A DNA stretch of 64,000 nucleotides, taken from an uncultured Methanosarcinales archaeon (lineage in GTDB: Archaea; Nanobdellota; Nanobdellia; Woesearchaeales; ARS49). Both the position numbers and the translations under genes were made by a program. Under the pieces are notes generated by a model. It was not told where the DNA came from. It worked only from the letters and a program-made list of their open reading frames with translations, and ran no database searches. The stretch spans positions 2,431 through 66,430 of the forward strand of contig CAYHOF010000004.1 of the NCBI GenBank assembly GCA_964358315.1. Reading direction: 5' to 3'. Numbering within the stretch: position 1 is the stretch's first letter; each line of letters begins with the position of its first letter. Below are positions 1-64,000 of the stretch, piece by piece.

Positions 1-781
1 GCCGCGGTGGCTCGTGCTCTCGCTCGTGCTCGACGTGCTGTTCTTCGTGGTGTATGGCTTTGTCACGAGCCCGATCAAGGACAAGATACTCGAACACGTG
101 GTCGTGATCGGCAGCCTCATGTCGCAGGCAGCGCAGGAGAGCGGCTCGCGCGCGGTGCAAAGCGGCCAGAGCATCGTGGCGATGCTGCTCACGCGGCAGG
201 AGATCGCGCCCTACGTGCGGCAGGTGCTCGTGCTGTTCGTGATGCTTGCGATCGCGGGCTTCGTCACGTTCGTGCTCTTCCAGGCAGCGCTGTGGTGGGT
301 CGCGCACCGTCGTGTCGGTCCGACCCTGCCACTCCCTGACTTCATCGCGCGTTTCGCGTCGCTCACGCTCTGGTGGGGCGTGCTTGCGGCGGCGTATCAC
401 TTGCTGTCGCTGCTCGTCGACATACGGCTCGCAGTGGTCAAGACGCTCTCGTCGACGCCCCCCACGGACGCGCTTGGTGTCGTCATCATGGTCCTTGCCG
501 TCATCGCGGCGGTCTTCGCGCTCTGGACGTACGGTCGACCGCTCAACGAGTCAGGCTGGCGTGGCGCCGTTGAGGGGGTGCGATGGACGGCGCGCCACTG
601 GAGGACGACGCTTCCTGCGACCGTGTTTGTCGCGCTCGTGTTCGTCGCGATCAATTATGCCATTATCGGCCTTTCATCCCAGTCATCGAGCGCGGCGCTC
701 ATCGTCGGCGGCGTCCTCGCGGTCCCTGCGTTGAGCTGGGCGCGCGTCTATCTCGTGCTGAGAGGGAATCATGTGGATTGA
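1..781 (+). CDS. Integral membrane protein, 5'-partial. The frame is open to the window start and the ORF track begins at a GTG at 14. Multiple hydrophobic helices. Its stop overlaps the lgt start.
   Basis: No stop in frame upstream of the GTG at 14. Several predicted TM helices. 11-nt overlap with the downstream lgt. Confidence 0.5.
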   Translation, partial: PRWLVLSLVLDVLFFVVYGFVTSPIKDKILEHVVVIGSLMSQAAQESGSRAVQSGQSIVAMLLTRQEIAPYVRQVLVLFVMLAIAGFVTFVLFQAALWWVAHRRVGPTLPLPDFIARFASLTLWWGVLAAAYHLLSLLVDIRLAVVKTLSSTPPTDALGVVIMVLAVIAAVFALWTYGRPLNESGWRGAVEGVRWTARHWRTTLPATVFVALVFVAINYAIIGLSSQSSSAALIVGGVLAVPALSWARVYLVLRGNHVD

Positions 782-1556
782 CAACCTGAACCCCATCGCA
801 TTGCAGTTGGGCCCGCTGTCCATCCATTGGTATGGCGTCATGTACGTGTTGGGTTTCCTCTTCACGTGGTACTATCTGCGGCAGCGTGTCAGAGAAGGCA
901 AGCTGTCCTTGACCGAGCAGGATGTTGAGAACGCGCTCGTGTGGTTAGTGCTTGGTGTCGTCGTTGGTGGTCGGCTGGGGGAAGTCCTCTTTTATCGTCC
1001 CATGTATTATTTGGCGAACCCGTTCAAGATCATCGCGATTTGGGAAGGGGGCTTGAGCTTCCACGGTGGCCTGATCGCGTGCCTGATCGCCGGTTACTTC
1101 TTCGCCAAAAAGAAGAAGATGCCGTTCTTGGCATTCGCCGACGCGTTCGTCGTGCCGCTCGCCATCGTGCAGGCGTTCGGCAGGATCGGCAATTTCATCA
1201 ACGGCGAACTCTACGGCCGCATCACGAGCGTTCCCTGGGCGATGATATTCCCGCTCGCGGGCGACATGCTGCCGCGCCATCCCTCGCAATTGTACGAAGT
1301 GGGGTACAATCTGCTCATCGGCGCCGTCATCTTCTCACAGCGGGACAAGAAACGCCCGCACGGGTGGCTGCTCGGGTTCTGGTTCGTGCTCTACGCGATC
1401 GCGCGCTTCACCAACGAATTCTTCAGGGAACCGGAAGTGCTTCTCGGGCCGCTGACGATGGGGCAGATGTTGAGCGCGCCGATGCTTTTCATCGGGTTGT
1501 GGTTGATGTTCAGGAAAGACGCCACGCGCTACGCATCGACTATTTCGTCGTCGTGA
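771..1556 (+). CDS. lgt: Prolipoprotein diacylglyceryl transferase (Lgt)
   Basis: 261 aa with the Lgt signature segments 'HWYGVMYVLGF', 'GGLSFHGGLIA' and 'GRIGNFINGELYGR'. Polytopic membrane protein. Confidence 0.8.
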   Translation: MWIDNLNPIALQLGPLSIHWYGVMYVLGFLFTWYYLRQRVREGKLSLTEQDVENALVWLVLGVVVGGRLGEVLFYRPMYYLANPFKIIAIWEGGLSFHGGLIACLIAGYFFAKKKKMPFLAFADAFVVPLAIVQAFGRIGNFINGELYGRITSVPWAMIFPLAGDMLPRHPSQLYEVGYNLLIGAVIFSQRDKKRPHGWLLGFWFVLYAIARFTNEFFREPEVLLGPLTMGQMLSAPMLFIGLWLMFRKDATRYASTISSS

Positions 1557-2037
1557 ACCGTTCCCCTTCCACGTGGAAGAGCCGTTTGGCATCCCGGTGC
1601 GGCAGGTCGGCGTGGAGCACCTGGCCGATGAAGATGACGTGGTCGCCGCTCTCGATCTCCTTTGCGAGCGCGCATTCGGCCCAGCCTGCCGCTTCCATGA
1701 TGCGCGGGCAGTCGAGCATAGCGGACGGCGCTCGTGTCAGCCCTGCTGCCGTGAAATGGTCGTCGTGCGGCAGGTGCGGGCTCGCGAGCGCCTTTGCCGC
1801 GTCCTCGAACTCGACGCCCATGAAATTGACGACAAAGCGTCCTTCGTCGCGGATGGCGGCGATGGCTCCCTCCTGCACGGTCGGGATGACGATGAGATAC
1901 ATGGCAGGGTTCTGCGCGCATGGGGAATGCCATGTCGTGGTCACGATGTAGTCGCGCTCCGCTTGCCGCCCGAATACTGTCGTGCGGCCGCGGCAGCTCA
2001 CGAACACCATCTGGCGCGGATTGTAGAGGAGGACCAT
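1540..2037 (-). CDS. Flavin reductase-like FMN-binding domain protein
   Basis: 165 aa with an 'NPRQMVFVSCRGR...GDHVIFIGQVL' pattern typical of flavin reductase / split-barrel FMN binders. High GC3. Confidence 0.5.
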   Translation of the reverse strand: MVLLYNPRQMVFVSCRGRTTVFGRQAERDYIVTTTWHSPCAQNPAMYLIVIPTVQEGAIAAIRDEGRFVVNFMGVEFEDAAKALASPHLPHDDHFTAAGLTRAPSAMLDCPRIMEAAGWAECALAKEIESGDHVIFIGQVLHADLPHRDAKRLFHVEGERFTTTK

Positions 2038-2268
2038 CTAGATATGCCCCGTGAATTCTTCTCGTGTAATTCCCAGATCTTTCTTGATGATTTTGTTTAG
2101 CAGGCCCGGACCGATTTCTTGTCCGGCGTGGTGTGGTATCGTGGTCCGTCGACCGTCAGGGTGTTTGTAGACCATGTGGCTACCTGTCGTGTGACTATAG
2201 ACGAATCCGAATGCTTCGATGACGCGTGCAACCTCCTTGCCGGTCAGGAGGGGGAGCTTTGGGGGCAC
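2038..2268 (-). CDS. hicA: HicA-family toxin (mRNA interferase)
   Basis: 76 aa with 'GSHMVYKHPDGRRTTIPHH...IGPGLLNKIIKKDLGI', which matches HicA/YcfA-like proteins. Directly follows hicB. Confidence 0.75.
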   Translation of the reverse strand: MPPKLPLLTGKEVARVIEAFGFVYSHTTGSHMVYKHPDGRRTTIPHHAGQEIGPGLLNKIIKKDLGITREEFTGHI

Positions 2269-2478
2269 TTAGACCTCTATCTGTTGTACTCCTACGAACT
2301 GTTCAGAAACTTCAGGTTCTTCGCCTGATTCGATGTATGCTTTGATTGCTTCTTTTGTGCGGGCGATGAGATCGTCCATGGATTTCGCTTGCGTGTGGCA
2401 ACCCGGGAGTTCGACGACTTCAGAAACGAGCCATCCGTCTTCGTCCTTCTCGATGATGAGCGTGTATTTCTTCGACAT
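2269..2478 (-). CDS. hicB: HicB-family antitoxin (UPF0150)
   Basis: 69 aa 'MSKKYTLIIEKDEDGWLVSEVVELPGCHTQAKSMDDLIARTKEAIKAYIE', the HicB N-terminal fold. Abuts hicA. A TATA-like 'cttatataga' lies ~25 nt upstream on the minus strand. Confidence 0.7.
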   Translation of the reverse strand: MSKKYTLIIEKDEDGWLVSEVVELPGCHTQAKSMDDLIARTKEAIKAYIESGEEPEVSEQFVGVQQIEV

Positions 2479-2529
2479 GGTGTTCGTGATGTGACGATTC
2501 TATATAAGTATGATGGCGCACATGTTCGT

Positions 2530-3012
2530 CTATCGACGTACGTTCGCAATGAGTATCTTGTCGTTGCGTTGATCAATGACGTCGGTGACGTCGAAGACTT
2601 CGCGGATCATTCTCTCGATGGCTGCTGCATTCTTGCTTTTTTTGAGCACGCTGATCGCCACCTGGCGTCTCGTGACGCGCGCGATCTCCTGCAGCCCTTT
2701 TTTTGGGTCGTCGAAGTTGTGCACCGCGCTCACGCAGATCGTGACGTCGAACGACTTGTCGGGGAATGGGAGGTTCTCCGCATTGCCAAGAACTGTCGTG
2801 AACGGGCATTGTTTGAGTAGTTCCGTGCTCGGATCGATGCCTGTTTTGATGCCCTTCATGAACTGGCTGCCGAGGCCACTCCCGCAGCCGACGTCGAGGA
2901 TCGTGTCGCTTGCGCTTGTCTGCAGGTGCGCGGCGATGATGCGCGCTTTGTCGGCCTGCTCTTCTCCGTGCAGTGCGTTGTAGCCGGGCGCGAGATGGTC
3001 GTATCCTGTCAT
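2530..3012 (-). CDS. Class I SAM-dependent methyltransferase
   Basis: Motif I 'ILDVGCGSGLGS'. Start taken at M19 (MTGYDHL) of the 178-aa ORF-track frame. Confidence 0.65.
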   Translation of the reverse strand: MTGYDHLAPGYNALHGEEQADKARIIAAHLQTSASDTILDVGCGSGLGSQFMKGIKTGIDPSTELLKQCPFTTVLGNAENLPFPDKSFDVTICVSAVHNFDDPKKGLQEIARVTRRQVAISVLKKSKNAAAIERMIREVFDVTDVIDQRNDKILIANVRR

Positions 3013-3058
3013 GGTGCGTGTCGCTTGTCTTCGTCGTGGATGGCCGTTATCAGTGTTA

Positions 3059-3080
3059 TTAACCACTATTAGGTGGTTAA
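3059..3080. promoter_or_regulatory. 22-bp palindrome TTAACCAC-tattag-GTGGTTAA in the divergent promoter region between the methyltransferase gene and the 3112 gene
   Basis: Perfect 8-bp inverted arms with a 6-nt spacer, read directly from the sequence. Sits between divergently transcribed genes. Confidence 0.5.
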
Positions 3081-3092
3081 ATATGAGGTATA

Positions 3093-3100
3093 TTTATATA
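3093..3100 (+). promoter_or_regulatory. TATA box (tttatata) for the downstream hypothetical gene
   Basis: Archaeal TATA-like octamer 12–27 nt upstream of the candidate ATGs at 3112 and 3127. Confidence 0.45.
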
Positions 3101-3111
3101 CTCTTTGGTCC

Positions 3112-4011
3112 ATGCTGGCATCTCCAATGGCCCAACTCCCGGACAAGGGACTCGAGATCGTCAGGCAACGGCTTGAGCAACCTGTCAAGACCATCCAGAC
3201 AGCCGCGTCTATGGTGCCAGCGGTGAGCAAGTTGTACCAACCTATCATCGACGCGGGCAAACGCGTCGGCATGCGCGCCGTCGGTGCGTTCACAGAAGGA
3301 CACAAGGGCATGGCATTGGTGGTCGGAGAATACCATGATTCGGCCACGTCTGCGCAGCAATTCATGACGGTCGTCAACGACCTGATGAGTGGCGTCCAGG
3401 GTGCCACGTACGTGCTCGAGGGCCCGCCCGGCATCTACTGCATCGCCCCATCCATCGCGCTTGATGGCGCGCTCGCCTCGTTCGCACAGGATCCGGCGAC
3501 GCTCCCGGTGCTTGAGTCGATCGTGCAGAAGCACCGATTGAGCCCTCTGTGCATCCCTGTGTTGGTCAAGGAGTACGCCGCAGGTAAGAGGTCTGTCATC
3601 ATCGAAGATGGAGGGTATGATGTCGTCATGTGGAATGCTGCACGGCCTGAAGTGCTGTTGCGCGACCACTGGTCGAGCCACAAGGACAGGGTCCGCTTCG
3701 CAGACGATCCAGCAGCGGCCGAAACACAACGCAAGATCACGCAGGACCTTGCCACGGACACCGTCCGCAAGGAAGACGTGGTGTACACTGCCGCCCTTGC
3801 CGTGTATCTGACGTCGTTCATCAAGCGAGACCAGATCATCGCCCACGCCATCGCCAGCGAGGCAGCTTCTGCTCCTGTCATCTGCAAGGTCGGCATCGGG
3901 CACGTCATTGCCGGCGTCCTTTGCGAGCAATTGCCGCGCTATGGCGTCTCCTACATCGCGCTCGCGCCTGACGTGCGGGACGAATCCTTGATCATACCGT
4001 CGCTGCGATGA
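3112..4011 (+). CDS. Hypothetical protein. The ORF-track frame starts at a GTG at 3073. The likely start is the ATG at 3112 or 3127.
   Basis: Protein-like composition, unlike the R-rich antisense ORF 3094..4089. A TATA box lies upstream. Confidence 0.5.
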   Translation: MLASPMAQLPDKGLEIVRQRLEQPVKTIQTAASMVPAVSKLYQPIIDAGKRVGMRAVGAFTEGHKGMALVVGEYHDSATSAQQFMTVVNDLMSGVQGATYVLEGPPGIYCIAPSIALDGALASFAQDPATLPVLESIVQKHRLSPLCIPVLVKEYAAGKRSVIIEDGGYDVVMWNAARPEVLLRDHWSSHKDRVRFADDPAAAETQRKITQDLATDTVRKEDVVYTAALAVYLTSFIKRDQIIAHAIASEAASAPVICKVGIGHVIAGVLCEQLPRYGVSYIALAPDVRDESLIIPSLR

Positions 4012-4519
4012 GTTGCAGGCGTCGCTCAAGTTCTCCTTCGCAACCGGACGCGTCGCTCGTGATGCCGATGACGAGTTCGTGCGGCGCATTTCCTTGGGTG
4101 TAGCTGCACATCATCGACTGCCCCACGAGGTATTCCTCCATCTCAGGGGCGGCGGCGTCCAGTCTTGTGAGTGTCTTTGTGATGGTGCAGTCGCGCGACT
4201 CAAGAGTTGCTTTCCCTCGGTCGTCGATGATCGTCAACGAGGCAGGCTTGCATGCTTGTGCTGCAGCCATGAAGCAGTTCTTGTCGAGCTTGCAATCTGT
4301 CGGGAACGGCACGAAGAGCAGGATTGACGCGACCGCGGCAGACAGCAGCAGGAGAACGACCAGGATCACATACAGGCTCCGTCTATACGTCTGCGGTTGT
4401 CGCGGCAGTTGTCCGGTCGCGGGCATCCCTGATGGCATGTCAGGCAATGCTTGCGCCCGTCGACTTAGAAGTGCATTCTTGGGTGGGAGAAACGCGCTTG
4501 CCATGGGTGTATTCATCAC
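3992..4519 (-). CDS. Small membrane-anchored Cys-patterned protein (paralog A): disordered N-terminus, one TM helix, ~100-aa C-terminal domain with conserved Cys
   Basis: 175 aa. TM helix 'LYVILVVLLLLSAAVASILLFV'. C-terminal 'AQACKP...MMCSYTQG...GCEGEL' aligns with paralog B. Confidence 0.55.
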   Translation of the reverse strand: MMNTPMASAFLPPKNALLSRRAQALPDMPSGMPATGQLPRQPQTYRRSLYVILVVLLLLSAAVASILLFVPFPTDCKLDKNCFMAAAQACKPASLTIIDDRGKATLESRDCTITKTLTRLDAAAPEMEEYLVGQSMMCSYTQGNAPHELVIGITSDASGCEGELERRLQLIAATV

Positions 4520-4587
4520 GCTTGACTATAAAAATGCTGGGCTGGTGGCGTGGGCTATCTTGCGCTGGGCCCGAAGCTACCGTTCGG

Positions 4588-5058
4588 CTAGCGTGCTTCG
4601 TTGACCAGTTGCGCTGACTGCAGTCCGAGAATTGCGTCCCGTAACGTCCCGGTGCATCCTTCTGTCGTCAAGCCCTTGATGAGTGCCGGATCGAATTGGC
4701 CCTGCGTGTATGTGCAGAGCATGGTTTTTCCTTTGAAATAGTCCACAACGATTTGTGGTTCGGCAGGACCGAACGTGTCGATGCTCGTTGTCACCGTGCA
4801 CCCCTTCTCTTCGTACTTGATGATGGTGCCGTTGGCGATCTCTGAACGCAGCATGGCCGTCTCGCATTGTTGGGCCCGAGCGACAAAGCAGTCAGCGTCG
4901 CGTCCACAGTCGCGCCCACTCACGACCAGGATGATGATCGCGACAGCGGCCAGGAGCACGAATGCGACACCGATGATCACGAACGCAGGCCGTGATGGTC
5001 GTCCTGATTGCCCGGGTGAGAATTGCCCGCGGCGGGAGTTGCTGCGTGGTTCTTGCAT
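4588..5058 (-). CDS. Small membrane-anchored Cys-patterned protein (paralog B)
   Basis: 156 aa. TM helix 'FVIIGVAFVLLAAVAIIILVV'. C-terminal 'AQQCET...MLCTYTQG...GCTGTL' keeps the Cys and YTQG spacing seen in paralog A. Confidence 0.55.
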   Translation of the reverse strand: MQEPRSNSRRGQFSPGQSGRPSRPAFVIIGVAFVLLAAVAIIILVVSGRDCGRDADCFVARAQQCETAMLRSEIANGTIIKYEEKGCTVTTSIDTFGPAEPQIVVDYFKGKTMLCTYTQGQFDPALIKGLTTEGCTGTLRDAILGLQSAQLVNEAR

Positions 5059-5168
5059 TTTCTTGCTGACATCTCGTCACGCCTTAAGTAGAATCCTCTT
5101 CATCGGCGAGTGGTTGCCATGAGATAATGTATCAATGTTGTCCTTTATAAGTAGTCAAAACAGCAAGA

Positions 5169-5176
5169 TTTATAAG
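5169..5176 (+). promoter_or_regulatory. TATA box 'tttataag' upstream of the phosphoesterase gene. An imperfect palindrome AGGTGAGGAGGTCACCT follows it.
   Basis: Same octamer as at 36117 and 52968. ATG at 5208. Confidence 0.4.
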
Positions 5177-5207
5177 GTGAGGAGGTCACCTGCGATCGAG
5201 GCATACT

Positions 5208-6020
5208 ATGCGAATTCCTGTGTTCGGCGATATTCACGGTAACATCGAGGGGATGTTCTTTGCATTGCAACAATTGCAGCGGGAGCATGAAGAAAAGTAT
5301 CCCTTTGTTCTGCAGGTCGGCGATCTAGGCTACTTTCCGACACGTGACTCCGAAGACTACGCCACGCGCAGGCATGGTAAGCATAGTGAGACTGAGCAGG
5401 GTGTGCGTCAGTATCTGGCGGCATCATCGTTGTACGAACGTTTTTTCCACAGGCCAGGCGATGATGCGCTGTGCGCCAAAATATTCTTCATACGCGGAAA
5501 CCACGAGGATCGCGGCGCTCTCAAGAAACTTGAGGTTGCGCGTCCGGAGGGCGCGATCGCGGCGGATCCGTATGGTGTGCTGCACTACCTTCCGGACGGT
5601 CGTGGTATCAGCATCCCTCTGACTCCGCATGATGACCTGACGATAGTGGGTTATGGAGGGATCGCGAAAGACCATCGTCCCAAGGCGTGCTCGAAGAATC
5701 CGGACATCGCGTTTTCTGAACTAGGATTGGACCGTCTCGTCAACTATCAGCCTGGCGCCATCGATGTGTTATTGACGCATCAAGGACCTGACATGGTCGA
5801 CAAAGGCGACGTGATGATCACTATGCTTTGTGAATCGCTCAAGCCGAAACTGCACCTTCATGGTCATACTCACCATTATTCTAGGCCTGTGATGATCGGC
5901 GAAACGTCAAGCTACTGCATTGGTCTTATGCCAGCGACCCCGCGGCCTGGCACGTCGGGATTTTATGGTTTCCTTGATGGCAGAAAAAACTTCACTCTTC
6001 TTGCAAGTCCTGTACGCTGA
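5208..6020 (+). CDS. Calcineurin-like metallophosphoesterase, PPP-family Ser/Thr phosphatase-like
   Basis: 'GDIHGN', 'QVGDLGYFPTRD' and 'RGNHEDR' (GDxHG / GDxxDR / GNHE signature) plus a later 'GHTH'. N-terminal region is paralogous to the N-terminal domain of giant protein 1. Confidence 0.7.
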   Translation: MRIPVFGDIHGNIEGMFFALQQLQREHEEKYPFVLQVGDLGYFPTRDSEDYATRRHGKHSETEQGVRQYLAASSLYERFFHRPGDDALCAKIFFIRGNHEDRGALKKLEVARPEGAIAADPYGVLHYLPDGRGISIPLTPHDDLTIVGYGGIAKDHRPKACSKNPDIAFSELGLDRLVNYQPGAIDVLLTHQGPDMVDKGDVMITMLCESLKPKLHLHGHTHHYSRPVMIGETSSYCIGLMPATPRPGTSGFYGFLDGRKNFTLLASPVR

Positions 6021-9000
6021 GCCCTGAGGGAAGTTCGAGCGGCCCGTTCAGGTTCAGTGTTTGGAGCCCCTTGATGCGTATGATGTTATGGTAGCCACGC
6101 AAGTACGGGTTGATCGACTCGTGGGCCAAGGTTATCATACGGCTCAGCATCGTTGCATCAACGACCGTGCCACGCGACAGTTGGCTTGCCAGGATGCTAC
6201 TATCGATGTCTAAGAAGCGGACCTTTCCATCCTTGCCAAGCGTCATCTGGATGCCTTCCGCTCGTCGGAGCACGTCATCAGGAAGACTGGCCTCTGTTTG
6301 TGAGCGTTCGTAGGAAATCGTACGTGCGAGAAGCCTTCGTTTATCGGCTTCGTACAGTGCTCCGAGAGCACCCTCGTCATTCCCACGCGCCTCGAGCGCC
6401 GTTGCGTAGCGCTCCATGCCATCTCCTTCTCGTCGTATGAGTGTCGCCAGCCCATCTCTGTGGTGCACGTTATTGCCAATGGTGCCATCTCCGGTTTTCC
6501 AGAAGAGTATGTGCAGCTCTCCGGCTTCGTCCTCATAGACCATCCCTTTCGCGCCGAACACGCCAGGAGCGTGCTCATTGGAAAACAGTTCGTGTATGTT
6601 GTCCCGTGTTATGGTGTCGGTTGCCAATGCCGATCTTCGTGTATCTTCCCGTTCAACGCTGGTGGGTAAGGGAGTTGTGGGGGTAGGTCGTGGTGGTGTA
6701 GGTATCAGTGTCACATCGCTGAATGCGGGTTTTGTCGGTGCGCTCGTGACGTGTCGAAGCGCGGTATTGCCCTCAACGTTGTTGATGAGAATTTGGAGCA
6801 GTGCGCTTTGATCAACGACCTGCGGTTGGACTATGACCGAATCCCCTGCGACAAGACCGAATCTTTCCCTCAGCGCAATGACGAGCGACCTGTCTGTGAT
6901 GGCCTCGGAAAGTCCCAACGCGTTCACGACAAAGTCACGGTGTGCGAGGTCTGCTGCATCGAACGCCGCGACTTTTCCCGTGTTTAATTGGCGTTGGGCG
7001 AGCGTCAGCGCAGACCCGAACTTGACGATGATTTCCTCGGCAATCGCACGATCAGACTGGCTCGCATACTCGGGGTGTTCTGCGAGGAACGAGGCCTTTG
7101 CCGCAGCGAATGCCACCTCGCCGGCGACGAGCGCATCCACGAGCGCACGTTGTGTTCCCTTCGTGCGAAGAACACTGTGCAGGCTCTCCTCGATGATGGT
7201 GGCTGCGCGTTGTTTTGGAGCCAAGTCCTCGGCGATAAACGTTTCTCCGCTCACGTCAGTGGCACCCGCGACACCCTCCTCAAGAAGACGACCGGCTGCC
7301 GTTGCCTCGCCTCGGCCGGACGCTTGGTCCGTGGTGGGCGCTGGCGTCGGTGCGACCGGTGCGCTTTGAGGCGTCACGGGCGCTGGAGCCACAGGTCCGG
7401 GCGGTGCAGGCGCGACCGCACGTGGTCCTGGTGCTTCTGGCGGGACGGTCAGCGTGGCGAGAACTTGATTCTTGACGCCGAACAATTGTGCAAGCCGGGT
7501 ACTGCCAAGGAGCGTTGCTTCTCGCTCGAGCGTGAGCGTGTCACGATCACGTTTGATGATGATATCCGTGTCGTCGAAACGGCGTGTCGTGGGTTCTAGA
7601 CCGAGTATGAGTGGCAGCTTTTCTGTCACGCGCTCGCCGCGGGCGTTGGTGCCGCGATCGACGACAACAAGGATCGTGTCAAGGTGGGTGCGTTCGATGC
7701 CTGCCACGCGCCGTCCGAGTCCGGCGTCGGCCAACGCGGTGTTGGTCGTGGCAAGGAAATCACGTCCTTGTTCGTAGAAGTTTCGAAGGACGATGTCCTT
7801 GACGTTTGGTGCCTTGTCGTGCGCGAGCGCATGGCGTGTCAGTAGCATCCCTGCCAGTTGTGTCTTGGCGTTCTCGGGCTGTTGTGCGATCTCTGCGTAC
7901 ACTTGTTCGAACTCGCGGAGCCTGTCCTGTTCGAACATGAGGATTCGCGAACTGATATCGGTAAGACTGGTGTCGGGGTTTGTTGCCAGGATCTCATTCG
8001 CCAGGCGCTGGTATGCCAGCACTTCAGCGACTTGTTGCGGCGTCATGGTACTGAGTTCGCGGACTGCTTCGCTTTCCTGCATTGCATCCAAGAGCGCATT
8101 TGCTGTTGCACGGTCTGTTTGCCAGCTCGCTTCGGCCGCGGAGAGCGTCGCGCGTCCTTGTTCCTCCAACTCCTTGCGCGCCTGTTCGATTTGTTGCTGT
8201 CGCTCGGCGTCGCTCATGGGTTGTGTGGTGCGAGGCTGCGGTACGATGGGCGCTGGAAGCGTTGCTTTCTCGATGAGGCGGTAGGATTGGACGCCTAATG
8301 ATCCTGTGGGTCCATGTCTGACTAGGTACGCCTGTTGGGTGCCGTCAGGTGATTGCAGGACGATGCGTGCTGGCGCGTTGCCGATGCCGCGGAGCGTCTT
8401 GACGTAGACACCTGTCACAGCAGTTCCCACGTTGATTGTGATCGTGTCTCCTTGCGCGATGCCTGCGGCCGCGATATCGTCGCGCACCAGTTCGGCGATG
8501 AGCACGTTGGTGGACGCCTGTCCGAAGCTCTCTCCTGTCGCGGGTGCGACTGCGTTGTCTGTCGGGATGTTGCGACGCTCTGCCTCAGCATGGACGCCTG
8601 CGGGGTCGTTGATATGATAGACAGGAGCGGACACGCCCGGTCGTGATGGTGGCGTGATGGGTGCGGGTTCGGCTATGGCGATCGGTCGGGCCTGCTGAAC
8701 GTCCCGCACGAGTTCTGCGGGCGGCGTGTTGGTGGGATCGTTCGCTTGGCGTTCGACGACGGCAGCGGCTTGGGAGATCGCGTCCACATCCGTCACTGGT
8801 GCCCGGGAGACAGCTTGTGGCGGTGCGGGTTGTGCGGTGCGTGGCCGTGTCAGCGTGATGCTCAACCCCGTCATGTCGTCGACCATCTCATCAACGAGCT
8901 GGCCGTTGCGTGCTATGCCGAGTTCTTCGTGTGCCTCTTGCACCAGTTGTTGCTGGAGGCTGACGATGTCGCGGGCGGAGAGCACTGCCTGCTTCAGCGT

Positions 9001-12000
9001 TTCCTGCAACGTTTCATCGAACGTTTTCACAATCGGCTGGTTGTTGTCAGTCCGCTTCCTGTTCACGATGTCGGTCGCGTCCGTGACGCCATCGCCGCGT
9101 ATCAATAATGCGTCGCCGTTGCTGAGAAACGCGCGGGTCACGACAGGTCCGGAAGGGATGAACGCGGTCCCGAAGCCCACGTCCATGGTTGCGCCTTTTG
9201 AATGGCCGAGGACGCGGCCTGGCGGGCCGAGTTGTGGGTTGTACGTGGCGCCCCGCACGTGTCCAACCTGATACCCATGGCTGTGGAGTGTGGCAACGCC
9301 TTGTTGGACGTTGATATCGATGGTCGCGCCTGAGATGAACTTGCCGATGTAGAGCCCTAACTGGTCCTGGTCCCGCATGGCGTCGAACTTTCGTCGCAGG
9401 AATTCGTCCCGGCTCGTCCTCTGTTCTGTCTGTGAGCTGGACGTGAATCCTGAGTCGATGATGGCCTGTTCGAGCACTTGCGCGGCCAGCCGCATGGTTT
9501 TTTCCCGCAGTTCGGCGTCGGCCGGTACCTTGATTGTCAGCCGTTCGAGCCCGTCTTTGATGCGTTGCAGTTGTTCGGCGGTGAGTCCATTCGGTCCGAT
9601 CGAGAGCACGTCGCTGCCAAGCGCCGTGAGGATTGCGGATTCTGTGGTGTGTCTCTCGATAGTGTCCGCCTGCACCGCTTGTGCTTTCCTGACCTGTTCG
9701 ATCGCATCAGCCCGGTCTTTCACGTTTTCTCCGGCCTTGTCCTTGATTGCGGTATACTCCTCGTTTGTGAGCGCGTCCGGATTGATCGAGAGGAGGCCTT
9801 CTCCGAGCGCTTCGTAGATTTTTTTCTGGGTCGCGGTCATGCCGCTGTCAGGACTGTAGGGCAGCACGGTCGGGATCCTCGCGCGCACGGCATCCTGGTA
9901 TTGCGGGAAGGTCTGGAGGATGCCCGACGCGGCCTTATAACGATCGAGCGCTGACGTGATGATTGGGAAGAGCGCGCCGCGGAGTTGCAGGTATCCGACC
10001 TCGCTCGTGACTGACGCGTCGTACGTCCCGGCAAGGACACCCGAGCCCGTGATGGCGATCTCGAGGACCCTGGCCGTGTTGTCATCGATGGCTTCGGTCA
10101 AGTCGATGGTGGGGTTGACGCCGTGCAGTCCCAGGTTCTCGCCGATGTACTTGCGCACTGTTCTTTTTTGTTCAAGCGTGAGGCTCTGGAACGTGCGTCG
10201 CGTGGCTTCGTTCTCTATCTGTTTGTAGAGAGCACCGATGATGCCTGCGTCGAGGCCATGGCCTGAGATGTCGCCGTATTGTATCGAGATGATGTCGTTG
10301 CCCTCCGCATCCTTCATGGCGACGACACGGACATGGTCGCCACCACCCATGCTGCTGAGCTGCTGCAGCCATTGCGCGAGCTCGACCGTGGTCCCGTCCT
10401 GGTACGCAAAGGTGAGTCCTGTCGTCGCGCCGTTGTCATCGACGGTCTTCTGGACCGTGACGCCCGGCGTCCGCTCGAGCGTGCGCACGTCGACGGACGG
10501 CTGCGCGGTGGCGCGCACGCCTTCAAGCGTGACTTGTCGCTTCCACGCGGCTATGCGCGCGGCGTTCTGTGCGGGTGTTTCAGTCGGCAGCTTCTTCTTG
10601 ACTGCAAACGGCACGAGTTTGTCTGCTTCGGCATTCACGAATTCTTCTTGGAGTCCACGGATAAGGTCGAGTTGTAGCTGCAGTCCGACGCTTTCATCAG
10701 CGGTTGCGGTGGCGAGTCGTGCGATGACCGTTCGTTCTGCGACAAGCGCGGCTTCCTGCATCAGCCAGCGTTCATGGCTGCTGATCTGGGATGCGCTACG
10801 GTCCGAATCCTTCGGTACTGTACGCAGGTTAAGCGCTGCACGGTAGCGCGTCACTGCCTCCTCTCGTGTCAACGAGACGGCATTACCGTCGATGACGATG
10901 TCGAGCAAGGCAAGGGGTGAAGGTCCGGTCTGTTGCACCGCGCGTTCGAGCCCCACGACCGTTCCATCCTTGTCGCGCGCGATCTTCTGGGTGTAATCCG
11001 GCAATGTCCCGTCCTTGCTTGTGATTTTTATCACGTCACCCAGGAGCACGTAGTCGAAGTTGGCGTCTTCATACCGTGCCACGTCGAGCATGTGGCGTTG
11101 CGTGAGCGGTTGTCCGTTGATGGTGGGCGTGCCCTCGCGCAACACGATGGGTGCTGGCTGGATCTCTGTTTGCGGCTGGCTCGGGCCGATGCCGGCGATC
11201 CTTCCTTTGGTGTCGGTGTAGATGGGGATGTCGAGGCCGGGTTGCGTCCCGTCGATACGCATGACACGGATGCCTGTAGGGGTGATCGTGTACGTGAAGA
11301 ATTCGTCCTGCACTTGCGGGTTTGTCACATCGATGGCCTGGCCGTTGATGGTGAGCTGGCCTTGTATCACCACCACAGGGGAGGGGGACTCCTCGCCCTT
11401 GATGATGATGCGGGGTTCGGTCACGCCGAGCAGCCTTCCGTTGTAGTCGCGCATGATCAGGACTTCTTGACGTGGTTGCGCCGCATCCTTGGGTATGATG
11501 TCGATGATGGCGCCCCTGCGTTGGTAGATGAAGTGCGTGTCCTCGACCCGTTGTCCTTCATCGACTTCCAACACGCCGATCTGGATTGCATCGCCCGCCA
11601 CCACGATCGCAGCCGGCGTCGGGACGATGGCTGGCTGCGGCGGCTGTTCGAGGAAGCTCTGGTCGAGTTCGTGCACTCTGCCGATCGTGAGCGGCGTGTT
11701 CTGGCCTTGCTGCCTCACTGTGGTCACGCCTGCATCGGTGACGACGTCGAGGATGGCAACCACCTGCCCGTCTGCCATGTCGCGGCTCACGCGCAGCTTC
11801 CCTTGCGTGGGGTCGTAGTCTATCGTGAAATCGCCCGCATAGACTGTCCGCGGTCTGCCGTCGAACGTGATTTCGGTCGTCGTCCCGCCTGCGAACACGC
11901 TGACGCCGTCCGCGCGCGGCACGATCATGGGCGTAGTGAGCGAGATGAGGTCACGCACGTGCTTGAGGTCGTCGTTGAGAAGGAGGAGTTGGAGCTGTCC

Positions 12001-14826
12001 ATCAACGCGATCATTATGGAGTATGGCTAGTGCGGCAAGGGTATTTTCTTGGGATCGGCTGGCGTCAGGAGACAGCACGATGGTGTCGATCTTTCCTGTG
12101 TGTTGGTCGATGTCGATGATGCTGGCGCCATCGACGTGTTCACTCGTCACGGTGACGATGCGACCGTCCTCATCGAGCACGACGTAATACTGGCTAAGCA
12201 CGCCACCCCAGACAGTCGTCACGTCTTGGGTCACTGCAGGCAGGTCTTTGCCTGTGCGTTGATTCACATCGTCTATGCCTTGTGCGAGCGCGTCGATGTT
12301 GTCGAACACGACGCGTTCCACCTCGCGTGAAGAGCCTGCAGGGAGCAGCTGGAAGTCGGAAGGCGTGAGGATCGAGCGCAGTGCCGCGTCGGCCACGATG
12401 TCTCCCTGGGCAACGGCGACAGGCGCTGCTTGTGGCGACACGCCTGTGATGATGTCGCGCACCAACAAGAGTTTGGCGAGTTCGTGCCTCGCTTTCGGGA
12501 TGTTTCTGGCGATCGTTTGGTATGCTTCCTGCAGTTGTGGGCGTCGCGTGGATCCTTCACGGGCCATCCGCATGAGTTCAGCATCGACGGCTTTGAGGTC
12601 GAGGCCAGGTCGCTGCGCGAGGACCTCGTTGCGTGCGTGCTCGAGCGCGAGCGTGCGGGCCATCTCGCGCGGCGTCATCCTGACGAGCTTTTTTACAGCG
12701 CCACGTTTTTCCGCTTCTTTGAGGAGCGCGTTTGCTTGAGGGTCTGCGTCCAGTTGTGCCCGCGCGTCAGCAAGCTGGCGCGCGACGTCAGGGGATAGTT
12801 GTTGCGCGAGTGTCCCTAGTTGCTGTTCGAGCGTCGATCGCGCTCGTGGCTTGGGTGGTTGTTTCGGATGTGGGATCGGCGCTGGCGGGATGACTGCCGC
12901 GACCGCTTGCGTGATGTCAGCGCCACGCGTTCTCTTGGCCCACCAGATGCGGAATGTCTCGATAGGGCCTGGCGTCCTGCCGAGCACAGACCTCGCTTGG
13001 AGCATGGTGACGCCCATGTCGAGGACGGCGATGACAGGAGAGATGATGAGGTACCCGAACGTCGCGGCCGACCTCAGCACCGTGGGTTTTGGTGAGGTGG
13101 TGGGCACGATCCTGGCGCGAACGTGATCCTTGATGGTGTCATCCACTGCTCTCTCGACGTCGAATTCGTCGGGGCGCTGGCCGGACGCGCCTGGCCCGCA
13201 CCTCATGCGGGACCTGAACCTGCATGCGTCATCTGCCTCGGTCCGGCGCTGCACGTCCGACGCGAACGGATCGGTGGCGGCACCGAGCGCGAGCAGCCGT
13301 TCGTAGAGCGCTTGGCTCATCGCGACCGTGCCGTCATCTTCTGTCTCGATCCCTTCTTCGACGTCTTGCGCGGCAACGCCGTGTTCTTCGCGTACCTGCG
13401 CGACTTGTGCGTCTGTCGACTGCGGTGTGACGGCTTGTTCGGCGCGTCCTTCTGTGGGTGTCGTGAAAAGCGCTTCGTTGCTCACAGGACCTAGTGCGGG
13501 CTCGCTGGGCCCGATCGCGGTGATGTGGGAGGGATCGGATGGGTCGAGGCCTTCTGCGGGGATGGCGACGACGACCATGGCATTGGGATTGTTGACCTGC
13601 ACGACCGTGCCACCGACGTCCAGCCTGTGCGTCCCATCAGTGACCGGTCTGTGGCCGATGATCATCTGCTGCACGTTCTGACCGGTCTCCCGACGTATGT
13701 CTGCAAGCAGGGTGGCGACCGCATTCGCTATCCTCTGTTGTTTCTGTTCGCGCGTGTACGGATCTTTCTCGGTCTCAAGCGTGTTGTCCGTGTGCGTGAG
13801 CGATTTGACCGCGTCATAGTCCTTGTTTTCGACATTGTAGTATGATTGCTGTATGTCCGGCGTCGTGTGCGATGCCACGAATGTCGACCCCACGACCATG
13901 AGCGGGAAACTTCGCGCCAGCGAGCCTAGCGATTCGAGCATCGCGGGTCCGAGTTTCTTCTCGATGTGATCGCGCAAGAGGCGGGATTCGCCTCCTGCTT
14001 CCGGGCTCACGAATTTGGCGGCGCCGCCGTAATATTCGGTCGCGTCGTCATGGTTGCCTTGGATGACGTGGAAGCTATCAGGGAAGGCTGCTTTGAGGTC
14101 CATGACCATCTGGAGCGCGGTCAATGATTCGACCATTTCCGCGTTGAGGCTTGCTTCGTCGCCCTGTTCCGCGTTTTCCCATCGCTCTTTGCCACGCTCT
14201 TCGGCGTGGAGGATGTCACCTAGCATGATGATGTTGGCTCCTGGCGGCGTTTGTCTGAGAAGTTCGATGTACGGCCTTTCAGAGATCGGCTCGATCTGCT
14301 GCAGCGCCTGCAGGAGCATGCCGCGACGGCCGTGCAGGTCGGGGATGATGAGGGCGGGCAGCGCTGGATTCTTGAGCGTGAGGATGCCGTTGGTGTCGAT
14401 GGCGCCGGCGAAATCGGCCGCGAGACCGGCTTCCACTGCCAGCGCTGCGCGGGCCTTGTCGATGGACGCCTGCAATGCTGTGGGGTCTATGCTTCGTGCG
14501 GCGGCCAGTGCGGCATAGTGATCGATGGATGTGGGGTCTGTGGGGATGGCGCTCGTCGCAGGAATGGTCTGACTGTCGAGAAACTGGAGTGCGATGATTG
14601 CATTGCGTCGTTCAGTGCTGTCCGCAGTGCTGTCCGCGATGATACGTTGCATCACGTCGCGCAGTTCTGCGCGCGCTTGTTCGTCCGTGATGCCTGCCGC
14701 CTTGTACTCGTTCAAGTATTGTTGGACTTGGTCGTGGACGCCTAATGGCAGCAGGCATGATTGTGCGTAGGTGGCAGGGAGCTGCAGGATGAGCAGTGCG
14801 ATGATGAGGAGGGCGCGTGTTCTCAT
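5992..14826 (-). CDS. Giant secreted multidomain protein (2944 aa). Signal peptide, N-terminal PPP-like metallophosphoesterase domain, 'RCGPGASG' module, Pro-rich linkers, long unknown regions.
   Basis: Single uninterrupted ORF. N-terminus 'MRTRALLIIALLILQLPATYAQS' reads as a signal peptide. 'IIPDLHGRRG...IIMLGDILH...VIQGNHDD' gives the phosphoesterase motifs. Codon usage is consistently coding, with an A-ending Ala/Gln/Thr codon bias. Confidence 0.8.
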   Translation of the reverse strand: MRTRALLIIALLILQLPATYAQSCLLPLGVHDQVQQYLNEYKAAGITDEQARAELRDVMQRIIADSTADSTERRNAIIALQFLDSQTIPATSAIPTDPTSIDHYAALAAARSIDPTALQASIDKARAALAVEAGLAADFAGAIDTNGILTLKNPALPALIIPDLHGRRGMLLQALQQIEPISERPYIELLRQTPPGANIIMLGDILHAEERGKERWENAEQGDEASLNAEMVESLTALQMVMDLKAAFPDSFHVIQGNHDDATEYYGGAAKFVSPEAGGESRLLRDHIEKKLGPAMLESLGSLARSFPLMVVGSTFVASHTTPDIQQSYYNVENKDYDAVKSLTHTDNTLETEKDPYTREQKQQRIANAVATLLADIRRETGQNVQQMIIGHRPVTDGTHRLDVGGTVVQVNNPNAMVVVAIPAEGLDPSDPSHITAIGPSEPALGPVSNEALFTTPTEGRAEQAVTPQSTDAQVAQVREEHGVAAQDVEEGIETEDDGTVAMSQALYERLLALGAATDPFASDVQRRTEADDACRFRSRMRCGPGASGQRPDEFDVERAVDDTIKDHVRARIVPTTSPKPTVLRSAATFGYLIISPVIAVLDMGVTMLQARSVLGRTPGPIETFRIWWAKRTRGADITQAVAAVIPPAPIPHPKQPPKPRARSTLEQQLGTLAQQLSPDVARQLADARAQLDADPQANALLKEAEKRGAVKKLVRMTPREMARTLALEHARNEVLAQRPGLDLKAVDAELMRMAREGSTRRPQLQEAYQTIARNIPKARHELAKLLLVRDIITGVSPQAAPVAVAQGDIVADAALRSILTPSDFQLLPAGSSREVERVVFDNIDALAQGIDDVNQRTGKDLPAVTQDVTTVWGGVLSQYYVVLDEDGRIVTVTSEHVDGASIIDIDQHTGKIDTIVLSPDASRSQENTLAALAILHNDRVDGQLQLLLLNDDLKHVRDLISLTTPMIVPRADGVSVFAGGTTTEITFDGRPRTVYAGDFTIDYDPTQGKLRVSRDMADGQVVAILDVVTDAGVTTVRQQGQNTPLTIGRVHELDQSFLEQPPQPAIVPTPAAIVVAGDAIQIGVLEVDEGQRVEDTHFIYQRRGAIIDIIPKDAAQPRQEVLIMRDYNGRLLGVTEPRIIIKGEESPSPVVVIQGQLTINGQAIDVTNPQVQDEFFTYTITPTGIRVMRIDGTQPGLDIPIYTDTKGRIAGIGPSQPQTEIQPAPIVLREGTPTINGQPLTQRHMLDVARYEDANFDYVLLGDVIKITSKDGTLPDYTQKIARDKDGTVVGLERAVQQTGPSPLALLDIVIDGNAVSLTREEAVTRYRAALNLRTVPKDSDRSASQISSHERWLMQEAALVAERTVIARLATATADESVGLQLQLDLIRGLQEEFVNAEADKLVPFAVKKKLPTETPAQNAARIAAWKRQVTLEGVRATAQPSVDVRTLERTPGVTVQKTVDDNGATTGLTFAYQDGTTVELAQWLQQLSSMGGGDHVRVVAMKDAEGNDIISIQYGDISGHGLDAGIIGALYKQIENEATRRTFQSLTLEQKRTVRKYIGENLGLHGVNPTIDLTEAIDDNTARVLEIAITGSGVLAGTYDASVTSEVGYLQLRGALFPIITSALDRYKAASGILQTFPQYQDAVRARIPTVLPYSPDSGMTATQKKIYEALGEGLLSINPDALTNEEYTAIKDKAGENVKDRADAIEQVRKAQAVQADTIERHTTESAILTALGSDVLSIGPNGLTAEQLQRIKDGLERLTIKVPADAELREKTMRLAAQVLEQAIIDSGFTSSSQTEQRTSRDEFLRRKFDAMRDQDQLGLYIGKFISGATIDINVQQGVATLHSHGYQVGHVRGATYNPQLGPPGRVLGHSKGATMDVGFGTAFIPSGPVVTRAFLSNGDALLIRGDGVTDATDIVNRKRTDNNQPIVKTFDETLQETLKQAVLSARDIVSLQQQLVQEAHEELGIARNGQLVDEMVDDMTGLSITLTRPRTAQPAPPQAVSRAPVTDVDAISQAAAVVERQANDPTNTPPAELVRDVQQARPIAIAEPAPITPPSRPGVSAPVYHINDPAGVHAEAERRNIPTDNAVAPATGESFGQASTNVLIAELVRDDIAAAGIAQGDTITINVGTAVTGVYVKTLRGIGNAPARIVLQSPDGTQQAYLVRHGPTGSLGVQSYRLIEKATLPAPIVPQPRTTQPMSDAERQQQIEQARKELEEQGRATLSAAEASWQTDRATANALLDAMQESEAVRELSTMTPQQVAEVLAYQRLANEILATNPDTSLTDISSRILMFEQDRLREFEQVYAEIAQQPENAKTQLAGMLLTRHALAHDKAPNVKDIVLRNFYEQGRDFLATTNTALADAGLGRRVAGIERTHLDTILVVVDRGTNARGERVTEKLPLILGLEPTTRRFDDTDIIIKRDRDTLTLEREATLLGSTRLAQLFGVKNQVLATLTVPPEAPGPRAVAPAPPGPVAPAPVTPQSAPVAPTPAPTTDQASGRGEATAAGRLLEEGVAGATDVSGETFIAEDLAPKQRAATIIEESLHSVLRTKGTQRALVDALVAGEVAFAAAKASFLAEHPEYASQSDRAIAEEIIVKFGSALTLAQRQLNTGKVAAFDAADLAHRDFVVNALGLSEAITDRSLVIALRERFGLVAGDSVIVQPQVVDQSALLQILINNVEGNTALRHVTSAPTKPAFSDVTLIPTPPRPTPTTPLPTSVEREDTRRSALATDTITRDNIHELFSNEHAPGVFGAKGMVYEDEAGELHILFWKTGDGTIGNNVHHRDGLATLIRREGDGMERYATALEARGNDEGALGALYEADKRRLLARTISYERSQTEASLPDDVLRRAEGIQMTLGKDGKVRFLDIDSSILASQLSRGTVVDATMLSRMITLAHESINPYLRGYHNIIRIKGLQTLNLNGPLELPSGLSVQDLQEE

Positions 14827-14969
14827 TTTTTCTGCGCCTCCTGTTGTTCGAGCGCGTCGAGCGCGAGCCCTATGATGTAGTCGTTGGGCTCATAGCCTGA
14901 TGCCTTGAGCCGTTTGATGCGCTCGAGATTGCGCTGGGAGATCTTCGTGATGCGTGTGATATCAGTCAT
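14823..14969 (-). CDS. Small ribbon-helix-helix/CopG-like putative DNA-binding protein (48 aa). Its TGA overlaps the ATG of giant gene 1 (ATGA).
   Basis: Translation MTDITRITKISQRNLERIKRLKASGYEPNDYIIGLALDALEQQEAQKK. Not in the ORF track because it is under 60 aa. 4-nt stop/start overlap with the giant gene. AT-rich promoter island upstream. Confidence 0.5.
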   Translation of the reverse strand: MTDITRITKISQRNLERIKRLKASGYEPNDYIIGLALDALEQQEAQKK

Positions 14970-15054
14970 GGTATACTAAAGTTTATCGTGATAGACTATA
15001 GATATATAAAAGTATACGTATATTTGTAGTCACTGACGTGTGATAAAAATAAGA

Positions 15055-15063
15055 AGATTTATA
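15055..15063 (+). promoter_or_regulatory. TATA box (gatttatata) ~40 nt upstream of the ATG at 15100, inside an AT-rich divergent promoter island at 14970–15099
   Basis: AT-rich 130-bp stretch in an otherwise GC-rich locus. GTATAC and CTATAG palindromes are present. Confidence 0.4.
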
Positions 15064-15099
15064 TAGGTGATTCCATCAGCGCGCTGCACGTGATCCACT

Positions 15100-15696
15100 A
15101 TGCCGCAAGACAACCTTATCCTCGTGTTCGATCTTGAACGTCTGGTCGCCGGCGAAAGCGATGCTGCCCGGCAGGACGTTCTCGCCGAGACGCAAACGTC
15201 CCTTCTCGAGAGGTTCGGTATCGTGGGCGCAAGCCACTGCCGCGCTGATCCGGCCGCGAACACCATCGCGCTTTCGTGGCTCTTTTGGGACACCATGCCC
15301 TCGCGGGAGCAACACTACGCGCAATGTAGAACGGCAAGGGCCGAGCGCGCCGTGCTCGACGCGGTGCCCAAAACACCGCAGTACCAGAACATCGACATCC
15401 CGTTGCGTTCTGACAATTTCGGGGCCGCGCAGTTCGCCTTGAGCGGTGCCATCGGCACCGACATCGGCGTCGGCGGTCATGGCTCGCCGCTACAGAATTG
15501 CACGCGCAAAGACAATAGCTTCGTCTACGCCACGCCCGATGGCAAGCACGTCTTCATCGAGGACCATTGTGTCGATCGGTACAGGTTCATGCGCTTGCGC
15601 ATCGACGATGATGCGCGTGCCATGCTCGACATGTTCGACGCCGCTCTCAACTTTAAGTATGCTCGGCAGAAACAATACGCTGCCAGGAAACAGTGA
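15100..15696 (+). CDS. Hypothetical protein (198 aa)
   Basis: GC3 ~75 % with the genome's preferred codons (gac, atc, ttc, ggc). TATA box upstream. No recognisable domain. Confidence 0.4.
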   Translation: MPQDNLILVFDLERLVAGESDAARQDVLAETQTSLLERFGIVGASHCRADPAANTIALSWLFWDTMPSREQHYAQCRTARAERAVLDAVPKTPQYQNIDIPLRSDNFGAAQFALSGAIGTDIGVGGHGSPLQNCTRKDNSFVYATPDGKHVFIEDHCVDRYRFMRLRIDDDARAMLDMFDAALNFKYARQKQYAARKQ

Positions 15697-15702
15697 CGCG
15701 CC

Positions 15703-16092
15703 ATGGCCTTGCCGTCTAGCGCGCCGACAATCGTGGGCATTGACCATCTGGTACGGCAGCTTTTTGGTCAGGAGCACCAGATCAAGTGCGTCGCGAACGA
15801 ACGCGGTATGGTGTTCCATGGCGTCAATAGCCAGCACGCGTGGAACGGTGTTTTTGGCGTCTGTTATGTCGAGGGCTCGAAAGGCAACGCGCTTGCCGGC
15901 GTCATTTACAACAACCAGATTGAATTCAGGCGTCACGATGCCTTCACCGAGCAGCGCGTCAGGACCATGATGTCGTTTGTGGCAGTTGAAGTGAAAAAAT
16001 CCCTTGATCATTCTCTCGTGCCAGTCTTTGATGGTTACGAGCTCGTCTACGGTGCCACCCGGTTGGGACGCGTGGACGATTCAGCACTGTAG
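15703..16092 (+). CDS. Hypothetical protein (129 aa)
   Basis: Starts 6 nt after the stop of the previous ORF. GC3 ~70 %. Competes with the opposite-strand ORF 15490..16011. Confidence 0.35.
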   Translation: MALPSSAPTIVGIDHLVRQLFGQEHQIKCVANERGMVFHGVNSQHAWNGVFGVCYVEGSKGNALAGVIYNNQIEFRRHDAFTEQRVRTMMSFVAVEVKKSLDHSLVPVFDGYELVYGATRLGRVDDSAL

Positions 16093-19000
16093 TGATGCTG
16101 TCGCGCGTCCTGTGAACATGTTCTGCCGGTCGGCTGGCGTCATTGCCGCGAGCGGCGCGGATGTGGCATGCGCTGAATTGAAAGTGTGGATGACCTCATT
16201 GCCTGCGATGACCGTGAAGCCATGCAACCCTTCGAGACCTGGTTCATTCTCGAGTTCTTTCAACTTTTCAAGGACTGCGTTGATGCGTACCGCGCGGTCC
16301 CTAGGACCGATGAATAGTTCGATAGTGCCCTTTGAGACCTTGATGTATCCTTCAACCCTGTTTTTCTTCTCGCCAGGGATTATAGTGTTGTGCAGGGTTT
16401 GTGAATTCGCGCTGACGTAGGCGATCTTGCCGCCCGCGATCACGACCTTCACGTCCACACCCTGCTCCAGCAGTCCTTTGAGTCCGAGATACTCCTCCTT
16501 CACTTGGCTTGGACTATACGTTCCTGGCGGTGCTTGTTGGGCTGTCGGTGCTACCAGCGCAGCCACCTGGTCATAGCTCGTTGCTGCAGCTATGCCTGGG
16601 AAGCGTTGGGTGAGCTCGAGCGCGCCAAGGAAGAACTTGCCTGTGTTACCGTCGATCGTGATGACGTCTTTCGTGCTGATGGTCTGCGCAAGCAATGCGA
16701 TATCCGCGCTCTTGGCGCCGACAATGGCAGGGATGCCGAACTTGCGCGCCACGACCGCGGCGTGGCTCAAGCGACCGCCTTCCATCGCGACAACGCCCGC
16801 GAGCCTTGACATCATCGGCACGACGACACCATCTATCGTCACGACCTGGCCCACATCCTCCGGCGTGAGAGCGTCGGTGACGAGGATGACTTTTTGTCCT
16901 TGTTGTATGAGCGTCTTGGCCCGTTCGATTCCTGCCTGCTTCTGCGCGCCGATCGCGCGCACAATGACGCCTGTCGCCGCGCCGCTCGACGCGGGCTCTG
17001 CTGCGAGAAGCGTCGATGCTTTCTGCCCTTCGCGGACCTGCGTCTGTCGGAGTTGGCTGAGCAGCGGCTTCATGCGTTCGAACGCAGCCTCGTATGCGGC
17101 AGGGGGTGTGCCGAACACGCCTTTCTCGACCAGGTTGATGATGGACCGTAACGCTGCAGCAGGCTCCATTTCCGCTGTTCGTGTCTGCAGGATGTAGAGT
17201 CGTCCATTGTCGACGGTGAACTCGATGTCTTGCGCCGTGCCGAAATGCCGTTCGAGTGTTTCCGCGTACGCCAGCAGTTGGCGGTGGAGCGCGGGCGAGG
17301 TGCGTTGGAGGTCGGCGACTGAACGCACCGCACCCTTGCCTGACACAACTTCCTCGCCTTGCGCGTTGGGGAGATACTCGCCTGTTGGTGTTGCCTCGCC
17401 CGTGATGGGGTTCTGCGTGAAGAGGATGCCTGTGAGCGATGTGCCGAGCCTGTTGTTGCCGAACACCATTTTTTGGACTGTCACCGCTGTGCCGAGCGTG
17501 TGCGGGATGCGGTTGGCGTCCCTGTACGCGACCGCGCCCGGCGTGTTCCATGACTTGAACACCGCTTCTGTCGCCGCATCGAGTTGCGCCCTGCCGTTGT
17601 GCAGGAAGCGTTCATGGCCGTCCCGTGTGAGAAGTAGTTTCATCCTCTCAATCACCTGTGTCGGTGTCGCGCCCGCCGCAAACCGGTCGATGCGCGCTTT
17701 TTCATAGCCGAGCACGGTCACGGCGAAGGACTGCAGGAATGTGGCGTACGTGCGTGTGGCTTCCACTTGTCCGATCATGCGGGCGAGCGCGGGGAGCGTC
17801 TCGTCTGTCAGGCCTACGTTGAGCACGGTCTCGAGCACGCCCGGCATCGAGACAGGCGCGCCGCTGCGCACCGAGACGAAGAGCGGTGTTGCAGGGTCTG
17901 CTGTAGGATCGTTGGGATCGTAGAGCGTACCTTCTTGTGTGACGTCGAACGTCTGTTTGAGTTGGTCGTTCATCGCCGTGGTGGGCAATTCTCCTGTGCG
18001 TTGGTAATGCTCGAACGCCTCTGTGGTGAGCACGAAGCCCGGTGGGACGGGCATGCCGAGCGCGATCATCTCGCCAAGGTTCGCGGCTTTGCCGCCAAGC
18101 GATGCCCTGAACGCCGCGCCGTGCTCTCCCAGTCCTTCGACCATGGTGCCTGACGGGACGAGTTCGACGGTGCGGAATTCTGTCGCGCCTCCTGTGCGGT
18201 CGCCGAACTTGGAGACGATCGGCGTTTCTCCGGCATAGACAGCAAGCGCCCGGTAGAGGTTCCTGTTGCCTGCCGCGAAGGTGCGGAACTCGTTCTCGTC
18301 GGCGAATTGCGTCTGGACGAACCGTTTGCCGTCCTTGACGCCCTCCACGATGGTGAAGATGTTCTGTGATGATTTGTAGTCGACAACAGGCGCTTCGCTG
18401 CCGGTGCGTGCGATCCATTCGTTCACGGCGTTCGCGAGCGAGCCGTGCGAGATGTCTCCTCCTAAGCTGAAGGTGCCGGCCTGTTCTCCGTTTTTGAGGA
18501 CGGTGACACGACTGCCGTCTTGTTTGTAATGCCACACATTGCCCTGTGAGTCGAGGGTCATGATGGACAATGCCTGTTCTGAGAGCGCCAACAATCCTGC
18601 CTGGTTCATCGCTTCCTGGATGATGGGAGTGGCGAACGCCACGTATGTGGCGAGCAATGGTTGCGCATCCTGCGCGGACATCGCCTCGTCGCCGCGGAAC
18701 ATTGTCGGTTGGATGTCTGCACCGGTGAGGACGCCGCGTGCGTGGACGATGACGCCTTCTTCGACCATGCCTTCATGGAATGTTCCTGCCTCGGCCACTC
18801 TGATGACGAGCTTGCCGTCCTTCTCATACATGACGTAGTTGAGCGTCAACTGTCCTCCTTCTTGCGATAACTTCTTGAACATGTCCGCGAGCTGTTGTGC
18901 TGCCTCTGCCGGCGTCTGGTCTGCTGTGATCTCGACCGCCTGGACCAATGCGATGGGAGGCACTTCAACTTGGTCCACGACGCCTGCTGCGTTCTTCTTC

Positions 19001-22000
19001 TGCAGGATCATCGTGCCATCAGGGTTCATTCGGAGGATGCTGTACCCGACTTCGAGCTTTCCGTCCTTGGTCGTGAACGAGACGGTCTCGCCCGTGAGCG
19101 GGACAGGCAACTCTGCAGGCACTGCTGGCGTCGGCGTCACTGCTTGCTGGATGGAGCCGAAGTTCTGCGGTGGGATGCTGATGAATTCGCGGTTGAACGC
19201 CTTTCGGTTGTTCACGAACAAGATGCCGTCCTGGTCGATGGACACGACCGTGCCGCTTGCCAAGGCGGCCTCTTGTCTGGTCTGGTCCAGCGTGACGGTA
19301 TTTGTTCCGGCGGTGACCCTGACGCTTCCATCAGGGAGTCTCTCGATCGCGGTGATGGAGGGGTCTATCCTCGCGATGTCGTTCATCGTACCGGCCTGCC
19401 TGTCAGGGCGTGCGGTGAGCGTGATGCTGCCGATGTCAGTGGTCTGCGGCGTTGTCGTGACCCTGATCTCTCGCTTGCCACGTACGATATCGTATTCCGT
19501 GTTGGAATACTGGTATGCGAGATCCGTTGGTTTGGCCAGCGTTTCCACTGTCACGCTCGTGATGCTCTCCCCTGTCGCGGTCTGCATTGTGCGGGCGGAG
19601 AGTTTGATGTTATGCTGCGGCAGCGTGAGATCGCCATCAAGGCCCATGTGATACGTCGTGCCTGCAATGACGACCTGGATGCGTTGTGTGAGGAAGAGCG
19701 TCCATGGATTGCGCACGACGCGTGTCTGCATCGGCACGGGTTTCGCATCGGTCTGCACGGCGAATTTGGAGTTGAATTTTCCGACGATCTCGCCGTTGAT
19801 GATGATGTCCATGCCGTGCATGCTTTCAAAGCCCGGCTTTGATTGCCACGACTGCACGACGGCAAGGGCGCTGGCGCGCGCTTCGGGCGTGTTGACGTTG
19901 AAGAAATCGATGCGGTTGCGCTTGTAGTTGATGTAGCCAGGCGCACGCGCCACTTTGTTGCCCAACTCGTAATGGAGGCGCGCGCCTTCCCCATCGACGA
20001 CAGCATCCACTGTGGGCACCGCTCCTGAGACGACGAACCTGATGTTGGTGTCGCGCAGGCGGGGATTGTCTGCCCTTGGTAGGATATCGGCGAGGTCTTT
20101 CTCACCGTCATATTCTTGGACAGGCGCTTCTGGCGTCACGGTCGGTGTTGGCACGACAGGAGGGGCGGGTGGTGCGATCGTCTCCTTGACCTTCTCATCT
20201 ACGGTCTGGTCCAGCGCTGTCTCGACCTGTTGTTCGCTGACGCGCACGCCAGGTGCGCCTGGTCCGCAGCGCAGCGGCGATGCGACCTTGCACCTGTCGT
20301 TCTGCTCGGTGCGGCGCTCGACTTCTGCCGCGAGCTCGCTACCAGGGATGCCCAGCGCGATGACATTGTTGGTGAGGTCCTCGCTTGCCGCGACAGTGCC
20401 ATCAGGTTGCGTCGTGACCTGTTCATTAATTGTCTGCGTCGAGACGCCACGCAATGCGCGCTCGGCAGCGACCTCGTCGACGGCGGATGGCGTGGGCGTG
20501 ACTTGTGGTGCGGCGGTCGGTGTTGTGAACGTGGTGACGTCGTTGTCGTTGATTTGTATTTCGACGCCGTCTGATTGTCGTCGGATGGTGGTTTGGCCGT
20601 TTGCTGCGCGGACGATGCGGCCGGTGATTGTCGTTACGATTTCGGTCTTGCCTGTTTGTGGGTTCGGGACGAGGATTGATCTGACGTTGACGGTGATGGG
20701 GGTGTCTGGGACGATGCCGAGTGCCTCGAGTTGTTTGTCGAGCGTTTTTGAGGTGTCGCGTGGGACGGGTGCGGCGGTGGGTGTTGGTGTCGGTGCGGTG
20801 ATGGTGTCAACTTGGTTGTCGTTTATTGTTATTGGGCCGTCTGCGGTTGTGATGGTGGTTTTGCCGTTTTGTGTTGTTATGGTGCCGGTGAGGGTTTCTG
20901 GTACGAGTTGGGTTGCGCCTGTGACGGGGTCTGTTTTGAGTGTTCCTCGGGTGGTTTGGATGGTGACGGTGGTTGTGTCTTGTGTGATGCTGAGCGCGGC
21001 GAGTTGGGCAGCGAGTGAGGTAGTCGTGTCGCGGGGTGCTGTTTGTGCGGCTGCTTGCGCGGCGGGTGTGAGTCGTGTTGCGGTTTGTGTTGCCTGCTCG
21101 GCAGCGACTTGTGTCGTTACCGGCTGGCTGGCGAGTTCCTGTAACTCTGCCGCGAGTTGCTGGACTTTCTGTCGTGCTGCTTCCTTGTTTTCTGGCGACG
21201 CTTCTTCAGCTGCTTTCGCCGCTTGTGTCACTAAATCAGCCAGGGCTTTCAGTTGTGCGGCTTGTGTGTCCCGTGCGCCTGCATCGGGCGTGCCCAAGGT
21301 TTGTGCCCGGAGCGCGGTTTGTTGTGCGACGCGGGCGACTTCCTGGGCGTGATCAGCTACGGTTTGAGGTGCGCCGGCAACAGTATGGGCGGCTTGAACA
21401 GCCGCTGCTGCTGTTTGTTGTTGCAGTGCAGATTCAAGGATTTGCGTCCGTTCATGAGTCAGTTGGGCTGTCCTTGCGCGCGCATCTCGTTCAACTTCCT
21501 CTGCCTTCGCACGTTGTTCGGGCGTGAGCACAGGCAGGTTGGAGAGTGCCGCCATTGCCTGTGCGTGGTCTGCTCTAGCGAACGATAATGCGATATCAAC
21601 GGCATTGATGGCTTGTTGTGATGTTCCGCCCTCGAGACGGACTGCAACCTCGGTCTTTGCCATTGTTGCCGAAGCAGTGGCGTCGCTTTGTTGTCGTGCT
21701 GCTTTGACGCGTTCAGTGGCTGCTTTCCTGACATCTGGCACGTCGATGCCCAGTGCTGACTTCATTCTCGTGCCCATGCTTGGGTTCGCTATGGCTGACG
21801 ACGCCGCGTTCTGCACTGCATTGAAGTACGTCGCCCGTGATGTTTGCATTGCCGCTTCCGCGACTGCACGGTCTGTGCCGGCGTAGTTACGGGCTTGGGT
21901 CGCTCGTGCTACTGCTGCGGTGTTCCCACTCGCGGCTGCGGTGATGAGCGCGCGTTGAGCCCGTTCTTCCGCAAGAACGGCTGTTCTATAGGCGAGCTCC

Positions 22001-25000
22001 GCTTGTGATGCGTCGTTTGCCGTTCGTCCTACTGTATCATCAGGTGCGAGTTCCTGTGCTTTAATATTCAGTAAATCAGTCTGGATCTTGGTTTCTTGCT
22101 GATGCAGATTCAGCAGTTGTTCTTCGGCAGCCTGTCGTTCTGTCGGGGTCTTCGCGGCGTTATAGCGGGCGGTGGCGTCTTGGAGCAATACCTGGTTGTC
22201 CAGTTGTTCGGCCTGCTTTTTGGACGATGCGTCTCCTTCTTCATTGAGTTGGTCACGTCGGCCGAATGTTTCTGCTTTGCCAGCGAGTCGTTGCACGTCC
22301 TCGAATGTGAGCGTCTTGCCAGTTGTTGTCGTGACGGCTTGGACGCCTCCTTCGGCCATGGCACGGTACAGATCAACAACATTCGTTGCGCTCTGTTTCG
22401 TGCCATCTTGAGCTATAATCGTAAGCGCGCCGGCTCCAATGACATCGTTGAATATCGACTGACTGTGTACTGCCACTTTTGCGTCAACACGCGCCTTTAT
22501 CAACCGTCCACCGAATGTCTCAGATCCTTCACCAAGACCTTCTGCCAGAGAACTCATCGCTTGTCCGAATGCAGAACTATCGCCGAATATGTTGCCCGCG
22601 ATCTCACCCACAAAATTTGCGGGATCGAAGAATGCCTCTCTGAGACTGACCGTCACTCGCACTTGTGTCATCAGTTCTGTGAACGGGTCTGCTACTCTAA
22701 AACCACCTTGTGGCTTGCGTGTGAAGTATGTTGAGAGATCTTCCTCGTTCTCAGGAGCAATCTTGTTGATGAACGCCCCTACTTGTTTGGCCGCGGCGAC
22801 CGTGGTGCCGCCGAGCCGCGCAAACGTGGGGAGTCGTGAAACGAGCGTTGCTTGGAGCGCTTTGACTGATTCTCGTTCTAAGATCGAGCCTGCAACCGAA
22901 CCTGCTTTCCCGAAGATGGCAACGCCACCAGTGGAGAGCGGAGCCATCAAGCCGCTCATGATGATGGTATTACCTAATTCAATGAAGGAGTCCGTGCTTT
23001 CTACCACGCGGACTGCGCGATCGTAGTCTTCAAGAAGGGCTTTGTCTCCTATCAACTTGATGTATTGCTGGCCGGTCTCGTAATCGCCGCTGAGGTATTT
23101 TGTTTGCGCGACGTTCAGCAATGTCTGCGTGTGCAGTTCCTTTGCGGCAGCGTTGTTTCTCCAAGCAGCTCCAAACCGGTCTTTCAGATACCCCTGCATG
23201 AGCGGATCGGATTTGCGCAGCGCGCTCCACAGCAGGGGATCTTTCTCGACTGCATCTGTGAGTCTGATTCCTGGCTGCTGGAGCGCGGCTTCGACTGATT
23301 TGTCTAGTCGTGCCATGCTGCCTTTTTGTTCGAGGAGTTCAAGAGTGCCTCCCCCGTTCTGGCTTTTGTCCATGCCCCAATTCCACATGAGTGAGAATGC
23401 CTTGAGTGGTATCTGCACGGTCTCTGCAGCCCTGTCCAAACCACTCACGTCTTCTTTGTTGCTGAAGAAGGAGAACTTGCCATCATGGAATCCTTGCAGT
23501 CGGTCATGTTCTTCTTTGAGAGCGACGCGTGCATCCCGGAGCGCAAGCGCGGTTTTGTAGCGCTCGTCGCCGGCAAGGACAACCCCATAAAGTGCGCCTT
23601 TATCCTCGAATTTTTCCGATGCTTTTTTGGCTTCACCGAGAATACGAATAGTTTGTTCGTTGATACCGTACGTTTCACTGCCTGTAGTGCCGACCGTCTT
23701 GAAAAAGTCGAGGCGTTCTTGTGTGGTCAGTCCTTGCTGGGTGAGTTTGCTGTTGACCTCCAGTAGCACGCGTGTTTGTTGGGCAAGGTCTCTTGCCTTC
23801 TTTTCAGCTTTATCATTGGAGGAGTCAACTGTCCACGCGTCAGATCCGCCGATAGACACCACGGCGTTGTACGAATTGCGGACAAGGTCTGTTGGTGCGC
23901 GTACAACTAGCTTCACGAATTCGCCGCCTGCCCCGGTCACCGTGCCAACTGTGGCCTGGACAAGCCCGCCCGTTGCGCTGTATAAAGAATCACTTGCCTT
24001 CTGCCAATCGCCATCGTAGAGCGCAATTCCGGTATTAACGAGTCCGTTCGCGGTGTTGTACACGCCCTCTGTCAGAGGTTTGACTGCGCGCGCGCCACGA
24101 GAGTACAGTGTGTCTTGTGTGACGCTGTTATAGAGTTCGGTTGAACGCGCCAATTGTCTGTTTATTGCGTCGAAACGTTTTGCTATGTCCGCATCGTCAC
24201 CAGATCCGAGCTCTTGCGCGATAGCAGCATAGAGGTTCTTGCCTGTACCGGCGTAGTTACTGTCTGCAGTAGTCTTATCGCTGCCTTCAAAGTATCCAAC
24301 GTTGGAGATCGCGTCACGCACATTCTTTTCATAGAGTTCAAGTGTGGCAGCGGCCACTCGTGCGTTGTCTCGGACGAACTGTTTTTTCACATCAGCACTG
24401 GCCGAACCAATACCAATGAATGCTTCTTGCTGTGCAAGTTCGACGTAGGTCTTATATTCTGGGTTTTTTGCAGCAATCGCTTGGAGCCCTTGCCAGGCAT
24501 CCACTTGGAAGTTCAACGCTTCGACTTTCTGGTCTTGGGTGAGAACCCCTATCTTCCCGGTTTCATCCACCGTGAATTTGCCCGTTGTCTTATCTACTGT
24601 TAGTGTTTCTGCACGTTGCGCAACAGTTGAGTATTCGCGTGCAAGTGTGCCGAAGCGATATAGCGCATCTGCGTCTCCTGCACTGGATGATTTGAGACTG
24701 AGGAGGGTGTTGTGGGTGAGTGGAAGGAGAGACCTCTCTAAGTCGTCGCCAAGCACGGAATTTTTTGTCGTTGATGTTAATCGTAACAGATTGCTCATCA
24801 ATTCCGTGTCGGTCGTGCCCTGTCTGGCCTGCTCTGCGAGTGTCGCAACGTTTTCTTTGATACGGGTTTCCACGTAGCGGAGGTCTTTGGTGAGTAGTGC
24901 CGCAGTGCTGGGATCAGCATTCTGTGCAGCATTGTATAATGCATCGTAAATGGTTGCGATATTGTCACTAGCTTGGAGCTTCTTAGCGAAATACCCGTCG

Positions 25001-28000
25001 AGGTTGGGCTGTATGAAGTTCGTGTAGGCAAGCTCCTGTGATCTAGCTATGCCTGACTGCAGTATGGAGAGTGCCTTATCTTGATATTTTGTATTGATGG
25101 CGTTGCGCTCCGCATCTGACGTCGCGTAGGCATACTCATGGAGGTAGCTTGCCGCCTTTCTGACCTTTTCAAGGTTGTCGTGTTCGCGAGAGGTTGGACT
25201 CACGCTTATGTATGTGTTGATCGCTTGTTTGTCACTCTGGATAACCGCATTTATGGCATCACGAATCAATGGGTCTTTCTCCAGTCGAAGCTGTCCTTCC
25301 CAATAGTTGATGTCAACACCCATTTTTTTGATTAAATCTTGGTTTCCATGCGATCCTTTTGAGAACGCGTCCATCCCTTTGATCTTTCCATTGATGCGTT
25401 CAAGCTGTTCCTTGACAGATGCGGGTAAGTCAGGTAGTTTCAAGAGTTCATCAATACTGACGTCCCCTTCAGGTATCTTGGCGCGTAATTCAGGACCTGC
25501 TTGCAGGTAAACAATGTTCTTTGCCACAATCGCCATAAAATGTATTGTTTTATCGTCGACTTGAGTGATGGTGCCTTGTTGCAGCGCGGCCAGTGCATCC
25601 AGACCTGGCGCCGCGTCTTTGAACAGGAATTCTTTTGCATCACTGTACTTGCCACGCTCGAGTAGATAGAGCGCGGCTATTTGTGGACTGTTGTCAAGTT
25701 CTTGCTGAGCTTTTACCCGTTCTTCCGGCGATGCTTTTTCTAACCGATATTTTGCTTGTTGAACGATTCCTCGGGCAATCTCAAGATCATCACCAGTGGA
25801 TGCACGCGCGCGACGTGCGATGGATTCGAGTTGGAGACGTTGATTTTCTGTCAGGTCGGTCCGCTCGAGCTCTTTTTCGACGGATGCAAGAAACGTCTTG
25901 ATCTTGCCAAAATCCTTGGCTTCTCCTACGCGTGTAATGCTTTCTAATTCTGTGTTTGCATTCTCGATGGCCAATTGTGGTGCGGCAAACTTGCCTGCCT
26001 TGGTCGCGCCATACTCCTCTACAAAACGGGTGAGAGCCTCTTTGTCGATTACTTTGCGTTCAAAGATTCGGTCTAACCGCATCTGTGCGATGTTTTCATT
26101 GAACAACAAGATGTCTTCTTTCGCCGCATCGCCGAGTTGACTGCGCAATTCATCACGTACTGCCTCTGCTGTAGCTGCGTGCTTTTGGATGACTGCAGCC
26201 TCAAAGAGTGTCAGAAGGCTGAGGCGAATGTCTTCTTTCAACTTGAGACGTTCTGCTTCAGGCAATGCTCTGGTTCGTTTTTCCAGCTCATCGTAGAGTG
26301 AAATCATTTCTGCGCTGGCCTCAGATTGCCCCTCTTTTCCTTCTGATGCCAGGATTGTCTTGAGTTCTTTCAGCTTGTCATTGAGTCGTGATCGGGTGAC
26401 GGCGTTTTGAAGTTGGACGACGTCAAGCTCTTTGGCATTCGCGAGATCGCTGCGTTGCAGGAGGTCGTTGATGATGGCGTATTTGTCGGCATTGTCGGAC
26501 GAGAGCTGGGCATACGCCTCGGACAAAAGTCCTCGTTTGTATCCGTTCTTCGCAGCTTCCACCAACACATCGTGCGCCTCTGCGGTTTTTCCCTGGATCT
26601 TGAGTGCGGTGGCTTCTTGATACCAGGTGGCTTCAATGCGTGCCTTGATGGCGTCGGACTGGCTTTTGTCCCCGAGCGCGACGGATTGCTCGAGCGCTAG
26701 TTCATATGCGGCACGTTCGTTCTTGTAGACGTCCGCTCCGCCCGCGGCACGCGCGTTGGAAGCTTGCAATGTCGCGGCCTGGATGATGGTTTGTCGCAGT
26801 GTTTTGGTTTCGTCGCCTGTCGATGTTTTCAATGCGGCTTGGGCGGTGGCGATGACGTTCGAGGTGAGCGTTCGTGATGCGGCGATATCGTTGATGTTTG
26901 CGTACGCTTGTGCGGTCCGGAAGCTGATGGGGATGTCATCTTTGGCGCTGCGTAGCGTTGTTGCAAGGTACGTCGCTCCCAATGTCGCCAGTTGCTGTTC
27001 GCGATTGGGCGTGGTAGTGCGTTGGATGACGTTGAACTCGCGTTCGGTGAGCACATTCTGTTCCTGGAAGTAGTTCGCGAATGAGAAACCGTTGCGCGTC
27101 TCGAAATTCTGTTGGGCTGCCCGATCACCGAATGCCTCTTGTGATTCACGGTATTTTTGGTACGCGTCCTCATACCTCCCTTGTTGTTCGTATGACAGTC
27201 CAAGTGACTTGAGTAGTTCGGGTGTGGGTTGGCCTCCTGATTTTTGGGCGAAGGCCAGTGATTGTTCAAGATAACTGATCCGTTGATCCGCCGTGAGCGC
27301 TTTGTTGTCCGCCGCACGTTGGTATGCTGCGGCAAGTGTCTTGTCCTGATCAGCTTGACTTAGACTTCCGAGCACGCTCCGTACTTTCTGCAAGTAGTCT
27401 GGCGCGTTTGGATCGAAGATGGATGCGTATGCACTCGCCGCCGCTTTTGCATCGACTTTGGCGAGGGAAGCGGCGGCCTGGAGTCGTTGCTCCTGGTTCA
27501 GGGTTGCATCACTTGCTTGTGCAGCGAGGCGTTCCTTTGTGATGTCTCCGATCTTTTGGTCGAGATACTTGATGAACTCAGGAGTGATGCGCGGCGTCTG
27601 TTTTAGTTGTTCGAGCTGTTGGAGTATTCCTTCTATGTCGCCGTAGCGTTTCGCGTCTGCCAGCGCCGTACCTGTGAGCGAAAGCAAGGCCACTTTGTCG
27701 GACAAGCTCAATGACGGATCCGCTGCGAGTGATTGTATCGCGAGGAGGCCGTCTGCTTGTTTGTTGTCGGCTTTGTATTGCGCATAGATCTGACTGGCGG
27801 CGTAGCTCTTGCTTCCTCCTCCCTGGATATAGAGCTGGTATGCATGGATGGCTGCAGCGTGGTCGTTTGCCGCTTCTTTTCGTGCGGCATCGATGAGTAA
27901 CGGAACGTTACCGAGTTTCGCGTCGGCCGCGACTTGTTCGAGCACTCCGCTTATGATTGTGGGTCGTGGTGCGCCTCCAGGTCCGATCGCTTCAGGTGTG

Positions 28001-30747
28001 ACGAGGCCTGCGATGCCTTCTCCTACTTTGAGATTGTTGTAAATGACGGTCCCATCTTCATGTACTTCGATGTGGTATTTTGCCAGTTCTCTATCGGCAT
28101 TCTCCCCATATATTCGCCGGACCTCAGCAATAAGTCCTTGGATGCCTTTTGTGGCGACGATGCGTTCTGTCTGTATTGAGCGTGAGAGCGTTTCGATCCG
28201 TGCTGCATCGATGGGTTGCACTGCGACGTTCCACCTGTCGCCGAATGCGCCGGAAAATCCTGCGAGGATGATGTCTGTGACGTCGTTATTGTCACGCACG
28301 ACATTGGGTCTGCCGCTGCCTTCGCTGTCGAAGAAGTATGCCGTTATTCTCTGTGGTTCTCCTGCGTTGCTGAAGCGGGGGTTTTGCCTGCCATCTTCAT
28401 AGACGAGTCCTTTGGCGAGGATGCTGTCTTTGGTGAGCTGCACCTTGAATACATCATTCTTGCCGTCGTTGGTCTCGGTGTATTCCCACACTTTTGTTAT
28501 CTGATGGGCGCTTCCCAAGGAACGAAGCGCATCCTGCTCCGCAGTAGCATCAAGTCGGACGCCATTTGTGTCGTAGATCTCGCGCGCGATACCATCCTTG
28601 TCGAAAACGATGCCGTATGCCTTTTCGTTGAGTATGTATGCGGTGCCGATGGTCTTGCCGCTGCCGTCTTTGAATGGTCGGGATGTGGTGGCTTCGACAA
28701 AGCCAAGTGACTTCTGGCCTGCTGCGGTGAGGGGATTCGCTGAACGGAGATAGAACTGCAGATTTGTGGCGTCGGCGGAATTCCTGAAGAAAGCATTTGC
28801 GGACGTGTCTGTGGTGACGATGCGTCGATCAGGCAATGTGAATTCGCCAACACCCGTCACCGCGAAATCGCCGACAGTGAGTTTGCCGGTCTTCACGTTT
28901 GTCTCGAACGAGAAGAACGCCCGTGTCTCAGGCCGTCCATCGTCGCCCGGGTCGCTGTTGATTTTCTGCAGGAGCTTCTGCTGTGCTTCAGGATGGAAGT
29001 AGTCCGCGAGGAACGTATCCAACTCTGCGGCGTTCGTGATAGTGACTTTCTTCTCGGTCAGTTTGTTGTTCTCGATGACGTATGCGCTCAGCTCGGTTTG
29101 TCCACTGTTCTTGATCGCGTCCAGCGCACTTTGTTTGTATCCACTGAGGCCTTGCTGGATTTTGAGTATGTCCGAGATGGCCGCAGCACGTGCATCAAGT
29201 AACGCAGATCCTTTTCCATCTTGTATGTAGACGTGAATCGGTTCGATGATCTTGCCGTCGCTGCCAACACGTGGTTTTACACGGATGATCTCTCCTGTGT
29301 TGAGTCCTTTGTTCGCATCCCGACGGCCAAACGCTCCGATCGCAGTTTCACGCTCGTAGGCGGAATCTGTGCCGCGAAGGACGAAATCAGCTGTCGTGAC
29401 AAGACCTGTTGGCGTTCTTCCAAAGTTGAGTGTGAAATAATTCGTGATTTGTTCTTCAAGATAGCCTACGTCGGTCTGCGTGCGTACCTGGAATTGGCCT
29501 TTTCCATCGAGATTGATGCGTGACGGTTGACCGTCAGGTCCGAACGTGATTTTGACATGAGGAAGGAGATCATCTGCGGTGAGACTGGTCATGCCCGTAA
29601 TAGCCGGCACTTGTTTTCCCGTGCTGTCGGTCACCGTGCGATCACTCGCAAACGTGGCAGGTCCTAGTACTCGGAGCTCGTTTGCCTCAAAACGTATGTC
29701 GATTTCGCCGCCTTTTTGTGCACTTGTGATCGTGATGCCTTGGTATTTCACCTGGGTACCATCGACGATGAGAAAGTGGATGTTGCCTTCAGAATCCTTG
29801 ATGGCGTTCACGCCTCCTTTCACAAGGTCCACGTTGTTGCCATCGACAGCTTGCAACGAAAGTGAGCCGTCAGGATTGGTTTTGATGCTGCTCAAGACGG
29901 CGTCTTGGGCGAGGATGCTCTTGCATTGCGCGCCGAAACCGCCGGCACAGATGACAAAGCCATTGAATTCTTGTCCTTTTATGATATCGCCTGTCGCAGT
30001 GATGAACAAGTTTTGTCCGCCGGCGTTGGCAGCGAGTTCTTTGAGATTCAGTCCGCAACCACGTCCTTGCTCGCATTGGAACGCACTATTGAAGAGGTAG
30101 CCATCGACGTACGTCACGCTGCCAGGTGGTACTCGCGCAGCGAGTGACGGATCGACGACAAATGTGAACGATCCTGCCGGAAGACCGAGCACCTGCTGCA
30201 TCGCGCCATTGACGGCGGCAGGATTGAGTTGGACGAGGTTGCCGATTCGTTGCAGGAGCGTCGCGTCAGCCAATTGCGCAGACGTGAGCGCCAGACGCTG
30301 GTCGAGCGTCATCCCGGAAATTCCTACCTGTCCCATTGCCAAGATGTGCTGGGAATCGAGCTGTCGTAAATTTTCAAGAGGAAGCGCGGCAATATGTTGC
30401 GCTAAGAGCGATGGTGGGGCATTGTTTGGATCAAATGCGGGATGGACAAAAATTCTGGGATATATGCCGGGAGTGTTATAGAGCTGTTGTAATGACTCAG
30501 CCGGAAGTGAAGTGATGTGTTCGGCGATGATTGCGAGCGGAGCATTGTTTATGTTGAATGACGGGTTTGAAAAAATTGCGGGATACGCACTAGGATTACT
30601 GTAATCGTCGGATGTGAGCTCTCCCTCTGTGAAGTCGGTGCGCTCAGGCGTCGTACTTGAATCAGTCTCGGGGGAGTCTGCCAAGACAGGGATACTGCTG
30701 CAGAGTATGAGGATGATCTGCATGATGCACAGGAATTTCCGATTCAT
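16081..30747 (-). CDS. Giant secreted multidomain protein (4888 aa). Signal peptide, N-terminal ~41-aa tandem repeats, long TPR/alpha-helical and Ala/Gln-rich regions, Thr-rich tandem repeats, 'RCGPGAPG' module, C-terminal PEP-synthase/rifampin-phosphotransferase-like kinase module.
   Basis: Single ORF. N-terminus 'MNRKFLCIMQIILILCSSIPVLADS' reads as a signal peptide. C-terminal ~690 aa contain 'GGKAANLGEM' (PPDK_N / ATP-grasp) and 'GGRLSHAAVVARKFGIPAIVG' (PEP-utilising phospho-His domain). Start overlaps the stop of the upstream gene by ATGA. Confidence 0.8.
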   Translation of the reverse strand: MNRKFLCIMQIILILCSSIPVLADSPETDSSTTPERTDFTEGELTSDDYSNPSAYPAIFSNPSFNINNAPLAIIAEHITSLPAESLQQLYNTPGIYPRIFVHPAFDPNNAPPSLLAQHIAALPLENLRQLDSQHILAMGQVGISGMTLDQRLALTSAQLADATLLQRIGNLVQLNPAAVNGAMQQVLGLPAGSFTFVVDPSLAARVPPGSVTYVDGYLFNSAFQCEQGRGCGLNLKELAANAGGQNLFITATGDIIKGQEFNGFVICAGGFGAQCKSILAQDAVLSSIKTNPDGSLSLQAVDGNNVDLVKGGVNAIKDSEGNIHFLIVDGTQVKYQGITITSAQKGGEIDIRFEANELRVLGPATFASDRTVTDSTGKQVPAITGMTSLTADDLLPHVKITFGPDGQPSRINLDGKGQFQVRTQTDVGYLEEQITNYFTLNFGRTPTGLVTTADFVLRGTDSAYERETAIGAFGRRDANKGLNTGEIIRVKPRVGSDGKIIEPIHVYIQDGKGSALLDARAAAISDILKIQQGLSGYKQSALDAIKNSGQTELSAYVIENNKLTEKKVTITNAAELDTFLADYFHPEAQQKLLQKINSDPGDDGRPETRAFFSFETNVKTGKLTVGDFAVTGVGEFTLPDRRIVTTDTSANAFFRNSADATNLQFYLRSANPLTAAGQKSLGFVEATTSRPFKDGSGKTIGTAYILNEKAYGIVFDKDGIAREIYDTNGVRLDATAEQDALRSLGSAHQITKVWEYTETNDGKNDVFKVQLTKDSILAKGLVYEDGRQNPRFSNAGEPQRITAYFFDSEGSGRPNVVRDNNDVTDIILAGFSGAFGDRWNVAVQPIDAARIETLSRSIQTERIVATKGIQGLIAEVRRIYGENADRELAKYHIEVHEDGTVIYNNLKVGEGIAGLVTPEAIGPGGAPRPTIISGVLEQVAADAKLGNVPLLIDAARKEAANDHAAAIHAYQLYIQGGGSKSYAASQIYAQYKADNKQADGLLAIQSLAADPSLSLSDKVALLSLTGTALADAKRYGDIEGILQQLEQLKQTPRITPEFIKYLDQKIGDITKERLAAQASDATLNQEQRLQAAASLAKVDAKAAASAYASIFDPNAPDYLQKVRSVLGSLSQADQDKTLAAAYQRAADNKALTADQRISYLEQSLAFAQKSGGQPTPELLKSLGLSYEQQGRYEDAYQKYRESQEAFGDRAAQQNFETRNGFSFANYFQEQNVLTEREFNVIQRTTTPNREQQLATLGATYLATTLRSAKDDIPISFRTAQAYANINDIAASRTLTSNVIATAQAALKTSTGDETKTLRQTIIQAATLQASNARAAGGADVYKNERAAYELALEQSVALGDKSQSDAIKARIEATWYQEATALKIQGKTAEAHDVLVEAAKNGYKRGLLSEAYAQLSSDNADKYAIINDLLQRSDLANAKELDVVQLQNAVTRSRLNDKLKELKTILASEGKEGQSEASAEMISLYDELEKRTRALPEAERLKLKEDIRLSLLTLFEAAVIQKHAATAEAVRDELRSQLGDAAKEDILLFNENIAQMRLDRIFERKVIDKEALTRFVEEYGATKAGKFAAPQLAIENANTELESITRVGEAKDFGKIKTFLASVEKELERTDLTENQRLQLESIARRARASTGDDLEIARGIVQQAKYRLEKASPEERVKAQQELDNSPQIAALYLLERGKYSDAKEFLFKDAAPGLDALAALQQGTITQVDDKTIHFMAIVAKNIVYLQAGPELRAKIPEGDVSIDELLKLPDLPASVKEQLERINGKIKGMDAFSKGSHGNQDLIKKMGVDINYWEGQLRLEKDPLIRDAINAVIQSDKQAINTYISVSPTSREHDNLEKVRKAASYLHEYAYATSDAERNAINTKYQDKALSILQSGIARSQELAYTNFIQPNLDGYFAKKLQASDNIATIYDALYNAAQNADPSTAALLTKDLRYVETRIKENVATLAEQARQGTTDTELMSNLLRLTSTTKNSVLGDDLERSLLPLTHNTLLSLKSSSAGDADALYRFGTLAREYSTVAQRAETLTVDKTTGKFTVDETGKIGVLTQDQKVEALNFQVDAWQGLQAIAAKNPEYKTYVELAQQEAFIGIGSASADVKKQFVRDNARVAAATLELYEKNVRDAISNVGYFEGSDKTTADSNYAGTGKNLYAAIAQELGSGDDADIAKRFDAINRQLARSTELYNSVTQDTLYSRGARAVKPLTEGVYNTANGLVNTGIALYDGDWQKASDSLYSATGGLVQATVGTVTGAGGEFVKLVVRAPTDLVRNSYNAVVSIGGSDAWTVDSSNDKAEKKARDLAQQTRVLLEVNSKLTQQGLTTQERLDFFKTVGTTGSETYGINEQTIRILGEAKKASEKFEDKGALYGVVLAGDERYKTALALRDARVALKEEHDRLQGFHDGKFSFFSNKEDVSGLDRAAETVQIPLKAFSLMWNWGMDKSQNGGGTLELLEQKGSMARLDKSVEAALQQPGIRLTDAVEKDPLLWSALRKSDPLMQGYLKDRFGAAWRNNAAAKELHTQTLLNVAQTKYLSGDYETGQQYIKLIGDKALLEDYDRAVRVVESTDSFIELGNTIIMSGLMAPLSTGGVAIFGKAGSVAGSILERESVKALQATLVSRLPTFARLGGTTVAAAKQVGAFINKIAPENEEDLSTYFTRKPQGGFRVADPFTELMTQVRVTVSLREAFFDPANFVGEIAGNIFGDSSAFGQAMSSLAEGLGEGSETFGGRLIKARVDAKVAVHSQSIFNDVIGAGALTIIAQDGTKQSATNVVDLYRAMAEGGVQAVTTTTGKTLTFEDVQRLAGKAETFGRRDQLNEEGDASSKKQAEQLDNQVLLQDATARYNAAKTPTERQAAEEQLLNLHQQETKIQTDLLNIKAQELAPDDTVGRTANDASQAELAYRTAVLAEERAQRALITAAASGNTAAVARATQARNYAGTDRAVAEAAMQTSRATYFNAVQNAASSAIANPSMGTRMKSALGIDVPDVRKAATERVKAARQQSDATASATMAKTEVAVRLEGGTSQQAINAVDIALSFARADHAQAMAALSNLPVLTPEQRAKAEEVERDARARTAQLTHERTQILESALQQQTAAAAVQAAHTVAGAPQTVADHAQEVARVAQQTALRAQTLGTPDAGARDTQAAQLKALADLVTQAAKAAEEASPENKEAARQKVQQLAAELQELASQPVTTQVAAEQATQTATRLTPAAQAAAQTAPRDTTTSLAAQLAALSITQDTTTVTIQTTRGTLKTDPVTGATQLVPETLTGTITTQNGKTTITTADGPITINDNQVDTITAPTPTPTAAPVPRDTSKTLDKQLEALGIVPDTPITVNVRSILVPNPQTGKTEIVTTITGRIVRAANGQTTIRRQSDGVEIQINDNDVTTFTTPTAAPQVTPTPSAVDEVAAERALRGVSTQTINEQVTTQPDGTVAASEDLTNNVIALGIPGSELAAEVERRTEQNDRCKVASPLRCGPGAPGVRVSEQQVETALDQTVDEKVKETIAPPAPPVVPTPTVTPEAPVQEYDGEKDLADILPRADNPRLRDTNIRFVVSGAVPTVDAVVDGEGARLHYELGNKVARAPGYINYKRNRIDFFNVNTPEARASALAVVQSWQSKPGFESMHGMDIIINGEIVGKFNSKFAVQTDAKPVPMQTRVVRNPWTLFLTQRIQVVIAGTTYHMGLDGDLTLPQHNIKLSARTMQTATGESITSVTVETLAKPTDLAYQYSNTEYDIVRGKREIRVTTTPQTTDIGSITLTARPDRQAGTMNDIARIDPSITAIERLPDGSVRVTAGTNTVTLDQTRQEAALASGTVVSIDQDGILFVNNRKAFNREFISIPPQNFGSIQQAVTPTPAVPAELPVPLTGETVSFTTKDGKLEVGYSILRMNPDGTMILQKKNAAGVVDQVEVPPIALVQAVEITADQTPAEAAQQLADMFKKLSQEGGQLTLNYVMYEKDGKLVIRVAEAGTFHEGMVEEGVIVHARGVLTGADIQPTMFRGDEAMSAQDAQPLLATYVAFATPIIQEAMNQAGLLALSEQALSIMTLDSQGNVWHYKQDGSRVTVLKNGEQAGTFSLGGDISHGSLANAVNEWIARTGSEAPVVDYKSSQNIFTIVEGVKDGKRFVQTQFADENEFRTFAAGNRNLYRALAVYAGETPIVSKFGDRTGGATEFRTVELVPSGTMVEGLGEHGAAFRASLGGKAANLGEMIALGMPVPPGFVLTTEAFEHYQRTGELPTTAMNDQLKQTFDVTQEGTLYDPNDPTADPATPLFVSVRSGAPVSMPGVLETVLNVGLTDETLPALARMIGQVEATRTYATFLQSFAVTVLGYEKARIDRFAAGATPTQVIERMKLLLTRDGHERFLHNGRAQLDAATEAVFKSWNTPGAVAYRDANRIPHTLGTAVTVQKMVFGNNRLGTSLTGILFTQNPITGEATPTGEYLPNAQGEEVVSGKGAVRSVADLQRTSPALHRQLLAYAETLERHFGTAQDIEFTVDNGRLYILQTRTAEMEPAAALRSIINLVEKGVFGTPPAAYEAAFERMKPLLSQLRQTQVREGQKASTLLAAEPASSGAATGVIVRAIGAQKQAGIERAKTLIQQGQKVILVTDALTPEDVGQVVTIDGVVVPMMSRLAGVVAMEGGRLSHAAVVARKFGIPAIVGAKSADIALLAQTISTKDVITIDGNTGKFFLGALELTQRFPGIAAATSYDQVAALVAPTAQQAPPGTYSPSQVKEEYLGLKGLLEQGVDVKVVIAGGKIAYVSANSQTLHNTIIPGEKKNRVEGYIKVSKGTIELFIGPRDRAVRINAVLEKLKELENEPGLEGLHGFTVIAGNEVIHTFNSAHATSAPLAAMTPADRQNMFTGRATASLQC
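16084..18160 (-). other. PEP-synthase/PPDK N-terminal (ATP-grasp) plus PEP-utilising swivel phospho-His module at the C-terminus of giant protein 2. No TIM-barrel PEP/pyruvate domain, so the arrangement resembles rifampin-phosphotransferase-type kinases.
   Basis: 'GGKAANLGE' is encoded at ~18075–18100 and 'GGRLSHAAV' at ~16760–16790. Intervening sequence matches PPDK_N-like content ('PLFVSVRSGAPVSMPGVLETVLNVG'). Confidence 0.65.
20500..21050 (-). repeat. Thr-rich tandem protein repeats (2 x ~75 aa) inside giant protein 2. On the plus strand the DNA is strongly G/T-skewed.
   Basis: The units share the pattern 'TLTGTITTQNGKTTITTADGPITINDNQVDTITAPTPTPTAAPVPRD' / 'TTITGRIVRAANGQTTIRRQSDGVEIQINDNDVTTFTTPTAAPQVTPTP'. 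Repetition is visible at the nucleotide level. Confidence 0.55.
30357..30603 (-). repeat. Two tandem ~41-aa repeats at the N-terminus of giant protein 2
   Basis: 'YSNPSAYPAIFSNPSFNINNAPLAIIAEHITSLPAESLQQL' and 'YNTPGIYPRIFVHPAFDPNNAPPSLLAQHIAALPLENLRQL'. A DNA-level repeat ('aaaaattgcgggata...') is visible. Confidence 0.5.
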
Positions 30748-31727
30748 GGTTCTACCTGCACGGAGAGTTGTACTGTTGTCATGGTGTGTTTGTTATCTTC
30801 TGCGGTAATGAGAATGCTGTACGTTCCTACGACGCTGCTGCGGAGAATCAGTTTTCCATCTTGTAGTGTCGCGATGGGACTCGACGTGCTGAGGGTGAAC
30901 TGATCCCCGTCAGGGTCTGTTGCATGGAGGTCTATCGTTTTGATTTCATCGCGCGTCACTAGAACGGTCGTCGGAGCGTCTAAGGTAGGTGCGCGGTTTG
31001 CTGCCGCTTGGATTGCGATGACAAATGTGTAACTATCGGAGGTTATGTCGCCAGCCTTGGTGGTGAGCAAGAATGTCGATGCATCGTAGGGTACGATATC
31101 GTGGGAGAACCGGTCTTGTGCGAGTGCGGTGATATCTATTGTTGTGCTCGTTGCGATTTGTTGCGCCGCACTGGCGACGCTGAGATAGAGCGGTCCGAGC
31201 GGTATGGCGACCCTTGCGACCTCGTTGCCCAGGGTGTACGTCAGCGCGCCTTTGGTGATGGTCACAGACCATTGTAGTGTGGCGCGCAGGTCTTCTCCTG
31301 CTTTGACCTCTACGATCGGCGGGACTGTTGCTATCACAAACCCCTCATTTTCCAATGCGGCTTTCTCGAAACATGAAGGCAGTGTTGATGCAACGTAGGT
31401 TGCGATATCATTCTCAATGTTGGAAAGTGTGGGGAGCGTCACATCCTTATTACGCACGCCATACGCGATAATAGTGTCTGCCTTGTGCAGTGCGTCCTCT
31501 GGTGCGAAGAGGTGGCCTCCTTGTGCACCGACGAGTCTTGCACCTTCTGTGAGGGCGCTCGTGAGACATGCTCGCACCTGTTGTTCCACAGGTCGGAACT
31601 CGATCGGCGCGACAAACGGTTGTTCTACGCCACTCGGAGTTCTGGTCAAATAAATTCCGAGCCCGACGACGATGATCAGGGCAAGGCCAAGGATGATGAT
31701 CACCGAGAGCTGCGCTCGTTTAATCAT
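30744..31727 (-). CDS. Membrane-anchored protein with a cadherin-like/Ig-like C-terminal domain. The alternative upstream start is at 31856.
   Basis: TM helix 'LSVIIILGLALIIVVGLGIYL'. C-terminal 'LHATDPDGDQFTLS...TYSILITAEDN' is cadherin-like. Stop overlaps the giant 2 ATG (ATGA). Confidence 0.55.
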   Translation of the reverse strand: MIKRAQLSVIIILGLALIIVVGLGIYLTRTPSGVEQPFVAPIEFRPVEQQVRACLTSALTEGARLVGAQGGHLFAPEDALHKADTIIAYGVRNKDVTLPTLSNIENDIATYVASTLPSCFEKAALENEGFVIATVPPIVEVKAGEDLRATLQWSVTITKGALTYTLGNEVARVAIPLGPLYLSVASAAQQIATSTTIDITALAQDRFSHDIVPYDASTFLLTTKAGDITSDSYTFVIAIQAAANRAPTLDAPTTVLVTRDEIKTIDLHATDPDGDQFTLSTSSPIATLQDGKLILRSSVVGTYSILITAEDNKHTMTTVQLSVQVEP

Positions 31728-32214
31728 GTGTGTCACCCCAGGCGCGCCAGAATCGTTCATAACCGTAGATGATGATACCCTTTTGCATCCGTTGGAGTGC
31801 TTCTTTTGTTGGCTGGACAAAGGTGATTTCGTGGCCGTCAATGGCATGCCTGCCATGTCCTTCTGTACTGAGAACGATATAGGAGTTTTCGACGTGGGCG
31901 ATTGCGATGGCGTTGGTGATGTTGGCCTTGATGCGGTTCATGATGGCTTGATTGTCGTTTGCGTGGAGGAATGTCGCGCTCCGGAGACTGGTGGCCCAAC
32001 AGAGTGCTCCGATCATCAATTCGTTGCGAATGTCGGGCTTGCACAGAATGGATGCTCCGATGCGCTGCATGTGAAGCATACCTGCTTCACTCAGACTTTT
32101 GGCGTGCTGGTGTGTCCAGCCGTAGCTTTTGGAGATCTTGCTTGAGAGGTGGTGGATGGTGAGACTATCAGCTGGATGCTGTTCAAAGTACTGGATGATC
32201 TCCTCTCCTTTCAT
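31720..32214 (-). CDS. Putative winged-HTH transcriptional regulator (164 aa)
   Basis: N-terminal 'IIQYFEQHPADSLTIHHLSSKISKSYGWTHQHAKSLSEAGML' is HTH-like. First gene of the operon that ends in giant protein 2. AT-rich promoter island upstream. Confidence 0.4.
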   Translation of the reverse strand: MKGEEIIQYFEQHPADSLTIHHLSSKISKSYGWTHQHAKSLSEAGMLHMQRIGASILCKPDIRNELMIGALCWATSLRSATFLHANDNQAIMNRIKANITNAIAIAHVENSYIVLSTEGHGRHAIDGHEITFVQPTKEALQRMQKGIIIYGYERFWRAWGDTHD

Positions 32215-32318
32215 TGGCGTATCAAAGGTGTGTTCCCTTTAAATATCTAACGAAAAAATGATAATTATAGTAATTTTCAATAAAATACTAATAAATATAT
32301 TAAAATATTTCTAAACGA

Positions 32319-32338
32319 GATTAATATTATCATAATTA
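32319..32338. promoter_or_regulatory. Perfect 20-bp palindrome ATTATCATAATTATGATAAT inside a ~150-bp strongly AT-rich island (32215–32362)
   Basis: Read directly from the sequence. The island separates divergent genes: the wHTH/giant 2 operon on the minus strand and the membrane protein gene at 32363..32983. Confidence 0.5.
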
Positions 32339-32362
32339 TGATAATAAGATGCCCATTACAAA

Positions 32363-32983
32363 TCACTTGAACGTTTGTCGTGTCAATGACATGATGAGGC
32401 ACGTTCCTACAAACGTGGTCGCGCCTAACAGGACAAATGGAATGATGAACGTCCATGCCAACAAAAATGAAATGCCGGTTGCAGCAACAGAAAGCAAGAT
32501 CCAAACCAAATACCCTGTCGTCATCGCGAGCAGATAATTCGGCTGCAATATTGTGGGAATAAGTTGTGCGAGCGCCACTTTGACCGGCCTGCTGAACACC
32601 AAGAGCATGAGTGCAGGAATGATGTATGATAGGATGATGAGGTACAACGGGGGAACGAGATAGGCGTATTGGGGTAACTCAGCAGTGCGGGAAACTATTT
32701 GTGATATGGTGATGAAGATGACACAAGGAAGACTGAGTATGCCAATGATGCCTATGGCCACGAGACCATCGCGAAAAAGCGGCCAGATGGGTTTCCACGG
32801 AGGTAATTGATAGGGCGCCTCTGTAAATGTGAGTCCTGTTCGGATGGCATAGCCGAGCACCATGATATTGAAGGGTGGAAGAAGGGTCAGTATGCTCGCA
32901 ACCAAGAGCTTTCGCCAGTCTATGAGCGGGCGGATCAGTGCTGCTTTGAGATTCATGCTACTCCCTTTTGGGTCGGATAACAC
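32363..32983 (-). CDS. Polytopic membrane protein, hypothetical
   Basis: 206 aa with ~6 hydrophobic helices. An alternative start is at M10 (32956). Confidence 0.5.
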   Translation of the reverse strand: MLSDPKGSSMNLKAALIRPLIDWRKLLVASILTLLPPFNIMVLGYAIRTGLTFTEAPYQLPPWKPIWPLFRDGLVAIGIIGILSLPCVIFITISQIVSRTAELPQYAYLVPPLYLIILSYIIPALMLLVFSRPVKVALAQLIPTILQPNYLLAMTTGYLVWILLSVAATGISFLLAWTFIIPFVLLGATTFVGTCLIMSLTRQTFK

Positions 32984-33004
32984 TGTGCCCAGATAAAAAT
33001 GTAT

Positions 33005-34333
33005 CTAGTACTCGCCCACGCCTCGCCGCGCTTTCTGCTTCACGGGTTTCTCGTCCTTGAACGGCTCGCTTGGTTTGTCGTCATCGTTGGGGATTGCCGG
33101 GACTTTCATGCCCGGGACGCCGAAGGCGCTGAAGTCCGGATGGCCGAACACGCCGTCATAGCCTGGCCGGAAGGGGATGGTCTCGTTGCGGTCGGCAAGG
33201 ATGAGCTCGGCAAGCTTTGCGTCCGTGACTTTGGCGATGCGTTCGGCCGACGCGTCACGCAGTACCGCGAACTCATTGTCAAACTCCTTCATGAGGTCGG
33301 CGTGGATGGCGAAGACCTTCTTTGCGGTCACGGCAGTGCCGAGGCGTGACGCGATGACTTCGGAGAGCGGGATGAGGTGCTGGAACGGCTTTGCCTTCGG
33401 TGATTTCTGCCCTTCAGGGCGGTCTGCCAATGCCTCGACGCGCTGCAGCACGCCCACGGTCAGTTGCCGGTGGCATTTCGGGCACAGGTTGTTGAGTTTC
33501 AACGACGCAGCAGGCGCCAAACACACGTCGCACGCGCGGTGCCCGTCGTAATGGTACTTGCCTTCCTCAGGGAAGAACTCGATCGTGGACGTCAAACCAT
33601 ATCCTGTGCGGATCGCGCTGATCACGTCCTTGTACGTGAGCTTCGTGTCGAACACTGTCGCTTCCCGTCCGAGTTTCCAGGGCCAGTGGGAGTGCGCGTC
33701 CGAGAAGGACACGATGTTGAGATGGTCGAGCTGTTTGACGCGCCAGTTCATGGGCGGGTCGGACGAGAGCCCTGTCTCGATCGCGTGGATGTGTTTTGAT
33801 TGGTTCCCGAAACATTCCGTGAATGAATCAAACCCGGACGCGGAGCCGAACATGGCGAACCACGGCGTCCAGATGTGCGCGGGGATGACCTCGATGTCAT
33901 GGCTGATGCCGCGCAAGAGTTCGACGATGCGTTCGCACGAGAGCTTGAAGATCGGGCGGCCGTCATAGTCGATGCGGCCGTGACGTAGCAGCATCTCCTG
34001 CACTTGCGCGATGACGTCCAGAGAAGGGAAGAGTGCGACAAGATGCACGCGTCTGCCCTTGCCGCCTTGCGTGTAGACAAAGGACAATTCGGTCTGGAGC
34101 ATGAACGGATAATCCGTCGCCGTGCGCCAGATCCCATCGCCATCGTCGTCGTTGAGGTGCTGGCGCAGTTCCTGATACCATTGCGGGTGTTGCGCGTCGC
34201 CGGTACCGAGCAGCGTGATGCCTTTGACGCGCGCGAACTTCTCCATCGTCGGGATGGTGAGTTGGTTGCTTGTCGCGCGCGCGAAACGGGAGTGCACATG
34301 CAGGTCGGCGATGATCTCCGTCATACCTTCCAT
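33005..34333 (-). CDS. PHP-domain protein, endonuclease Q (EndoQ)-like
   Basis: N-terminal 'ADLHVHSRFARATS' is a PHP motif. C-terminal 'CDVCLAPAASLKLNNLCPKCH' is a Zn finger. ~440 aa, the size of the archaeal TIGR00375/EndoQ family. Confidence 0.6.
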   Translation of the reverse strand: MEGMTEIIADLHVHSRFARATSNQLTIPTMEKFARVKGITLLGTGDAQHPQWYQELRQHLNDDDGDGIWRTATDYPFMLQTELSFVYTQGGKGRRVHLVALFPSLDVIAQVQEMLLRHGRIDYDGRPIFKLSCERIVELLRGISHDIEVIPAHIWTPWFAMFGSASGFDSFTECFGNQSKHIHAIETGLSSDPPMNWRVKQLDHLNIVSFSDAHSHWPWKLGREATVFDTKLTYKDVISAIRTGYGLTSTIEFFPEEGKYHYDGHRACDVCLAPAASLKLNNLCPKCHRQLTVGVLQRVEALADRPEGQKSPKAKPFQHLIPLSEVIASRLGTAVTAKKVFAIHADLMKEFDNEFAVLRDASAERIAKVTDAKLAELILADRNETIPFRPGYDGVFGHPDFSAFGVPGMKVPAIPNDDDKPSEPFKDEKPVKQKARRGVGEY

Positions 34334-34357
34334 GTCGCGTTTGCGGAGTATAAAGAT

Positions 34358-35140
34358 TTATGCGGCAATCCGCTTGGTCTGAATGGCAGTGTACGCGTTG
34401 AGCGTCTCGTACAAGAACTGCATCGCAGGACGCTGCTGCGGGTTCTCGAGCATGCAGATGCGCAGCATGGTCTGCAGGTCAGGCGTCAGGTCGCGGCAGA
34501 GCAGGTGTTTGGCGACGGCCGCCATCGAGTAGACGTCCTCCGCGGGCGACGCGACGAGGTTGCGCTTTTTGAGTCTGGCGCGTTCGTGTTCGGGTGGCTC
34601 GTACCTGTCGGTGCTCGTGTGCGGCACGTCTTTTGCACCGACCTGCACGCTGGGGCCGAAGTCGATGAGGCGCGCCTCGAGTGCGTCGGTGACGAGGATG
34701 TTGCCTGGCTTGATGTCGCGCACGACGATGCCGTGATCGTTGATCTTCATGATGCCTTCGCAGGCGTGCGTGAGTAGCGCGGCGATGTCGTTCGGAGTAT
34801 ACGTGCGGCTCTCGTAGCAGTCTTTGAGGTCGCGCGGGAGTTGCGGCGTGACGATGCAGGGCAGGTTCGTTCCGTCAGGATAGGAAAGACGCGTGTCGAG
34901 CGGCGTCAGGATATGGTCGGGGAAGCGTTGCCCAAGGTCGTGCCAGACGCGTGATTCCTTGATGATCTCGTTCTGTGCTCTCGGATCGTACGCGGTCTTG
35001 ATGTGGACGTGCTGGGTCGATCCATGCTGAAGAAGGTCGGCGACGTAGTGCTGGACATGGTCGTTGCTACCAAGATGGCGTACGTTGGCAAGCGTCCCTT
35101 CTACGCTGTGCAGCACCGGTGTATGGCAGTACATATTCAC
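34358..35140 (-). CDS. Eukaryotic-like Ser/Thr protein kinase domain protein
   Basis: 'IVVRDIKPGNILV' (catalytic loop) and 'LIDFG' (DFG), plus an upstream VHIK lysine. Confidence 0.65.
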   Translation of the reverse strand: MNMYCHTPVLHSVEGTLANVRHLGSNDHVQHYVADLLQHGSTQHVHIKTAYDPRAQNEIIKESRVWHDLGQRFPDHILTPLDTRLSYPDGTNLPCIVTPQLPRDLKDCYESRTYTPNDIAALLTHACEGIMKINDHGIVVRDIKPGNILVTDALEARLIDFGPSVQVGAKDVPHTSTDRYEPPEHERARLKKRNLVASPAEDVYSMAAVAKHLLCRDLTPDLQTMLRICMLENPQQRPAMQFLYETLNAYTAIQTKRIAA

Positions 35141-35187
35141 TCACTAGTGGTAACAAAACGTTCAGGGACTATATAAATATTACGTCC

Positions 35188-36078
35188 TCAGAGCGCTTCG
35201 ACCAGCTCGCGCACGTATATTTCTTGTGATCGAGGGGGAGTAGGGGTTGTACGCGGTGTGGGTGGTGCTCTCAGGCCGGCGAGGCGTTGCAGCGCGTCAA
35301 GCATGGGTGCCATGCCGAGGCGCTTCTCAGGGTCGTCGCAAAGATTGCCTTCGATCGCTTCGCGCAGCGCGCCGCGCAACGGACCATACCGTTCCAGATG
35401 GTTGTCTTCCAGGGTTGCCGCGAACGCATATGCATCTTGGCAGGGGTGTCCTGGTATGTCGACATCTGCGACACGCGCGGCGGCAAGTTCAGGAGGCTCG
35501 CGGCCAGGCGTGTATGTGCGTGGCGCGAGCGGATCTGCGGTGCCGATCCCGAGCGCAGGACCGAAATCGATGAGGCGCGTTTCGAGCGAATCACCGTCGA
35601 TGACCATGTTCTCGGCCTTGACATCGCGCTGCACCATGCCGTTGTACTCTTGCGTTGTGGTCTCGTGGAGGTCCATGAGGCCCCGCGCGGCGTAGGCAAG
35701 ATGAGCATAGAATCTCTTACGGGGTAAGGGATCCGCGCTCTGCACTGTCTTGCGACGATATGGCGTCGCGATACAGGGCACCTCCTGCCCGTCAGGAGCG
35801 GTGAATCGCAGGCCGACAAGCGGCATCACGTACTGCGACGCGGCAGCCGCGCGTCGGTGCCAGAACAATTCGCGTTCGATAACTTGAGATTGGAGGAGTT
35901 TGTATGCGATCTTGATGAACACGCGCTGCCGCGTCGTGCCATCATCGAACGCGGCGGTGTAATAGTTGTCGTCGCGGCCATAGCGAAAGACGCGGACGTC
36001 GGTCAGCGCGCAGTTAGGACGCAGTGCCTTGAGCTTGGCTAGTTTGCACGTACCCATCTTCAACCCACTGTGACGCAC
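35188..36078 (-). CDS. Eukaryotic-like Ser/Thr protein kinase domain protein (paralog)
   Basis: 'MVQRDVKAENMVI' and 'LIDFGPALG'. Pro/Thr-rich C-terminal tail. Confidence 0.65.
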   Translation of the reverse strand: MRHSGLKMGTCKLAKLKALRPNCALTDVRVFRYGRDDNYYTAAFDDGTTRQRVFIKIAYKLLQSQVIERELFWHRRAAAASQYVMPLVGLRFTAPDGQEVPCIATPYRRKTVQSADPLPRKRFYAHLAYAARGLMDLHETTTQEYNGMVQRDVKAENMVIDGDSLETRLIDFGPALGIGTADPLAPRTYTPGREPPELAAARVADVDIPGHPCQDAYAFAATLEDNHLERYGPLRGALREAIEGNLCDDPEKRLGMAPMLDALQRLAGLRAPPTPRTTPTPPRSQEIYVRELVEAL

Positions 36079-36116
36079 GGTGGCGTTCTCCCTATATAAA
36101 TTTGAGGCCGAAAAGG

Positions 36117-36124
36117 TTTATAAG
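36117..36124 (+). promoter_or_regulatory. TATA box 'tttataag' ~20 nt upstream of the ATG at 36142 (leaderless arrangement). A divergent 'ctatataaa' at 36092–36100 faces the kinase gene.
   Basis: Same octamers recur at 5169, 37686 and 52968. Confidence 0.45.
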
Positions 36125-36141
36125 GCCGTCGTGTATCGGCA

Positions 36142-36666
36142 ATGACCATGGAACGAGGTGTGCGCAAAGGGCTTGTGCGTCGGATCGTCGAGCATGTCGC
36201 GTGGCGCCTGTTCATCAGCGTCGTGTACATCACCGGTCTCACGATGCTCATCCCGTTCATCTTCTTCGTCGTGTTCCCAAGCGACCTGGGCGTCGTGTCA
36301 TCCTCGACACCGACCACGCTCGTGTGGACCGCGGCGTCCATGATCATCATAAGCTTCTTCGTCACGCTCGCGTACCAGAAGTCGCTTGGCCGATCGCTCA
36401 AGGCGCTCGGGCGCGTCACGTTCATCCCGGGCCTTATCGGACTCGTGTTCTCGATGTTCGGACGCGACCTGCTCTTGCTGTATTTCGCAGGCACCAATCC
36501 TGCCTTTGTGCAGATCAAGCAGCTCATCGAGCTCTACATCGACACGGCCGTGCCGCGCGTGCGTTACCTGACGTTCGCGTTCTTCGTGCTGGGCATGGTG
36601 CTCTGGCTTGTGGGCGATAAGCTCGAGACCGACGAGCTCATCATGAAAGCCAGGCACACACATTAA
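36142..36666 (+). CDS. Membrane protein, hypothetical (174 aa)
   Basis: Four or five hydrophobic helices. Good codon usage. Confidence 0.5.
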   Translation: MTMERGVRKGLVRRIVEHVAWRLFISVVYITGLTMLIPFIFFVVFPSDLGVVSSSTPTTLVWTAASMIIISFFVTLAYQKSLGRSLKALGRVTFIPGLIGLVFSMFGRDLLLLYFAGTNPAFVQIKQLIELYIDTAVPRVRYLTFAFFVLGMVLWLVGDKLETDELIMKARHTH

Positions 36667-37664
36667 GAAAGGGCGTTTGTTATCGCGGCGAGCGCTTCAT
36701 CGATGCCCTGTTTGTTCTTGGCGGAGATGCGCAGCGCGACGAGCTTCTTCGGCAGCTCGAACTTCTCGTACTCGACGCCCACATCCGCTTTGTTGATGAG
36801 CACGATGATGGGTGTGTTGAAGTCCTCCTGGATGTCCTTGAGCAGGCGCAGCTGTTCGTCCATCGAGAAGCCGCAGTGACCTGTCGGGTCGATGACGAAG
36901 AGCACGACGTTCGCAAGATGTTTGACCGCGAGCGCGGCGCGCGCCTCGATCGTGTTGCGCTTGTGCTGCGGACGATCCAGCAGGCCTGGCGTGTCGATGA
37001 ACTGCAATTCGTGCTCGCCGATTGTCGCATAGCCGAGCATCAAGTGCTTGGTCGTGAACGGGTAGGGCTTGATCTCGGGTTTCGCGCCGGTGAGTGCGTG
37101 CAGCAGCGTGCTCTTGCCGACATTCGGCACGCCGGCGATGACGACTGTGGGCATCGAGGTCTTGAGCGAGGGCAAGTCCTTGAACGCCTTGCGGCACACT
37201 TCGAGATACGCGAGCTCTTTCTTGACGCGTTTGAGCGTGCTCGCGCATCTGCCGTAGTACGCGCGGCGCAATGCGTTGATCTTGGTGAGGTCATGGCAGT
37301 CGCCGATGAGGTGGCCGTACTCGGTCGTGAACTCGTCGATCTTGTCCATCGCCCAGTGGACGGCGCCGATCGCGTGCTTGAGCTCGTCGACACTCACGAC
37401 TGTCTGGATGATTTCTTGGTAAAATGCAGGGAGATTGTTGATGCTCGGGTATGCCGTGATGATGGTGTCGAGCTGGCGCTTGAGCGTGCGGCCTGCGCCG
37501 TAGACGCGCTGCTGTTCGGCGCGCTGGGACTTCTTGAGTCGCGTGATGTCGCTGCGCCCTTTGATGTCCTTGTGCGCGAAGTCGCGTCGCTCGCGCGCGG
37601 CGCGGAACGCCATGTCGAGCAGGGTTTCCGGGTCCTCGACTTTGCTGAGGGAAATGAACGTCAT
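36663..37664 (-). CDS. Nog1-family GTPase (archaeal NOG1 homolog)
   Basis: G1 'GVPNVGKST', G3 'DTPG', G4 'NKAD'. N-terminal helical NOG1_N-like region. The TATA 'ctatataaag' at 37686–37695 is 26 nt upstream on the minus strand. Confidence 0.75.
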   Translation of the reverse strand: MTFISLSKVEDPETLLDMAFRAARERRDFAHKDIKGRSDITRLKKSQRAEQQRVYGAGRTLKRQLDTIITAYPSINNLPAFYQEIIQTVVSVDELKHAIGAVHWAMDKIDEFTTEYGHLIGDCHDLTKINALRRAYYGRCASTLKRVKKELAYLEVCRKAFKDLPSLKTSMPTVVIAGVPNVGKSTLLHALTGAKPEIKPYPFTTKHLMLGYATIGEHELQFIDTPGLLDRPQHKRNTIEARAALAVKHLANVVLFVIDPTGHCGFSMDEQLRLLKDIQEDFNTPIIVLINKADVGVEYEKFELPKKLVALRISAKNKQGIDEALAAITNALS

Positions 37665-37749
37665 GGCGCTGTTTCCGCGTCCTCCCTATATAAAGCCTCA
37701 TGCGGCACCAACAATCTTTTATAGCAGTCCCTACTCGCGGGAAGTTACT

Positions 37750-39015
37750 ATGAGTCGATTTTCCTATAGCCTTGACATAGGCGAGGAACTCGAACGCGAA
37801 AAAGAGGTCAAGCGTAAGTTGGCGCAGTCGCGGGAGAGGAGCGAGGATGAGGAGGAGAAAGTCCGTCTTGATCCGAAGTTCGAGCAGGAAATACTAGCCC
37901 TTGCCGAAGACCAGCCTGTGGTCCAAGAGGATGATTCTATCGTCATCACGCCTGCCAAAGTCGAGAAACCCAGACCTATCGCGAGCGAGGTTCGTGTGCC
38001 AAAGAAGGCGCCCGTGGAACCCAGGCCCGAGCCCAAACTCGAGAAGGCTAAACCCGAACCCAAAACAGAACCCGCACCCAAACCCGTTCCTAAGAGCGAA
38101 CCAAAACCGAAACAACTCAAGGAGTCCCCGAAGGTCGTCGTGAAGGAACCCGTCAAGGAAGTCAAGCCTGCCAAGAAGGTCTCTGAGAAAAAGACGCAGG
38201 ACAAGAGTCAGGAGGCGACATCAAAGAAAACGGTCGTCGTCCCTGTCCCTTCTGTCGCTCCCGCGCCGACGCCCGAACCAAAACCATTGCAGGTCGAGCC
38301 GCGCACGCCAGGGGACGGCACCGGCCGCCTGGTCGTCGCGCTCCTCCTCATCTCGATCATCGCCGTCGTCCTCATCTACACCGGGCTCGCGTCCGAGCAG
38401 GCGGCAACGCAAGTCTCCTGTTATCAACAATGGGCGTCCGAGAACAAGATCAGCCTCGTCTCGCTTGACAACCTCACCGGCGCCCGTCAGTACTGGTTCA
38501 AGCGCGCGCTGCTTGCCGACAACGAAGCAGAAGCGGCCGCGCTCATGCGCATGGCGCTCTGCGACGGCAAAGAAGTGACCCAGAACAGCAACCCTCTCGA
38601 GTTCACGCGCTGCGCGCCCGACCACTTGTTCGCTATCGATGAGGACGACGTGCGCGCGGTCGCGAACATCTCGGTGTCATCGAGCTGCGACGCGCTGGGC
38701 GCGGTCATCACGTGCGACAACGGGTACATGGTCGATGGCTTGGTCGCGTTCGGCGCAGACGGCCCGCCCAAATACTTCATCGCCAAGTCAGGCGGCGCGT
38801 ACACGATCGTCGCAAGCGGCAACAAGACGAAGAACGAAGCGCTCACCGTCCTCTCTGACCGCGAGGGCACGTTCGTGGCGTTCACGCTGCCGGTGCAGAA
38901 CAGGGAAATGATGGTCATGAAATTCTTCGTGGGCGACGAGTTCACGTCGTTCAGGCGCGCCTACCTCGACCATGCTGATGGCGGCGAACGCACGCTCGTC
39001 TACGCGCTCGTGTGA
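37750..39015 (+). CDS. Membrane protein: K/E/P-rich low-complexity cytoplasmic N-terminus, single TM helix, C-terminal extracytoplasmic domain
   Basis: Start taken at MSRFSYS (M73 of the ORF-track frame). A TATA 'cttttatagc' sits 30 nt upstream. TM helix 'LVVALLLISIIAVVLIYTGL'. Confidence 0.55.
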   Translation: MSRFSYSLDIGEELEREKEVKRKLAQSRERSEDEEEKVRLDPKFEQEILALAEDQPVVQEDDSIVITPAKVEKPRPIASEVRVPKKAPVEPRPEPKLEKAKPEPKTEPAPKPVPKSEPKPKQLKESPKVVVKEPVKEVKPAKKVSEKKTQDKSQEATSKKTVVVPVPSVAPAPTPEPKPLQVEPRTPGDGTGRLVVALLLISIIAVVLIYTGLASEQAATQVSCYQQWASENKISLVSLDNLTGARQYWFKRALLADNEAEAAALMRMALCDGKEVTQNSNPLEFTRCAPDHLFAIDEDDVRAVANISVSSSCDALGAVITCDNGYMVDGLVAFGADGPPKYFIAKSGGAYTIVASGNKTKNEALTVLSDREGTFVAFTLPVQNREMMVMKFFVGDEFTSFRRAYLDHADGGERTLVYALV

Positions 39016-39455
39016 TTGTTGAGAAGGCCGCGTCGGACCGTTTCTTCCACGAAGCCATGTAATTCTGCGACGTAGCCTTGGCATGCGTGCGCTTTCTTGA
39101 AGTCAGCCACGGTCATCCACTTGATGGTGTTGAGCTCGGTCGAGCGCGGCGCGATGGTGTCGTCGGTGGCGACCACTGCGAAGCAGAGTTGGTTCACGGG
39201 AATCTCCTGTCGTTTGAAGACGCATTCGCCGATGTACGTGAGGGATCCTTCATCGACCGGGATGCCGACTTCCTCCGCTATCTCGGCGAAGATGCGCTTG
39301 CGCATCGTTTCGTCCCCTTCCAGCCTGCCGCTCGGGAACACCACGCTCCCGGGCTTGAACGCGTCGCCATCGCCGCGCACGCCGAGCAGGAAGTGATTGC
39401 GGTCCTTGCTCACGATGAGCGCCGCGACCGAGATGTAGCGCAGGTGGTCATCCAT
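39000..39455 (-). CDS. NUDIX hydrolase
   Basis: Nudix box 'GGRLEGDETMRKRIFAEIAEEVGI'. Start taken at MDDHLRYI. Overlaps the upstream methyltransferase gene by 8 nt. Confidence 0.65.
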   Translation of the reverse strand: MDDHLRYISVAALIVSKDRNHFLLGVRGDGDAFKPGSVVFPSGRLEGDETMRKRIFAEIAEEVGIPVDEGSLTYIGECVFKRQEIPVNQLCFAVVATDDTIAPRSTELNTIKWMTVADFKKAHACQGYVAELHGFVEETVRRGLLNNHTSA

Positions 39456-40053
39456 CGTTGCCTTTGAGAATATAGTGTAAGAAGACGCTCTTGCCTGCGG
39501 CGACACGGTCATGGTGGACGACGGTGAACGATCGTTGCATGTACTGTCGTAGCTCGTCATCGGTGTAGTACGAGAACCATCGTCGCATGACTTCGTCGTC
39601 ACCATTGAGTCCTTCACCAGCACCTTCCTTCATGGCGAAGAGCACATGTCCTGTCGGTGAGAGGATACGTTTCAGATTGTCGAGCGCGTTGGGAAAATTC
39701 TTCTTTGGGACGTGCAACAACGATGTGTAGGCAACGACGCCCTCGAAGCTGTTGTGCTCGACCCGAAGGTCCTCAAGGTCCATCACGTGTGCCCGCAACC
39801 CCTTCTCCTTGCACAGACGCACCATTTCCGGCGACAGGTCGACGCACACCACAGGATGGCCTTGTGCCTGCACGTACGCCGCCTTGTTGCCCGTGCCGCT
39901 GCCGATGTCGAGCACCGGCGCGCCAGGAGGCAGCATGCTCAAGAACAGGTCGACCACGGGCTTGCCGATGCGCTGGAACGAACCCTCGAACGTTCCATCC
40001 AACGCACGCGCATGCGCGTCGTAGGCACGCACGGTCTCGGCTTTGTATTCCAT
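39448..40053 (-). CDS. Class I SAM-dependent methyltransferase
   Basis: Motif I 'VLDIGSGTGN'. 201 aa. Confidence 0.65.
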   Translation of the reverse strand: MEYKAETVRAYDAHARALDGTFEGSFQRIGKPVVDLFLSMLPPGAPVLDIGSGTGNKAAYVQAQGHPVVCVDLSPEMVRLCKEKGLRAHVMDLEDLRVEHNSFEGVVAYTSLLHVPKKNFPNALDNLKRILSPTGHVLFAMKEGAGEGLNGDDEVMRRWFSYYTDDELRQYMQRSFTVVHHDRVAAGKSVFLHYILKGNDG

Positions 40054-40107
40054 GCATCGGGTGGCAGAAAAAAAGAATAAAAGATTATGCGTTCCCGACT
40101 ACACACG

Positions 40108-41190
40108 TCACTCGAGCGCCACCCGCATGGTCGCGGAGTAGGTGTGCTGGAAGCCCTCGTTGTGCGCTTGCTGCATCTCCCGCTCGACCTGTAGGGAATT
40201 AGTGTATGCGTGCTCGAGGTCCTCATCAGGCATGCTGTCGGTGACGTGCAGCAGGCGTTCGACCTCGGTGTACTTTTTGTCGAGGTTGTGCAGTTCACCC
40301 TGGATGAGGCCGCATTCGCGCGCTCGCTGCCGCAGCATCGCGATGTTCTTGATGTTCGCGCCTGATGCGTAGTCGTGCAGCACCTGGTCGATGTACATGC
40401 CTTTCTCCATGATGATCGAGGCTTGTTTGGCCACGCACTGATACTTGGCCCTCATCGAGATGTACTGCACCTTGTTGATCTTTGCGATGCGGGTATGCAC
40501 TCCTGCATGCCGCACATAATCCCCCTGGCTATTGTCGGCGGACGCGAGCACCTGCTTCTTGCGCGCGCGTTCTTTGCCGAGCTCCATGCGCTCGTGCGCG
40601 CTCTGTGCATGCAGTGCGCCTTCAGTGAGATAGTCGATCTCCTGTGCTCTCTCGCGCATGAGTTCGTCCATCTCCTGCGCTTTGCCGATATACTCGATGC
40701 TCTTGATCTTGTTGTCGGCTTCCATCGCGCCGTACTCATCGAGGCGTTCCCGACAATAGCTCGCGATTTCACGCGCCTGCTTGAGTGTCGCGTCAAAGCA
40801 CTGCTTGTATTGTTTGATGCGCTCCGCGAGGATCCGTGCCTCGATGCCTTCGCGCGATTGACGGGTGCGCTCGCCCACCCGCAGCCCTGTCGAGTCGCCG
40901 GCCTTCTCCGCGACTCCACTGAGCCACAGCTTGACCCGGTCGCCCAGCGTGTACGCGTCCTTGATGTCCTCGCCGCCCGACACGACCGCGTACACGTCGC
41001 CATTATGTCGTTGCGAAAGTTCGTCCGCATCCATGCTCCTGGCGCTGCCATGGAAGAGCTTGTTCGACTCCTCGACGTACGCCTCGAGACTGGCAGTGTG
41101 CCGACGCTTGGGCGTCGGCGCGCCGTTCTTGACTTCAGGCGGCGCGGTGCCGTTGGCGCCAGGTTGCGCGTTGCCGTTGCGCTGCGTCAT
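40108..41190 (-). CDS. Hypothetical alpha-helical/coiled-coil protein. The ORF-track frame extends to 41220.
   Basis: The start at MTQRNGN gives an ATGA overlap with the upstream small membrane protein gene. No recognised domain. Confidence 0.45.
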   Translation of the reverse strand: MTQRNGNAQPGANGTAPPEVKNGAPTPKRRHTASLEAYVEESNKLFHGSARSMDADELSQRHNGDVYAVVSGGEDIKDAYTLGDRVKLWLSGVAEKAGDSTGLRVGERTRQSREGIEARILAERIKQYKQCFDATLKQAREIASYCRERLDEYGAMEADNKIKSIEYIGKAQEMDELMRERAQEIDYLTEGALHAQSAHERMELGKERARKKQVLASADNSQGDYVRHAGVHTRIAKINKVQYISMRAKYQCVAKQASIIMEKGMYIDQVLHDYASGANIKNIAMLRQRARECGLIQGELHNLDKKYTEVERLLHVTDSMPDEDLEHAYTNSLQVEREMQQAHNEGFQHTYSATMRVALE

Positions 41191-41540
41191 TGCGACCACC
41201 TCGGTTGCGCACTCGCCCATTGCGTGCGCGGCTCCTCGCGCGGCATGTAATTCTTGTGGAAGCCCTCGATGAGCGAGCGCTCGACGAGGTCCGGTGCTCG
41301 TTTCATGTCCCGGAACAGGCCGTCCACGCGGTAGTCGATGCCGCCGAGCTGGAAGTCGCGCGTGATCGGCTGCACGACGCCACTCGCCCTGTCTTTCACG
41401 ACGTACTGTTCACCATTGACTTCCACCGCGTACTGGAAGCCTGCTTCGGCACTGCGTCCTATCCTGTATCCTGCATAGAGTGCGATGCCCGCGATCGCGG
41501 TCGCACAACACATATCTTTTAGCCATCCCATCAGTAACAC
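41187..41540 (-). CDS. Small membrane-anchored protein (117 aa)
   Basis: N-terminal TM helix 'MCCATAIAGIALYAGY'. Translationally coupled to the gene at 40108..41190. Confidence 0.45.
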   Translation of the reverse strand: MLLMGWLKDMCCATAIAGIALYAGYRIGRSAEAGFQYAVEVNGEQYVVKDRASGVVQPITRDFQLGGIDYRVDGLFRDMKRAPDLVERSLIEGFHKNYMPREEPRTQWASAQPRWSQ

Positions 41541-41623
41541 CTCCGATGTGAACTATTCTATGACGGCATCTTTAAAGGAAATTCCGACGAGAAAACCGGA
41601 GGACGTGTACCGTCGTACGGAAA

Positions 41624-42103
41624 CTATTGACTTGTTGCCGGAAGATATCCGGCATTTGTCGTTGTATCCGGAACAGTTCCGGCATCGGCAAGCACGTTTT
41701 CACGCACCACTTCACGACAGACGCTGTGCTGTTGTACGTGCGCGGCATCCTTGGTGAGTCGGTGGTGCAGCCACGTCTGTTCATTGTCGTCGTGGGCCAC
41801 CGTCTCCACAAGATAGCATCCTTGGGGCAGACGCGACAATGTGTTGAGTTGTGTGAGTTGCTTAGTCCGCTGCAACCACGCGGTCCGCATCCTCGGCCGC
41901 GGCCTGACGATCCAGATCGTGTGGTGTGCGAGACCCAGCGCCCGGAAATCCAGCAATGCCGTGCACCGCGTCACACGCGTGGCGATGCACTGCTTGACGC
42001 GCTCGCTTGTCGTCGTGAACGGCCAGCCCAGCCGCTGAGCGATGTCAGTGTACGTCGTCCTGCAATCCTGCCGCAACAACCGAAGAAGGGGTTCGTGTTC
42101 CAT
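41624..42103 (-). CDS. Lrp/AsnC-family transcriptional regulator. A sub-region of the 395-aa ORF-track frame.
   Basis: 'MEHEPLLRLLRQDCRTTYTDIAQRLGWPFTTTSERVKQCIATRV...' is an HTH followed by a RAM-like 'TIWIVRPRP...CYLVETVAHD'. The upstream part of the long frame looks non-coding. Confidence 0.55.
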   Translation of the reverse strand: MEHEPLLRLLRQDCRTTYTDIAQRLGWPFTTTSERVKQCIATRVTRCTALLDFRALGLAHHTIWIVRPRPRMRTAWLQRTKQLTQLNTLSRLPQGCYLVETVAHDDNEQTWLHHRLTKDAAHVQQHSVCREVVRENVLADAGTVPDTTTNAGYLPATSQ

Positions 42104-42496
42104 ACCAACACACACGCAACGATTCTTCTTATGCGTTGCGCCAAAAAATCCGTGATTCCTCCGGCGCAGCCTTTTTTCGCTCCCACGAAAAAAGCCTGGG
42201 GAAACAGCTGTTGTGCTCGCTGTATTCTCGTGTGCACCGGACGTTGTTCCGTTAGGTTCACATGATACTCCGTAATTCTTCCGGGCCAGCTTTTTCTCGC
42301 GAAGAAACACCGCGCGTTTCTTGCGCACGGAACTCTGTTCCGTTGCGCTCGCGCTCGAAAAACAACGAAGCGGAGCTTCGTGTTCACGGAGCCAGGCTCC
42401 GTTGAACCTGGGAAAACTGCTGTTGTTTGGACTGCACACCGTGAAGATTATTAAGGACCCAATCGCATGCTTGTCGTGTCTGAAGAAGGATCGACC

Positions 42497-42883
42497 ATGG
42501 CAACTAACCATCTTGACGCGCGAGGCAAGGGAGTGTACACGTACGACTACGACAATGACATCTTGTTGTTCTGCGTCAAAGATAGGGAGTACGCCCGCTC
42601 GCTTGATTTCGAGGGAATCGTCGTCGATGTCGATACAGAAGGACTCGTCAAAGGCATCCAGGTCTTCGATGCGGCAAAGACGTTCAGGATCCCGAAACTC
42701 CATCTCAAGAATATTTCCGGCTTTGAGTTCTACGCGAGCGTGGACCACAACATCGTGCAGGTCCAGTTGAGGTTCATGTACGTGTCGCGCAACAAACAAA
42801 AGGTCGTGCAAGGACAGGATTTCGTCCGTGAAGCGGTCAATGCACGTCTCAAGAACGGTGAAGTGCGTTGCAGTGTGGCATGA
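42497..42883 (+). CDS. DUF2283-family protein
   Basis: 'VYTYDYDNDILLFCVKDREYARSLDFEGIVVDVDTEGLVKGIQVFDA' fits the DUF2283 pattern. Start taken at MATNHLD. Confidence 0.5.
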   Translation: MATNHLDARGKGVYTYDYDNDILLFCVKDREYARSLDFEGIVVDVDTEGLVKGIQVFDAAKTFRIPKLHLKNISGFEFYASVDHNIVQVQLRFMYVSRNKQKVVQGQDFVREAVNARLKNGEVRCSVA

Positions 42884-43025
42884 TGGACCTCAAAGCCGTC
42901 GTACGTGTCGAGGCAGCGTGGAAGCGCTACGAACAGGGCAAATTCAAGAGCATGCCATTTGACAAATTCTTGAGAGAATTTGATACGTGGTAGATGGATG
43001 CTCTTTCATCCGGTTCAACGGTGTG

Positions 43026-43712
43026 TCACACGTATCGTTGATAACCGAGACTTTTTAGCCGTATCCGTCCTGGGAACCACGTCATGAGCCAATCCACATA
43101 CACTTCGTGCGGAATCCCACCTGTTTTTTTGGACGGGTGTTCTGTGAGAAAGTCGTCAAAGAACGCGGCATGATACGCGAGGAGCGATCGCATCTCTTTT
43201 TCCATTCTCGTGCCTTTGAGTACATGGACGCGGGTCTCCGTGATGATCAAATTCGGTTCTGGCTTGACCAGGATGAATGCTTCGTCATGCAATTGGAATT
43301 CTCCACGAGGTTTGTGCTCGCCCCTCAATGTGAGGAGGCGGGTCATTCGTGGACCCTCTCTCAGGAATAACATGGTGAACCCAAGACGGTAGAGAAGCAT
43401 GTCGAAGAGCTGTTCGTCAGAGCATCGGATTGCGCACAACGATGGTCCGAACTCGTGCTCGCTGGTCATCTCGTCATCATCGTTGAACGCGAGTTCTTTC
43501 GTTTGGCCATGGCCGACAAGAAACTCGGATTCGTTGCAGAACTGCCACAAAATCTTCAACTGAAGGAATGGCCTGATGCGGTCGTTAATCAAAAATTGCT
43601 GGAACGAGTCGGGATTCTTGCGAGCGTAGAGAGGGAAATCGACCCATGCATCAGGAGGAAAGACAACGCCCAAACGTTCGGACGCTATCCGTAGAAGCGG
43701 TTGCAATTCCAC
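43026..43712 (-). CDS. Hypothetical protein. GTG start in the ORF-track frame, abutting the tRNA.
   Basis: 228-aa frame with protein-like composition. No domain recognised. The true start is uncertain. Confidence 0.35.
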   Translation of the reverse strand: MELQPLLRIASERLGVVFPPDAWVDFPLYARKNPDSFQQFLINDRIRPFLQLKILWQFCNESEFLVGHGQTKELAFNDDDEMTSEHEFGPSLCAIRCSDEQLFDMLLYRLGFTMLFLREGPRMTRLLTLRGEHKPRGEFQLHDEAFILVKPEPNLIITETRVHVLKGTRMEKEMRSLLAYHAAFFDDFLTEHPSKKTGGIPHEVYVDWLMTWFPGRIRLKSLGYQRYV

Positions 43713-43787
43713 TGGGCCATGAGGGATTTGAACCCTCGACCTACCGGTTAAGAGCCGGTTGCTCTAGCCAGGCTGAGCTAATGACCC
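43713..43787 (-). tRNA. tRNA-Lys (anticodon CTT)
   Basis: Reverse complement GGGTCATTAGCTCAGCCTGGCTAGAGCAACCGGCTCTTAACCGGTAGGTCGAGGGTTCAAATCCCTCATGGCCCA folds as a cloverleaf: 7-bp acceptor stem, D arm GCTC/GAGC, anticodon stem CCGG/CCGG with loop CTCTTAA, T arm GAGGG/CCCTC. CCA is not encoded. A TATA-like 'TTTAAAAA' lies ~30 nt upstream on the minus strand. Confidence 0.8.
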
Positions 43788-44003
43788 GATAGTGCGGCTT
43801 TGCCTTCGGCGCGTTTTTAAAGGTTTCTGCGAAACATCCCATCGCGTGGCGTCACCTTGTCGCGTGCCCCCGTGATGGCTGGTTTCTCGGACCAATCGTC
43901 CTACGCGGTCATTTATATACTCCGGCGATCGTTCCACCGTAACCTATATATATGCCCCCGGGCTTTTTGTGAGTAACAGAGAGAAGGAAGTGCGAGAAGG
44001 AAG

Positions 44004-44390
44004 ATGGGTCTTCTCTGGGGTGTACAGACTACCATGAAGCGAGTGAAGGCTGTTTTACCGAGTTGGCGCGAGAAGAAGCGCTACGTCGCATTCGAAGTTC
44101 TCTCTCATAGCAAGATCAAGGCAGTGTCGGAAGTGTCCAAAGCGATCTGGCGATCGCACCTCGCGGTGTGCGGGGAGCTTGGCGCCGCACAGGCAGGCAT
44201 GATGTTCTTGCACAACAAGTACGATCCGCGCACGCAACGTGGTCTGCTCCGAGTGAGCCATGACCACGTCCATCACGTGCGCGCGTCGCTCGCGTTGCTG
44301 CAACAGATCGAACAACAGCCCGTCATCGTGCGCAGCGTCGGCACGTCGGGCGTGTTACGCAAGGCGGAAGGACGCTATCTGGCGGCATAA
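44004..44390 (+). CDS. RNase P protein subunit Pop5 (Rpp14-like)
   Basis: 'KRYVAFEVLS...' Pop5 signature, ~120 aa, directly upstream of psmA as in the archaeal exosome superoperon. The alternative start is at 44034. Confidence 0.65.
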   Translation: MGLLWGVQTTMKRVKAVLPSWREKKRYVAFEVLSHSKIKAVSEVSKAIWRSHLAVCGELGAAQAGMMFLHNKYDPRTQRGLLRVSHDHVHHVRASLALLQQIEQQPVIVRSVGTSGVLRKAEGRYLAA

Positions 44391-44408
44391 CAACGAGGCT
44401 CAACAACC

Positions 44409-45161
44409 ATGGTACGAGAAGAGGGAATGCAACCGATGCAGCATCAGATGATGGGCTACGACCGCGCCATCACCATGTTCAGTCCGGACGGACGGCTGCT
44501 GCAGGTGGAATACGCGAAGAAGACGGTCAGGCAAGGCAGCACGGCGATCGGCATCGTGTGCAGCGACGGCATCGTGCTCGCCGCGGACAAACGCATCGTG
44601 GACAAGCTCATCATCCCCGAGAGCGTCGAGAAGATATTCGAGATCGACACGCACATCGGCGCCACGGCAGCGGGCATCCTTTCGGACGCACGCGTGCTCG
44701 TCGAGCGCGCCCAGGTCAAGGCGCAACAGCACCGTGTGACCTACGACGCGGCGATCGACATCCTCGCGGTCGTGAAGGACATCGGTTCGTTGTGCCAGAT
44801 CACGACGCAGAGCGGCGGCTTCCGCCCCTTCGGCGTGTCACTCCTCGTCGCAGGCGTCGACCAGGATGGCGCGGCGAAACTGTTCGAGACCGACCCGACA
44901 GGCATATTTTTCCAGTTCAAGGCGACAGTCATCGGCGAGGCCGAGCCCGAGATCGAGGAGATCCTGGGCAAGGAGTACAACGAGAAGATGACGATGGAGG
45001 ACGGCTTGCGCCTGGCGCTGCACGCGCTCAACAAGGTCCTCGACAAGAATTTCAACGTGGAACGCATCGACGCGGCGATAATCCCCATCAGCACGAAACG
45101 GCTCGAGAACGTCAGTCGTGAACGGCTGGAGAAATTGCTGCGCGACGCCAAGAAGAAGTAA
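44409..45161 (+). CDS. psmA: Proteasome subunit alpha
   Basis: 'GYDRAITMFSPDGRLLQVEYA' is the canonical alpha-subunit N-terminus. 'TAIGIVCSDGIVLAADKR'. The TAA overlaps the next ATG. Confidence 0.9.
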   Translation: MVREEGMQPMQHQMMGYDRAITMFSPDGRLLQVEYAKKTVRQGSTAIGIVCSDGIVLAADKRIVDKLIIPESVEKIFEIDTHIGATAAGILSDARVLVERAQVKAQQHRVTYDAAIDILAVVKDIGSLCQITTQSGGFRPFGVSLLVAGVDQDGAAKLFETDPTGIFFQFKATVIGEAEPEIEEILGKEYNEKMTMEDGLRLALHALNKVLDKNFNVERIDAAIIPISTKRLENVSRERLEKLLRDAKKK

Positions 45162-45853
45162 TGGCAGAACACATCATCGTCGCGAAATACCAGAAGGGTT
45201 CTGAGCGGTTCGAAGTGGTCATCGACCCGGACAAAGCCATGGCGTTCCGGCAGGGCAAGGCGTCGCTCAATGACGCTGTGCGCTTCCCTGCCATCTACAC
45301 CGACGCCAAGAAGGGAGAGAAGGCGTCGACGATGCAGCTCAAGAACGTCTTTGGCACAGATGACGTCGACAAGGTGTGTGAGGAGATCGTGCGTCACGGC
45401 CAGATCCCGCAGACCGGCGCGTCGCGCGACGCGGCGATGACGCAGATCCGTTCACGCCTCATCGAACTGATCCATCGCAGCGGCGTCGATCCCAAGACGC
45501 ACGCACCGCACCCTCGTACGCGCATCGAGAACGCACTCGTCGAGGCCAAGGTGCGCATCGACGCGAACCAGTCCGCGGACGCGCAAGTGCAGGACGTCAT
45601 CAAGCAGCTGCGTCCGATCCTGCCCTTCAAGAGCGAACAGCACCAGTTCCAGGTCGAAGTGCCTGTGAGCGCTGTCGGCGCTGCGCTCAAGATCCTCAAG
45701 GGCACGGGCAAGCTTCTCAAGGAGCACTGGAACGACAAAGGAGACCTTATCGCGACCGTCGAAGTGCCAGGCGGTCTCTCGGTCGACTTCCAGGAGAGCA
45801 TCATGGCAGCCACGCACGGCAAGGCACAATTCACGATACTCAAGAGAGAGTAG
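45161..45853 (+). CDS. sdo1: Ribosome maturation protein Sdo1 (SBDS family)
   Basis: 230 aa at the conserved superoperon position between psmA and rrp4. N-terminal 'IVAKYQKGSERFEVVIDPDKAMAFRQGK' matches the SBDS FYSH domain. Confidence 0.8.
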   Translation: MAEHIIVAKYQKGSERFEVVIDPDKAMAFRQGKASLNDAVRFPAIYTDAKKGEKASTMQLKNVFGTDDVDKVCEEIVRHGQIPQTGASRDAAMTQIRSRLIELIHRSGVDPKTHAPHPRTRIENALVEAKVRIDANQSADAQVQDVIKQLRPILPFKSEQHQFQVEVPVSAVGAALKILKGTGKLLKEHWNDKGDLIATVEVPGGLSVDFQESIMAATHGKAQFTILKRE

Positions 45854-45865
45854 GAGAACCAACAT

Positions 45866-46564
45866 ATGACAGATCAATTGTTAGTGAAGGATAAGGACGT
45901 GGTAGTCCCTGGCGAGACGCTCGCCACCGGCATGACCTACGTTCCTGCCGCGGGAACCTACCGCGAAGGCGACAACATCATCGCCTCCAAACTAGGGCTT
46001 GCGAGCGTGGAAGGCAAGGTCCTCAAGATCGTGCCGCTCGCAGACGCATACGTGCCAAAGGTTGGCGACGTCGTCGTCGGTGAAGTCAACGATGTCATGT
46101 TTTCGGGCTGGCGTATCAGTCTCATGGGTCCGTACAGCGCAGTGCTATCCGTCAAGGACGCGACGAGCGACTTCATCGGTCGCGGCGTCGACCTGACGCA
46201 GTACTTCGGCCTTGGCGACTACTTGTTCTGCAAGATCGTCAACGTGACGTCGCAGAAACTCATCGACGTCACGCTCCGTGGCACTGGCCTGCGCAAGTTG
46301 CAGGGTGGCAGGCTCATCACGGTCAATCCGGCGAAAGTGCCGCGCATCATCGGCCGTGAAGGCACGATGGCGGCCATGATCCAACAGGCGACCAAGACCG
46401 AGATCGTCATCGGCCAGAACGGCACGATCTGGGTGAACGGCGAGCCGACGATGGAAATGATCGCGGTCAAGGCGATCCAGATGATCGAGGACCACGCGCA
46501 CAAGAGCGGGCTCACGCAGACCATGAAGACATGGCTTGAGCAGCAAATCGGAGGTGCTCGCTAA
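45866..46564 (+). CDS. rrp4: Exosome complex component Rrp4 (S1 + KH domains)
   Basis: 'VVPGETLATGMTY...GDVVVGEV' is an S1 fold. C-terminal KH-like 'GREGTMAAMIQQATKTEIVIGQNG'. The TAA overlaps the rrp41 ATG. Confidence 0.85.
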   Translation: MTDQLLVKDKDVVVPGETLATGMTYVPAAGTYREGDNIIASKLGLASVEGKVLKIVPLADAYVPKVGDVVVGEVNDVMFSGWRISLMGPYSAVLSVKDATSDFIGRGVDLTQYFGLGDYLFCKIVNVTSQKLIDVTLRGTGLRKLQGGRLITVNPAKVPRIIGREGTMAAMIQQATKTEIVIGQNGTIWVNGEPTMEMIAVKAIQMIEDHAHKSGLTQTMKTWLEQQIGGAR

Positions 46565-47289
46565 TGGCATATACCAAACGTTTCGACGGACGCGCGATCG
46601 ATGAGACGCGTCCCATCACCGCAAAGGTCGGCATCATCCCGCGTGCGAACGGCAGCGCGATGTTCCAGATCGGCGCGACGACGGCGATAGCCGCGGTCTA
46701 CGGACCGCGCGAGATGCACCCCAAGTTCATGCAGAACCCCAAAGGCGGCGTGTTGCGCTGCCACTACAGCATGATGCCTTTCTCAGGCCATGGCGATCGC
46801 GTCAAGCCCGGCCAGAACAGGCGTGCGAAGGAGATCAGCCGTGTCATCGAGAACTCGTTGCGTCCGGTCGTCGACCTCACGCAGTTCCCAAACGCCGTCG
46901 TGGACGTGTTCATCGAACTGCCGCAGACTGATGCGGGCACGCGCTGTGCAGGCATCACTGCCGCGGCGATGGCGCTCGCCGACGCAGGCATCGACATGAA
47001 GGACCTTGTCGCGGCTGTCGCGATCGGCTTCGTGGACGACCGTGTCGTGGCAGACCTCAACTACAACGAGGAGCACTACAACGACTACTCGGACAACCCT
47101 GACAAGGACAGGCCAGTGGCAGACATCCCTATCGCGATGCTGCCCACGACCGGCGAGGTCAGCTTGCTGCAGATGGACGGCAAGGTGCGACGTGAAGCGC
47201 TCAAGGACGCGCTGCAGCTGGGCATCACGGTGTGCCGCAAGATCAACGACGTGCAACGCAAGGCCCTCAAGGCCAAGTATGCGGAGTGA
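46564..47289 (+). CDS. rrp41: Exosome complex exonuclease Rrp41 (RNase PH family)
   Basis: 'RFDGRAIDETRPI...DGSAMFQIGATTAIAAVYGP' are RNase PH motifs. Confidence 0.85.
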   Translation: MAYTKRFDGRAIDETRPITAKVGIIPRANGSAMFQIGATTAIAAVYGPREMHPKFMQNPKGGVLRCHYSMMPFSGHGDRVKPGQNRRAKEISRVIENSLRPVVDLTQFPNAVVDVFIELPQTDAGTRCAGITAAAMALADAGIDMKDLVAAVAIGFVDDRVVADLNYNEEHYNDYSDNPDKDRPVADIPIAMLPTTGEVSLLQMDGKVRREALKDALQLGITVCRKINDVQRKALKAKYAE

Positions 47290-47294
47290 ACACA

Positions 47295-48068
47295 ATGACA
47301 GACTCATTACGACAACACATCCTGGCGGGCCTCGACAAGAACGTCCGCCTGGATGGAAGGAAGAAGGACGACTACCGTCCGATCAGCATCGAGTACGACG
47401 TGTCGAAGTCGGCCGAAGGAAGTGCGCGCATCCGCGTGGGCCAGACCGACCTCATCGCGGGCGTCAAGATCGCGGTCGAAGAACCGTATGACGACACGCC
47501 TGACAAGGGCAACCTGATGGTCAATGCCGAGCTCATCCCGCTCTCGAGCCCCGAGTTCGAAGTGGGTGCGCCTTCCGATTGGGCAATCGAGGTCGCGCGC
47601 ATCACCGACCGCGGTATCCGCGAGTCGGGCGCGCTCGAACCAAAGACGCTCTGCATCGAGTCAGGCAAGCTTGTGTGGAGCGTCATGGTCGACGTCATCC
47701 CGGTCAACGACGCGGGCAACCTGCTCGACGCGGCCGGCCTGAGCGCGCTCGCCGCGCTCTCGGTCGCAAAGTACCCTGGCATCAAGGACGGCAAGGTCGA
47801 CTATGAACACCGCACCGAGAAGAGGATCCAGCTCGCAAGCAAGCCCATCCCGGTCACGGTGTGGAAGATCGGCAAGCACCTGCTCATCGACCCCCTTCCC
47901 GAGGAGGAGAAGGTCATGGACGCGAGACTGACGATAACAACGACAGAGGACGGCACCATCGTCGCGCTGCAGAAAGGCGGCGAGACACCGCTCACGATCG
48001 ACGAGATCGACGAGATGGTCGGCATGGCACTGGGTGTCGCCGCGAAACTTCGAGCACTGCTCAAGTGA
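47295..48068 (+). CDS. rrp42: Exosome complex component Rrp42 (RNase PH-like, inactive subunit)
   Basis: 'LRQHILAGLDKNVRLDGRKKDDYRPISIEY' is an RNase PH-like N-terminus. The start at MTDSLRQ lies inside the ORF-track frame that begins at the GTG at 47232. Confidence 0.85.
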   Translation: MTDSLRQHILAGLDKNVRLDGRKKDDYRPISIEYDVSKSAEGSARIRVGQTDLIAGVKIAVEEPYDDTPDKGNLMVNAELIPLSSPEFEVGAPSDWAIEVARITDRGIRESGALEPKTLCIESGKLVWSVMVDVIPVNDAGNLLDAAGLSALAALSVAKYPGIKDGKVDYEHRTEKRIQLASKPIPVTVWKIGKHLLIDPLPEEEKVMDARLTITTTEDGTIVALQKGGETPLTIDEIDEMVGMALGVAAKLRALLK

Positions 48069-48076
48069 GGGAAACA

Positions 48077-48307
48077 ATGGAACGCTACACCAAATACGAG
48101 ACCGCGCGCATGATCGGCTCGCGCGCACTGCAGATCGCCATGGGCGCGCCGTTCATGGTCAAGATGACGCCCGAGGACCTGGAAGAGATCGGCTACAACC
48201 CGATCGAGATCGCCAAGAAAGAGCTCGCGGCCGACGTGCTGCCGCTCACCGTGCGCAGGACACCGCCTGTCCTCAAGAAATCAGGCGCAGGCCCCAGGCA
48301 GGAATAA
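48077..48307 (+). CDS. rpoK: DNA-directed RNA polymerase subunit K (Rpo6/RpoK)
   Basis: 'MERYTKYETARMIGSRALQIAMGAPFMVKMTPEDLEEIGYNPIEIAKKEL' is the conserved Rpb6/RpoK core. 76 aa. Confidence 0.85.
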   Translation: MERYTKYETARMIGSRALQIAMGAPFMVKMTPEDLEEIGYNPIEIAKKELAADVLPLTVRRTPPVLKKSGAGPRQE

Positions 48308-48340
48308 TTCTTTTCTGTTTTTTTTCTTTCAATTCTTCGC
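48308..48340 (+). terminator. Oligo-T archaeal-type terminator after rpoK
   Basis: 'ttcttttctgttttttttctttcaattctt' immediately after the rpoK stop. Confidence 0.5.
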
Positions 48341-48442
48341 ATGCTATGCTCATGTCGCCACAAATCCCGACAGGCTGTTGCGTTATATTTATATACCAAC
48401 AATGCAAGGATGTCGTTAGATATTCATGAGGAGGTGTATTCC

Positions 48443-48808
48443 ATGAAGAAGTTTGTATTGTTGCTCGCGGTGCTCACACTGGCGGTCATGGTCGCATGCG
48501 CGCCCAAACCAGAACAGCCCGCGGCACCCGCGCCGGCCCCTGCGCCTGCGCCGGCACCGGCCCCTGCGCCGGTCGCGCCAGCACCTGCAGAAGAGCCAGC
48601 AGAAGGCACGACGCCCGTCATCGACGAGCCCGTCGAAGGACTTGGTGAGTCGAAGCTCGACGAATCAGGCGAAAAGTGCGGCGACCAGGCAAACGAGAAT
48701 GCCATGACGCTCGAGGAGCAGAAGGACGCGAACGCGTGCTGCACCGAGGAGCTCGGCATCCCGGCGCTCTACGACAAGAGCAACGGCAAGTGCGTGCCTA
48801 TCGGTTAA
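48443..48808 (+). CDS. Small secreted lipoprotein: lipobox VMVAC, Pro/Ala-rich linker, Cys-containing C-terminus
   Basis: 'MKKFVLLLAVLTLAVMVAC' then '(AP)n'. A GGAGGTG Shine–Dalgarno sits 7 nt upstream. TATA 'ttatatttatata' at ~48385. Confidence 0.65.
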   Translation: MKKFVLLLAVLTLAVMVACAPKPEQPAAPAPAPAPAPAPAPAPVAPAPAEEPAEGTTPVIDEPVEGLGESKLDESGEKCGDQANENAMTLEEQKDANACCTEELGIPALYDKSNGKCVPIG

Positions 48809-48817
48809 GCGAACCGC

Positions 48818-48855
48818 TTGTTTTTGTTTTTTTTATTTTATCGTTTTCTTTTCCT
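48818..48855 (+). terminator. Oligo-T terminator
   Basis: 'cttgtttttgttttttttattttatcgttttcttttcc' follows the stop at 48808. Confidence 0.5.
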
Positions 48856-48919
48856 CGTATTCTGGTCCAAACATTAAAATAGCAATTCGAACGCCTTGAG
48901 CACACCAAGAGGTGTCTGT

Positions 48920-49927
48920 ATGAAACTCATCACGATTCTGTGCGTCGTCATCATATCGCTTATGGTCGCCTGCGCGCCTGCCACGCCGGCGAAGAACGAG
49001 TCGGCCACTGAGCCCGTTGTCGAGGAGGTCATCAATTCCTCCATCAACGTCACGGCCTCCGACGAGACGACGGACGATGATATCGAAGGTGCGCTCGACG
49101 AAGTGGATGAAGCAGGCGAGGAAGAAACAGCGCCTGAAGCAGAAGCGGCGCCGGTTGAAACCATCACGACGTGTCCTCTTCTGAGCGCAGAAGCCGTGCA
49201 GAAGGAGTGCGGCATCGTGGCGCTCCCGAACGCGACGGTCGAGGACGGCCATTGTGTGTTCCGCCTCGGTCCGTACACGCTCAATGTTTCGTCCACCACC
49301 GCGACAAAGGCGGACCTTGATGACTGGATGGCGTTGATTTACACCAGCGATGAGTCCGGTGAATTGGCGCCGTACGGCGCGCGCGCCGAGATGAGCGGCA
49401 TCAAATATTTCGCCTGGTTCACGGGTGCGAAACTCGTGATCGCGGCGAGCAGCAACGTGCTCATCTGCACCGGGGACAAGGTCGACAATGTCGCGGGCGC
49501 AATCAACCTCAAGGCGATCATCGGCACCGAGGTCGATGCGTGGACCGAGCTCAAGACGCACATCACCTTCGACAGCAAGGCGATCACGATGGATAACGTT
49601 GCCATGGCGAAGCTGCTTTCGATGTCCTTTGATTACGAAGGCGACATCATCCCGAGGGATGGCAACAGCACGGGGGAGGTCAAGGCGAGTTTCGAAGACA
49701 AGCAGTACAGCATGCTTGCCACCATCGAGACGCTCGCGCAAGGCTCGTACCAGGGCTGGATCGTGCGCAAAGGCAGCAATGCCAGCGTGATCAGCACGGG
49801 CGAGCTCAAGACGACAAGCGAAGGGTTCATCAACGCGTACGCGTCGGGCAACGACCTCACGGACCACACGTTCTACATCGTGACCAGCGGCGACACTGTC
49901 GTCATGGAAGGGCATCTGGAGAACTGA
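48920..49927 (+). CDS. Lipoprotein, hypothetical (lipobox LMVAC)
   Basis: 'MKLITILCVVIISLMVACAP' signal peptide with a lipobox Cys. Acidic Ser/Thr-rich region follows. Confidence 0.6.
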   Translation: MKLITILCVVIISLMVACAPATPAKNESATEPVVEEVINSSINVTASDETTDDDIEGALDEVDEAGEEETAPEAEAAPVETITTCPLLSAEAVQKECGIVALPNATVEDGHCVFRLGPYTLNVSSTTATKADLDDWMALIYTSDESGELAPYGARAEMSGIKYFAWFTGAKLVIAASSNVLICTGDKVDNVAGAINLKAIIGTEVDAWTELKTHITFDSKAITMDNVAMAKLLSMSFDYEGDIIPRDGNSTGEVKASFEDKQYSMLATIETLAQGSYQGWIVRKGSNASVISTGELKTTSEGFINAYASGNDLTDHTFYIVTSGDTVVMEGHLEN

Positions 49928-50593
49928 TCAGTCGACGAGGGCGAGGATGTCCGCGAAGCGCCCTAGGGTGTGGTCTGCGTCGGCAGGACGCGGCTCCCGT
50001 GACCCGTACGCGGCAAGACATGTGGTGATGCCCAGGCTTCGCGCGCCTGCCATGTCGCGGTCGCAGTTGTCGCCCACCATCATGACTTGCGATGGCTTGA
50101 GCTTCATGAGCATGAGCGCCTGCTCGAAGGGTTCTTTGTGCGGTTTGAGCTTGCCTGTGTCGTCGAACGTGACGACGTGGTCGAAGAAGTCCTCGAGGTT
50201 CATGCCTGCCAGGCGCAGCCATGCCTCGAGCCGCGGTGCGTCGGTGACGATGCACAATTGCAGTCCTTTCTGCTTGAGCGCGAGCAGAGTCTTGCGCACG
50301 CCAGGGTACGGGACGAGGTGCGACGCCTTCGCGCTCCTGTACGCGAGGATGCCGCGCGCCAGTTTCTTGTAATCGACCCTGCCTTCCATCTTGAGCAGGA
50401 ACTCATCGAAGATCCGTTGGTACTCGATGCCGAACTTGTCCCAGAGCGCGCTCAGTTCCGCCATCGCGTGCTTCTTGTCCAGCGTGAGCCCGGCCTCGAT
50501 CATCGCGTCCATCGCGGCCTCGCATGCGGCGTTCTTCATCTTCATGAAGTCGATGATGGTGTTGTCGAGGTCGAAGAGGACGCCTTTGATCAT
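49928..50593 (-). CDS. HAD-superfamily hydrolase
   Basis: 'VLFDLDNTI' motif I and 'VGDNCDRD' motif IV. Start taken at MIKGVLFDLDNT. TATA 'gtttatatcg' ~22 nt upstream on the minus strand. Confidence 0.65.
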   Translation of the reverse strand: MIKGVLFDLDNTIIDFMKMKNAACEAAMDAMIEAGLTLDKKHAMAELSALWDKFGIEYQRIFDEFLLKMEGRVDYKKLARGILAYRSAKASHLVPYPGVRKTLLALKQKGLQLCIVTDAPRLEAWLRLAGMNLEDFFDHVVTFDDTGKLKPHKEPFEQALMLMKLKPSQVMMVGDNCDRDMAGARSLGITTCLAAYGSREPRPADADHTLGRFADILALVD

Positions 50594-50694
50594 GGCCGCA
50601 GGGAAACTGCGCGTCGATATAAACATTCCCTCACGACTATTTGACCACAACGCATTTAAAGTTCGCAACGCATCGTCAGTCCATCAAAAAGGTG

Positions 50695-51468
50695 ATGTTC
50701 ATGGAAGCGTCGTTCAAATGGGTCATGGTCGTTCTTGCGGTGTTGTCGTTGTCGATGCTTGCCGCGTGCGGCAAGGCGCCGGAACAGCCGACGCAGCCTT
50801 CGCAACCCGACCAGCCCTCGCAACCTGAACAACCGGGCGCACCTGTGGCGCCGACAGAACCTGTCAAGACGCCCGCAGAGATCAAGGCAGGCCCCACGCC
50901 GGGATGTCCGACGACGGCCGAGCGCGTCCAGTACAATTGCCAGCTCAAGGTCTTGCCTGAGAAGGGAGAGGGCTGCACGTTCCACGTCCCGGCCGATGGT
51001 TTCGGCAAGGAGGGCGGTGATGTCACGTACACGAAGGTGTCTGCCACGGTCGACGACTACGTCGCTGCGTACGAGGAGATATACCCTGGCGAGGAGACGT
51101 ATGAGCTCAAGCCGCGCTCCACGCGACGGGAAAAGAAACCGTACTCGTACTTTTTCTGGTTCACCGGCGACAGTCTGATCACGATGACCGGCACGACGTC
51201 GCTCTGTCCCAGCGACCGTCTCAAACGGCTCGTGGTCGAGATGGAGTCCGGCATCGAGCAGAAGGCGCCCGAGCCTTTCTGCGGCGTCTCGACAAAAGGG
51301 ACGTGCGCGGTCGACGCTGACTGCGTCGTGAGCGGGTGCTCGTCGCAGGTATGCGGTGCCGCGACAGAAGAGCCGCTCGTGACCACGTGCGAAGACAAGG
51401 CATGCTACAAGGCACGCAACTTCGGCCTCAGCTGTAGGTGCATGGAACGCCAGTGCCAGTGGGGATAA
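50695..51468 (+). CDS. Lipoprotein with a Cys-rich C-terminal domain (lipobox MLAAC)
   Basis: 'MFMEASFKWVMVVLAVLSLSMLAACG', a Gln/Pro-rich linker, and C-terminal 'CAVDADCVVSGCSSQVCG...CEDKACY...CRCMERQCQWG'. Confidence 0.6.
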   Translation: MFMEASFKWVMVVLAVLSLSMLAACGKAPEQPTQPSQPDQPSQPEQPGAPVAPTEPVKTPAEIKAGPTPGCPTTAERVQYNCQLKVLPEKGEGCTFHVPADGFGKEGGDVTYTKVSATVDDYVAAYEEIYPGEETYELKPRSTRREKKPYSYFFWFTGDSLITMTGTTSLCPSDRLKRLVVEMESGIEQKAPEPFCGVSTKGTCAVDADCVVSGCSSQVCGAATEEPLVTTCEDKACYKARNFGLSCRCMERQCQWG

Positions 51469-51500
51469 TCTTTTAAACGATCCCTGTCGAGGACACGTCA

Positions 51501-51782
51501 ATGGACACGGTCACCGATGCCAAGCTCGCGAGCTATTTCGACGTGACAGGCCGGGCGCTCAAGAAAGCCAAGCCGGCGAAAGGCCATCAGCAACAAGCGC
51601 GCATCATCCTTGACATGGCACAACGCTACTTCGACGACGCCAAACACTTCGAGAAGAAAGGTGACAAGGTCCTCGCGTTCGCCGCTCTCAACTACGCGCA
51701 CGGCTGGCTTGATTGCGGCGCAAGACTAGGAATCCTCGACGTCGGCAAGGACAACGTGCTCTTCACGGTCGACGATTCCTAA
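51501..51782 (+). CDS. Small conserved archaeal protein (DUF357-like)
   Basis: 93-aa helical protein: 'AKLASYFDVTGRALKKA...AQRYFDDAKHFEKKGDKVLAFAALNYAHGWLD'. Confidence 0.4.
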   Translation: MDTVTDAKLASYFDVTGRALKKAKPAKGHQQQARIILDMAQRYFDDAKHFEKKGDKVLAFAALNYAHGWLDCGARLGILDVGKDNVLFTVDDS

Positions 51783-52912
51783 TTGCTTTTTCTTTTGTGG
51801 ATCCGGTATGCTTGTATCATGTTGCACAGCATGCCGTTGACGGCGTCCAGAAGATGAGGGTTGCCGATCGGCTGATCTGTGATCGCGGGGTCGTCGTGTC
51901 CGGCGACCGCACGCAAGAATGACGTGTCGCAGCTCTCAAGAGGGTCCGTGATGTTGACGATCGTGGAAGTCCGCTCGCCTGACTGGAGCCCGAAACGATA
52001 GGGTGGGCCTGCGTCATCCCATTTGCGCACGGTGTAGGAATTATCCTTCGTGCCGATCGTGATCTCTAAATACTGTTTGGCGGCATTCTCGTCCGCTGCG
52101 GGTTTCTTCGGATCCATTGGCGTGGCATCGAGATGGAAGCGCACGCCAACAGTGCTGCCGGAAGGCTGTTTGTAGTCCCCTGCGACGATCAGCTTGTAGT
52201 CGGTGGGTTCGGTGAACGGAAGCAGCTGGGTCCGGTTAGGGTTCGTGCCAAGGATGAGCGAGCCAGGACCGCACAATCCGCGCAGCAAGGTCAGGAGGTG
52301 GTCGCCCAGGTCCACAAGCAGTTCTTCACCGCCGCACCCGGACGCGGTGCCAAACCGCACTTTCATATACGTCACATCGCGAGGGTCCAGCGCTCGTTGC
52401 AGGCCTGCCGCGTGATGGATGCCGGGCATATCGTTGTGAACGATGGCTGCATATTGCGAACCACCCGCCAGTATCCTGTCCTTGAGTTGTGCGAACACGA
52501 ACAACTCTTCCGCATTCCTGCGATTCTCGTGCGTTCCTATGCGCGGATCCCAGCACAACGGTTTCTCGCACAGGACGTGGCAGCCGTGCTCGAGCGCGTA
52601 CATGGCGTGTTCGTAATGGTGTTCTACGGGCGACGCGATGATGACTGCGTCAGGTTTGAGCGTGTCGATCATGGCGGTGTGGTCCACGAATGTCCTGGTG
52701 GTGTGGCGCAGCGCGGCGACGCGTTGTGGAGGCAAATTCCGTCGTTGCACCATCCAGTCGTAGACATCGTTGCACGCGAGGTCGCCCTTGTCGCGGCACA
52801 TGCCCACGAGGGTGCAGAGGTCATCGTGTTTTGCCAGCTGGTATGCGTGCGCCTTGCCGATACGGCCGACGCCGATGACTGCCACGCGCGGCCTGTGTTG
52901 GTCCTCACTCAT
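51779..52912 (-). CDS. Gfo/Idh/MocA-family NAD(P)-dependent oxidoreductase
   Basis: N-terminal Rossmann 'RVAVIGVGRIGKAHA' and 'EKP' motif. 377 aa. Confidence 0.7.
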   Translation of the reverse strand: MSEDQHRPRVAVIGVGRIGKAHAYQLAKHDDLCTLVGMCRDKGDLACNDVYDWMVQRRNLPPQRVAALRHTTRTFVDHTAMIDTLKPDAVIIASPVEHHYEHAMYALEHGCHVLCEKPLCWDPRIGTHENRRNAEELFVFAQLKDRILAGGSQYAAIVHNDMPGIHHAAGLQRALDPRDVTYMKVRFGTASGCGGEELLVDLGDHLLTLLRGLCGPGSLILGTNPNRTQLLPFTEPTDYKLIVAGDYKQPSGSTVGVRFHLDATPMDPKKPAADENAAKQYLEITIGTKDNSYTVRKWDDAGPPYRFGLQSGERTSTIVNITDPLESCDTSFLRAVAGHDDPAITDQPIGNPHLLDAVNGMLCNMIQAYRIHKRKSN

Positions 52913-52967
52913 GCGACGATGGAACGAGGCGCCCCTTAAAAGTGTTACTCTGGAGTGGGTTCAAATG

Positions 52968-52975
52968 TTTATAAG
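52968..52975 (+). promoter_or_regulatory. TATA box 'tttataag' 28 nt upstream of the ATG at 52999 (leaderless). A divergent 'ccttaaaag' sits 27 nt from the oxidoreductase start.
   Basis: Spacing measured from the sequence. Confidence 0.45.
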
Positions 52976-52998
52976 CATCGGCGCGCCTTGTCGCAGGC

Positions 52999-53547
52999 AT
53001 GAACGAGATCATCCGCAAGGACATCCTCAAGGTGCTCAGCTCCACGATCGAGGCGTTCAAGCAGCAGCGCTTCCAGGACTTCTCCGCGATCTCGAACCAG
53101 ACCATCCACAACGCGACCATCTACCAGGACGAGGACAGTCTGGCGGTGGCCGTGCTTGTGTATGCGCTGGGCAAGGTCGCCACGCGTTGCATGGAGACCG
53201 GCGGCAAGTGTCCCAACCTGTTGCCGCAGCTCAACGCGCTGGATGGCTTGCTCGCGCAGGACCGGCAGGAGGAGTATCGTGCCGCGATGCGCAAGATCCT
53301 TGACGACATCCGCGCGTTCGACGAGAAGATGCACATGTACATCGAGGAGGTGCTGCAGAAAGCACGGCTCAAGAAAGGCAGCAAGCTGCACGAGCACGGC
53401 ATCAGCATCGCGCGCGCCGCCGAGATCCTGGGCATCTCGCAATGGGAACTGATGTCCTACATCGGCAAGACCTCCGTGCCCGACATGCATGCGGCGAAAG
53501 AAGATGTACGTACGCGCTACAAGCGGGCGAGGGCGCTCTTCGGATGA
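52999..53547 (+). CDS. UPF0175-like antitoxin-type protein with a C-terminal HTH
   Basis: C-terminal 'ISIARAAEILGISQWELMSYIG'. Its stop overlaps the next gene's ATG (ATGA). Confidence 0.45.
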   Translation: MNEIIRKDILKVLSSTIEAFKQQRFQDFSAISNQTIHNATIYQDEDSLAVAVLVYALGKVATRCMETGGKCPNLLPQLNALDGLLAQDRQEEYRAAMRKILDDIRAFDEKMHMYIEEVLQKARLKKGSKLHEHGISIARAAEILGISQWELMSYIGKTSVPDMHAAKEDVRTRYKRARALFG

Positions 53548-54233
53548 AACGTCTCGTGTTCGACAGCGGCCCGATCATCAGCCTCACGACCAACAATCTG
53601 CTGTGGCTCATCGAGCCGCTCAAGCGGCGCTTCAACGGCGCGTTCTCGATCACAGAGGCCGTGCATTACGAGCTCGTCAAGCGGCCGCTGCAGACCAAGA
53701 AGTTCAAGTTCGAGGCGTTGCAGGTCGAGGCGCTCGTCGAGAGCGGCGTGCTCGAGGTCCTTCCTTCCGAGCCGCTGCGTGCGCGTGCGGACAAGATCAT
53801 GGCGCTCGCCAACAGCGCGTTCGAGACGCGCAACGAACCGATACGCATCCTGCAGCTCGGCGAGGTCGAGACGCTCGCGGCCGCATCGCTTGCCAACGCG
53901 GAGGGCATCGTCATCGACGAGCGCATCACGCGCAACCTCGTCGAGAAACCATATGCGCTCGCCGACCTGCTCAGCAACCGCCTGCACACGTCGGTCCACA
54001 CGCATACCGACGTCTTGGACCAACTCAAAGGAATCATCGGGGAGCCCACCATCCTCCGCAGCATCGAGCTCGTCACGCTCGCATATGAGTTCGGCCTGCT
54101 CGACAAATATAAAGTAAGAGTTCCCAACGTGAACAAAGAACTGCTCGAGTCGCTCCTGTGGGGCGTCAAACTGCACGGGTGCAGCGTGAGCGAGCGCGAG
54201 ATCGAGCAGTTGATGAAGACCGTGCTCAAGTAG
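53544..54233 (+). CDS. PIN-like (DUF3368-type) putative nuclease, partner of the upstream UPF0175-like gene
   Basis: N-terminal 'LVFDSGPIISL' is an acidic PIN-like start. Translationally coupled to the upstream gene. Confidence 0.45.
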   Translation: MKRLVFDSGPIISLTTNNLLWLIEPLKRRFNGAFSITEAVHYELVKRPLQTKKFKFEALQVEALVESGVLEVLPSEPLRARADKIMALANSAFETRNEPIRILQLGEVETLAAASLANAEGIVIDERITRNLVEKPYALADLLSNRLHTSVHTHTDVLDQLKGIIGEPTILRSIELVTLAYEFGLLDKYKVRVPNVNKELLESLLWGVKLHGCSVSEREIEQLMKTVLK

Positions 54234-54302
54234 GACTATTTCTCGTACGCCACGAACTTGCCGTCTTTGACTCGCTTGCGTGTCATTTCTGCGCGTTGAG
54301 CG

Positions 54303-54554
54303 TCACCGTTCGTAAATCGTGCTTCTATGTCCGATTTTTATGACAAGAACGACCAATTCATTCTGTATAATGTCAAGAATGACGCGATAATCACCGACAC
54401 GGAACTTGTATCCGGGCTGGCCCACGAGTTTGGTGATGTATGTTTGCGGTGTGAAGCGCAGCCGCTCAAGCGCTTTCGTTATACGCTCTTTCACTGGTTT
54501 GTCGAGCTTGCTAAACTGAGCATCTGCGGTTTCGCTAAAGATGATACGGTACAT
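54303..54554 (-). CDS. relE: RelE/ParE-family toxin
   Basis: 'LVGQPGYKFRVGDYRVILDIIQNELVVLVIKIGHRSTIY' is the RelE/ParE core. Confidence 0.75.
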   Translation of the reverse strand: MYRIIFSETADAQFSKLDKPVKERITKALERLRFTPQTYITKLVGQPGYKFRVGDYRVILDIIQNELVVLVIKIGHRSTIYER

Positions 54555-54555
54555 C

Positions 54556-54777
54556 TCAGCTCAAGCCGTGACGCTTCTTGACTTCGTCAAGAGTATAGAA
54601 TTTGCCTTTGCGGTATTCTTCACGCGCTTGTGCTATTTCGCGCTTCGTCTCTTCGTTGAGTTCCGTGGTATCCTCAACGAGATTCCGTATGACTTCCTCG
54701 TATGTTTCACGATCGAAGAGCTTGCGCTTCGTGAGCTCTTTTTGGAGATCTTCACTGATCTGGATCGTTGTTGCCAT
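54556..54777 (-). CDS. Antitoxin of the RelBE-type module
   Basis: 73 aa immediately upstream of relE. C-terminal 'REEYRKGKFYTLDEVKKRHGL' is typical of archaeal RelB-like antitoxins. Confidence 0.6.
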   Translation of the reverse strand: MATTIQISEDLQKELTKRKLFDRETYEEVIRNLVEDTTELNEETKREIAQAREEYRKGKFYTLDEVKKRHGLS

Positions 54778-54899
54778 AGCTGACTATAATCTCCCATAGC
54801 ATAAGAACCTTTCGTTATTCTTATACTCACTATCTAGTGGTAAAATTTATATATAGATTATACATAAACCACTCATAAATCGGGGTTATTGAGGGTATC

Positions 54900-55037
54900 A
54901 TGAAGCAATACGTCATCACGAAACGCATAGCCAAGCATGGCAGCCAAGCTATCATCGTCATACCCCGTCTTCTCGAACAATACCTCAGACCCAAGACCAT
55001 CGTCAAATTGACCATCGACGTGCTGGAGGAACCCTGA
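54900..55037 (+). CDS. AbrB/SpoVT-like small putative DNA-binding protein (45 aa)
   Basis: MKQYVITKRIAKHGSQAIIVIPRLLEQYLRPKTIVKLTIDVLEEP. Swapped-hairpin-like 'G..IVIPRLL' motif. Not in the ORF track because it is under 60 aa. AT-rich TATA region upstream (54841–54860). Confidence 0.4.
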   Translation: MKQYVITKRIAKHGSQAIIVIPRLLEQYLRPKTIVKLTIDVLEEP

Positions 55038-55535
55038 ATGGCAGATGCGCCGTTGGAGGATCTGGTCAGGCAGGATTGGCGGTCGAAGGCAGTGAACATG
55101 TTCGCTGTTCTCTCCTACTCGGTTGGCGTGGGCCTCGCACTTGATATGTTCGGTGCAGGGCTCACGATCGGTCAATCCTTGCGTTCACGCGCATCCATGC
55201 TCACCGTGAACGTGATTGCGGGCAACAAATTCGTACAGTACCAGGACTGGATGCGCAGGAAGTGCAACGTCGGCGCGATAAAGAACGACGTGGGGCGACG
55301 CATCGCGACAATGGCCACTGACACTCTCGCGTCCGGATCGTTCTACGTGCCGATCTACGCCGCAACGCTCTACTGCGTCGCTGGCGCGAATGCCGAACAG
55401 ATCAAGGATGGCTGCTACGGCGCCCTGATCATGGCACCGCTTGTCGGACCCACATTCGGTATGTACAGCGATCTCGTGCGGAACGTGTGCGGCACCACAC
55501 CACGCGCGAAAGCCACCGAGGAGGAAGCGCCATGA
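55038..55535 (+). CDS. Hypothetical membrane protein (165 aa)
   Basis: Hydrophobic segments. Stop overlaps the next ATG (ATGA). Confidence 0.45.
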   Translation: MADAPLEDLVRQDWRSKAVNMFAVLSYSVGVGLALDMFGAGLTIGQSLRSRASMLTVNVIAGNKFVQYQDWMRRKCNVGAIKNDVGRRIATMATDTLASGSFYVPIYAATLYCVAGANAEQIKDGCYGALIMAPLVGPTFGMYSDLVRNVCGTTPRAKATEEEAP

Positions 55536-57604
55536 GCACGCTTCCTCTTGATCTCAAGCAACTGCTGGGTGTCGCAGAGTACAACCGTCTTGTCAAGACA
55601 GTCGTCTATCCTGGGATCGAGCGTCTCGCGGCAGATGGGACGCTTTCCCCACATGATCTTGCCCGCCTCGCGAAGCACATCCAGCGTGACGGCGCCGCCA
55701 TCCTTGATGTCCGGGCAGAAGACACGGGTGAGACGTCGAAGCAGACGCTCGCTGCCGGCGCGATGGTGCGGGCCAAGATCCCGCTCGCGCAGGACGTGAG
55801 CATCGACCTTTTCGCCAAGCGCCACAGCGATGCGGCGAGCTACCGCCGTGGCGTGGGCATCGAGGACGTGCTTGTCAGACATTTCAAAGGGACGCCGCAT
55901 GAACACGTCGTGCCCAAACAAGTCTACACGAACCCCGGCACGCTCGTCTCCATCATGCCGATGTTGCAAGGGAACGTGCTTACTGATGCAGTGCACGAGC
56001 TTGACGACGAGGCCAAAGAGGCGCTCCTGACACGCGTCATCGACACCTATCTGTCGGTCACGCACGCGGTCGAAGAAGCGGACTTGTTCAAGCCCAAACG
56101 CACCATGATCGGTCGAGCGCTTTCTGACGATGTCGAGCTTGGTACGCTCACGCCGTTTAGTGAATTGTTCAGGACGCTGTTGCGGCCCAGCGACAAACTC
56201 GCTCGCGTGTATGACAAACACATTGCGCAGGGGATGCGTTGGGGTATTCCTGGCGATTTCATCCACGGCGACTTGCACACGAACAACGTCATTGTCGGCG
56301 ACACTGTTCACATCATAGATTGGGAGTACGCCAAACGTGGATTCATGGAGTTCGATCTCTATAAGCTCTTCACCAAGAGTGGCGTTGAAGGCGACCTTGA
56401 GAAACGTCTTGTCGAATACGCTGCGCAGCGAAAGGATGCAGTGAGCAAGTTCCCGCACTTCAACAGGCAATGCGCGTATAACGGCAACGCCATAACGCAG
56501 GACCTCTTCACTGCCGTGCGTTATCTCAAACGTTCCGACGAAGCGCCGACGCACAAGAAGGAACGCCTCGAGAAGATGGCGGTCGTCTCGTACAATAACG
56601 CGTTGCGGAGGCTTGATGCATTGCGTGGTTACATCGAGGTCAGGGAAGCACTCGAGGAGCATGTCGCCCAATCGATGCCACGGCTGCGTCGGCTCTCGGA
56701 CGAGGAATTCGCGCGCATGAACGCGCGCTACAACCCGCACAGCCACGTCTCGCAAGAGAACCTCCTCACCTCTGACGCCGATTTGCCAAAGGATGCGGCT
56801 ATCGACGAAGAGCTCAAAAGACATTATCTCAGGACGATCAAGAAGAACCTGCGCAAGAGGGATTGGTGGACGTTCGCCAAGCGCGTGCTTGCCGCTGGCG
56901 TGCTGGTTGGTGCAGCGCTTGGCGCCAACACGTACATGAAAAATGCCGAGGAACGCCGTGTGCAGGACGCCGAAAGGATGGAGCTTCTTGATCGCGTGTA
57001 TGTGAGCAGTTTCACCTCCTCGTACCAGACGCTCGTGGAGGCGCAGCTGAATGGCGGCCTCCGTCAAGGGTATTATAGTATTGAAAGGACGCCGTTGAGA
57101 CCCGTCGATTATTTCGGCAAGGACAATCTCGTGAAGACGACGTGCGCTCGACACAACGTGCCTGTGCGTCTTGTCGAGAACATGTACAGCGTCAACGCCG
57201 TCGCTGGCGGGTCCCACGAGTCCGGCGCCGAGCTCAAAGGGTTGCGGTTGCTCGATCCGTACCGGCAATGGAATTCGGACCGTATTGATCCTGTGAGGAA
57301 TCTCGAGACAGGAGTCACGCGGCTCTCGAGCTTGTTCGACAAGTATGGCGTGGACCGGAAGAAGCTCGAACAAACGTTGAACGTGGATGGGTATCCTGCC
57401 GTCCGTGACCATCAGCGCAGTCTCGTGTCCGCGCTGACCGAGTTTTATGCTGCCGAGAAGGGCAACACGACGCCGTACCCGGATGACATCACCATCCCGC
57501 CGACGGTGCGCAAGATAGTGTACAACGTCCTGCGTGGCGGACCCGGTGGGGACGAGACAGGCATGTGGCTTGACGAGCCGCCCAAAAGATTCACGCTAAA
57601 GTGA
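55532..57604 (+). CDS. Protein-kinase-like (APH/choline-kinase fold) protein with a TM helix and an unknown C-terminal domain
   Basis: 'IHGDLHTNNVIVGDTVHIIDWEYA' is the Brenner/APH motif. TM helix 'VLAAGVLVGAALGANTY'. Start taken at MSTLPLDL. Confidence 0.6.
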   Translation: MSTLPLDLKQLLGVAEYNRLVKTVVYPGIERLAADGTLSPHDLARLAKHIQRDGAAILDVRAEDTGETSKQTLAAGAMVRAKIPLAQDVSIDLFAKRHSDAASYRRGVGIEDVLVRHFKGTPHEHVVPKQVYTNPGTLVSIMPMLQGNVLTDAVHELDDEAKEALLTRVIDTYLSVTHAVEEADLFKPKRTMIGRALSDDVELGTLTPFSELFRTLLRPSDKLARVYDKHIAQGMRWGIPGDFIHGDLHTNNVIVGDTVHIIDWEYAKRGFMEFDLYKLFTKSGVEGDLEKRLVEYAAQRKDAVSKFPHFNRQCAYNGNAITQDLFTAVRYLKRSDEAPTHKKERLEKMAVVSYNNALRRLDALRGYIEVREALEEHVAQSMPRLRRLSDEEFARMNARYNPHSHVSQENLLTSDADLPKDAAIDEELKRHYLRTIKKNLRKRDWWTFAKRVLAAGVLVGAALGANTYMKNAEERRVQDAERMELLDRVYVSSFTSSYQTLVEAQLNGGLRQGYYSIERTPLRPVDYFGKDNLVKTTCARHNVPVRLVENMYSVNAVAGGSHESGAELKGLRLLDPYRQWNSDRIDPVRNLETGVTRLSSLFDKYGVDRKKLEQTLNVDGYPAVRDHQRSLVSALTEFYAAEKGNTTPYPDDITIPPTVRKIVYNVLRGGPGGDETGMWLDEPPKRFTLK

Positions 57605-58493
57605 GCGCTTGGCCCATCATGCGTATGATGTCATGCTCCATGCTCTTGAGCATGTGGAGCACTTGCGCGTCTTTTGCTGATTTCGTGCTCGAGAGTCTCT
57701 TGTCGATGGCGAGCATGATCGCGTCGTGCTCTTGTGCGAGCGCGGCTGCCTTGTCGTGCGAGAACGCGTAAAAGAGCGCTTCGAACGCGCGGAACTGGCG
57801 GTGGACGCGCGCGAGCGTCTCAAGAGCGTCGTCATCGACGGTCATCTTGTTCTTGGTGACGAACGACGTCAACGCTTTGTAGTCATCCGCCAACTGCTCG
57901 AGCAGCAGCACTATAGTATAGATGACGGGCGTCTGCGAGAACACCTTGTAGCCATGCTTGTTGAGCAACCGGAAGCAGTGGTCGGTGAAGCGGTTGATGT
58001 TCGTCTCCATGTCCGCAAGGTAGGCAAGGTCGGTCTCTTTGCGGCGTAGTGCATTGGTGCTTTCTTCAGCGACCGTGTTGATCATGAAGAACACGCGTCG
58101 TAGCAGAGGGTCGAACGCCATGTCGGTCGTGCCTGCGATGTCCTTGATGAGCAGCATGTCGCGGCCTTGCTGGACCACTTCCATGCCGATCATCTCGCGC
58201 ACGCGGCCCTGGATGACGCGCGCTTTCTCGACCGAATCGACGCGCACTTCGATCTCGTCAGCGCCTTTGAGGTATGTCGCGGCGACGATGCGTTTGAGCA
58301 GCGTGTCGAGCTCGGTGAGGTCGAGCGTTTCGCGCCGCAGCTCTTCGTGCTTGCCGCTCGAGATCAACAGGTCGTTCTGCTCCTCGTGTATGTCGACCTC
58401 GTCCCCTTGGCCGAGACCGAGCTTCTTGGTCCACTTGGCAGGGAGGGAGACGGTGAGCGTGGCCTTGCCTTGCTTGATGATGCGACGGCGCAT
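57591..58493 (-). CDS. PhoU-domain protein with an N-terminal AbrB/SpoVT-like domain
   Basis: N-terminal 'IIKQGKATLTVSLPAKWTKKLGLGQGDEVDI', then two PhoU-like helical repeats. Confidence 0.6.
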   Translation of the reverse strand: MRRRIIKQGKATLTVSLPAKWTKKLGLGQGDEVDIHEEQNDLLISSGKHEELRRETLDLTELDTLLKRIVAATYLKGADEIEVRVDSVEKARVIQGRVREMIGMEVVQQGRDMLLIKDIAGTTDMAFDPLLRRVFFMINTVAEESTNALRRKETDLAYLADMETNINRFTDHCFRLLNKHGYKVFSQTPVIYTIVLLLEQLADDYKALTSFVTKNKMTVDDDALETLARVHRQFRAFEALFYAFSHDKAAALAQEHDAIMLAIDKRLSSTKSAKDAQVLHMLKSMEHDIIRMMGQALTLA

Positions 58494-58650
58494 CCCACCA
58501 CAGACGGGCCAGATGTATATTAATCTTGTGAATAAATAGAGAAATATTCATCTATATATTCTCTATGCAAAAAGAATATACTCTCTGGCGGGTTTGTCAC
58601 TAGTAGAAGAGTAAAATTAGGCATCAGTGGTGTTTTGGTGGGGGATTGAC

Positions 58651-59709
58651 ATGAAGCAGACAATCATTGTAGCATTGATGGCGCTCTTGCTGCTCGCAGC
58701 ATGTGCGCAAGAGCAGACTGCATTGAACGAACCGATCACGGTCGGCGTCATGCTGCCGCTCACCGGGCCGCACGCGGTCCCGGGCGAGGAGGCCCGCCAG
58801 GGTGTCGAGCTCGCGCTCGAAGAAGTCGGTGATCGCATCAAGGTCACGTACGAGGACCATGCCGGCGACACGAAAAAGGCAGTGGCTGGCTTTTCAAAGC
58901 TCGTTGATGTGGATGGTGTCAATTTCGTCCTTACCAGCCAGAGCTGGATCAGCAACGGTGTCTATCCTCTTGCCGCTGACAAAGGAGTGTGGCAAGGTGC
59001 GGTGTTCAGCACGGCGTTCAAGCGCACGCGTGATGCTGACAACGCAGTCCTGTTCACGAGCAAGGTGGACGAAGACGCGCCGTTCCTCGCGAGCTACGCG
59101 CAACGCTTCGATCGCGTCGGTCTCATGTATCTCAACAATGATTTCGGCAAGGTCTGGTACGACAATCTTCGCGCCCTGCTCGGCGAGAAACTCGTCGCCG
59201 CCGAAGCGTACGACGCGGCCGACCCTGACACCGGCACGCAGCTCTCGAAGATCAAGGCAACAAACCCCGACCTGCTCATCATCCTGGGCTCTGGCAACGA
59301 AGGCGGCCTTGTCGCGCGCAAAGCACGCGAACTCGGCATCAATGCACAGTTCGCAGGCATGTTCGGGCTGCAGCAAAAAGGGTTCATCGTCGACCCTGCC
59401 GCGGTCGAAGGGACAGTGTACACGTACCCGTTCATCGACGACAAGCATCCGCTGGTCGCTACGTACACGCAGCGCAACGGCGTCCCCCCGACGACGTACA
59501 CCGCCGAACTCTACGATGCCATCATCACGTTGGCACAAGCGACCAACGACTGCGGCGAAGACCCCGCATGCGTGAAGAACTGGTACAGGAACAAGCAACT
59601 CCCTGGCGCGCTTGGCGCGTCACGCTTCGACGAGAAAGGAGAAGTGCACAGGGTGTTCGAGTACAGACAAGTCAAGGACGGCAAGTTCGTCACGTATGAA
59701 GGAGACTGA
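58651..59709 (+). CDS. ABC transporter substrate-binding lipoprotein, LivK/branched-chain amino-acid family
   Basis: 'LLLAACAQEQ' lipobox, then 'ITVGVMLPLTGPHAVPGEEARQGVELALEE', a type I periplasmic-binding fold. Confidence 0.75.
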   Translation: MKQTIIVALMALLLLAACAQEQTALNEPITVGVMLPLTGPHAVPGEEARQGVELALEEVGDRIKVTYEDHAGDTKKAVAGFSKLVDVDGVNFVLTSQSWISNGVYPLAADKGVWQGAVFSTAFKRTRDADNAVLFTSKVDEDAPFLASYAQRFDRVGLMYLNNDFGKVWYDNLRALLGEKLVAAEAYDAADPDTGTQLSKIKATNPDLLIILGSGNEGGLVARKARELGINAQFAGMFGLQQKGFIVDPAAVEGTVYTYPFIDDKHPLVATYTQRNGVPPTTYTAELYDAIITLAQATNDCGEDPACVKNWYRNKQLPGALGASRFDEKGEVHRVFEYRQVKDGKFVTYEGD

Positions 59710-59711
59710 CA

Positions 59712-60836
59712 ATGAAAAAAACTGCACACTATCCAACAATGAGTATCGGTGCGCTCGCAGTGCTCGCGCTCCTCGTGGTCGCGGGTTGCGCGACTGAACA
59801 GCCTGCTGCGCAGAAAGCGCTGGCACCCTATAAATTCGGCGCGGTGCTGTCGTTGACAGGGACCAATGCGTTCTATGGCGAGTTCGGCAAGTATGGCATC
59901 GATCTCGCGATCGAGGACCTCAACAATGCTGGCGGCATCAATGGCCGTTCAGTGCAGGTCATCTACGAGGACAGCGCAGGTGACAAGGGCAAAGCAGCGA
60001 CGGCCACGCAGAAACTCATCGGCGTGGATGCTGTCGACGCGCTCTTCACGATCACGACGCCCATGGGTGGCGCCATCGCTCCTATCGCAGAGGAGAACAA
60101 GATCCCGTTCATCTATGCCAGCGCGACGAACTCGTTCGCCGAGGGAAAGACGTACGTCTTCAAGGACTATCCTGATGCGTCTGACCAGTGCGAGCGTCTG
60201 ATGCGGCAAGCGATGAAGGACCACACCAAGATCGCGCTCTTCGGCACGAACGCCGAATTCACGCAACTGTGCAAGAAAGGTGTGGAGCGCGTGGGTACGC
60301 TTGCGGTGTTCGAGACCTACGATCCTGGCGAGAGTGACTTCAAGACGCAGTTCGCCAAGATCAAGAGCTCGGGAAGCACTGCGCTGATACTCTCGCAGTT
60401 TTCTAACGATTGCGTCAACTCGTTCAAGCAATTGCGTGAGCTTTCCCTGACCACGCAACTGTATGCTCCGTTCCAGGCGTTCGGCTGTGGCAGTCCCCAG
60501 AATTCAAAGGACTATCCTGCGCTGCTCGAGAACGCATACGGTGCCGATCTCGCAACCGATGATTCAGACCCGGAATTCCGTGCTCTCACGCAGCGTCTTG
60601 AAGCGCGCGGCTGGACCACGCAATTCGTTGGCAGCGCGGTCATGTATGATAGTGTCATGGAGATGGCGCAAGCATTCAAGGGTTGTGCTGACACGCTGTG
60701 CGTCACGAACAACCTGCGGAACCTCAATGGCTACAAAGGACCGTCAGGCAAGGTCAGTTACAACGGCAAGCAGATCGTGACGCGCGACACTATGTTGACG
60801 CACTTTGACGCTGGCGCGTGGACGAGGGTGCAATGA
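59712..60836 (+). CDS. ABC transporter substrate-binding lipoprotein, LivK family (paralog 2)
   Basis: 'VVAGCATEQ' lipobox and 'YKFGAVLSLTGTNAFYGEFGKYGIDLAIEDLNNAGGINGRSVQVIYEDSAGD'. Confidence 0.75.
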   Translation: MKKTAHYPTMSIGALAVLALLVVAGCATEQPAAQKALAPYKFGAVLSLTGTNAFYGEFGKYGIDLAIEDLNNAGGINGRSVQVIYEDSAGDKGKAATATQKLIGVDAVDALFTITTPMGGAIAPIAEENKIPFIYASATNSFAEGKTYVFKDYPDASDQCERLMRQAMKDHTKIALFGTNAEFTQLCKKGVERVGTLAVFETYDPGESDFKTQFAKIKSSGSTALILSQFSNDCVNSFKQLRELSLTTQLYAPFQAFGCGSPQNSKDYPALLENAYGADLATDDSDPEFRALTQRLEARGWTTQFVGSAVMYDSVMEMAQAFKGCADTLCVTNNLRNLNGYKGPSGKVSYNGKQIVTRDTMLTHFDAGAWTRVQ

Positions 60837-60893
60837 ATCGCCGTCAAGTATTTATTCACGGCATGATTTCCACATGGTAACCAAGGAGGATTC

Positions 60894-62027
60894 ATGAAAC
60901 GAACACTCGCTCTCTGCGCATTGTTGCTCATCGTTGCGGCGTGCGCACCCGCTGAACAGCAAGCGGCGCCAGAAGTCGCACCGTTCAAGATCGGCTTTGT
61001 GGGCCCGCTCTCAGGTCCTAATGCGTGGATTGGCAATTTGATGATCCCGGCGGCGCAGATCGCGATCGACGAGATCAACGCGGCCGGCGGTATCGACGGG
61101 CGACGGATCGTCGCCATCATCGAAGATGCGGGTGATTCTGCAAAAGCAAGCACGGCAGTGAACAAACTGATCGGTCAAGACGGCGTGGACATGGTCTATG
61201 CAGTCACGACCCCTGTTGTTGCCGCGGCGAGCGCAGTCGCTGAGCAGAACCAGGTGCCTTTGTTCGGTTTCACCGCGGTGTCGACGTTCGCCAAGAAGAA
61301 CACGTGGGTGTTCAGCGACCTGCGCGAGATGACCAAGGAATGCTCGTTGCTCGCGGCACAGGCGCTCGAGGACGGCGACAAGAAGGTCGCGTTCCTCGGC
61401 AACGACGCTGATTTCAGCGTCGAATGCCTCGACGTGCTCAAGAAGGAATACGTTGCGGGCGGCGGCACCATCGTCGCGACCGAGAACAAGAACGCCAACG
61501 ATCCTGACGCACGCACGCCCATCACCAAGATCAAGGCGGCCAAGCCTGACGCGATGTTCCTCGTGTGCTGGCCGCCGGACTGCAACCTCATCTACAAACA
61601 GATGCTCGAACTCGATTACGCGCCCCAACTGTACCTGCCCATCGGCCTCGCGTTGCCAGCAAACCCGGGCGCGCTCAAAGGCATCGATAAGGATCGCATA
61701 CTTGAGGAAGCGTACGCGGGCGACCAGATGGCGAACCCTGAGGACCCGACGCCCGAGCTCGCCGCGTTCATGCAGAAGCTGCGTGCACGCCTAGGGCGGG
61801 AGCCGGAACACATCACCGACCCAGCGACCGTGTATGATGACATATACGAGATCGCGATCGCCGCTGCCAAGTGCGAACCGCTGACAAAGGAATGCTTGCG
61901 TGATCGGCTTGCGGAGACCGACTATGTCGGCGCTGCAGGTCCGGTCGCGTTCGAAGGCAGGCATTACACAAGTCGACCTTCGCGCGTGGTGCATTATGAG
62001 AATGGCACGTGGGTCGGTGTGAACTGA
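60894..62027 (+). CDS. ABC transporter substrate-binding lipoprotein, LivK family (paralog 3)
   Basis: 'IVAACAPAEQ' lipobox and 'FKIGFVGPLSGPNAWIGNLMIPAAQIAIDEINAAGGIDGRRIVAIIEDAGDS'. AAGGAGGA Shine–Dalgarno 5 nt upstream. Confidence 0.75.
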   Translation: MKRTLALCALLLIVAACAPAEQQAAPEVAPFKIGFVGPLSGPNAWIGNLMIPAAQIAIDEINAAGGIDGRRIVAIIEDAGDSAKASTAVNKLIGQDGVDMVYAVTTPVVAAASAVAEQNQVPLFGFTAVSTFAKKNTWVFSDLREMTKECSLLAAQALEDGDKKVAFLGNDADFSVECLDVLKKEYVAGGGTIVATENKNANDPDARTPITKIKAAKPDAMFLVCWPPDCNLIYKQMLELDYAPQLYLPIGLALPANPGALKGIDKDRILEEAYAGDQMANPEDPTPELAAFMQKLRARLGREPEHITDPATVYDDIYEIAIAAAKCEPLTKECLRDRLAETDYVGAAGPVAFEGRHYTSRPSRVVHYENGTWVGVN

Positions 62028-62090
62028 GTTTTTGTTCTGTTCTTGATATGATAATATTTAAATGACGACGATACTTGTGAGTGAACGACA

Positions 62091-62969
62091 ATGTCATCCC
62101 TTGCGGCCCAGCTGATAACCAACGGCATCATCGCTGGGGCGATCTATGCGCTCGTCGCGTCCGGGTTCTCGCTTATCTATAACGTGACGAAGTTCATGAA
62201 TTTCGCGCATGGCGCCACGCTCGCGCTGGGCGCCTACTTCATGTTCGCGTTCGTGAGCGGCCACGTCCCGTTCTGGGCTGCCATCATCCTGACGCTTATC
62301 GCCACCGTGATCGCAGGCGAAGTCGTCAATCGCGTCGTGTACAAGCCACTACGCAAGCGCAAGGCGAGCACGGCCGTGCTTCTCATCGGCAGCCTCTCTG
62401 CCATGATATTCGTGAACGCCATCATCCTTGCCATCTGGGGCGCTGACATCAAGACGATACAACTGCCTTGGCAGAACCCGGTGCTCAATATCGGCGGCGT
62501 GCTGATCACGGGCGTGCAGGTCACGATCATCATGGTCGCTGCAGTGCTCTTGCTTGGCCTCTGGCTCTTGATGAAGCGTTCGAGACTAGGCATTGCGATG
62601 CGTGCGGTCATGAACAACAAGGAAGTGGCGCAGACCGTCGGCATCGACCCGGAGCGCATGTACAGCATCACGTTCGCGCTCAGCAGCGCGCTCGCGGCTG
62701 TCGCAGGCATCCTGATCGGCATCGAGCAGAACCTGCACCCGACCATGGGGACGGCGCTCGTCATAAAGGGATTCACAGGCGCTGTCGTTGGCGGCATGGT
62801 GAGCGTGCCTGGCGCCATCATGGGCTCGCTCATCCTCGGCCTTGCCGAGAACATCGGCATATGGTGGTTGCCCTCAGGCTACAAGGACGCGATCGCGTTC
62901 GCGTTGCTCTTCATCTTCTTGCTTGTCAGACCGCAAGGCCTCTTTGGCAAGAAAACGAGGGAAGCCTGA
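62091..62969 (+). CDS. livH: Branched-chain amino-acid ABC transporter permease LivH
   Basis: Polytopic, with LivH-like 'GIIAGAIYALVASGFSLIYNVTKFMNFAHGA'. Confidence 0.8.
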   Translation: MSSLAAQLITNGIIAGAIYALVASGFSLIYNVTKFMNFAHGATLALGAYFMFAFVSGHVPFWAAIILTLIATVIAGEVVNRVVYKPLRKRKASTAVLLIGSLSAMIFVNAIILAIWGADIKTIQLPWQNPVLNIGGVLITGVQVTIIMVAAVLLLGLWLLMKRSRLGIAMRAVMNNKEVAQTVGIDPERMYSITFALSSALAAVAGILIGIEQNLHPTMGTALVIKGFTGAVVGGMVSVPGAIMGSLILGLAENIGIWWLPSGYKDAIAFALLFIFLLVRPQGLFGKKTREA

Positions 62970-63826
62970 TGGCGCTCATCAACTATTTCATCCATCTCGC
63001 AGTGCTCATCGGCATCTATGCGATCTTCACAGTCGGCCTCAACATCGCGGTGGGATTCACCGGCCTGCTGAACCTTGGCCATGTCGGGTTTTTCGGCATC
63101 GGCGCGTACACATCCGCGCTCCTCGCGCTCGCAGGCGTGCCGCTCTGGATCGCGATCCCGGCAGCGGCCATCGTTGCAGGGATCTCAGGACTCGTCCTTG
63201 CGCTGCCCACCGCACGGCTCAAGGGCGACTATCTCGCGCTCGCGGCGCTCGGCTTCACGTTCATCGTCGGCAGCGTGGCACGCAACTGGACGGATCTGAC
63301 GCGGGGACCGCTAGGCTTGCCTGGCATCCCGCGTGTGGTGGCAAGCACGCCATTGTTCCTCGTCATCGTGGTCGTTCTCACCGTCATCATTGCTCTCGCC
63401 GTGCACTACCTGATGAAGACGCGATTTGGCAGGACGTTGCAGGCCATCAGGGACGACGAACTCGCCGCCGCTACATTGGGCTACAACACCTTCCTGCACA
63501 AAGTCATCGCGATGGGGATCTCGGCCTGCATTGCAGGCATTGCTGGCGCGCTCTTCGCGCATTACATCAGTTTCATCGACCCGAGCGTGTTCGGCATCGG
63601 CGACCTCATCCTCGTGCTCTCGATGCTCATCGTGGGTGGACTTGCCAGCATTCCAGGTTCGATAGCAGGCGCTACTATCATCCTGCTCATTCCTGAGCCG
63701 TTGCGCTTCATCGGCTTCCCGTCATCGCTCATCGGCCCGATGCGTGAGATCCTCTTCGCGCTCATCTTGTTGATCATCATCATCTACAGGCCCAAAGGCA
63801 TCCTGGGCAAGGTGGACCTCCAATGA
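62969..63826 (+). CDS. livM: Branched-chain amino-acid ABC transporter permease LivM
   Basis: Starts at MALINYF inside the longer out-of-frame ORF-track entry 62468..63826. 'GLLNLGHVGFFGIGAYTSALLA' LivM motif. 1-nt overlap with livH. Confidence 0.75.
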   Translation: MALINYFIHLAVLIGIYAIFTVGLNIAVGFTGLLNLGHVGFFGIGAYTSALLALAGVPLWIAIPAAAIVAGISGLVLALPTARLKGDYLALAALGFTFIVGSVARNWTDLTRGPLGLPGIPRVVASTPLFLVIVVVLTVIIALAVHYLMKTRFGRTLQAIRDDELAAATLGYNTFLHKVIAMGISACIAGIAGALFAHYISFIDPSVFGIGDLILVLSMLIVGGLASIPGSIAGATIILLIPEPLRFIGFPSSLIGPMREILFALILLIIIIYRPKGILGKVDLQ

Positions 63827-64000
63827 TGCTCCACGTCGACAAGCTGGACAAGCACTTCGGCGGTGTGTACGCAGTGCACAATTGTTCGTTCGAACTCGCC
63901 AAAGGAAAGATCACGAGCGTCATCGGTCCCAATGGCGCTGGCAAGACAACACTCTTCAACATGGTCAGCGGCACGATCGTGCCTGATGGCGGCAGCATCC
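63823..64000 (+). CDS. livG: ABC transporter ATP-binding protein LivG (3'-partial)
   Basis: 'GPNGAGKTT' Walker A. ATGA overlap with livM. Runs off the window. Confidence 0.75.
   Translation, partial: MMLHVDKLDKHFGGVYAVHNCSFELAKGKITSVIGPNGAGKTTLFNMVSGTIVPDGGSI

Follow-up and report, generated by a model that had tools for sequence, protein, structure and literature searches.

The locus analysed here raises the question of whether an archaeon can carry a true prolipoprotein diacylglyceryl transferase (Lgt) of the bacterial type, and whether such a gene, if it is real, is native to the genome in which it is found. Two papers, from 2025 and 2026, describe archaea as being without an Lgt homolog (Hong et al., Nat Commun 2025, PMC12462473; PMC13251419), in agreement with the premise of a preliminary description of this DNA, namely that Lgt is considered absent from most archaea. 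Literature searches turned up no account of an Lgt from Woesearchaeota or other DPANN, 'LGT' in one of them mostly standing for lateral gene transfer. The stretch of DNA examined (64,000 nucleotides, hereafter the window) encodes an Lgt, and this protein and no fewer than 64 related sequence clusters make up, as judged from sequence comparison, a clade of full-length Lgts native to Woesearchaeota-type DPANN. Given that automatic annotation in GenBank already names Lgt for proteins of the Woesearchaeal clade, this is a previously unnoticed fact of distribution and not a new enzyme.

The lgt gene (771..1556, plus strand) starts with ATG and encodes a prolipoprotein diacylglyceryl transferase homolog of 261 aa in which GRIGNFINGELYGR is present. 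Residues 8-247 aligned with positions 1-239 of the 240 positions of the PF01790 profile (E 5.6e-77, 258.7 bits, cutoff 24.9), the score against the TIGR00544 lgt equivalog was 212.9 bits (cutoff 118.9), and HMMER matched the protein to E. coli Lgt 5azb with an E of 5.4e-48. The AF2 model (pLDDT 92.2, pTM 0.86) was superimposed on 5azb by Foldseek with TM-scores of 0.85/0.78 (E 5.5e-19), and 5azb was the sole significant match in the PDB, the second-best having an E of 0.25. The protein thus exceeds the Lgt family thresholds and has the Lgt fold, with its 7-TM body, periplasmic arm and head. Nine key residues were compared with the E. coli enzyme, at positions that we take to be essential or important for catalysis, and all nine were identical: Y21, H98, R138, N141, E146, G149, Y208, R212 and E216 correspond to E. 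coli Y26, H103, R143, N146, E151, G154, Y235, R239 and E243 (the E. coli reference was checked only against the 5azb HMMER alignment, the PDB chain numbering being offset by one residue). The same nine residues were kept in 10/10 Lgts named as Woesearchaeota or Nanoarchaeota and in nearly all of the 150 aligned sequences. A protein matching exactly is labelled 'Nanoarchaeota archaeon' at NCBI and comes from Hainich groundwater (H43); further Woesearchaeal MAGs encountered in the analysis were GCA_038884635.1, GCA_900218215.1 and GCA_023266895.1. The clear Lgt homolog announced in the preliminary description is therefore borne out by PF01790, TIGR00544, the 5azb fold and the residues, including the equivalents of His103 and Tyr235, which had been singled out for checking and are conserved along with the other seven. 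The window Lgt is a full-length, apparently intact member of the family and, judging from these residues, is probably catalytically competent.

The contig is fixed as archaeal by an exosome/proteasome superoperon at 44004..48307 on the plus strand, in which Pfam matches identified Pop5, PsmA, SBDS, Rrp4, Rrp41, Rrp42 and RpoK, so that the archaeal genes named earlier (exosome, proteasome, Pop5, RpoK) are real. Pfam matches on an identical short contig (L007) were to Pop5 (RNase_P_Rpp14), proteasome alpha, SBDS, Rrp4, Rrp41, Rrp42 and RpoK (RNA_pol_Rpb6), and a NOG1-type GTPase lies at 36663-37664 of the window. Tetranucleotide correlations between the segment carrying lgt and the segments carrying the exosome operon were 0.94-0.95, the GC3 of lgt was 0.81 (gene mean 0.74±0.09), and the lgt neighbourhood had been assembled independently in six Hainich samples. 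Orthologous lgt genes were found at nine independent loci, and at 5/9 of these archaeal hallmark genes were located within 10 kb: an archaeal histone and diphthamide synthase (L010), a thermosome (L011), aEF1α/aEF2/S10 (L092), TFB/CDC48/RNase J (L093) and PCNA/TFB (L103). The Lgts encoded at these hallmark-flanked loci are 51-63% identical to the window Lgt, and the gene order lgt, Flavin_Reduct, methyltransferase is common to the window, L011 and L104. When the contig was checked for a chimera, as had been proposed, the composition was uniform across the window and orthologous lgt genes lay near archaeal hallmark genes in independent assemblies; lgt is native to the contig and not chimeric.

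The relationship of this Lgt to bacterial homologs was examined in a neighbour-joining tree of 150 sequences, unrooted (midpoint only) and built from the matches most similar to the window Lgt. In this tree 65/150 Lgts formed one clade (bootstrap 47/60), which holds all ten sequences named as Woesearchaeota or Nanoarchaeota and 0/32 bacterial sequences of known origin. The 32 bacterial Lgts comprised 29 from named GTDB genomes, Pusillimonas P0089, Thermodesulfobacteriota P0119 and E. coli; the named reference set came from a scan of genome contigs with Lgt peptide patterns, in which the matches listed were all bacterial. Several replacements are specific to the clade: M100L was found in 100% of the sequences within it and in 1% outside, E206 is kept in 99% outside and in 0% inside, where it is replaced by N (E206N), and P136A, L205Y and L210I were seen in addition. 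The mean distance within the clade (0.68) equals that in the bacterial set (0.68), and identity to proteobacterial, desulfobacterial, Cloacimonadota and Nitrospirae Lgts was about 45-50% among the matches listed. The phylogeny that had been called for hence groups the archaeal Lgts in one clade without any named bacterium. Of the two origins left side by side in the preliminary description, acquired or retained, acquisition is favoured over retention because the archaeal Lgts form one clade that is about 45-50% identical to bacterial Lgts. A single old transfer out of bacteria is the most likely origin of the clade, as far as the tree and the identities can indicate, with neither a single transfer nor the identity of the donor lineage firmly established.

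What is new here is that lgt is tightly coupled to an upstream partner gene in archaeal loci, a gene that the preliminary description does not mention. The window begins within this gene, here called X, of which the 3' 255 codons are at 1..781 on the plus strand, the 5' end lying to the left of the window; the full-length gene, contained in L001:1619-2440, encodes 273 aa. X proteins are about 270 aa long with six predicted TM helices. In the window the 3' end of X and the start of lgt share 11 nt, and the stop codon of X and the start codon of lgt usually overlap in archaeal loci. X was located directly upstream of lgt at 9/9 independent archaeal loci as compared to 0/81 bacterial lgt loci, and some members of the clade have a 45-aa membrane peptide ('FPTP'; here called S) encoded 5' of X, an arrangement that is often seen. 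Pairwise distances of X and Lgt are correlated (r=0.86). Word-indexed searches gave 5-7 matches and an exhaustive HMM search was needed to reveal the family, which then comprised 599 representatives at E<=1e-3; a metagenome scan for X gave 8 loci. X is without a Pfam or NCBIfam match, a search of 51 members against Pfam at E<=1 and against NCBIfam yielding noise only, and its AF2 model (pLDDT 84) is without a match in the PDB (best E 0.43). The idea that X is a diverged Lgt paralog was rejected by profile comparison (hhalign probability 0.5%), and from the single nearly invariant Asp in X we infer that an Lsp-like aspartyl protease is unlikely. Strictly linked to lgt and having neither an annotation nor a structural relative, X presents itself as a candidate for a new part of the lipoprotein biogenesis machinery.

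Possible substrates were sought among the 55 genes called in the window by codon-usage scoring, and exactly 6/55 encode a signal peptide with a lipobox. Three of these, all on the plus strand and without a Pfam match, follow the superoperon: a 121-aa protein at 48443..48808 (MKKFVLLLAVLTLAVMVAC, then an Ala/Pro-rich linker), a 335-aa protein at 48920..49927 (MKLITILCVVIISLMVAC, …IISLMVAC/APATPAK) and a 257-aa protein with a Cys-rich C-terminus at 50695..51468 (MFMEASFKWVMVVLAVLSLSMLAAC, …LSLSMLAAC/GKAPEQP). The other three, also on the plus strand, are substrate-binding proteins (Peripla_BP_6, PF13458) at 58651..59709 (MKQTIIVALMALLLLAAC, …LLLLAAC/AQEQ, E 2.8e-32), 59712..60836 (MKKTAHYPTMSIGALAVLALLVVAGC, …LLVVAGC/ATEQ, E 4e-46) and 60894..62027 (MKRTLALCALLLIVAAC, …LLIVAAC/APAEQ, E 1e-50). 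They serve the transporter formed by two LivH/LivM-type ABC permeases at 62091..63826 on the plus strand (BPD_transp_2, PF02653, E 6.7e-42 and 9e-46), and an ATPase gene starts at 63823, its N-terminus having a Walker-A-like motif. Binding proteins of ABC transporters are typical lipoproteins of monoderm bacteria. Among called genes with 100 aa or more, 6/48 were matched by a lipobox regular expression, as compared to 1/155 ORFs of that length that are not genes (Fisher p = 7.8e-4), and in 6/6 lipobox proteins the Cys is followed by a typical Pro/Ala/Gln/Glu-rich tether. All six N-termini described earlier were thus recovered, and they are enriched over background ORFs. Two of the six lipoboxes (MVAC) are less canonical in that position -3 is a Met. 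In L092 and L010 small lipobox genes also follow immediately 3' of lgt. Lipoproteins have been found prevalent in DPANN in a published survey (PMC12462473).

The remainder of the bacterial lipoprotein pathway looks incomplete within the window and the flanks of the lgt loci. Neither Lsp (PF01252) nor Lnt was matched in a Pfam scan of 41/55 called window genes, and a phmmer search with E. coli LspA as query, run without a positive control, gave no match among the ORFs (50 aa or longer) of the window and of the 104 loci, which included roughly 10 kb on either side of archaeal lgt. The lipid donor is a further point, given that Woesearchaeota are reported to have neither a GGGP synthase nor a DGGGP synthase and to rely on lipids from outside (PMC8421398, PMC6586073), and for this reason a PG-type donor with the correct glycerol stereochemistry is not assured. 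Since the archaeon probably scavenges its lipids, the term 'diacylglyceryl' is likewise not established for the lipidation here.

Three other explanations were weighed against a native and functional Lgt. Part of the evidence could have been an artefact, with a bacterial end carrying lgt joined to an archaeal contig, or with the database 'Woesearchaeota' Lgts representing MAG contamination. The source samples are of low coverage (cov 2-4 in contig names), lgt is only 0.8 kb from the window edge, and the closest bacterial Lgts (45-50% identity, among the matches listed) are nearly as similar as many archaeal ones (50-63%). However, composition is uniform and six samples gave the same lgt neighbourhood independently, in five unrelated assemblies archaeal informational genes lie no more than 10 kb from orthologous lgt, the X partner is present in 9/9 archaeal loci and never beside bacterial lgt (81 loci), and there are substitutions specific to the Lgt clade, so that an artefact is already largely refuted and is given a very small probability. 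It is also highly improbable, and already disfavoured, that lgt is a decaying, non-functional relic of a recent transfer and that the N-termini only resemble lipoboxes, being common signal peptides or membrane anchors with a chance Cys at the end. The Met at -3 in two lipoboxes (MVAC) would fit such chance motifs, but the ORF is full-length with the nine key residues conserved, the 65-sequence Lgt clade is deeply diverged with a conserved operon structure and synteny, and the lipoboxes are enriched (p=7.8e-4) with the Cys followed by Pro/Ala/Gln/Glu-rich tethers in 6/6 cases.

The third explanation, which we consider unlikely, is that the protein is a native Lgt homolog with another role, such as acting on narrow substrates or on host-acquired lipids, while an AliA-type enzyme encoded elsewhere in the genome lipidates the lipobox proteins. 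AliA is reported from DPANN 'with some gaps', its distribution across archaea following their lipoprotein content (PMC12462473), and the AliA of other DPANN could serve lipoboxes instead of Lgt (PMC12462473). Replacements at positions nearly invariant in bacteria (E206N, M100L, P136A) and an obligatory partner X without a bacterial counterpart also speak for such a change of role, whereas the known catalytic residues are kept in 10/10 named archaeal Lgts and lipobox genes adjoin lgt in two lineages.

The explanation that we favour, and hold to be likely, is that 771-1556 encodes a native, probably competent Lgt of Woesearchaeota-type DPANN, belonging to a sizeable clade that most likely arose from one old bacterial transfer and was then passed on vertically along with the lineage-specific X. 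The lipobox preproteins would be exported by Sec, and at the external face of the membrane, as with bacterial Lgt, the +1 Cys would receive through a thioether link the glyceryl-lipid moiety of a donor of the phosphatidylglycerol type. Either bacterial diacyl-PG or archaetidylglycerol could be this donor, presumably obtained by scavenging. The six window lipobox proteins, three of them binding proteins of a Liv-type ABC importer, are the candidate substrates, which the lipid would tether to the cell surface. More tentatively, and with the odds rather against it, S, X and Lgt may together be an archaeal adaptation in which X and S are required accessory subunits that enable a bacterial-type Lgt to work in the Woesearchaeal membrane; X/S might deliver or flip a scavenged PG-type donor, or retune Lgt to archaetidylglycerol. 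If this were true, Woesearchaeal membranes would hold a PG-type lipid on which Lgt can act, possibly diacyl-PG from bacterial partners, and such a lipid would bear on the hosts and lipid sources of the very abundant Woesearchaeal DPANN. With a native Lgt, archaea would lipidate their lipoproteins in at least two ways, through AliA/AliB and through a true Lgt, which are either unrelated or related only very distantly, and the protein offers a direct experimental handle on whether Lgt can use archaeal ether lipids of opposite chirality or whether lipid-scavenging archaea carry bacterial PG.

Compared with known systems, the window Lgt is most readily set beside E. coli Lgt (5azb/5azc), with which it shares about 35% structure-based identity (TM-score 0.85), the 7-TM body, the N-terminal β-hairpin arm and the GRxGNFxNGELxG signature. 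Unlike the E. coli enzyme it is short in the head domain, where about 21 residues (E. coli 171-191) are missing, a feature common to the window Lgt and its closest bacterial relatives. As for bacterial Lgt, putative lipobox substrates are encoded nearby; unlike bacterial Lgt, it is encoded in a Woesearchaeota-type archaeal genome, and archaeal lgt is always translationally coupled to the 6-TM X (81 bacterial loci being without X). The bacterial Lgt-Lsp-(Lnt) pathway is similar in having a committed first-step enzyme and lipobox substrates that include ABC binding proteins, and differs in that signal peptidase II and N-acyltransferase were not detected in the window and the lgt-locus flanks. 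AliA/AliB (arCOG02177/arCOG02178) of Haloferax volcanii have the same presumed job, lipidation of the lipobox Cys of Sec/Tat-exported proteins, and AliA transfers an archaeol-type lipid (PMC12462473, PMC13631571). Both AliA/AliB and the woesearchaeal Lgt are found in lineages rich in predicted lipoproteins, DPANN included. The similarity of AliA to PF01790 is marginal (HHpred 29%, PMC12462473) as compared to 258.7 bits for the window protein, which as a strong full-length PF01790 member is not an AliA (arCOG02177/8) but Lgt proper.

The open reading frame at 771-1556 on the forward strand encodes a member of the Lgt family by all sequence and structure criteria tested. It matched PF01790 with E = 5.6e-77 over 239/240 profile positions (Pfam), scored 212.9 bits against the NCBIfam equivalog TIGR00544 (cutoff 118.9) and matched the sequence of the E. 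coli Lgt structure 5azb with E = 5.4e-48. An AlphaFold2 model obtained with 42 homologs as input (pLDDT 92.2) was superimposed on 5azb with TM-scores of 0.85/0.78 (E = 5.5e-19), the sole significant PDB match. Pfam, NCBIfam, 5azb and the fold thus concur with the preliminary description, which had named a clear Lgt homolog and had singled out His103 and Tyr235 as residues to check. Both are identical in the window protein, as are all nine positions aligned with E. coli Lgt (Y26, H103, R143, N146, E151, G154, Y235, R239 and E243, E. coli numbering), and the same nine are identical in 10/10 homologs bearing an archaeal organism name. The E. coli reference used for this alignment was checked only against the HMMER alignment of 5azb, in which the residue numbers of the PDB chain are shifted by one. 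The protein is very likely to be catalytically competent, and the enzyme itself is ordinary. AliA, a lipoprotein lipidation factor of Haloferax volcanii, was ruled out as its identity given that AliA has only marginal similarity to PF01790 (PMC12462473).

The phyletic position of this Lgt is unexpected. The published specialist view is that archaea are without Lgt (PMC12462473; PMC13251419), in agreement with the premise of the preliminary description, and full-text searches with Lgt and diacylglyceryl terms found no paper reporting Lgt in Woesearchaeota or DPANN. In GenBank the window protein (organism name 'Nanoarchaeota archaeon') and at least nine Woesearchaeota homologs already bear the name Lgt; the annotation as such is therefore not novel.

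An Lgt in this position could result from a chimeric contig, and this explanation was examined using both composition and gene neighbourhoods. The archaeal context was found as described, with a Pop5/proteasome-α/SBDS/Rrp4/Rrp41/Rrp42/RpoK superoperon at 44004-48307, and a NOG1-type GTPase is encoded at 36663-37664. Comparing 8-kb segments, the tetranucleotide correlation between the lgt segment and the archaeal-operon segments was 0.94-0.95, and the only outlier was the 24-32 kb stretch, a lower-GC (0.49-0.54) part of the giant gene at 16081-30747. The GC3 of lgt (0.81) is inside the gene distribution (0.74±0.09), and the exact Lgt protein was found on short contigs of six Hainich aquifer samples (well H43). 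Decisive against chimerism are orthologous lgt genes adjoining archaeal hallmark genes in five unrelated assemblies: L010 (JGI 3300029258, Lgt 56% identical to that of the window; histone and diphthamide synthase), L011 (JGI 3300038466, 63%; thermosome), L092 (GCA_038884635.1, 51%; aEF1α, aEF2 and S10), L093 (GCA_900218215.1, 53%; TFB, CDC48 and RNase J) and L103 (GCA_023266895.1; PCNA and TFB). The order lgt/Flavin_Reduct/methyltransferase is common to the window, L011 and a further locus, L104. A chimeric contig is therefore regarded as excluded, and lgt is almost certainly a native archaeal gene, which corrects the current statement of the field that archaea are without Lgt. Within rrp4 (45866-46564) a contig assembled from one sample, L007, departs from the window by 33 nt (221 vs 232 aa called), owing either to strain variation or to assembly at low coverage.

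Among the best database matches to the window Lgt (50-63% identity) all named ones were "Candidatus Woesearchaeota archaeon", and the first named bacteria were Pusillimonas and Thermodesulfobacteriota at 49-50%. A GTDB genome scan returned, among the matches listed, only bacteria at 41-49% identity (Zeta-, Alpha-, Beta- and Gammaproteobacteria, Desulfobacterota, Cloacimonadota and Nitrospirae). A neighbour-joining tree was built from 150 sequences, comprising those of at least 225 aa of the 120 best matches, 29 bacterial Lgts from named GTDB genomes and E. coli Lgt. All 10 named archaeal Lgts were found in one 65-tip clade without a named bacterium (bootstrap 47/60), and the subclade to which the window Lgt belongs (P0001-P0004 and P0032) had a bootstrap of 56/60. 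The mean distance was 0.68 inside the clade, 0.68 inside the phylogenetically broad bacterial remainder and 1.01 between them. Clade signatures were M100L (100% inside vs 1% outside), E206N (E in 0% of the clade vs 99% outside) and, at further near-fixed bacterial positions, P136A, L205Y, L210I, L40Y and G75F. The simplest reading of these sequences would be that Woesearchaeota-type archaea gained the gene from bacteria once, long ago, and have since inherited it vertically; strict monophyly and the donor lineage are provisional, given that the tree is distance-based, midpoint-rooted and confined to the nearest sequences of the query.

The preliminary description was right about Lgt and the lipoproteins but missed a conserved gene, here called X, directly upstream of lgt. 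X occupies window positions 1-781, with its 5' end outside the window and a full length of 273 aa at 1619-2440 of L001 (the window's neighbourhood extended leftwards), and its last 11 nt, stop codon included, are shared with the start of lgt. An X homolog was located directly upstream of lgt, mostly overlapping or abutting, in 9/9 independent archaeal loci with enough sequence (the window, L010, L011, L092, L093, L097, L099, L103 and L104). It was found within about 6 kb of lgt at none of 80 bacterial loci and was also absent at L094, the locus of P0069, on average the nearest sequence outside the 65-tip clade. Across eight loci the pairwise distances of X and Lgt were correlated (Pearson 0.86, Spearman 0.63; 28 non-independent pairs), with X diverging about 1.6-fold as fast. 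X is probably tied to Lgt in function.

X gave no Pfam or NCBIfam match, not even when 51 members were scanned at E≤1, and a relationship to Lgt was rejected (no profile similarity; hhalign probability 0.5%). An exhaustive HMM search yielded 599 cluster representatives at E≤1e-3 (387 at E≤1e-10), uniform in length at about 250-290 aa. The AlphaFold2 model is confident and all-helical, with six long membrane helices (pLDDT 84, pTM 0.79), and no PDB structure resembled it significantly (best E 0.43). Near-invariant residues are D28, F31, G36, W115, F135, N139, W142, S188, Y189 and G248 (P0122 numbering), and R260 is invariant among ten closer homologs. By the positive-inside rule both termini would be cytoplasmic and most conserved polar residues would sit in the bilayer's cytoplasmic half, which argues against an Lsp-like extracytoplasmic protease. 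This topology would be more compatible with lipid handling or scaffolding, although any one specific role is rather unlikely.

A short ORF of 44-54 aa, here called S, sits immediately 5' of X or runs into its start at 6/11 archaeal X-lgt loci (L001:1485-1622, a little to the left of the window; L010:9077-9211; L092:9027-9191; also L011, L099 and L104). An [L/F/I]FPTP motif comes after its single transmembrane helix. The arrangement S-X-lgt is conserved; S is possibly a third operon member, and X, with or without S, is potentially a new accessory component. Extracytoplasmic thiol-redox genes recur nearby, including an upstream gene for a membrane-anchored protein whose three thioredoxin-like repeats all contain CxxC (L001:18-1151; L011:7472-8629; L104:433-1638), in another subclade an upstream DsbD/CcdA-type membrane protein (DsbD_TM) beside SecD/SecF (L093:7900-8880; L103:8928-9890), and a glutaredoxin-like gene in L092.

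The six lipobox N-termini reported previously (genes at 48443, 48920, 50695, 58651, 59712 and 60894) are present at precisely these positions, each with a Pro/Ala/Gln/Glu-rich tether directly after the cysteine. Among ORFs with 100 aa or more, a Gram-positive-style lipobox expression matched 6/48 called genes and 1/155 non-gene ORFs, an excess of lipobox preproteins (Fisher's exact test, p = 7.8e-4). In a crude hydropathy screen lipobox proteins made up 6/11 of the non-polytopic proteins whose N-terminus has a hydrophobic segment. Three of the six are Peripla_BP_6 binding proteins encoded in tandem, and genes for LivH/LivM-type permeases and an ATPase come next; the remaining three had no Pfam match. 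At two other loci homologous lipobox proteins of about 115 aa (…VFAGC, L092:10779-11123; …LVIAC, L010:11663-12010) are encoded directly 3' of lgt, so that a likely substrate adjoins the enzyme. The window Lgt probably acts on the window's own lipobox proteins, its candidate substrates.

Several other genes of the window were recorded. Just downstream of lgt and Flavin_Reduct is a HicA/HicB toxin-antitoxin pair (2038-2478, reverse strand; HicB Pfam match), and by inspection a two-gene cassette at 54303-54777 (reverse strand) looks like a RelE/ParE-type pair. An AlaE (L-alanine exporter) homolog is encoded at 55038-55535 on the forward strand (PF06610, E = 2.8e-20); this family is mainly bacterial, and the gene may thus be another bacterial-type membrane gene here. 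On the reverse strand are two adjacent paralogs without a family match, small proteins with an N-terminal transmembrane anchor and a Cys-rich ectodomain (3992-4519 and 4588-5058), and a 2944-aa giant ORF that begins with a signal peptide and gave no Pfam match (5992-14826), abutted by a metallophosphoesterase gene (5208-6020). A 4888-aa ORF with a signal-peptide-like N-terminus (16081-30747, reverse strand) carries an unusual combination, a PPDK_N and PEP-utilizers (phosphohistidine swivel) module at residues 4216-4703. A pair of neighbouring genes with eukaryotic-type protein kinase domains (34358-36057, reverse strand; Pkinase E = 1.6e-13 and 1.2e-4) adjoins a TIGR00375-family gene (33005-34333).

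Lsp was not found among 41 scanned window proteins or in the flanks of archaeal lgt loci, in a search run without a positive control. In the proposed mechanism, Lgt would link the glyceryl lipid of a PG-type donor through a thioether to the lipobox cysteine at the outer membrane face. Woesearchaeota are reported to be without GGGP and DGGGP synthases and to depend on external lipids (PMC8421398; PMC6586073), and the donor could be scavenged archaetidylglycerol, of opposite glycerol chirality, or bacterial diacyl-PG. Whether a bacterial Lgt works on archaeal or scavenged lipids is now a directly testable question. The lipid would anchor the binding proteins along with other proteins of the cell surface, an advantage for cells that have no outer compartment, and the anchoring strategy would be the same as in bacterial monoderms and haloarchaea.

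Follow-up and report, generated by a model that had tools for sequence, protein, structure and literature searches.

Two giant, putatively exported proteins of a DPANN archaeon that share a rare cysteine-hairpin module and carry phosphatase and dikinase domains

The window analysed here, a stretch of 64,000 nucleotides, comes from a DPANN archaeon represented by a MAG from Hainich groundwater that carries the NCBI label 'Nanoarchaeota archaeon'. The organism possesses NOG1, proteasome alpha and Rrp4, and these housekeeping genes surround a region dominated by two giant genes, G1 and G2, together with the following neighbours.

5208..6020, plus strand: stand-alone 270-aa metallophosphoesterase (PF00149, E 2e-14; named metallophosphoesterase by NCBI)
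5992..14826, minus strand: Giant 1 (G1), 2944 aa, intact ORF
14823..14969, minus strand: 48-aa gene whose TGA overlaps the G1 ATG (ATGA; gene call)
15100..15696 and 15703..16092, plus strand: two genes of 198 aa and 129 aa between the giants (gene calls)
16081..30747, minus strand: Giant 2 (G2), 4888 aa, intact ORF
30744..31727, minus strand: 327-aa membrane protein, probable start ATG 31727 (sequence reading)
31720..32214, minus strand: 164-aa gene at the head of the G2 operon (gene call)
34358..36078, minus strand: two tandem ePK-like kinases of 260 aa and 296 aa (Pkinase, 51 bits, E 1.7e-13, and 21.9 bits, E 1.3e-4, the latter below the gathering score)

Both giant ORFs described in the initial annotation are intact. 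Positions 3944-8984 of the window were recovered in four independent assemblies at 99.6–100% identity, the sole 'indel' among them being an N-run scaffold gap. It is very hard to believe that the giants are ordinary genes joined by mis-assembly or missed stops. The source is indeed a short-read metagenome assembly and an exact full-length G2 is absent from the protein collection; however, a recorded protein from a 92-kb contig of the NCBI MAG is identical to G1, the 3' part of the G1 gene (3 kb) is present in all four assemblies, and at ∼58% GC chance does not produce ORFs that run for 8.8 kb and 14.7 kb free of stops. Furthermore, signal-peptide-like sequences start both ORFs, ATGA overlaps couple both to upstream genes, and other organisms have giants with the same domains. 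The giants are not strictly adjacent, contrary to the initial annotation: the two called plus-strand genes intervene, of which the 129-aa gene overlaps the 3' end of G2 by 12 nt, and a Pfam search of both returned no matches.

The ATGA couplings are real, between the 48-aa gene and G1 and between the 327-aa gene (370 aa as called) and G2. This layout suggests two separate operons, one leading from the 48-aa gene to G1, the other from the 164-aa gene through a pilin-like Ig protein to G2. The 48-aa gene is called in 5 contigs and lies downstream of an AT-rich TATA-like box; Pfam and PDB searches lend no support to the RHH fold once ascribed to its product. A TATA-like box also precedes the 164-aa gene, whose stop overlaps the next ATG by 8 nt. 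Its product, previously viewed as a wHTH protein, has no significant match in Pfam, NCBIfam or PDB. The 327-aa membrane protein has a pilin-like N-terminus (MIKRA, then QLS and a hydrophobic helix) and a C-terminal domain for which the label 'cadherin-like' survives as a weak Ig/cadherin-like match (Big_9 E 4e-4, below the cut-off; Cadherin_4 E 0.08).

The stand-alone phosphoesterase is convergent with G1, overlaps its 3' end by 29 nt and is devoid of a signal peptide. It belongs to the same superfamily as the G1 phosphoesterase domain but is not the close paralog that had been proposed (21% identity over 107 aa, E 0.003). The two kinases, which also lack a signal peptide, are indeed tandem ePK-like paralogs (31% identity to each other) displaying RD..K..N and DFG motifs; their membership with the giants is unsupported, as they lie past the G2 operon and two unrelated genes encoding a DUF4013 membrane protein and a TIGR00375 PHP-family protein. 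With the regulator calls unsupported, the kinases separated and housekeeping genes all around, the notion of a coherent phospho-signalling island is not supported. The earlier domain assignments for the giants were largely correct. The phospho-enzyme theme of the giants themselves, on the other hand, is strengthened by a split SpoIIE/PP2C domain and by the company that their shared module keeps elsewhere. The features of G1 are listed below.

14761..14826, minus strand: residues 1-22, signal-peptide-like N-terminus (MRTR, hydrophobic core, TYA then QS; sequence reading and hydropathy scan)
13537..14391, minus strand: residues ∼146-430, calcineurin-like metallophosphoesterase of a distinct subfamily (Pfam and homology)
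13108..13428, minus strand: residues 467-573, shared Cys-hairpin module, Cys535/Cys543, loop CRFRSRMRC (alignment, HMM search, AF2)
12997..13080, minus strand: residues 583-610, hydrophobic segment, candidate membrane helix (hydropathy peak 1.81)
8827..10359, minus strand: residues 1490-2000, SpoIIE/PP2C-type phosphatase, split (Pfam, spliced construct)

Both giants begin, as annotated, with a signal peptide of canonical n/h/c layout as read from the sequence: MRTRALLIIALLILQLPATYA followed by QS in G1, where Cys24 comes after the predicted cleavage site, and MNRKFLCIMQIILILCSSIPVLA followed by DS in G2. The Metallophos domain of G1 is borderline in Pfam (PF00149, 22.1 bits against a cut-off of 21.5, E 2e-4, over a segment only) and 34% identical over 386 aa to the Pfam-annotated Metallophos region of P0001, a Woesearchaeota giant. 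Its motifs are PDLHG (162), GDILHAE (203), GNHDD (257) and GHR (390). Of the PPP/calcineurin-like assignment made earlier, the calcineurin-like part stands, but motif II (GDxxHAE) deviates from the PPP signature. DPANN/CPR genomes and metagenomes contain 15 loci related to it, and the subfamily occurs in FHA fusions and in giant ORFs, whose lengths range from at least 2666 aa up to at least 5279 aa, among DPANN and CPR organisms.

The split SpoIIE/PP2C phosphatase of G1 had been overlooked. An insert of ∼255 aa (residues 1549-1802) interrupts the domain, whose motifs are GDISGHG, GDALLIRGDGVTDA and DDMTGLSITL. The contiguous segment scores 15.4 bits (E 0.018) and the spliced construct 33.8 bits (E 4e-8; model positions 9-171 of 192), so that the cut-off of 25 bits is passed only by a construct spliced after the motifs were seen. 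G1 would thus carry two protein-phosphatase-type domains, a Metallophos of an often FHA-fused subfamily and a split PP2C/SpoIIE. The features of G2 are as follows.

30679..30747, minus strand: residues 1-23, signal-peptide-like N-terminus (MNRK, hydrophobic core, VLA then DS; sequence reading, hydropathy peak 2.46)
29923..30075, minus strand: residues 225-275, two short Cys loops, C225-x5-C231 and C267-x7-C275 (hydropathy/Cys scan)
27136..27222, minus strand: residues 1176-1204, TPR-like repeat (TPR_2 25.8 bits, E 9e-6, cut-off 27 bits)
20176..20493, minus strand: residues 3419-3524, shared Cys-hairpin module, Cys3486/Cys3494, loop CKVASPLRC (alignment, HMM search, AF2)
19750..20001, minus strand: residues 3583-3666, 'domain X' copy 1, conserved GYI...PG.E..HG...FNS pattern (internal repeat)
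16603..18126, minus strand: residues ∼4208-4715, PPDK-type ATP-grasp nucleotide-binding domain and phospho-His swivel domain (Pfam, PDB)
16084..16419, minus strand: residues 4777-4888, domain X copy 2 and C-terminal tail (internal repeat, alignment)

The ATP-grasp and phospho-His swivel module noted at the end of G2 is confirmed by Pfam (PPDK_N 2e-38, PEP-utilizers 3e-16) and by a match to residues 10-514 of solved PPDK (E 5e-77), but the protein does not end with it: a 173-aa tail follows, modelled by AF2 at low confidence (pLDDT 48.6) and terminating in Cys4888. Identity to active PPDKs is 37–41%. The residues kept relative to solved PPDKs are GGK, SVRSGA, SMPG, DIEF, LQTR and GG..SHAAVVAR, and the catalytic histidine, His4662, lies within GGRLSHAAVVAR. 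Judged by its sequence, the core is equivalent to pyruvate phosphate dikinase minus its C-terminal half, with catalytic residues retained, and it would use ATP to phosphorylate the swivel histidine. The PEP/pyruvate TIM barrel (PEP-utilizers_C, PF02896) was not found by profile search; therefore, the phosphate must go to another acceptor. PPDK and its truncated relatives of ∼540-730 aa (NCBIfam PRK05878 type) share the ATP-grasp and swivel arrangement; the unit in G2 differs from them in that it sits near the end of a 4888-aa signal-peptide protein, has no PEP-utilizers_C, contains no cysteine and precedes a 173-aa tail that is unique. Rifampin phosphotransferase, glucan water dikinase and PigC/RedH likewise combine ATP-grasp and swivel histidine with a non-pyruvate acceptor, but their acceptor-binding domain is not recognisable in G2 and the NCBIfam matches to RPH, PigC and RedH are weak, with scores far below those of PPDK.

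Domain X recurs within G2 (3583-3666 and 4777-4864, E 1.6e-7), the two Cys loops sit in a beta-rich N-terminal region, and the TPR-like repeat falls inside a helical repeat region that extends, as judged by sequence reading, from about residue 900 to 2560. More than 80% of G1 and of G2 is without a homologue or domain detectable by profile and homology searches. Most of each protein is repeat-like or helical and bears no enzymatic signature, as in the A/Q/T-rich stretches that resemble coiled coils, the internal duplications, the beta repeats and the region with the TPR-like repeat. Such a composition invites the view that the giants are mainly structural surface or adhesion proteins of an episymbiont's fibrous coat, in which the enzyme-like domains would be binding modules or pseudoenzymes; an Ig/cadherin-like membrane protein shares the operon of G2, and giants of CPR and DPANN organisms are usually interpreted as surface proteins (PMC8080830). 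This view is improbable, as neither the nucleotide-binding residues nor the catalytic His of the dikinase have been lost, Metallophos keeps its metal-binding motifs and PP2C its own motifs, and catalytic phospho-domains consistently accompany the shared module in unrelated proteins.

This module, proposed earlier on the basis of a cysteine motif, is genuine: ∼105 aa with two cysteines, 43% identity, E 3e-19 (G1 467-573, G2 3419-3524). Nothing else in the two giants is significantly similar. When 1.84 billion representative proteins were searched exhaustively with an HMM, genuine matches came only from P0003, P0004 and P0005, and the module is extremely rare, being found in about six proteins among billions. 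Its AF2 model (pLDDT 75.5) places the two cysteines on neighbouring strands of a beta-hairpin, consistent with a small alpha/beta domain with two invariant cysteines and, on sequence, with a rare new domain common to both giants. In P0004 the order is signal peptide, SpoIIE, module and Pkinase, the kinase bearing a marginal resemblance to the two in the window (E 0.01). The L007 giant joins the module to an ABC1 kinase, and the L008 giant combines two divergent module copies with FHA, two Metallophos domains and HAD. Phospho-enzymes thus neighbour the module in every protein with known adjacent domains. A disulfide may staple the module loop, marking the junction between the enzymatic portion and the remainder. 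AB-type toxins (diphtheria toxin, botulinum neurotoxin, exotoxin A, Shiga toxin) have a disulfide-bridged nicking loop, and the module would offer an analogous short Cys-bridged loop between enzymatic part and rest, adjoined by hydrophobic segments in G1, L007 and L008; there is no sequence or fold relationship, though, and the strongly basic loop of G1 (CRFRSRMRC) contrasts with the Gly/Ser-rich loops of other members.

Cysteine is otherwise scarce, accounting for 0.10% of G1 and 0.18% of G2 versus 1.65% in the 24 other ORFs of the window, a depletion of 10–16 times. All cysteines of the mature giants form short-range pairs or are terminal. The PPDK-like region of G2 has none, whereas all of its 120 closest PPDK homologues have between 1 and 8 (median 4). 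Proteins that pass through membranes in an unfolded state, for example RTX proteins and the passengers of autotransporters, typically have few cysteines, and the pattern seen here, as far as sequence can tell, fits exported proteins.

These observations suggest host-cell-manipulating tools rather than an ordinary signalling island. The reading favoured here, with about an even chance of being right, is that an episymbiotic DPANN archaeon exports G1 and G2 through Sec as multi-domain proteins for interaction with a host, equipped with enzymatic cargo and the shared module; under it we infer export, the disulfide, host delivery and what the targets are. The enzymes require ATP or phosphoprotein substrates and for this reason most likely act inside a host cell or in cytoplasmic continuity with it, not in free solution. 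Machinery for secretion, injection or processing was not identified within the window.

ATP-dependent dikinases, PP2C and FHA-associated Metallophos domains are classically cytoplasmic. The giants could alternatively be membrane-anchored scaffolds of the archaeon's own signalling, with the N-terminal and internal hydrophobic segments as retained helices, a sensor or adhesin part outside, and phosphatases and dikinase facing its own cytoplasm. Such a giant one-component transmembrane device is possible but rather unlikely. The hydrophobic segments G1 583-610 and G2 2593-2615 could each keep downstream enzymes cytoplasmic. L008 has no N-terminal signal peptide, starts with FHA and Metallophos and contains many hydrophobic segments, with several double stretches flanking modules and phosphatases; this member at least therefore resembles a polytopic membrane protein whose phospho-domains would be cytosolic. 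Nanohaloarchaeal giants provide a precedent: signal peptide, ectodomain, TM helix and cytosolic C-terminal ATPase (PMC10266531). However, G1 has a single internal hydrophobic segment, which follows the module immediately and has an Asp at its middle; Metallophos is placed after the signal peptide and before this segment, and would therefore be outside even in this arrangement. P0004 has a canonical signal-peptide layout and no internal hydrophobic segment, and the segment of G2 is weak (hydropathy 1.58) and glycine-rich. Moreover, anchoring would put the module on opposite membrane sides in G1 and G2, and a cytoplasmic enzyme is not expected to lose all cysteine, as the PPDK-like domain has.

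The nanohaloarchaeal proteins (SPEARE; Hamm 2019, re-analysed in PMC10266531), proposed for host subjugation, share with the giants a DPANN origin, a Sec signal peptide, a giant ectodomain and an NTP-using C-terminal domain. They differ in their Ig-like/WD40 ectodomains, clear TM helix and VirB4/TraG-type ATPase, none of which was found in G1 or G2, and no sequence similarity to them was detected. The closest precedent for host-interaction giants of this type is offered by the Omnitrophota 'Archaeovorins', which are reported to have PPDK_N frequently, with HEAT/TPR and HAD (West-Roberts et al., bioRxiv 10.1101/2023.11.21.568195); the earlier statement that no described system has this combination needs qualifying to that extent. 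Ser/Thr phosphatase domains are common to giant proteins of Actinobacteria and Omnitrophota (same source). Giant proteins of ultra-small predators and symbionts, including ones with PPDK_N, are thus already known. Like G1 and G2, Archaeovorins belong to ultra-small cells with a predatory or episymbiotic life and are very long and multi-domain, with N-terminal signal peptides and cytoplasmic-type enzymes predicted to be extracellular; TPR repeats and PPDK_N are shared with G2, and class-III-signal-peptide genes lie nearby. In contrast to the archaeal G1 and G2, whose cargo is mainly phosphatases and one dikinase core, they are bacterial, far larger (over 10,000-30,000 aa) and rich in glycosyltransferases and hydrolases, and they have N-terminal C39/S8 peptidases, none of which was detected in G1 or G2, and no Cys-hairpin module has been reported in them. 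In a relative, L007, the module is united with LysM and Amidase_2, a combination that suggests a host-attack context.

The two giant open reading frames on the minus strand run without interruption, as had been claimed from the sequence, and the giant 1 protein is on record as an exact sequence. The region 3944-8984 of the window is recovered in four independent assemblies at 99.6-100% identity. The one apparent indel, of 18 nt in contig L002, proved to be an N-run scaffold gap and does not represent strain variation. Contig L003, an independent assembly, differs from the window by six clustered substitutions at 7579-7636 (giant 1 codons 2397-2416); four of the five affected codons are changed non-synonymously, which points to a hot spot of micro-diversity or else to an error in the assembly there. 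An assembly or annotation artefact is an exceedingly improbable account of the giants. The DNA comes from Hainich groundwater, well H43, where the 0.1-0.2 µm filter fractions were used for assembly; the window lies on a 92-kb contig of a metagenome-assembled genome (MAG) that NCBI labels 'Nanoarchaeota archaeon'. The window encodes a NOG1 GTPase, proteasome alpha, exosome Rrp4 and a TIGR00375 PHP-family protein, which confirms an archaeon and sets the giants amid housekeeping genes. GC content is 0.57-0.62 across most of the window and falls to 0.49-0.54 at 22-34 kb; this dip (22000-34000) takes in two-thirds of giant 2, counted from its N-terminus, together with its upstream genes. The features that bear on the giants are as follows.

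5992-14826, minus strand: giant 1, 2944 aa
15100-15696, plus strand: called gene of 198 aa, between the two giant operons, without a Pfam match
15703-16092, plus strand: called gene of 129 aa, between the two giant operons, without a Pfam match; convergent 12-nt overlap with the 3' end of giant 2
16081-30747, minus strand: giant 2, 4888 aa
19750-20001, minus strand: domain X of giant 2 (about 85 aa), copy 1
16156-16419, minus strand: domain X of giant 2, copy 2
30744-31727, minus strand: membrane protein of 327 aa, co-translated with giant 2

Giant 2 opens with the layout of a signal peptide, followed by a beta-rich head with two short cysteine loops and a helical repeat region recognized by eye (TPR_2 at 25.8 bits, slightly under the cut-off). 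A/Q/T-rich stretches, two beta repeats and a module shared with giant 1 come next; this N-terminal 85% of the protein (residues 1-4200) was examined by Pfam segments and local comparisons. The C-terminal part bears out the initial annotation, which had described a PEP-synthase-like ATP-grasp and a phospho-His swivel. The former matches PF01326 (E 2e-38), and residues ~4208-4715 align with positions 10-514 of a solved PPDK at E 5e-77; the latter matches PF00391 (E 3e-16), its catalytic-His motif GGRLSHAAVVAR aligning with GGMTSHAAVVAR. Conserved with respect to solved PPDKs are GGK, SVRSGA, SMPG, DIEF, LQTR and the catalytic-His motif, and a structural-only role of the giants is unlikely.

Compared with PPDK (EC 2.7.9.1), giant 2 has the PF01326 and PF00391 domains but lacks the C-terminal barrel: Pfam gives no match to the PEP/pyruvate TIM barrel PF02896. 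The alignment to TIGR01828 covers positions 9-509 of 865 at 366 bits, far under the 843-bit cut-off, and NCBIfam also places the core with the truncated PRK05878 type. The best 120 database relatives of the core are ordinary PPDKs of 850-960 aa or barrel-less forms of 520-730 aa, with 35-41% identity and mostly archaeal where named; no giant is found among these 120, and none of them covers the 173-aa tail of giant 2. That tail, which follows the swivel domain, holds the second copy of domain X, the first being located after the shared module; the copies have a conserved HG and match each other as a repeat at E 1.6e-7. Domain X occupies the place of the acceptor-binding barrel of PPDK, which makes it a candidate for accepting the phosphate or for docking. 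The AF2 model of the tail with domain X is of low confidence (pLDDT 48.6).

Giant 1 likewise starts with the layout of a signal peptide, read from the sequence at residues 1-22. The PPP/calcineurin-like domain ascribed to its beginning is retained as a member of the Metallophos superfamily at residues ~146-430 and is not a canonical PPP: motifs I (PDLHG) and III (GNHDD) are kept, but motif II reads GDILHAE where PPP has GDxxDRG. The PF00149 match is borderline, since a 450-aa segment scores 22.1 bits (cut-off 21.5) and the full-length protein gives no match; the region shows 34% identity over 386 aa to a giant with PF00149 and FHA domains from a Woesearchaeota MAG. Subfamily scans place this Metallophos type at 12 loci in GTDB genomes and three in JGI metagenomes, in ORFs whose lengths extend from 342 aa up to at least 5279 aa, several with FHA; the hosts are DPANN archaea, CPR bacteria (Saccharibacteria, Gottesman-, Levy- and Daviesbacteria) and unclassified MAGs. 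Further along, residues 1490-2000 contain the SpoIIE/PP2C motifs D-x-SGHG and DG-x-x-[DE], split by an insert of ~255 aa. The contiguous region scores 15.4 bits with PF07228 (cut-off 25); with residues 1549-1802 removed, a splice picked by the analyst, the score is 33.8 bits (E 4e-8). Two duplications were seen within giant 1 (640-850 with 2183-2390, 1087-1171 with 1245-1324), and segment-wise Pfam scans and a homologue search detected no relatives of the remainder of this protein. A PDB sequence search with the N-terminal 480 aa gave no match; the sole PDB match to residues 1480-1970, designed armadillo repeats, is a chance one.

The element that unites the giants is a Cys-hairpin module of ~105 aa. 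The similarity noticed at the outset is significant (giant 1 467-573 versus giant 2 3419-3524, 43% identity, E 3e-19) and is the sole significant similarity between the two proteins. When 1.84 billion representative proteins were searched exhaustively with a module profile, four matched, and three of these matches are genuine (P0003, P0004 and P0005, the last a TARA fragment). The top match, P0002 (E 6e-33 over 33 stretches), is an artefact, a cysteine-free repeat protein whose repeats score at most 9 bits each and which scores negatively with an eight-sequence module profile. That profile retrieved only P0005 from 5.8 billion proteins, and JGI metagenomes gave no match to an alignment of the low-GC modules (A6). 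The loci of module-bearing relatives comprise the following.

L007 2-20443, plus strand: ORF of at least 6814 aa on a 31.5%-GC JGI contig; P0003 is its C-terminal half
L007 20447-21343, minus strand: convergent Metallophos gene, 298 aa
L008 1801-15111, plus strand: giant of at least 4437 aa on a 34%-GC contig labelled 'uncultured Methanosarcinales archaeon'
L006 1024-1185, plus strand: AbrB/SpoVT-like gene of 53 aa (MVKVVVNNGQFKITIPKELALEKGW...) overlapping the start of P0004

The L007 giant combines an ABC1 kinase, two LysM domains and Amidase_2 with two copies of the module, which have hydrophobic segments on their flanks, and P0004 (951 aa) consists of a signal peptide, SpoIIE, the module and Pkinase. 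The L008 giant, whose taxonomic label may reflect mis-binned DPANN DNA, carries FHA, a Metallophos domain of the giant 1 type, two modules, HEAT, HAD and a C-terminal Metallophos domain; its module copies are divergent and each follows double hydrophobic stretches. This architecture supports, for at least one member of the family, the main rival to export, namely a membrane-anchored scaffold with its catalytic domains in the cytosol, which is possible for the giants as a whole yet somewhat doubtful. Across eight module copies the invariant features are DG, L, two cysteines 6-7 residues apart and E..VE. An AF2 model from six sequences (pLDDT 75.5, pTM 0.63) predicts the order H-H-hairpin-H-H-hairpin-H and puts both cysteines on neighbouring strands of the second hairpin. 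Superposition on the eIF2beta/eIF5 N-terminal fold yielded no significant structural similarity, and the module is treated here as an undescribed domain.

The cysteines of the giants follow an unusual pattern. They make up 0.10% of giant 1 and 0.18% of giant 2, against 1.65% for 24 other ORFs of the window, and the PPDK-like region of giant 2 has none, whereas all 120 homologues compared have one to eight. In the mature proteins every cysteine belongs to a short-range pair (535/543 in giant 1; 225/231, 267/275 and 3486/3494 in giant 2) or sits at a terminus: Cys24 of giant 1 (14755-14757) is the second mature residue and Cys4888 of giant 2 (16084-16086) the last. P0004 has one cysteine right after its AYA/D site and another as its last residue, and a Woesearchaeota giant of 4249 aa has a single cysteine, third from the end. 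The pattern is a post hoc observation, yet chance would hardly account for it, and it fits exported proteins. We know of no sorting or lipidation signal that would account for the terminal cysteines. Outside the window, the terminal cysteines in nearly cysteine-free proteins were seen in P0004, P0007 and L022.

The best fit to these data is that the giants are exported host-interaction proteins with phospho-enzyme cargo, a reading held with moderate confidence. A bolder reading, speculative and rather improbable, would place them in a hitherto undescribed class, 'phospho-effector' proteins that ultra-small symbionts export; the Cys-hairpin module would define this class and act as a reducible junction. 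By analogy with AB toxins, the junction might also be nicked by a protease, so that phosphatases, kinases or the His-dependent dikinase would be freed through it into the host cell, where they would rewrite its phosphorylation state or metabolism. The unpaired terminal cysteines (last in giant 2, second mature residue in giant 1) could join the giants head-to-tail into a complex of ~7,800 residues. Control of hosts by DPANN archaea and CPR bacteria is poorly understood, with their giant genes as the leading candidates that still lack an explanation. Here the domain set is small enough for expression (the dikinase core, two phosphatase types and a rare Cys-hairpin domain), and the last of these singles out a few proteins of similar kind in low-GC organisms that are unrelated. 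Should the giants indeed be exported, archaea would have their first candidates for secreted phospho-signalling effectors, and the cysteine pattern would be a simple genomic marker for further such proteins.

The initial annotation knew of no described system of this kind; this holds in part, as the Archaeovorins of Omnitrophota come nearest, followed by nanohaloarchaeal giants, and giants 1 and 2 are without the defining features of both. Archaeovorins have signal peptides, HEAT/TPR and HAD, often contain PPDK_N, lie near class-III-signal genes and pose the same puzzle of localisation (bioRxiv 10.1101/2023.11.21.568195), and giant 2 resembles them in uniting a signal-peptide-like N-terminus, a near-threshold TPR_2 and PPDK_N in one giant. 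However, Archaeovorins exceed 10,000 aa, belong to Omnitrophota, are rich in glycosyltransferases and hydrolases and carry an N-terminal C39/S8 peptidase, whereas the present giants are archaeal and of 2944 and 4888 aa; no glycosyltransferase, hydrolase or C39/S8 peptidase Pfam domain was found in them. Segment-wise Pfam scans likewise revealed none of the features of SPEARE-type nanohaloarchaeal giants (PMC10266531), that is, an Ig/WD40 ectodomain, a C-terminal TM helix and a VirB4/TraG ATPase. What is new relative to both groups is the module and the phosphatase/dikinase cargo.

The genes around the giants required more revision. The start/stop overlaps were confirmed: the TGA of a 48-aa gene lies on the ATG of giant 1, and that of the membrane-protein gene on the ATG of giant 2. 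A further overlap, of 8 nt, is that between the stop of a 164-aa gene and an ATG at 31727; this ATG is internal to the membrane-protein ORF and is probably the true start of that protein, giving 327 aa. These overlaps and the TATA-like AT-rich boxes upstream of the 48-aa and 164-aa genes indicate two operons rather than one; scans of the intervening stretch for sigma-70 and terminator signals were uninformative, the organism being an archaeon. The giants are not directly adjacent, as had been thought, since the called plus-strand genes of 198 aa and 129 aa separate their operons. The 12-nt overlap of the 129-aa gene with giant 2 mirrors a 29-nt overlap between a 270-aa Metallophos gene and the 3' end of giant 1.

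Neither small protein could be upheld as a DNA-binding regulator. The 48-aa protein matches no RHH family in Pfam (E up to 10) or NCBIfam and its PDB matches are irrelevant; the 164-aa protein matches no HTH family in Pfam (E up to 10) or NCBIfam, and its PDB matches, all at E >1, include no wHTH protein. Because these searches give no support, both calls stay visual impressions, as does the strand-helix-helix pattern of the former. Of the relatives, P0004 alone was seen to have a small regulator gene in front of it, the 53-aa gene, which is analogous in position to the 48-aa gene; none was found at the Metallophos-subfamily loci. The cadherin-like character of the membrane protein before giant 2 survives as a weak C-terminal Big_9/cadherin-like Ig domain (E 4e-4). 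Its N-terminus reads MIKRA/QLSVIIILGLALIIVVGLGIYL and continues into a hydrophobic helix of 22 residues, an arrangement that resembles a class-III (type IV pilin-like) signal peptide. Sequence comparison does not make the stand-alone Metallophos protein a close paralog of the giant 1 domain. A convergent Metallophos gene adjoins the 3' end of the L007 giant too; it has no sequence similarity to that of the window, so the two are not orthologs and only the arrangement recurs.

The two ePK-like kinases that had been counted with the giants are genuine paralogs (31% identity) with Pkinase matches; neither proximity nor conservation nor similarity ties them to the giants. Both have the RD..K..N and DFG motifs, the 260-aa kinase matching PF00069 at 51 bits (cut-off 31.7) and the 296-aa kinase at 21.9 bits only. 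A third kinase-like gene of the window, 55487-57604 on the plus strand (705 aa), encodes an APH-type (kinase-fold) phosphotransferase domain (E 2e-10).

What the first reader, a model, noticed from the sequence alone, without database searches (positions are those of the whole stretch)
16084..18160. Rifampin-phosphotransferase/PEP-synthase-like kinase module fused to the C-terminus of a 4888-aa signal-peptide protein
The last ~690 aa of giant protein 2 carry 'GGKAANLGEM' (PPDK_N / ATP-grasp nucleotide-binding) and, ~440 aa later, 'GGRLSHAAVVARKFGIPAIVG' (the PEP-utilising phospho-His swivel domain). No TIM-barrel PEP/pyruvate domain follows, which matches RPH-type small-molecule or protein kinases rather than metabolic PPDK/PEPS. 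Fusion of such a module to a giant, presumably extracytoplasmic, repeat protein is unusual.
Basis: partly seen in the sequence, partly recalled or inferred. Interest (0 to 1): 0.75.

Follow-up and report, generated by a model that had tools for sequence, protein, structure and literature searches.

The report
PPDK half inside giant archaeal protein
A 4,888-residue, signal-peptide-bearing protein of an uncultured groundwater nano-archaeon really does carry, near its C-terminus, the intact ATP-binding and phospho-histidine parts of pyruvate phosphate dikinase without the pyruvate-binding part; no comparable fusion turned up among billions of proteins, and its target is unknown.

Summary
Residues 4208-4714 of the 4,888-aa ORF (window 16081-30747, minus strand) are a full-length homologue of residues ~9-513 of pyruvate phosphate dikinase (PPDK). 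They comprise the ATP-grasp nucleotide-binding domain plus the swivelling phospho-His domain (PDB 1kbl E 5e-77; TIGR01828 E 7e-109; MSA-based AF2 pLDDT >90; Foldseek TM 0.63). Every catalytic residue I checked is present: K4220, R4294, D4507, E4509, Q4521, R4523, H4662. No PEP/pyruvate TIM barrel follows.

The module is PPDK-type, not RPH-type: 365 versus 69 bits, the His domain directly follows the ATP-grasp domain, and the PPDK-specific helical stretch of the nucleotide-binding domain is present.

The module is bracketed by two copies of an orphan ~105-aa domain (X1, X2), so the fusion is not an assembly join at the module's edges. The host is a DPANN 'Nanoarchaeota' MAG from Hainich groundwater. 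The rest of the giant protein has no detectable homologues. No equivalent fusion appeared among the best hits from 1.84 billion cluster representatives.

TIM-less PPDK halves are themselves common, about half of the best homologues. Function is inferred only: an ATP-driven phospho-His donor acting on a non-pyruvate acceptor, probably as payload of an exported host-interaction protein. I rate it moderately interesting, a new architectural variant of a known enzyme kind.

The parts
16081..30747 (-). Giant gene G2: 4,888 codons plus stop. The start ATG overlaps the stop of the upstream gene (ATGA).
30676..30747 (-). aa 1-24, Sec-type signal-peptide-like N-terminus (MNRK + 18-aa hydrophobic core + VLA|DS). 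It is the only strongly hydrophobic segment in the protein.
   Evidence: Kyte-Doolittle mean 2.46; by inspection only, no SignalP run
22909..22971 (-). aa 2593-2613, IIMSGLMAPLSTGGVAIFG: a charge-free, Gly-rich, weakly hydrophobic stretch. It is the only candidate internal membrane segment, and a borderline one.
   Evidence: Kyte-Doolittle mean 1.58. My hand sum with the Hessa scale is about +3.9 kcal/mol, which argues against spontaneous membrane insertion.
20515..21036 (-). aa 3238-3411, two tandem ~85-aa Thr-rich units joined by a TPTPT linker. The GC3 change point (0.55 upstream, 0.72 downstream) falls in this linker at about nt 20781.
20176..20493 (-). aa 3419-3524, region shared with the neighbouring giant protein G1 (its aa 467-573; 43% identity, E 3e-19). 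It contains the Cys pair C3486/C3494 in 'RCKVASPLRCGPGA'.
19759..20070 (-). aa 3560-3663, orphan domain X1, a paralogue of X2.
   Evidence: (BLASTP 3e-10, 27% identity); no homologues elsewhere
18127..19758 (-). aa 3664-4207, region of unknown fold between X1 and the dikinase module.
   Evidence: no Pfam, NCBIfam or PDB hit; no homologue in 5.8 billion clusters
17170..18126 (-). aa 4208-4526, PPDK-type ATP-grasp nucleotide-binding domain, including the helical stretch (model helices between residues 129 and 222) that corresponds to the extra subdomain reported for PPDK. Catalytic-site equivalents: K4220 (=K22), R4294 (=R92), G (=G101), D4507/E4509 (=D321/E323), Q4521/R4523 (=Q335/R337).
17017..17169 (-). 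aa 4527-4577, linker between the nucleotide-binding and phospho-His domains, aligned to the PPDK linker.
   Evidence: alignment; (pLDDT 83-93)
16606..17016 (-). aa 4578-4714, phospho-His swivel domain (PEP-utilizers). PPDK homology ends at about aa 4714, equivalent to residue ~514 of the Clostridium symbiosum enzyme, which is the start of the linker to the missing TIM barrel.
16762..16764 (-). Codon of His4662 in GGRLSH, aligned to the catalytic His455 of C. symbiosum PPDK (GGMTSH). The column is invariant in the 52-sequence alignment.
16486..16605 (-). aa 4715-4754, Ala/Pro/Gln-rich linker.
   Evidence: low pLDDT
16162..16485 (-). aa 4755-4862, orphan domain X2. It sits where the TIM barrel would be. 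Predicted alpha+beta, but with low confidence. Residues conserved between X1 and X2 include two His, K, two R and two E.
16084..16161 (-). aa 4863-4888, C-terminal tail ending in ...ASLQC; the last residue is one of only nine Cys in the protein.
30744..31856 (-). Upstream, translationally overlapping gene: 370 aa, one TM helix (aa 50-68), with a weak Big_9 Ig-like domain in the ectodomain.
5992..14826 (-). Second giant gene G1 (2,944 aa). It has a signal-peptide-like N-terminus, a calcineurin-like metallophosphoesterase domain (DLHG/GDILH/GNHD, aa ~160-260), and the region shared with G2.

Best explanation
Shown. The C-terminal part of the giant protein contains a complete PPDK-derived 'front half': an ATP-grasp nucleotide-binding domain plus a swivelling phospho-His carrier domain. 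All residues needed for the first partial reaction are in place (E-His + ATP + Pi -> E-His~P + AMP + PPi). The PEP/pyruvate TIM barrel that normally receives the phosphate is absent. The module is embedded between two copies of a lineage-specific ~105-aa domain. It belongs to one continuous ORF that begins with a Sec-type signal peptide. The organism is a DPANN ('Nanoarchaeota') archaeon.

Inferred. The module works as a portable ATP-driven phospho-His donor. It either hands its phosphate to an acceptor other than pyruvate (a protein, glycan or small molecule held by the flanking orphan domains, X2 being the positional replacement of the TIM barrel), or simply turns ATP over. ATP is not available outside cells and the protein looks exported. 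The most likely setting is therefore that the giant protein is a host-interaction protein of an episymbiotic archaeon, and its enzymatic C-terminal block acts in or at the partner cell's cytoplasm. The neighbouring giant protein's phosphoesterase domain would be a second payload of the same kind.
For: Identity and completeness of the module. Conserved K22/R92/G101/D321/E323/Q335/R337/H455 equivalents: alignment, invariant columns, positions. K22 is essential in both PPDK and RPH (PMC4844700).

Fold: the AF2 model built with a 52-sequence MSA has pLDDT >90 over most of the module and pTM 0.77. The best PDB match is PPDK 1kbl, E 1.5e-44, rmsd 3.5 A.

No TIM barrel in the protein or the window.

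A real fusion: the X1/X2 paralogues bracket the module, the ORF is uninterrupted, and GC3 is uniform (0.70-0.75) across aa 3500-4750.

The TIM-less front half is a recurrent, portable unit. 129 of the 265 best homologues lack the TIM barrel and carry varied C-terminal add-ons. It sits at the C-terminus of ~1,470-aa proteins in L087/L088. It is fused to REC+bDLD1+EAD11 in a conflict-system operon next to an EAD11-trypsin gene. RPH and GWD show that swivel-His dikinases can phosphorylate non-pyruvate acceptors, including a polymer (PMC4844700; PMC13553574).

Export: a signal-peptide-like N-terminus, no segment with Kyte-Doolittle mean above 1.65 after it, and three short-range Cys pairs, one of them in the C-terminal block.

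Organism: an archaeal proteasome/SBDS/Rrp4/Rrp41 operon and a NOG1 GTPase lie in the window. Identical proteins are named 'Nanoarchaeota archaeon' in NCBI and occur in Hainich groundwater assemblies. Giant signal-peptide surface proteins proposed to mediate host interaction are documented in DPANN nanohaloarchaea (PMC10266531).

Payload theme: G1 carries a Metallophos domain.
Against: No acceptor is identified. X2 and all other flanking regions are orphans with no homologue and no confident fold. No ortholog exists, so purifying selection on the module cannot be measured.

An ATP-dependent enzyme on an exported protein is functional only if it is delivered into another cell. Protein delivery by Nanoarchaeota has not been demonstrated. 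The polymorphic-toxin catalogue lists no dikinase or ATP-grasp toxin. No immunity-like gene is recognisable downstream.

Topology rests on hydropathy and inspection only. A weak charge-free hydrophobic stretch at aa 2593-2613 could put the C-terminal 2,270 aa in the archaeon's own cytoplasm.

The GC3 break at aa ~3322 means the link between the signal peptide or trunk and the enzymatic block depends on one assembly.
Confidence: 0.4

Rival explanations
1. Same enzyme, different compartment. The giant protein is membrane-anchored, with its N-terminal ~2,570 aa outside and its C-terminal ~2,270 aa, including the dikinase module, in the archaeon's own cytoplasm. There the module uses the cell's ATP to regulate or energise the surface apparatus. 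This would be analogous to the cytosolic VirB4-like ATPase at the C-terminus of nanohaloarchaeal giant surface proteins.
For: The ATP requirement of the chemistry. The precedent of signal peptide + ectodomain + TM + cytosolic ATPase in DPANN giant proteins (PMC10266531). A 21-23-aa charge-free Gly-rich hydrophobic stretch at aa 2593-2613 with Kyte-Doolittle mean 1.58. The module itself is Cys-free.
Against: The stretch falls below the 1.6 hydropathy cut-off used here. It contains four Gly, Pro, Ser and Thr, and my hand-summed Hessa scale gives about +3.9 kcal/mol. A Cys pair (C3486/C3494) lies in the supposedly cytoplasmic part. No dedicated topology predictor could be run.
Confidence: 0.25
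2. RPH-like small-molecule (antibiotic/xenobiotic) phosphotransferase. The module phosphorylates a small molecule bound by neighbouring domains.
For: There is no TIM barrel. RPH and its homologue BsPPS, which is reported to phosphorylate polyphenols, show that swivel-His dikinases can act on small molecules (PMC4844700; PMC13553574). RPH-type HMMs give weak hits whose best-scoring stretches lie in the His domain.
Against: The RPH model scores 69 bits against a cutoff of 999, versus 365 bits for PPDK. No rifampin-binding-type domain lies between the ATP-grasp and His domains. Domain order and the PPDK-type helical stretch of the nucleotide-binding domain are PPDK-like. Foldseek to RPH gives TMq 0.38 against 0.63 for PPDK. 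A resistance enzyme has no obvious reason to sit on a 4,888-aa exported protein.
Confidence: 0.1
3. Inactive relic or purely structural/binding module. A captured fragment of a metabolic PPDK gene that no longer catalyses anything.
For: The essential acceptor domain is missing. No orthologs exist to demonstrate constraint. The regulatory-site Thr (GGMTSH) is replaced (GGRLSH).
Against: All eight catalytic or near-invariant residues are intact, and identity is 44-46% to homologues over the trimmed ~510-column module alignment with no truncation. The predicted fold is confident. TIM-less halves are far too common and too conserved elsewhere to be generally dead.
Confidence: 0.1
4. Assembly artefact. 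The giant ORF is an in-silico chimera, for example a join at the GC3 change point near nt 20.8 kb, so the dikinase block is not really attached to the signal-peptide-bearing trunk.
For: A sharp GC3 shift (0.55 to 0.72) at aa ~3322, located in a low-complexity TPTPT linker with a 17-nt tandem repeat. The organism is at only 2-4x coverage in the public Hainich assemblies. The exact giant protein is not on record in the protein collection.
Against: The reading frame is continuous for 14.7 kb. The two Thr-rich repeat units lie on either side of the change point and are homologous, which suggests a real tandem duplication spanning it. Even if the contig were chimeric there, the module would still be fused to about 885 upstream residues of non-PPDK sequence (aa 3322-4207) and bracketed by X1/X2.
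Confidence: 0.07

Closest known systems
Pyruvate, phosphate dikinase (PPDK, EC 2.7.9.1; TIGR01828; PDB 1kbl/1dik/5jvl)
   Same: Residues 9-513 align end to end at 33-41% identity in pairwise comparisons (44-46% over trimmed module columns). Domain order is the same (ATP-grasp, linker, phospho-His domain). The PPDK-type helical stretch of the nucleotide-binding domain is present. K22, R92, G101, D321, E323, Q335, R337 and H455 are all conserved. The predicted fold superposes on 1kbl.
   Different: The C-terminal PEP/pyruvate TIM barrel (PF02896), which also mediates dimerisation, is absent, so it cannot interconvert pyruvate and PEP. The module is embedded at aa 4208-4714 of a 4,888-aa signal-peptide protein. 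The score is 365 bits against a family cutoff of 843.
Short 'PPDK' proteins lacking the TIM barrel (NCBIfam NF004531/PRK05878 type, ~480-600 aa; also ~700-aa forms with a helical C-terminal add-on)
   Same: The two-domain content is the same (PPDK_N + PEP-utilizers only). They are as similar to the module as full-length PPDKs, or slightly more so (up to 46% identity). They are widespread: 129 of the 265 best homologues.
   Different: Those are stand-alone, apparently cytoplasmic proteins of uncharacterised function. Their C-terminal extensions share nothing with X2 or any other part of the giant protein. The NF004531 score of 344 bits is below its cutoff of 456. Some database examples may be truncated ORFs on short contigs.
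Rifampin phosphotransferase (RPH; NF041857; PDB 5fbs/5hv1)
   Same: A swivel-His dikinase with no TIM barrel whose acceptor is not pyruvate. It shares the ATP-grasp Lys22 and the His-domain fold.
   Different: RPH has a ~430-aa rifampin-binding domain between the ATP-grasp domain and a C-terminal His domain. It scores only 69 bits, with the best stretch confined to the His domain, and Foldseek TMq is 0.38. [quoted passage not shown]
Alpha-glucan, water dikinase (GWD/PWD)
   Same: A large multidomain dikinase in which the ATP-binding and His domains are combined with non-TIM substrate-binding domains in order to phosphorylate a macromolecule (PMC13553574). It is a functional analogy for 'dikinase module plus foreign targeting domains'.
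   Different: The domain order is reversed (His domain before a C-terminal ATP-binding domain). It carries CBM45 modules, is plastidial, and lacks the extra PPDK-type nucleotide-binding subdomain. No CBM is detectable here.
Giant surface proteins of DPANN archaea (nanohaloarchaeal 'SPEARE'-type proteins, 8,880-9,409 aa)
   Same: A DPANN host, a Sec signal peptide, thousands of residues of mostly unannotatable sequence, and a nucleotide-dependent enzyme domain near the C-terminus. They are proposed to have a role in host interaction (PMC10266531).
   Different: Those carry Ig-like/WD40 domains, TM helices and a VirB4/TraG-like ATPase. None of these is detected here. There is no sequence similarity, and the enzyme here is a dikinase.
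EAD/Death-like-domain conflict systems (Kaur, Aravind et al.; PMC7159879, PMC8195603)
   Same: One homologue, P0212, couples the same TIM-less PPDK half to REC + bDLD1 + EAD11, next to an EAD11-trypsin gene. This shows the half-enzyme deployed in a biological-conflict context.
   Different: The giant protein contains no EAD, Death-like or NTPase domains. The papers' main texts do not mention a dikinase component. The relation is by analogy only.

Membership tests
Pyruvate, phosphate dikinase (TIGR01828) | N-terminal ATP-grasp nucleotide-binding domain of PPDK type | tested here: met
   Pfam PPDK_N 2.4e-38. TIGR01828 positions 9-509 matched. AF2 pLDDT >90 and Foldseek to 1kbl E 1.5e-44.
Pyruvate, phosphate dikinase (TIGR01828) | Nucleotide-site residues K22, R92, G101, D321, E323, Q335, R337 (C. 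symbiosum numbering) | tested here: met
   Aligned to K4220, R4294, the G in MPGV, D4507, E4509, Q4521 and R4523. The residue list comes partly from my own knowledge of Ye et al. 2001 (cited in PMC4844700) and from the PDB mutant entries K22A and R337A.
Pyruvate, phosphate dikinase (TIGR01828) | Central swivel domain with the catalytic His (GGMTSH, His455) | tested here: met
   PEP-utilizers 3e-16. GGRLSH with H4662 is aligned to it, and the column is invariant in 52 sequences.
Pyruvate, phosphate dikinase (TIGR01828) | C-terminal PEP/pyruvate-binding TIM barrel (PF02896) | tested here: not met
   No PF02896 hit. The custom TIM HMM gives E 1.7. Only 174 aa remain after the His domain.
Pyruvate, phosphate dikinase (TIGR01828) | Whole-protein score at or above the curated cutoff (843 bits) | tested here: not met
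   365 bits.
TIM-less short PPDK-like proteins (NF004531/PRK05878) | Only the nucleotide-binding and phospho-His domains, with a score at or above 456 bits | tested here: inconclusive
   The architecture of the module matches (positions 11-462 of 534), but the score of 343.6 bits is below the cutoff. The NJ tree does not place the module in any TIM-less clade.
Rifampin phosphotransferase (NF041857) | Substrate (rifampin)-binding domain inserted between the ATP-grasp domain and the His domain, with the His domain at the extreme C-terminus | tested here: not met
   The His domain follows the ATP-grasp domain via a ~50-aa PPDK-type linker, and 174 aa follow it. RPH architecture is as described in PMC4844700.
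Rifampin phosphotransferase (NF041857) | HMM score at or above the cutoff (999 bits) | tested here: not met
   68.9 bits; the best-scoring stretch lies in the His domain.
Alpha-glucan water dikinase | CBM45 modules and the order His domain then ATP-binding domain | tested here: not met
   No CBM hit. The order here is ATP-binding domain then His domain. GWD architecture is from PMC13553574.
Polymorphic toxin systems | N-terminal secretion signal | tested here: met
   Signal-peptide-like N-terminus, judged by inspection and hydropathy.
Polymorphic toxin systems | Known trafficking or repeat modules (RHS, filamentous haemagglutinin, pre-toxin domains) and a catalogued C-terminal toxin domain | tested here: not met
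   No such Pfam hits. No dikinase or ATP-grasp toxin appears in the catalogue (PMC3482391).
Polymorphic toxin systems | Immunity gene immediately downstream; C-terminal cassette variability among relatives | tested here: inconclusive
   The downstream ORFs (15100-15696 +, 15490-16011 -) have no family hits. There are no relatives to compare. The GC3 break at aa ~3322 hints at a modular C-terminal block.
DPANN giant surface proteins (nanohaloarchaeal type) | Signal peptide + Ig-like/WD40 ectodomain + TM helices + C-terminal VirB4-like ATPase | tested here: not met
   Only the signal peptide is shared. No Ig, WD40 or ATPase hits and no clear TM segment.

The most novel reading that the evidence does not exclude
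The giant protein is a host-directed delivery vehicle of a DPANN archaeon. Its PPDK-derived half-enzyme is an injected effector that uses the host's ATP (and Pi) to phosphorylate a host macromolecule via phospho-His4662, or to drain host ATP to AMP + PPi. That would make it the first swivel-His dikinase used as an inter-cellular effector, and the first biochemically tractable enzymatic payload of an archaeal episymbiont's giant protein.
Probability: 0.2. Interest if true: 0.8.

Novelty: new variant of a known kind. Interest (0 to 1): 0.5.

Why it matters
Swivel-His dikinases without the pyruvate domain form a large, almost uncharacterised group. Roughly half of the best homologues found here lack the TIM barrel. 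[quoted passage not shown]

This case puts such a module, with its catalytic residues intact, into a giant exported protein of a DPANN archaeon. Organisms of this kind depend on physical contact with hosts, and the function of their giant proteins is an open question.

The module is the only recognisable, assayable domain in 4,888 residues. It therefore offers a concrete experimental handle, through autophosphorylation, product analysis and acceptor trapping, on what such giant proteins do.

If the module proves to act on a host component, it would add a new enzymatic class to inter-organism effectors. If it proves to be cytoplasmic, it would be a second example, after VirB4-like ATPases, of a nucleotide-driven C-terminal domain on archaeal giant surface proteins.

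Tried and rejected
- Single-sequence AF2 of aa 4180-4888 gave pLDDT 39 and was useless. The MSA-based rerun modelled only the PPDK half confidently. X2 stayed at pLDDT 34-53, so no fold search on X2 was meaningful.
- Homologue searches for the flanking regions found nothing: aa 3400-4207 and the X1/X2 alignment.
- The JGI metagenome scan gave only distant PPDK-like loci. The GTDB genome scan gave only ordinary PPDKs, and the source genome is not among the representatives.
- The exact giant protein is not on record, so the 92-kb NCBI contig and its annotation of this gene could not be retrieved.
- The NJ tree of 266 module sequences left the module on a long unresolved branch, 44-46% identical to both TIM-bearing and TIM-less forms. 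Whether it descends from a TIM-less lineage could not be decided.
- By eye I suspected a SpoIIE/PP2C motif 'GDISGHG' in G1 (aa 1518) and further X-like copies in G1 and mid-G2. Neither Pfam at E<=1 nor the X HMM supports them, so I dropped both.
- I looked for a split-PPDK partner, that is a TIM-barrel ORF in the window, and found none.
- The extra domains of other TIM-less homologues and of L087 share nothing with G2 or G1.
- Literature searches found no PPDK-type module described as a toxin or effector. They covered PPDK_N/PEP-utilizers and dikinase with toxin/effector terms, plus the Aravind-lab conflict-system and polymorphic-toxin papers.
- Taxon names for the nearest TIM-less homologues were uninformative.

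Full report
**What is there**

The window holds an uninterrupted minus-strand ORF, 16081..30747, of 4,888 codons.

Profile searches leave no doubt about their nature.
- Pfam gives PPDK_N (2.4e-38, aa 4216-4471) and PEP-utilizers (3e-16, aa 4618-4703). These are the only significant domains in the whole protein.
- NCBIfam's best models are pyruvate, phosphate dikinase TIGR01828 (E 7.4e-109, model positions 9-509 of 865) and the short-PPDK model NF004531 (1.9e-102).
- The best solved structures are PPDKs (1kbl, 9pzl, 5jvj; E about 5e-77, residues 9-513).
- An HMM I built from 265 homologues matches aa 4210-4714 over positions 6-506 of 510 (E 8.8e-144) and nothing else in the window.

**Is the module intact?**

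The alignment to Clostridium symbiosum PPDK and a 52-sequence alignment (A2) show that the following equivalents are all present: Lys22, Arg92, Gly101, Asp321, Glu323, Gln335, Arg337 and the catalytic His455. In the giant protein these are K4220, R4294, the G of MPGV, D4507, E4509, Q4521, R4523 and H4662 (positions). Most are invariant or nearly invariant columns.

With that alignment AlphaFold2 gives mean pLDDT 80.7 and pTM 0.77, and above 90 over most of the first ~530 modelled residues. Foldseek puts PPDK 1kbl first (E 1.5e-44, TMq 0.63, rmsd 3.5 A). RPH and PEP synthase follow some thirty orders of magnitude behind (1.5e-13, TMq 0.38; 1.8e-13).

**What is missing**

PPDK homology stops at about aa 4714, equivalent to residue ~514. 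That is exactly where the linker to the PEP/pyruvate TIM barrel begins. Only 174 residues follow.
- They have no Pfam hit even at E<=1.
- A TIM-barrel HMM made from 40 full-length PPDKs scores the giant protein at E 1.7, while it recognises 137 of the 283 collected proteins.
- That HMM finds no ORF in the window.

The module can therefore do the ATP/Pi-dependent His-phosphorylation half-reaction but cannot make or use PEP.

**PPDK-type, not RPH-type**

- RPH models score 50-69 bits, with their best-scoring stretches in the His domain.
- RPH has a ~430-aa substrate-binding domain between the ATP-grasp domain and a C-terminal His domain (PMC4844700). Here the His domain follows the ATP-grasp domain through the PPDK-type linker.

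What survives is the functional analogy: a swivel-His dikinase whose acceptor is not pyruvate.

**The fusion is real**

The last ~110 structured residues (X2, aa ~4755-4862) have a paralogue, X1, at aa 3560-3663 (BLASTP 3e-10, 27% identity; HMM; alignment A1). The PPDK half is thus bracketed by two copies of a domain found nowhere else. An assembly join at the module's borders would not produce that arrangement. GC3 is uniform (0.70-0.75) from aa 3500 to 4750.

There is, however, a clear compositional break further upstream.
- GC3 is 0.55 for aa 1-3322 and 0.72 for aa 3322-4888 (change point at about nt 20781).
- Housekeeping genes in the window are at 0.80-0.86.
- The two genes upstream of G2 are at 0.57-0.58.
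- The break falls in a TPTPT linker between two homologous ~85-aa Thr-rich units (z=14). A 17-nt tandem repeat also lies there.

I read this as a modular C-terminal block of ~1,570 aa joined to a compositionally different trunk. An in-silico chimera at that point cannot be excluded without reads. It would not affect the module's fusion to X1, X2 and the ~540-aa region between them.

**The rest of the protein and its neighbours**

Apart from a sub-threshold TPR hit, nothing else in G2 matches Pfam, NCBIfam or PDB sequences. It is not a repeat protein.

Composition suggests the following layout:
- a Gly/Thr/Asp-rich N-terminal ~1,000 aa;
- a ~2,200-aa Ala/Leu/Gln/Glu-rich, presumably helical, middle;
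- the Thr-rich repeats;
- a ~105-aa region shared with the neighbouring giant protein G1 (43% identity, E 3e-19) that contains a Cys pair;
- then X1, an unknown ~540-aa region, the PPDK half and X2.

There are only nine cysteines. Two are in the signal peptide. Six form three pairs of Cys 6-8 residues apart (225/231, 267/275, 3486/3494). The ninth is the very last residue.

After the N-terminal signal-peptide-like segment (Kyte-Doolittle mean 2.46), the only notable hydrophobic stretches are one inside the His domain and a charge-free Gly-rich one at aa 2593-2613 (1.58).

G2's start overlaps the stop of a 370-aa single-pass membrane protein with a weak Ig-like hit. Two eukaryote-type protein-kinase-like genes lie further upstream. 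G1 (2,944 aa, 5992..14826) also has a signal-peptide-like N-terminus, and it has a calcineurin-like metallophosphoesterase domain just above threshold (22.6 bits against a cutoff of 21.5; motifs DLHG/GDILH/GNHD).

**Organism**

The window carries the archaeal proteasome-alpha/SBDS/Rrp4/Rrp41 cluster and a NOG1-type GTPase. Identical proteins are deposited as 'Nanoarchaeota archaeon' MAG proteins on a 92,037-bp contig. They also occur in 0.1-0.2 um-filter assemblies of Hainich groundwater well H43. This is a DPANN archaeon, a group in which giant signal-peptide surface proteins are known and are proposed to mediate host interaction (PMC10266531).

**Are there homologous fusions?**

I found none.
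- An exhaustive phmmer search of 1.84 billion cluster representatives with aa 3689-4888 returned 15,022 hits. All of the best 150 match only the PPDK stretch (query 501-1060), and the longest is 1,321 aa.
- The word-indexed search of 5.8 billion clusters gave ordinary PPDKs and TIM-less short forms, the longest 961 aa.
- Genome and metagenome scans gave nothing closer than 41% identity.

Two caveats apply. Only the top 120-150 hits are visible. The giant proteins of this contig are themselves absent from the collections, so similar unindexed genes could exist.

**What the homologues teach**

About half of the best module homologues lack the TIM barrel (129 of 265). Some of these may be truncated ORFs. 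Of the 129, 47 end right after the His domain, 60 carry 150-300 unrelated extra residues, and 10 carry more.

Two metagenomic loci, L087 and L088, encode ~1,470-aa proteins with a ~960-aa helical N-terminal region and the TIM-less half at the extreme C-terminus.

One representative, P0212, has the TIM-less half followed by a receiver domain, a bacterial Death-like domain and EAD11. Its operon also holds an EAD11-trypsin gene, another Death-like-domain protein and a 1,218-aa protein. This is a biological-conflict-type architecture that the Aravind-lab papers' main texts do not mention for a dikinase.

Together these observations suggest that the nucleotide-binding plus phospho-His unit is a portable ATP-to-phospho-His donor that evolution has repeatedly re-targeted. 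The receiver-domain fusion hints that protein acceptors are possible. That last step is inference.

**Most likely mechanism**

Shown: an intact PPDK front half, no pyruvate domain, a genuine fusion, a signal-peptide-bearing giant protein, and a DPANN host.

Inferred: the module autophosphorylates H4662 from ATP, with Pi as co-substrate if it behaves like PPDK. It then passes the phosphate to an acceptor presented by the flanking orphan domains. X2 is the positional replacement for the TIM barrel, and X1 and X2 share two His, Lys, two Arg and two Glu. Alternatively the module just cycles ATP to AMP.

The protein looks exported and ATP is intracellular. The most coherent setting is therefore action in or at the partner cell, as payload of a host-interaction protein, with G1's phosphoesterase as a sibling payload. 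I give this about 0.4.

The main rival (about 0.25) keeps the chemistry but places the C-terminal 2,270 aa in the archaeon's own cytoplasm behind a weak TM segment. This would mirror the signal peptide/ectodomain/TM/cytosolic-ATPase layout of nanohaloarchaeal giant proteins.

Three readings are less likely: an RPH-like small-molecule kinase, a dead relic, or an assembly chimera. The reasons are set out under the rival explanations.

**Verdict**

The enzyme family is well known and the TIM-less half is common. The rest of the protein is an orphan, and the function is conjecture. I class it as a new architectural variant of a known kind and rate its interest at about 0.5. Its main value is as the one assayable domain in a DPANN giant protein.

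Noticed in passing
window 5992-14826 (-): A second giant ORF, G1 (2,944 aa), has a signal-peptide-like N-terminus and a calcineurin-like metallophosphoesterase domain near its N-terminus (DLHG aa 163, GDILH aa 203, GNHD aa 257; Pfam Metallophos 22.6 bits against a cutoff of 21.5). A ~105-aa region containing a Cys pair is shared with G2 (43% identity). The rest has no detectable homologues.
   Followed up: partly
window ~20781 (G2 aa ~3322); also 30744-32983: There is a sharp GC3 change point inside the giant gene: 0.55 for aa 1-3322 against 0.72 for aa 3322-4888. Housekeeping genes in the window are at 0.80-0.86, and the two genes upstream of G2 are at 0.57-0.58. The low-GC3 block (~nt 20.8-33 kb) may be a separately acquired segment, or the contig may be mosaic.
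   Followed up: partly
L090 629-4009 (protein P0212) and neighbours: A bacterial operon encodes HTH; [TIM-less PPDK half + receiver domain + bacterial Death-like domain 1 + EAD11]; [EAD11 + trypsin-like protease]; a bDLD1 protein; and a 1,218-aa protein. It is a conflict-system-like architecture with a dikinase component. The main texts of the two eLife papers on these systems do not mention such a component.
   Followed up: partly
L087 650-5158 and L088 6932-11461: Two related ~1,470-aa metagenomic proteins have a ~960-aa helical N-terminal region and a TIM-less PPDK half at the extreme C-terminus. They have no signal peptide. They are 30% identical to the G2 module.
   Followed up: partly
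window 16084-16086 (G2 aa 4888): The protein ends in ...ASLQC. The terminal Cys is one of only nine cysteines in 4,888 residues and the only unpaired one outside the signal peptide. Its significance is unknown.
   Followed up: no
window 34358-36078 (-): Two adjacent eukaryote-type protein-kinase-like genes (260 and 296 aa; Pkinase 1.7e-13 and 1.3e-4) lie on the same strand, upstream of the G2 gene cluster. With the dikinase and the phosphoesterases (G1 and the 270-aa Metallophos gene at 5208-6020), they give the region a phosphotransfer theme.
   Followed up: no
window 14827-15100: An AT-rich, TATA-box-like intergenic region separates G1 from a divergent 198-aa gene (15100-15696 +). A short minus-strand ORF (from ~14968, MTDITRITKISQRNLERIKRLKAS...) lies immediately upstream of, and overlaps, the G1 start. 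It may be a small regulator.
   Followed up: no
window 33005-34333 (-): This 442-aa ORF begins 'IADLHVHSRFARATS' and contains a 'CPKCHR' motif. By eye it resembles a PHP-domain endonuclease-Q-like protein. Pfam gave no hit at E<=0.001.
   Followed up: no
proteins P0046, P0061, P0079, P0093, P0106: A family of ~700-aa high-GC TIM-less PPDK-like proteins shares a conserved ~220-aa helical C-terminal domain ending '...YVASPRVDSYHSVWFELHEDLI.LAGRTR'. No precomputed Pfam domain is listed for that part. It may be another uncharacterised acceptor domain.
   Followed up: no
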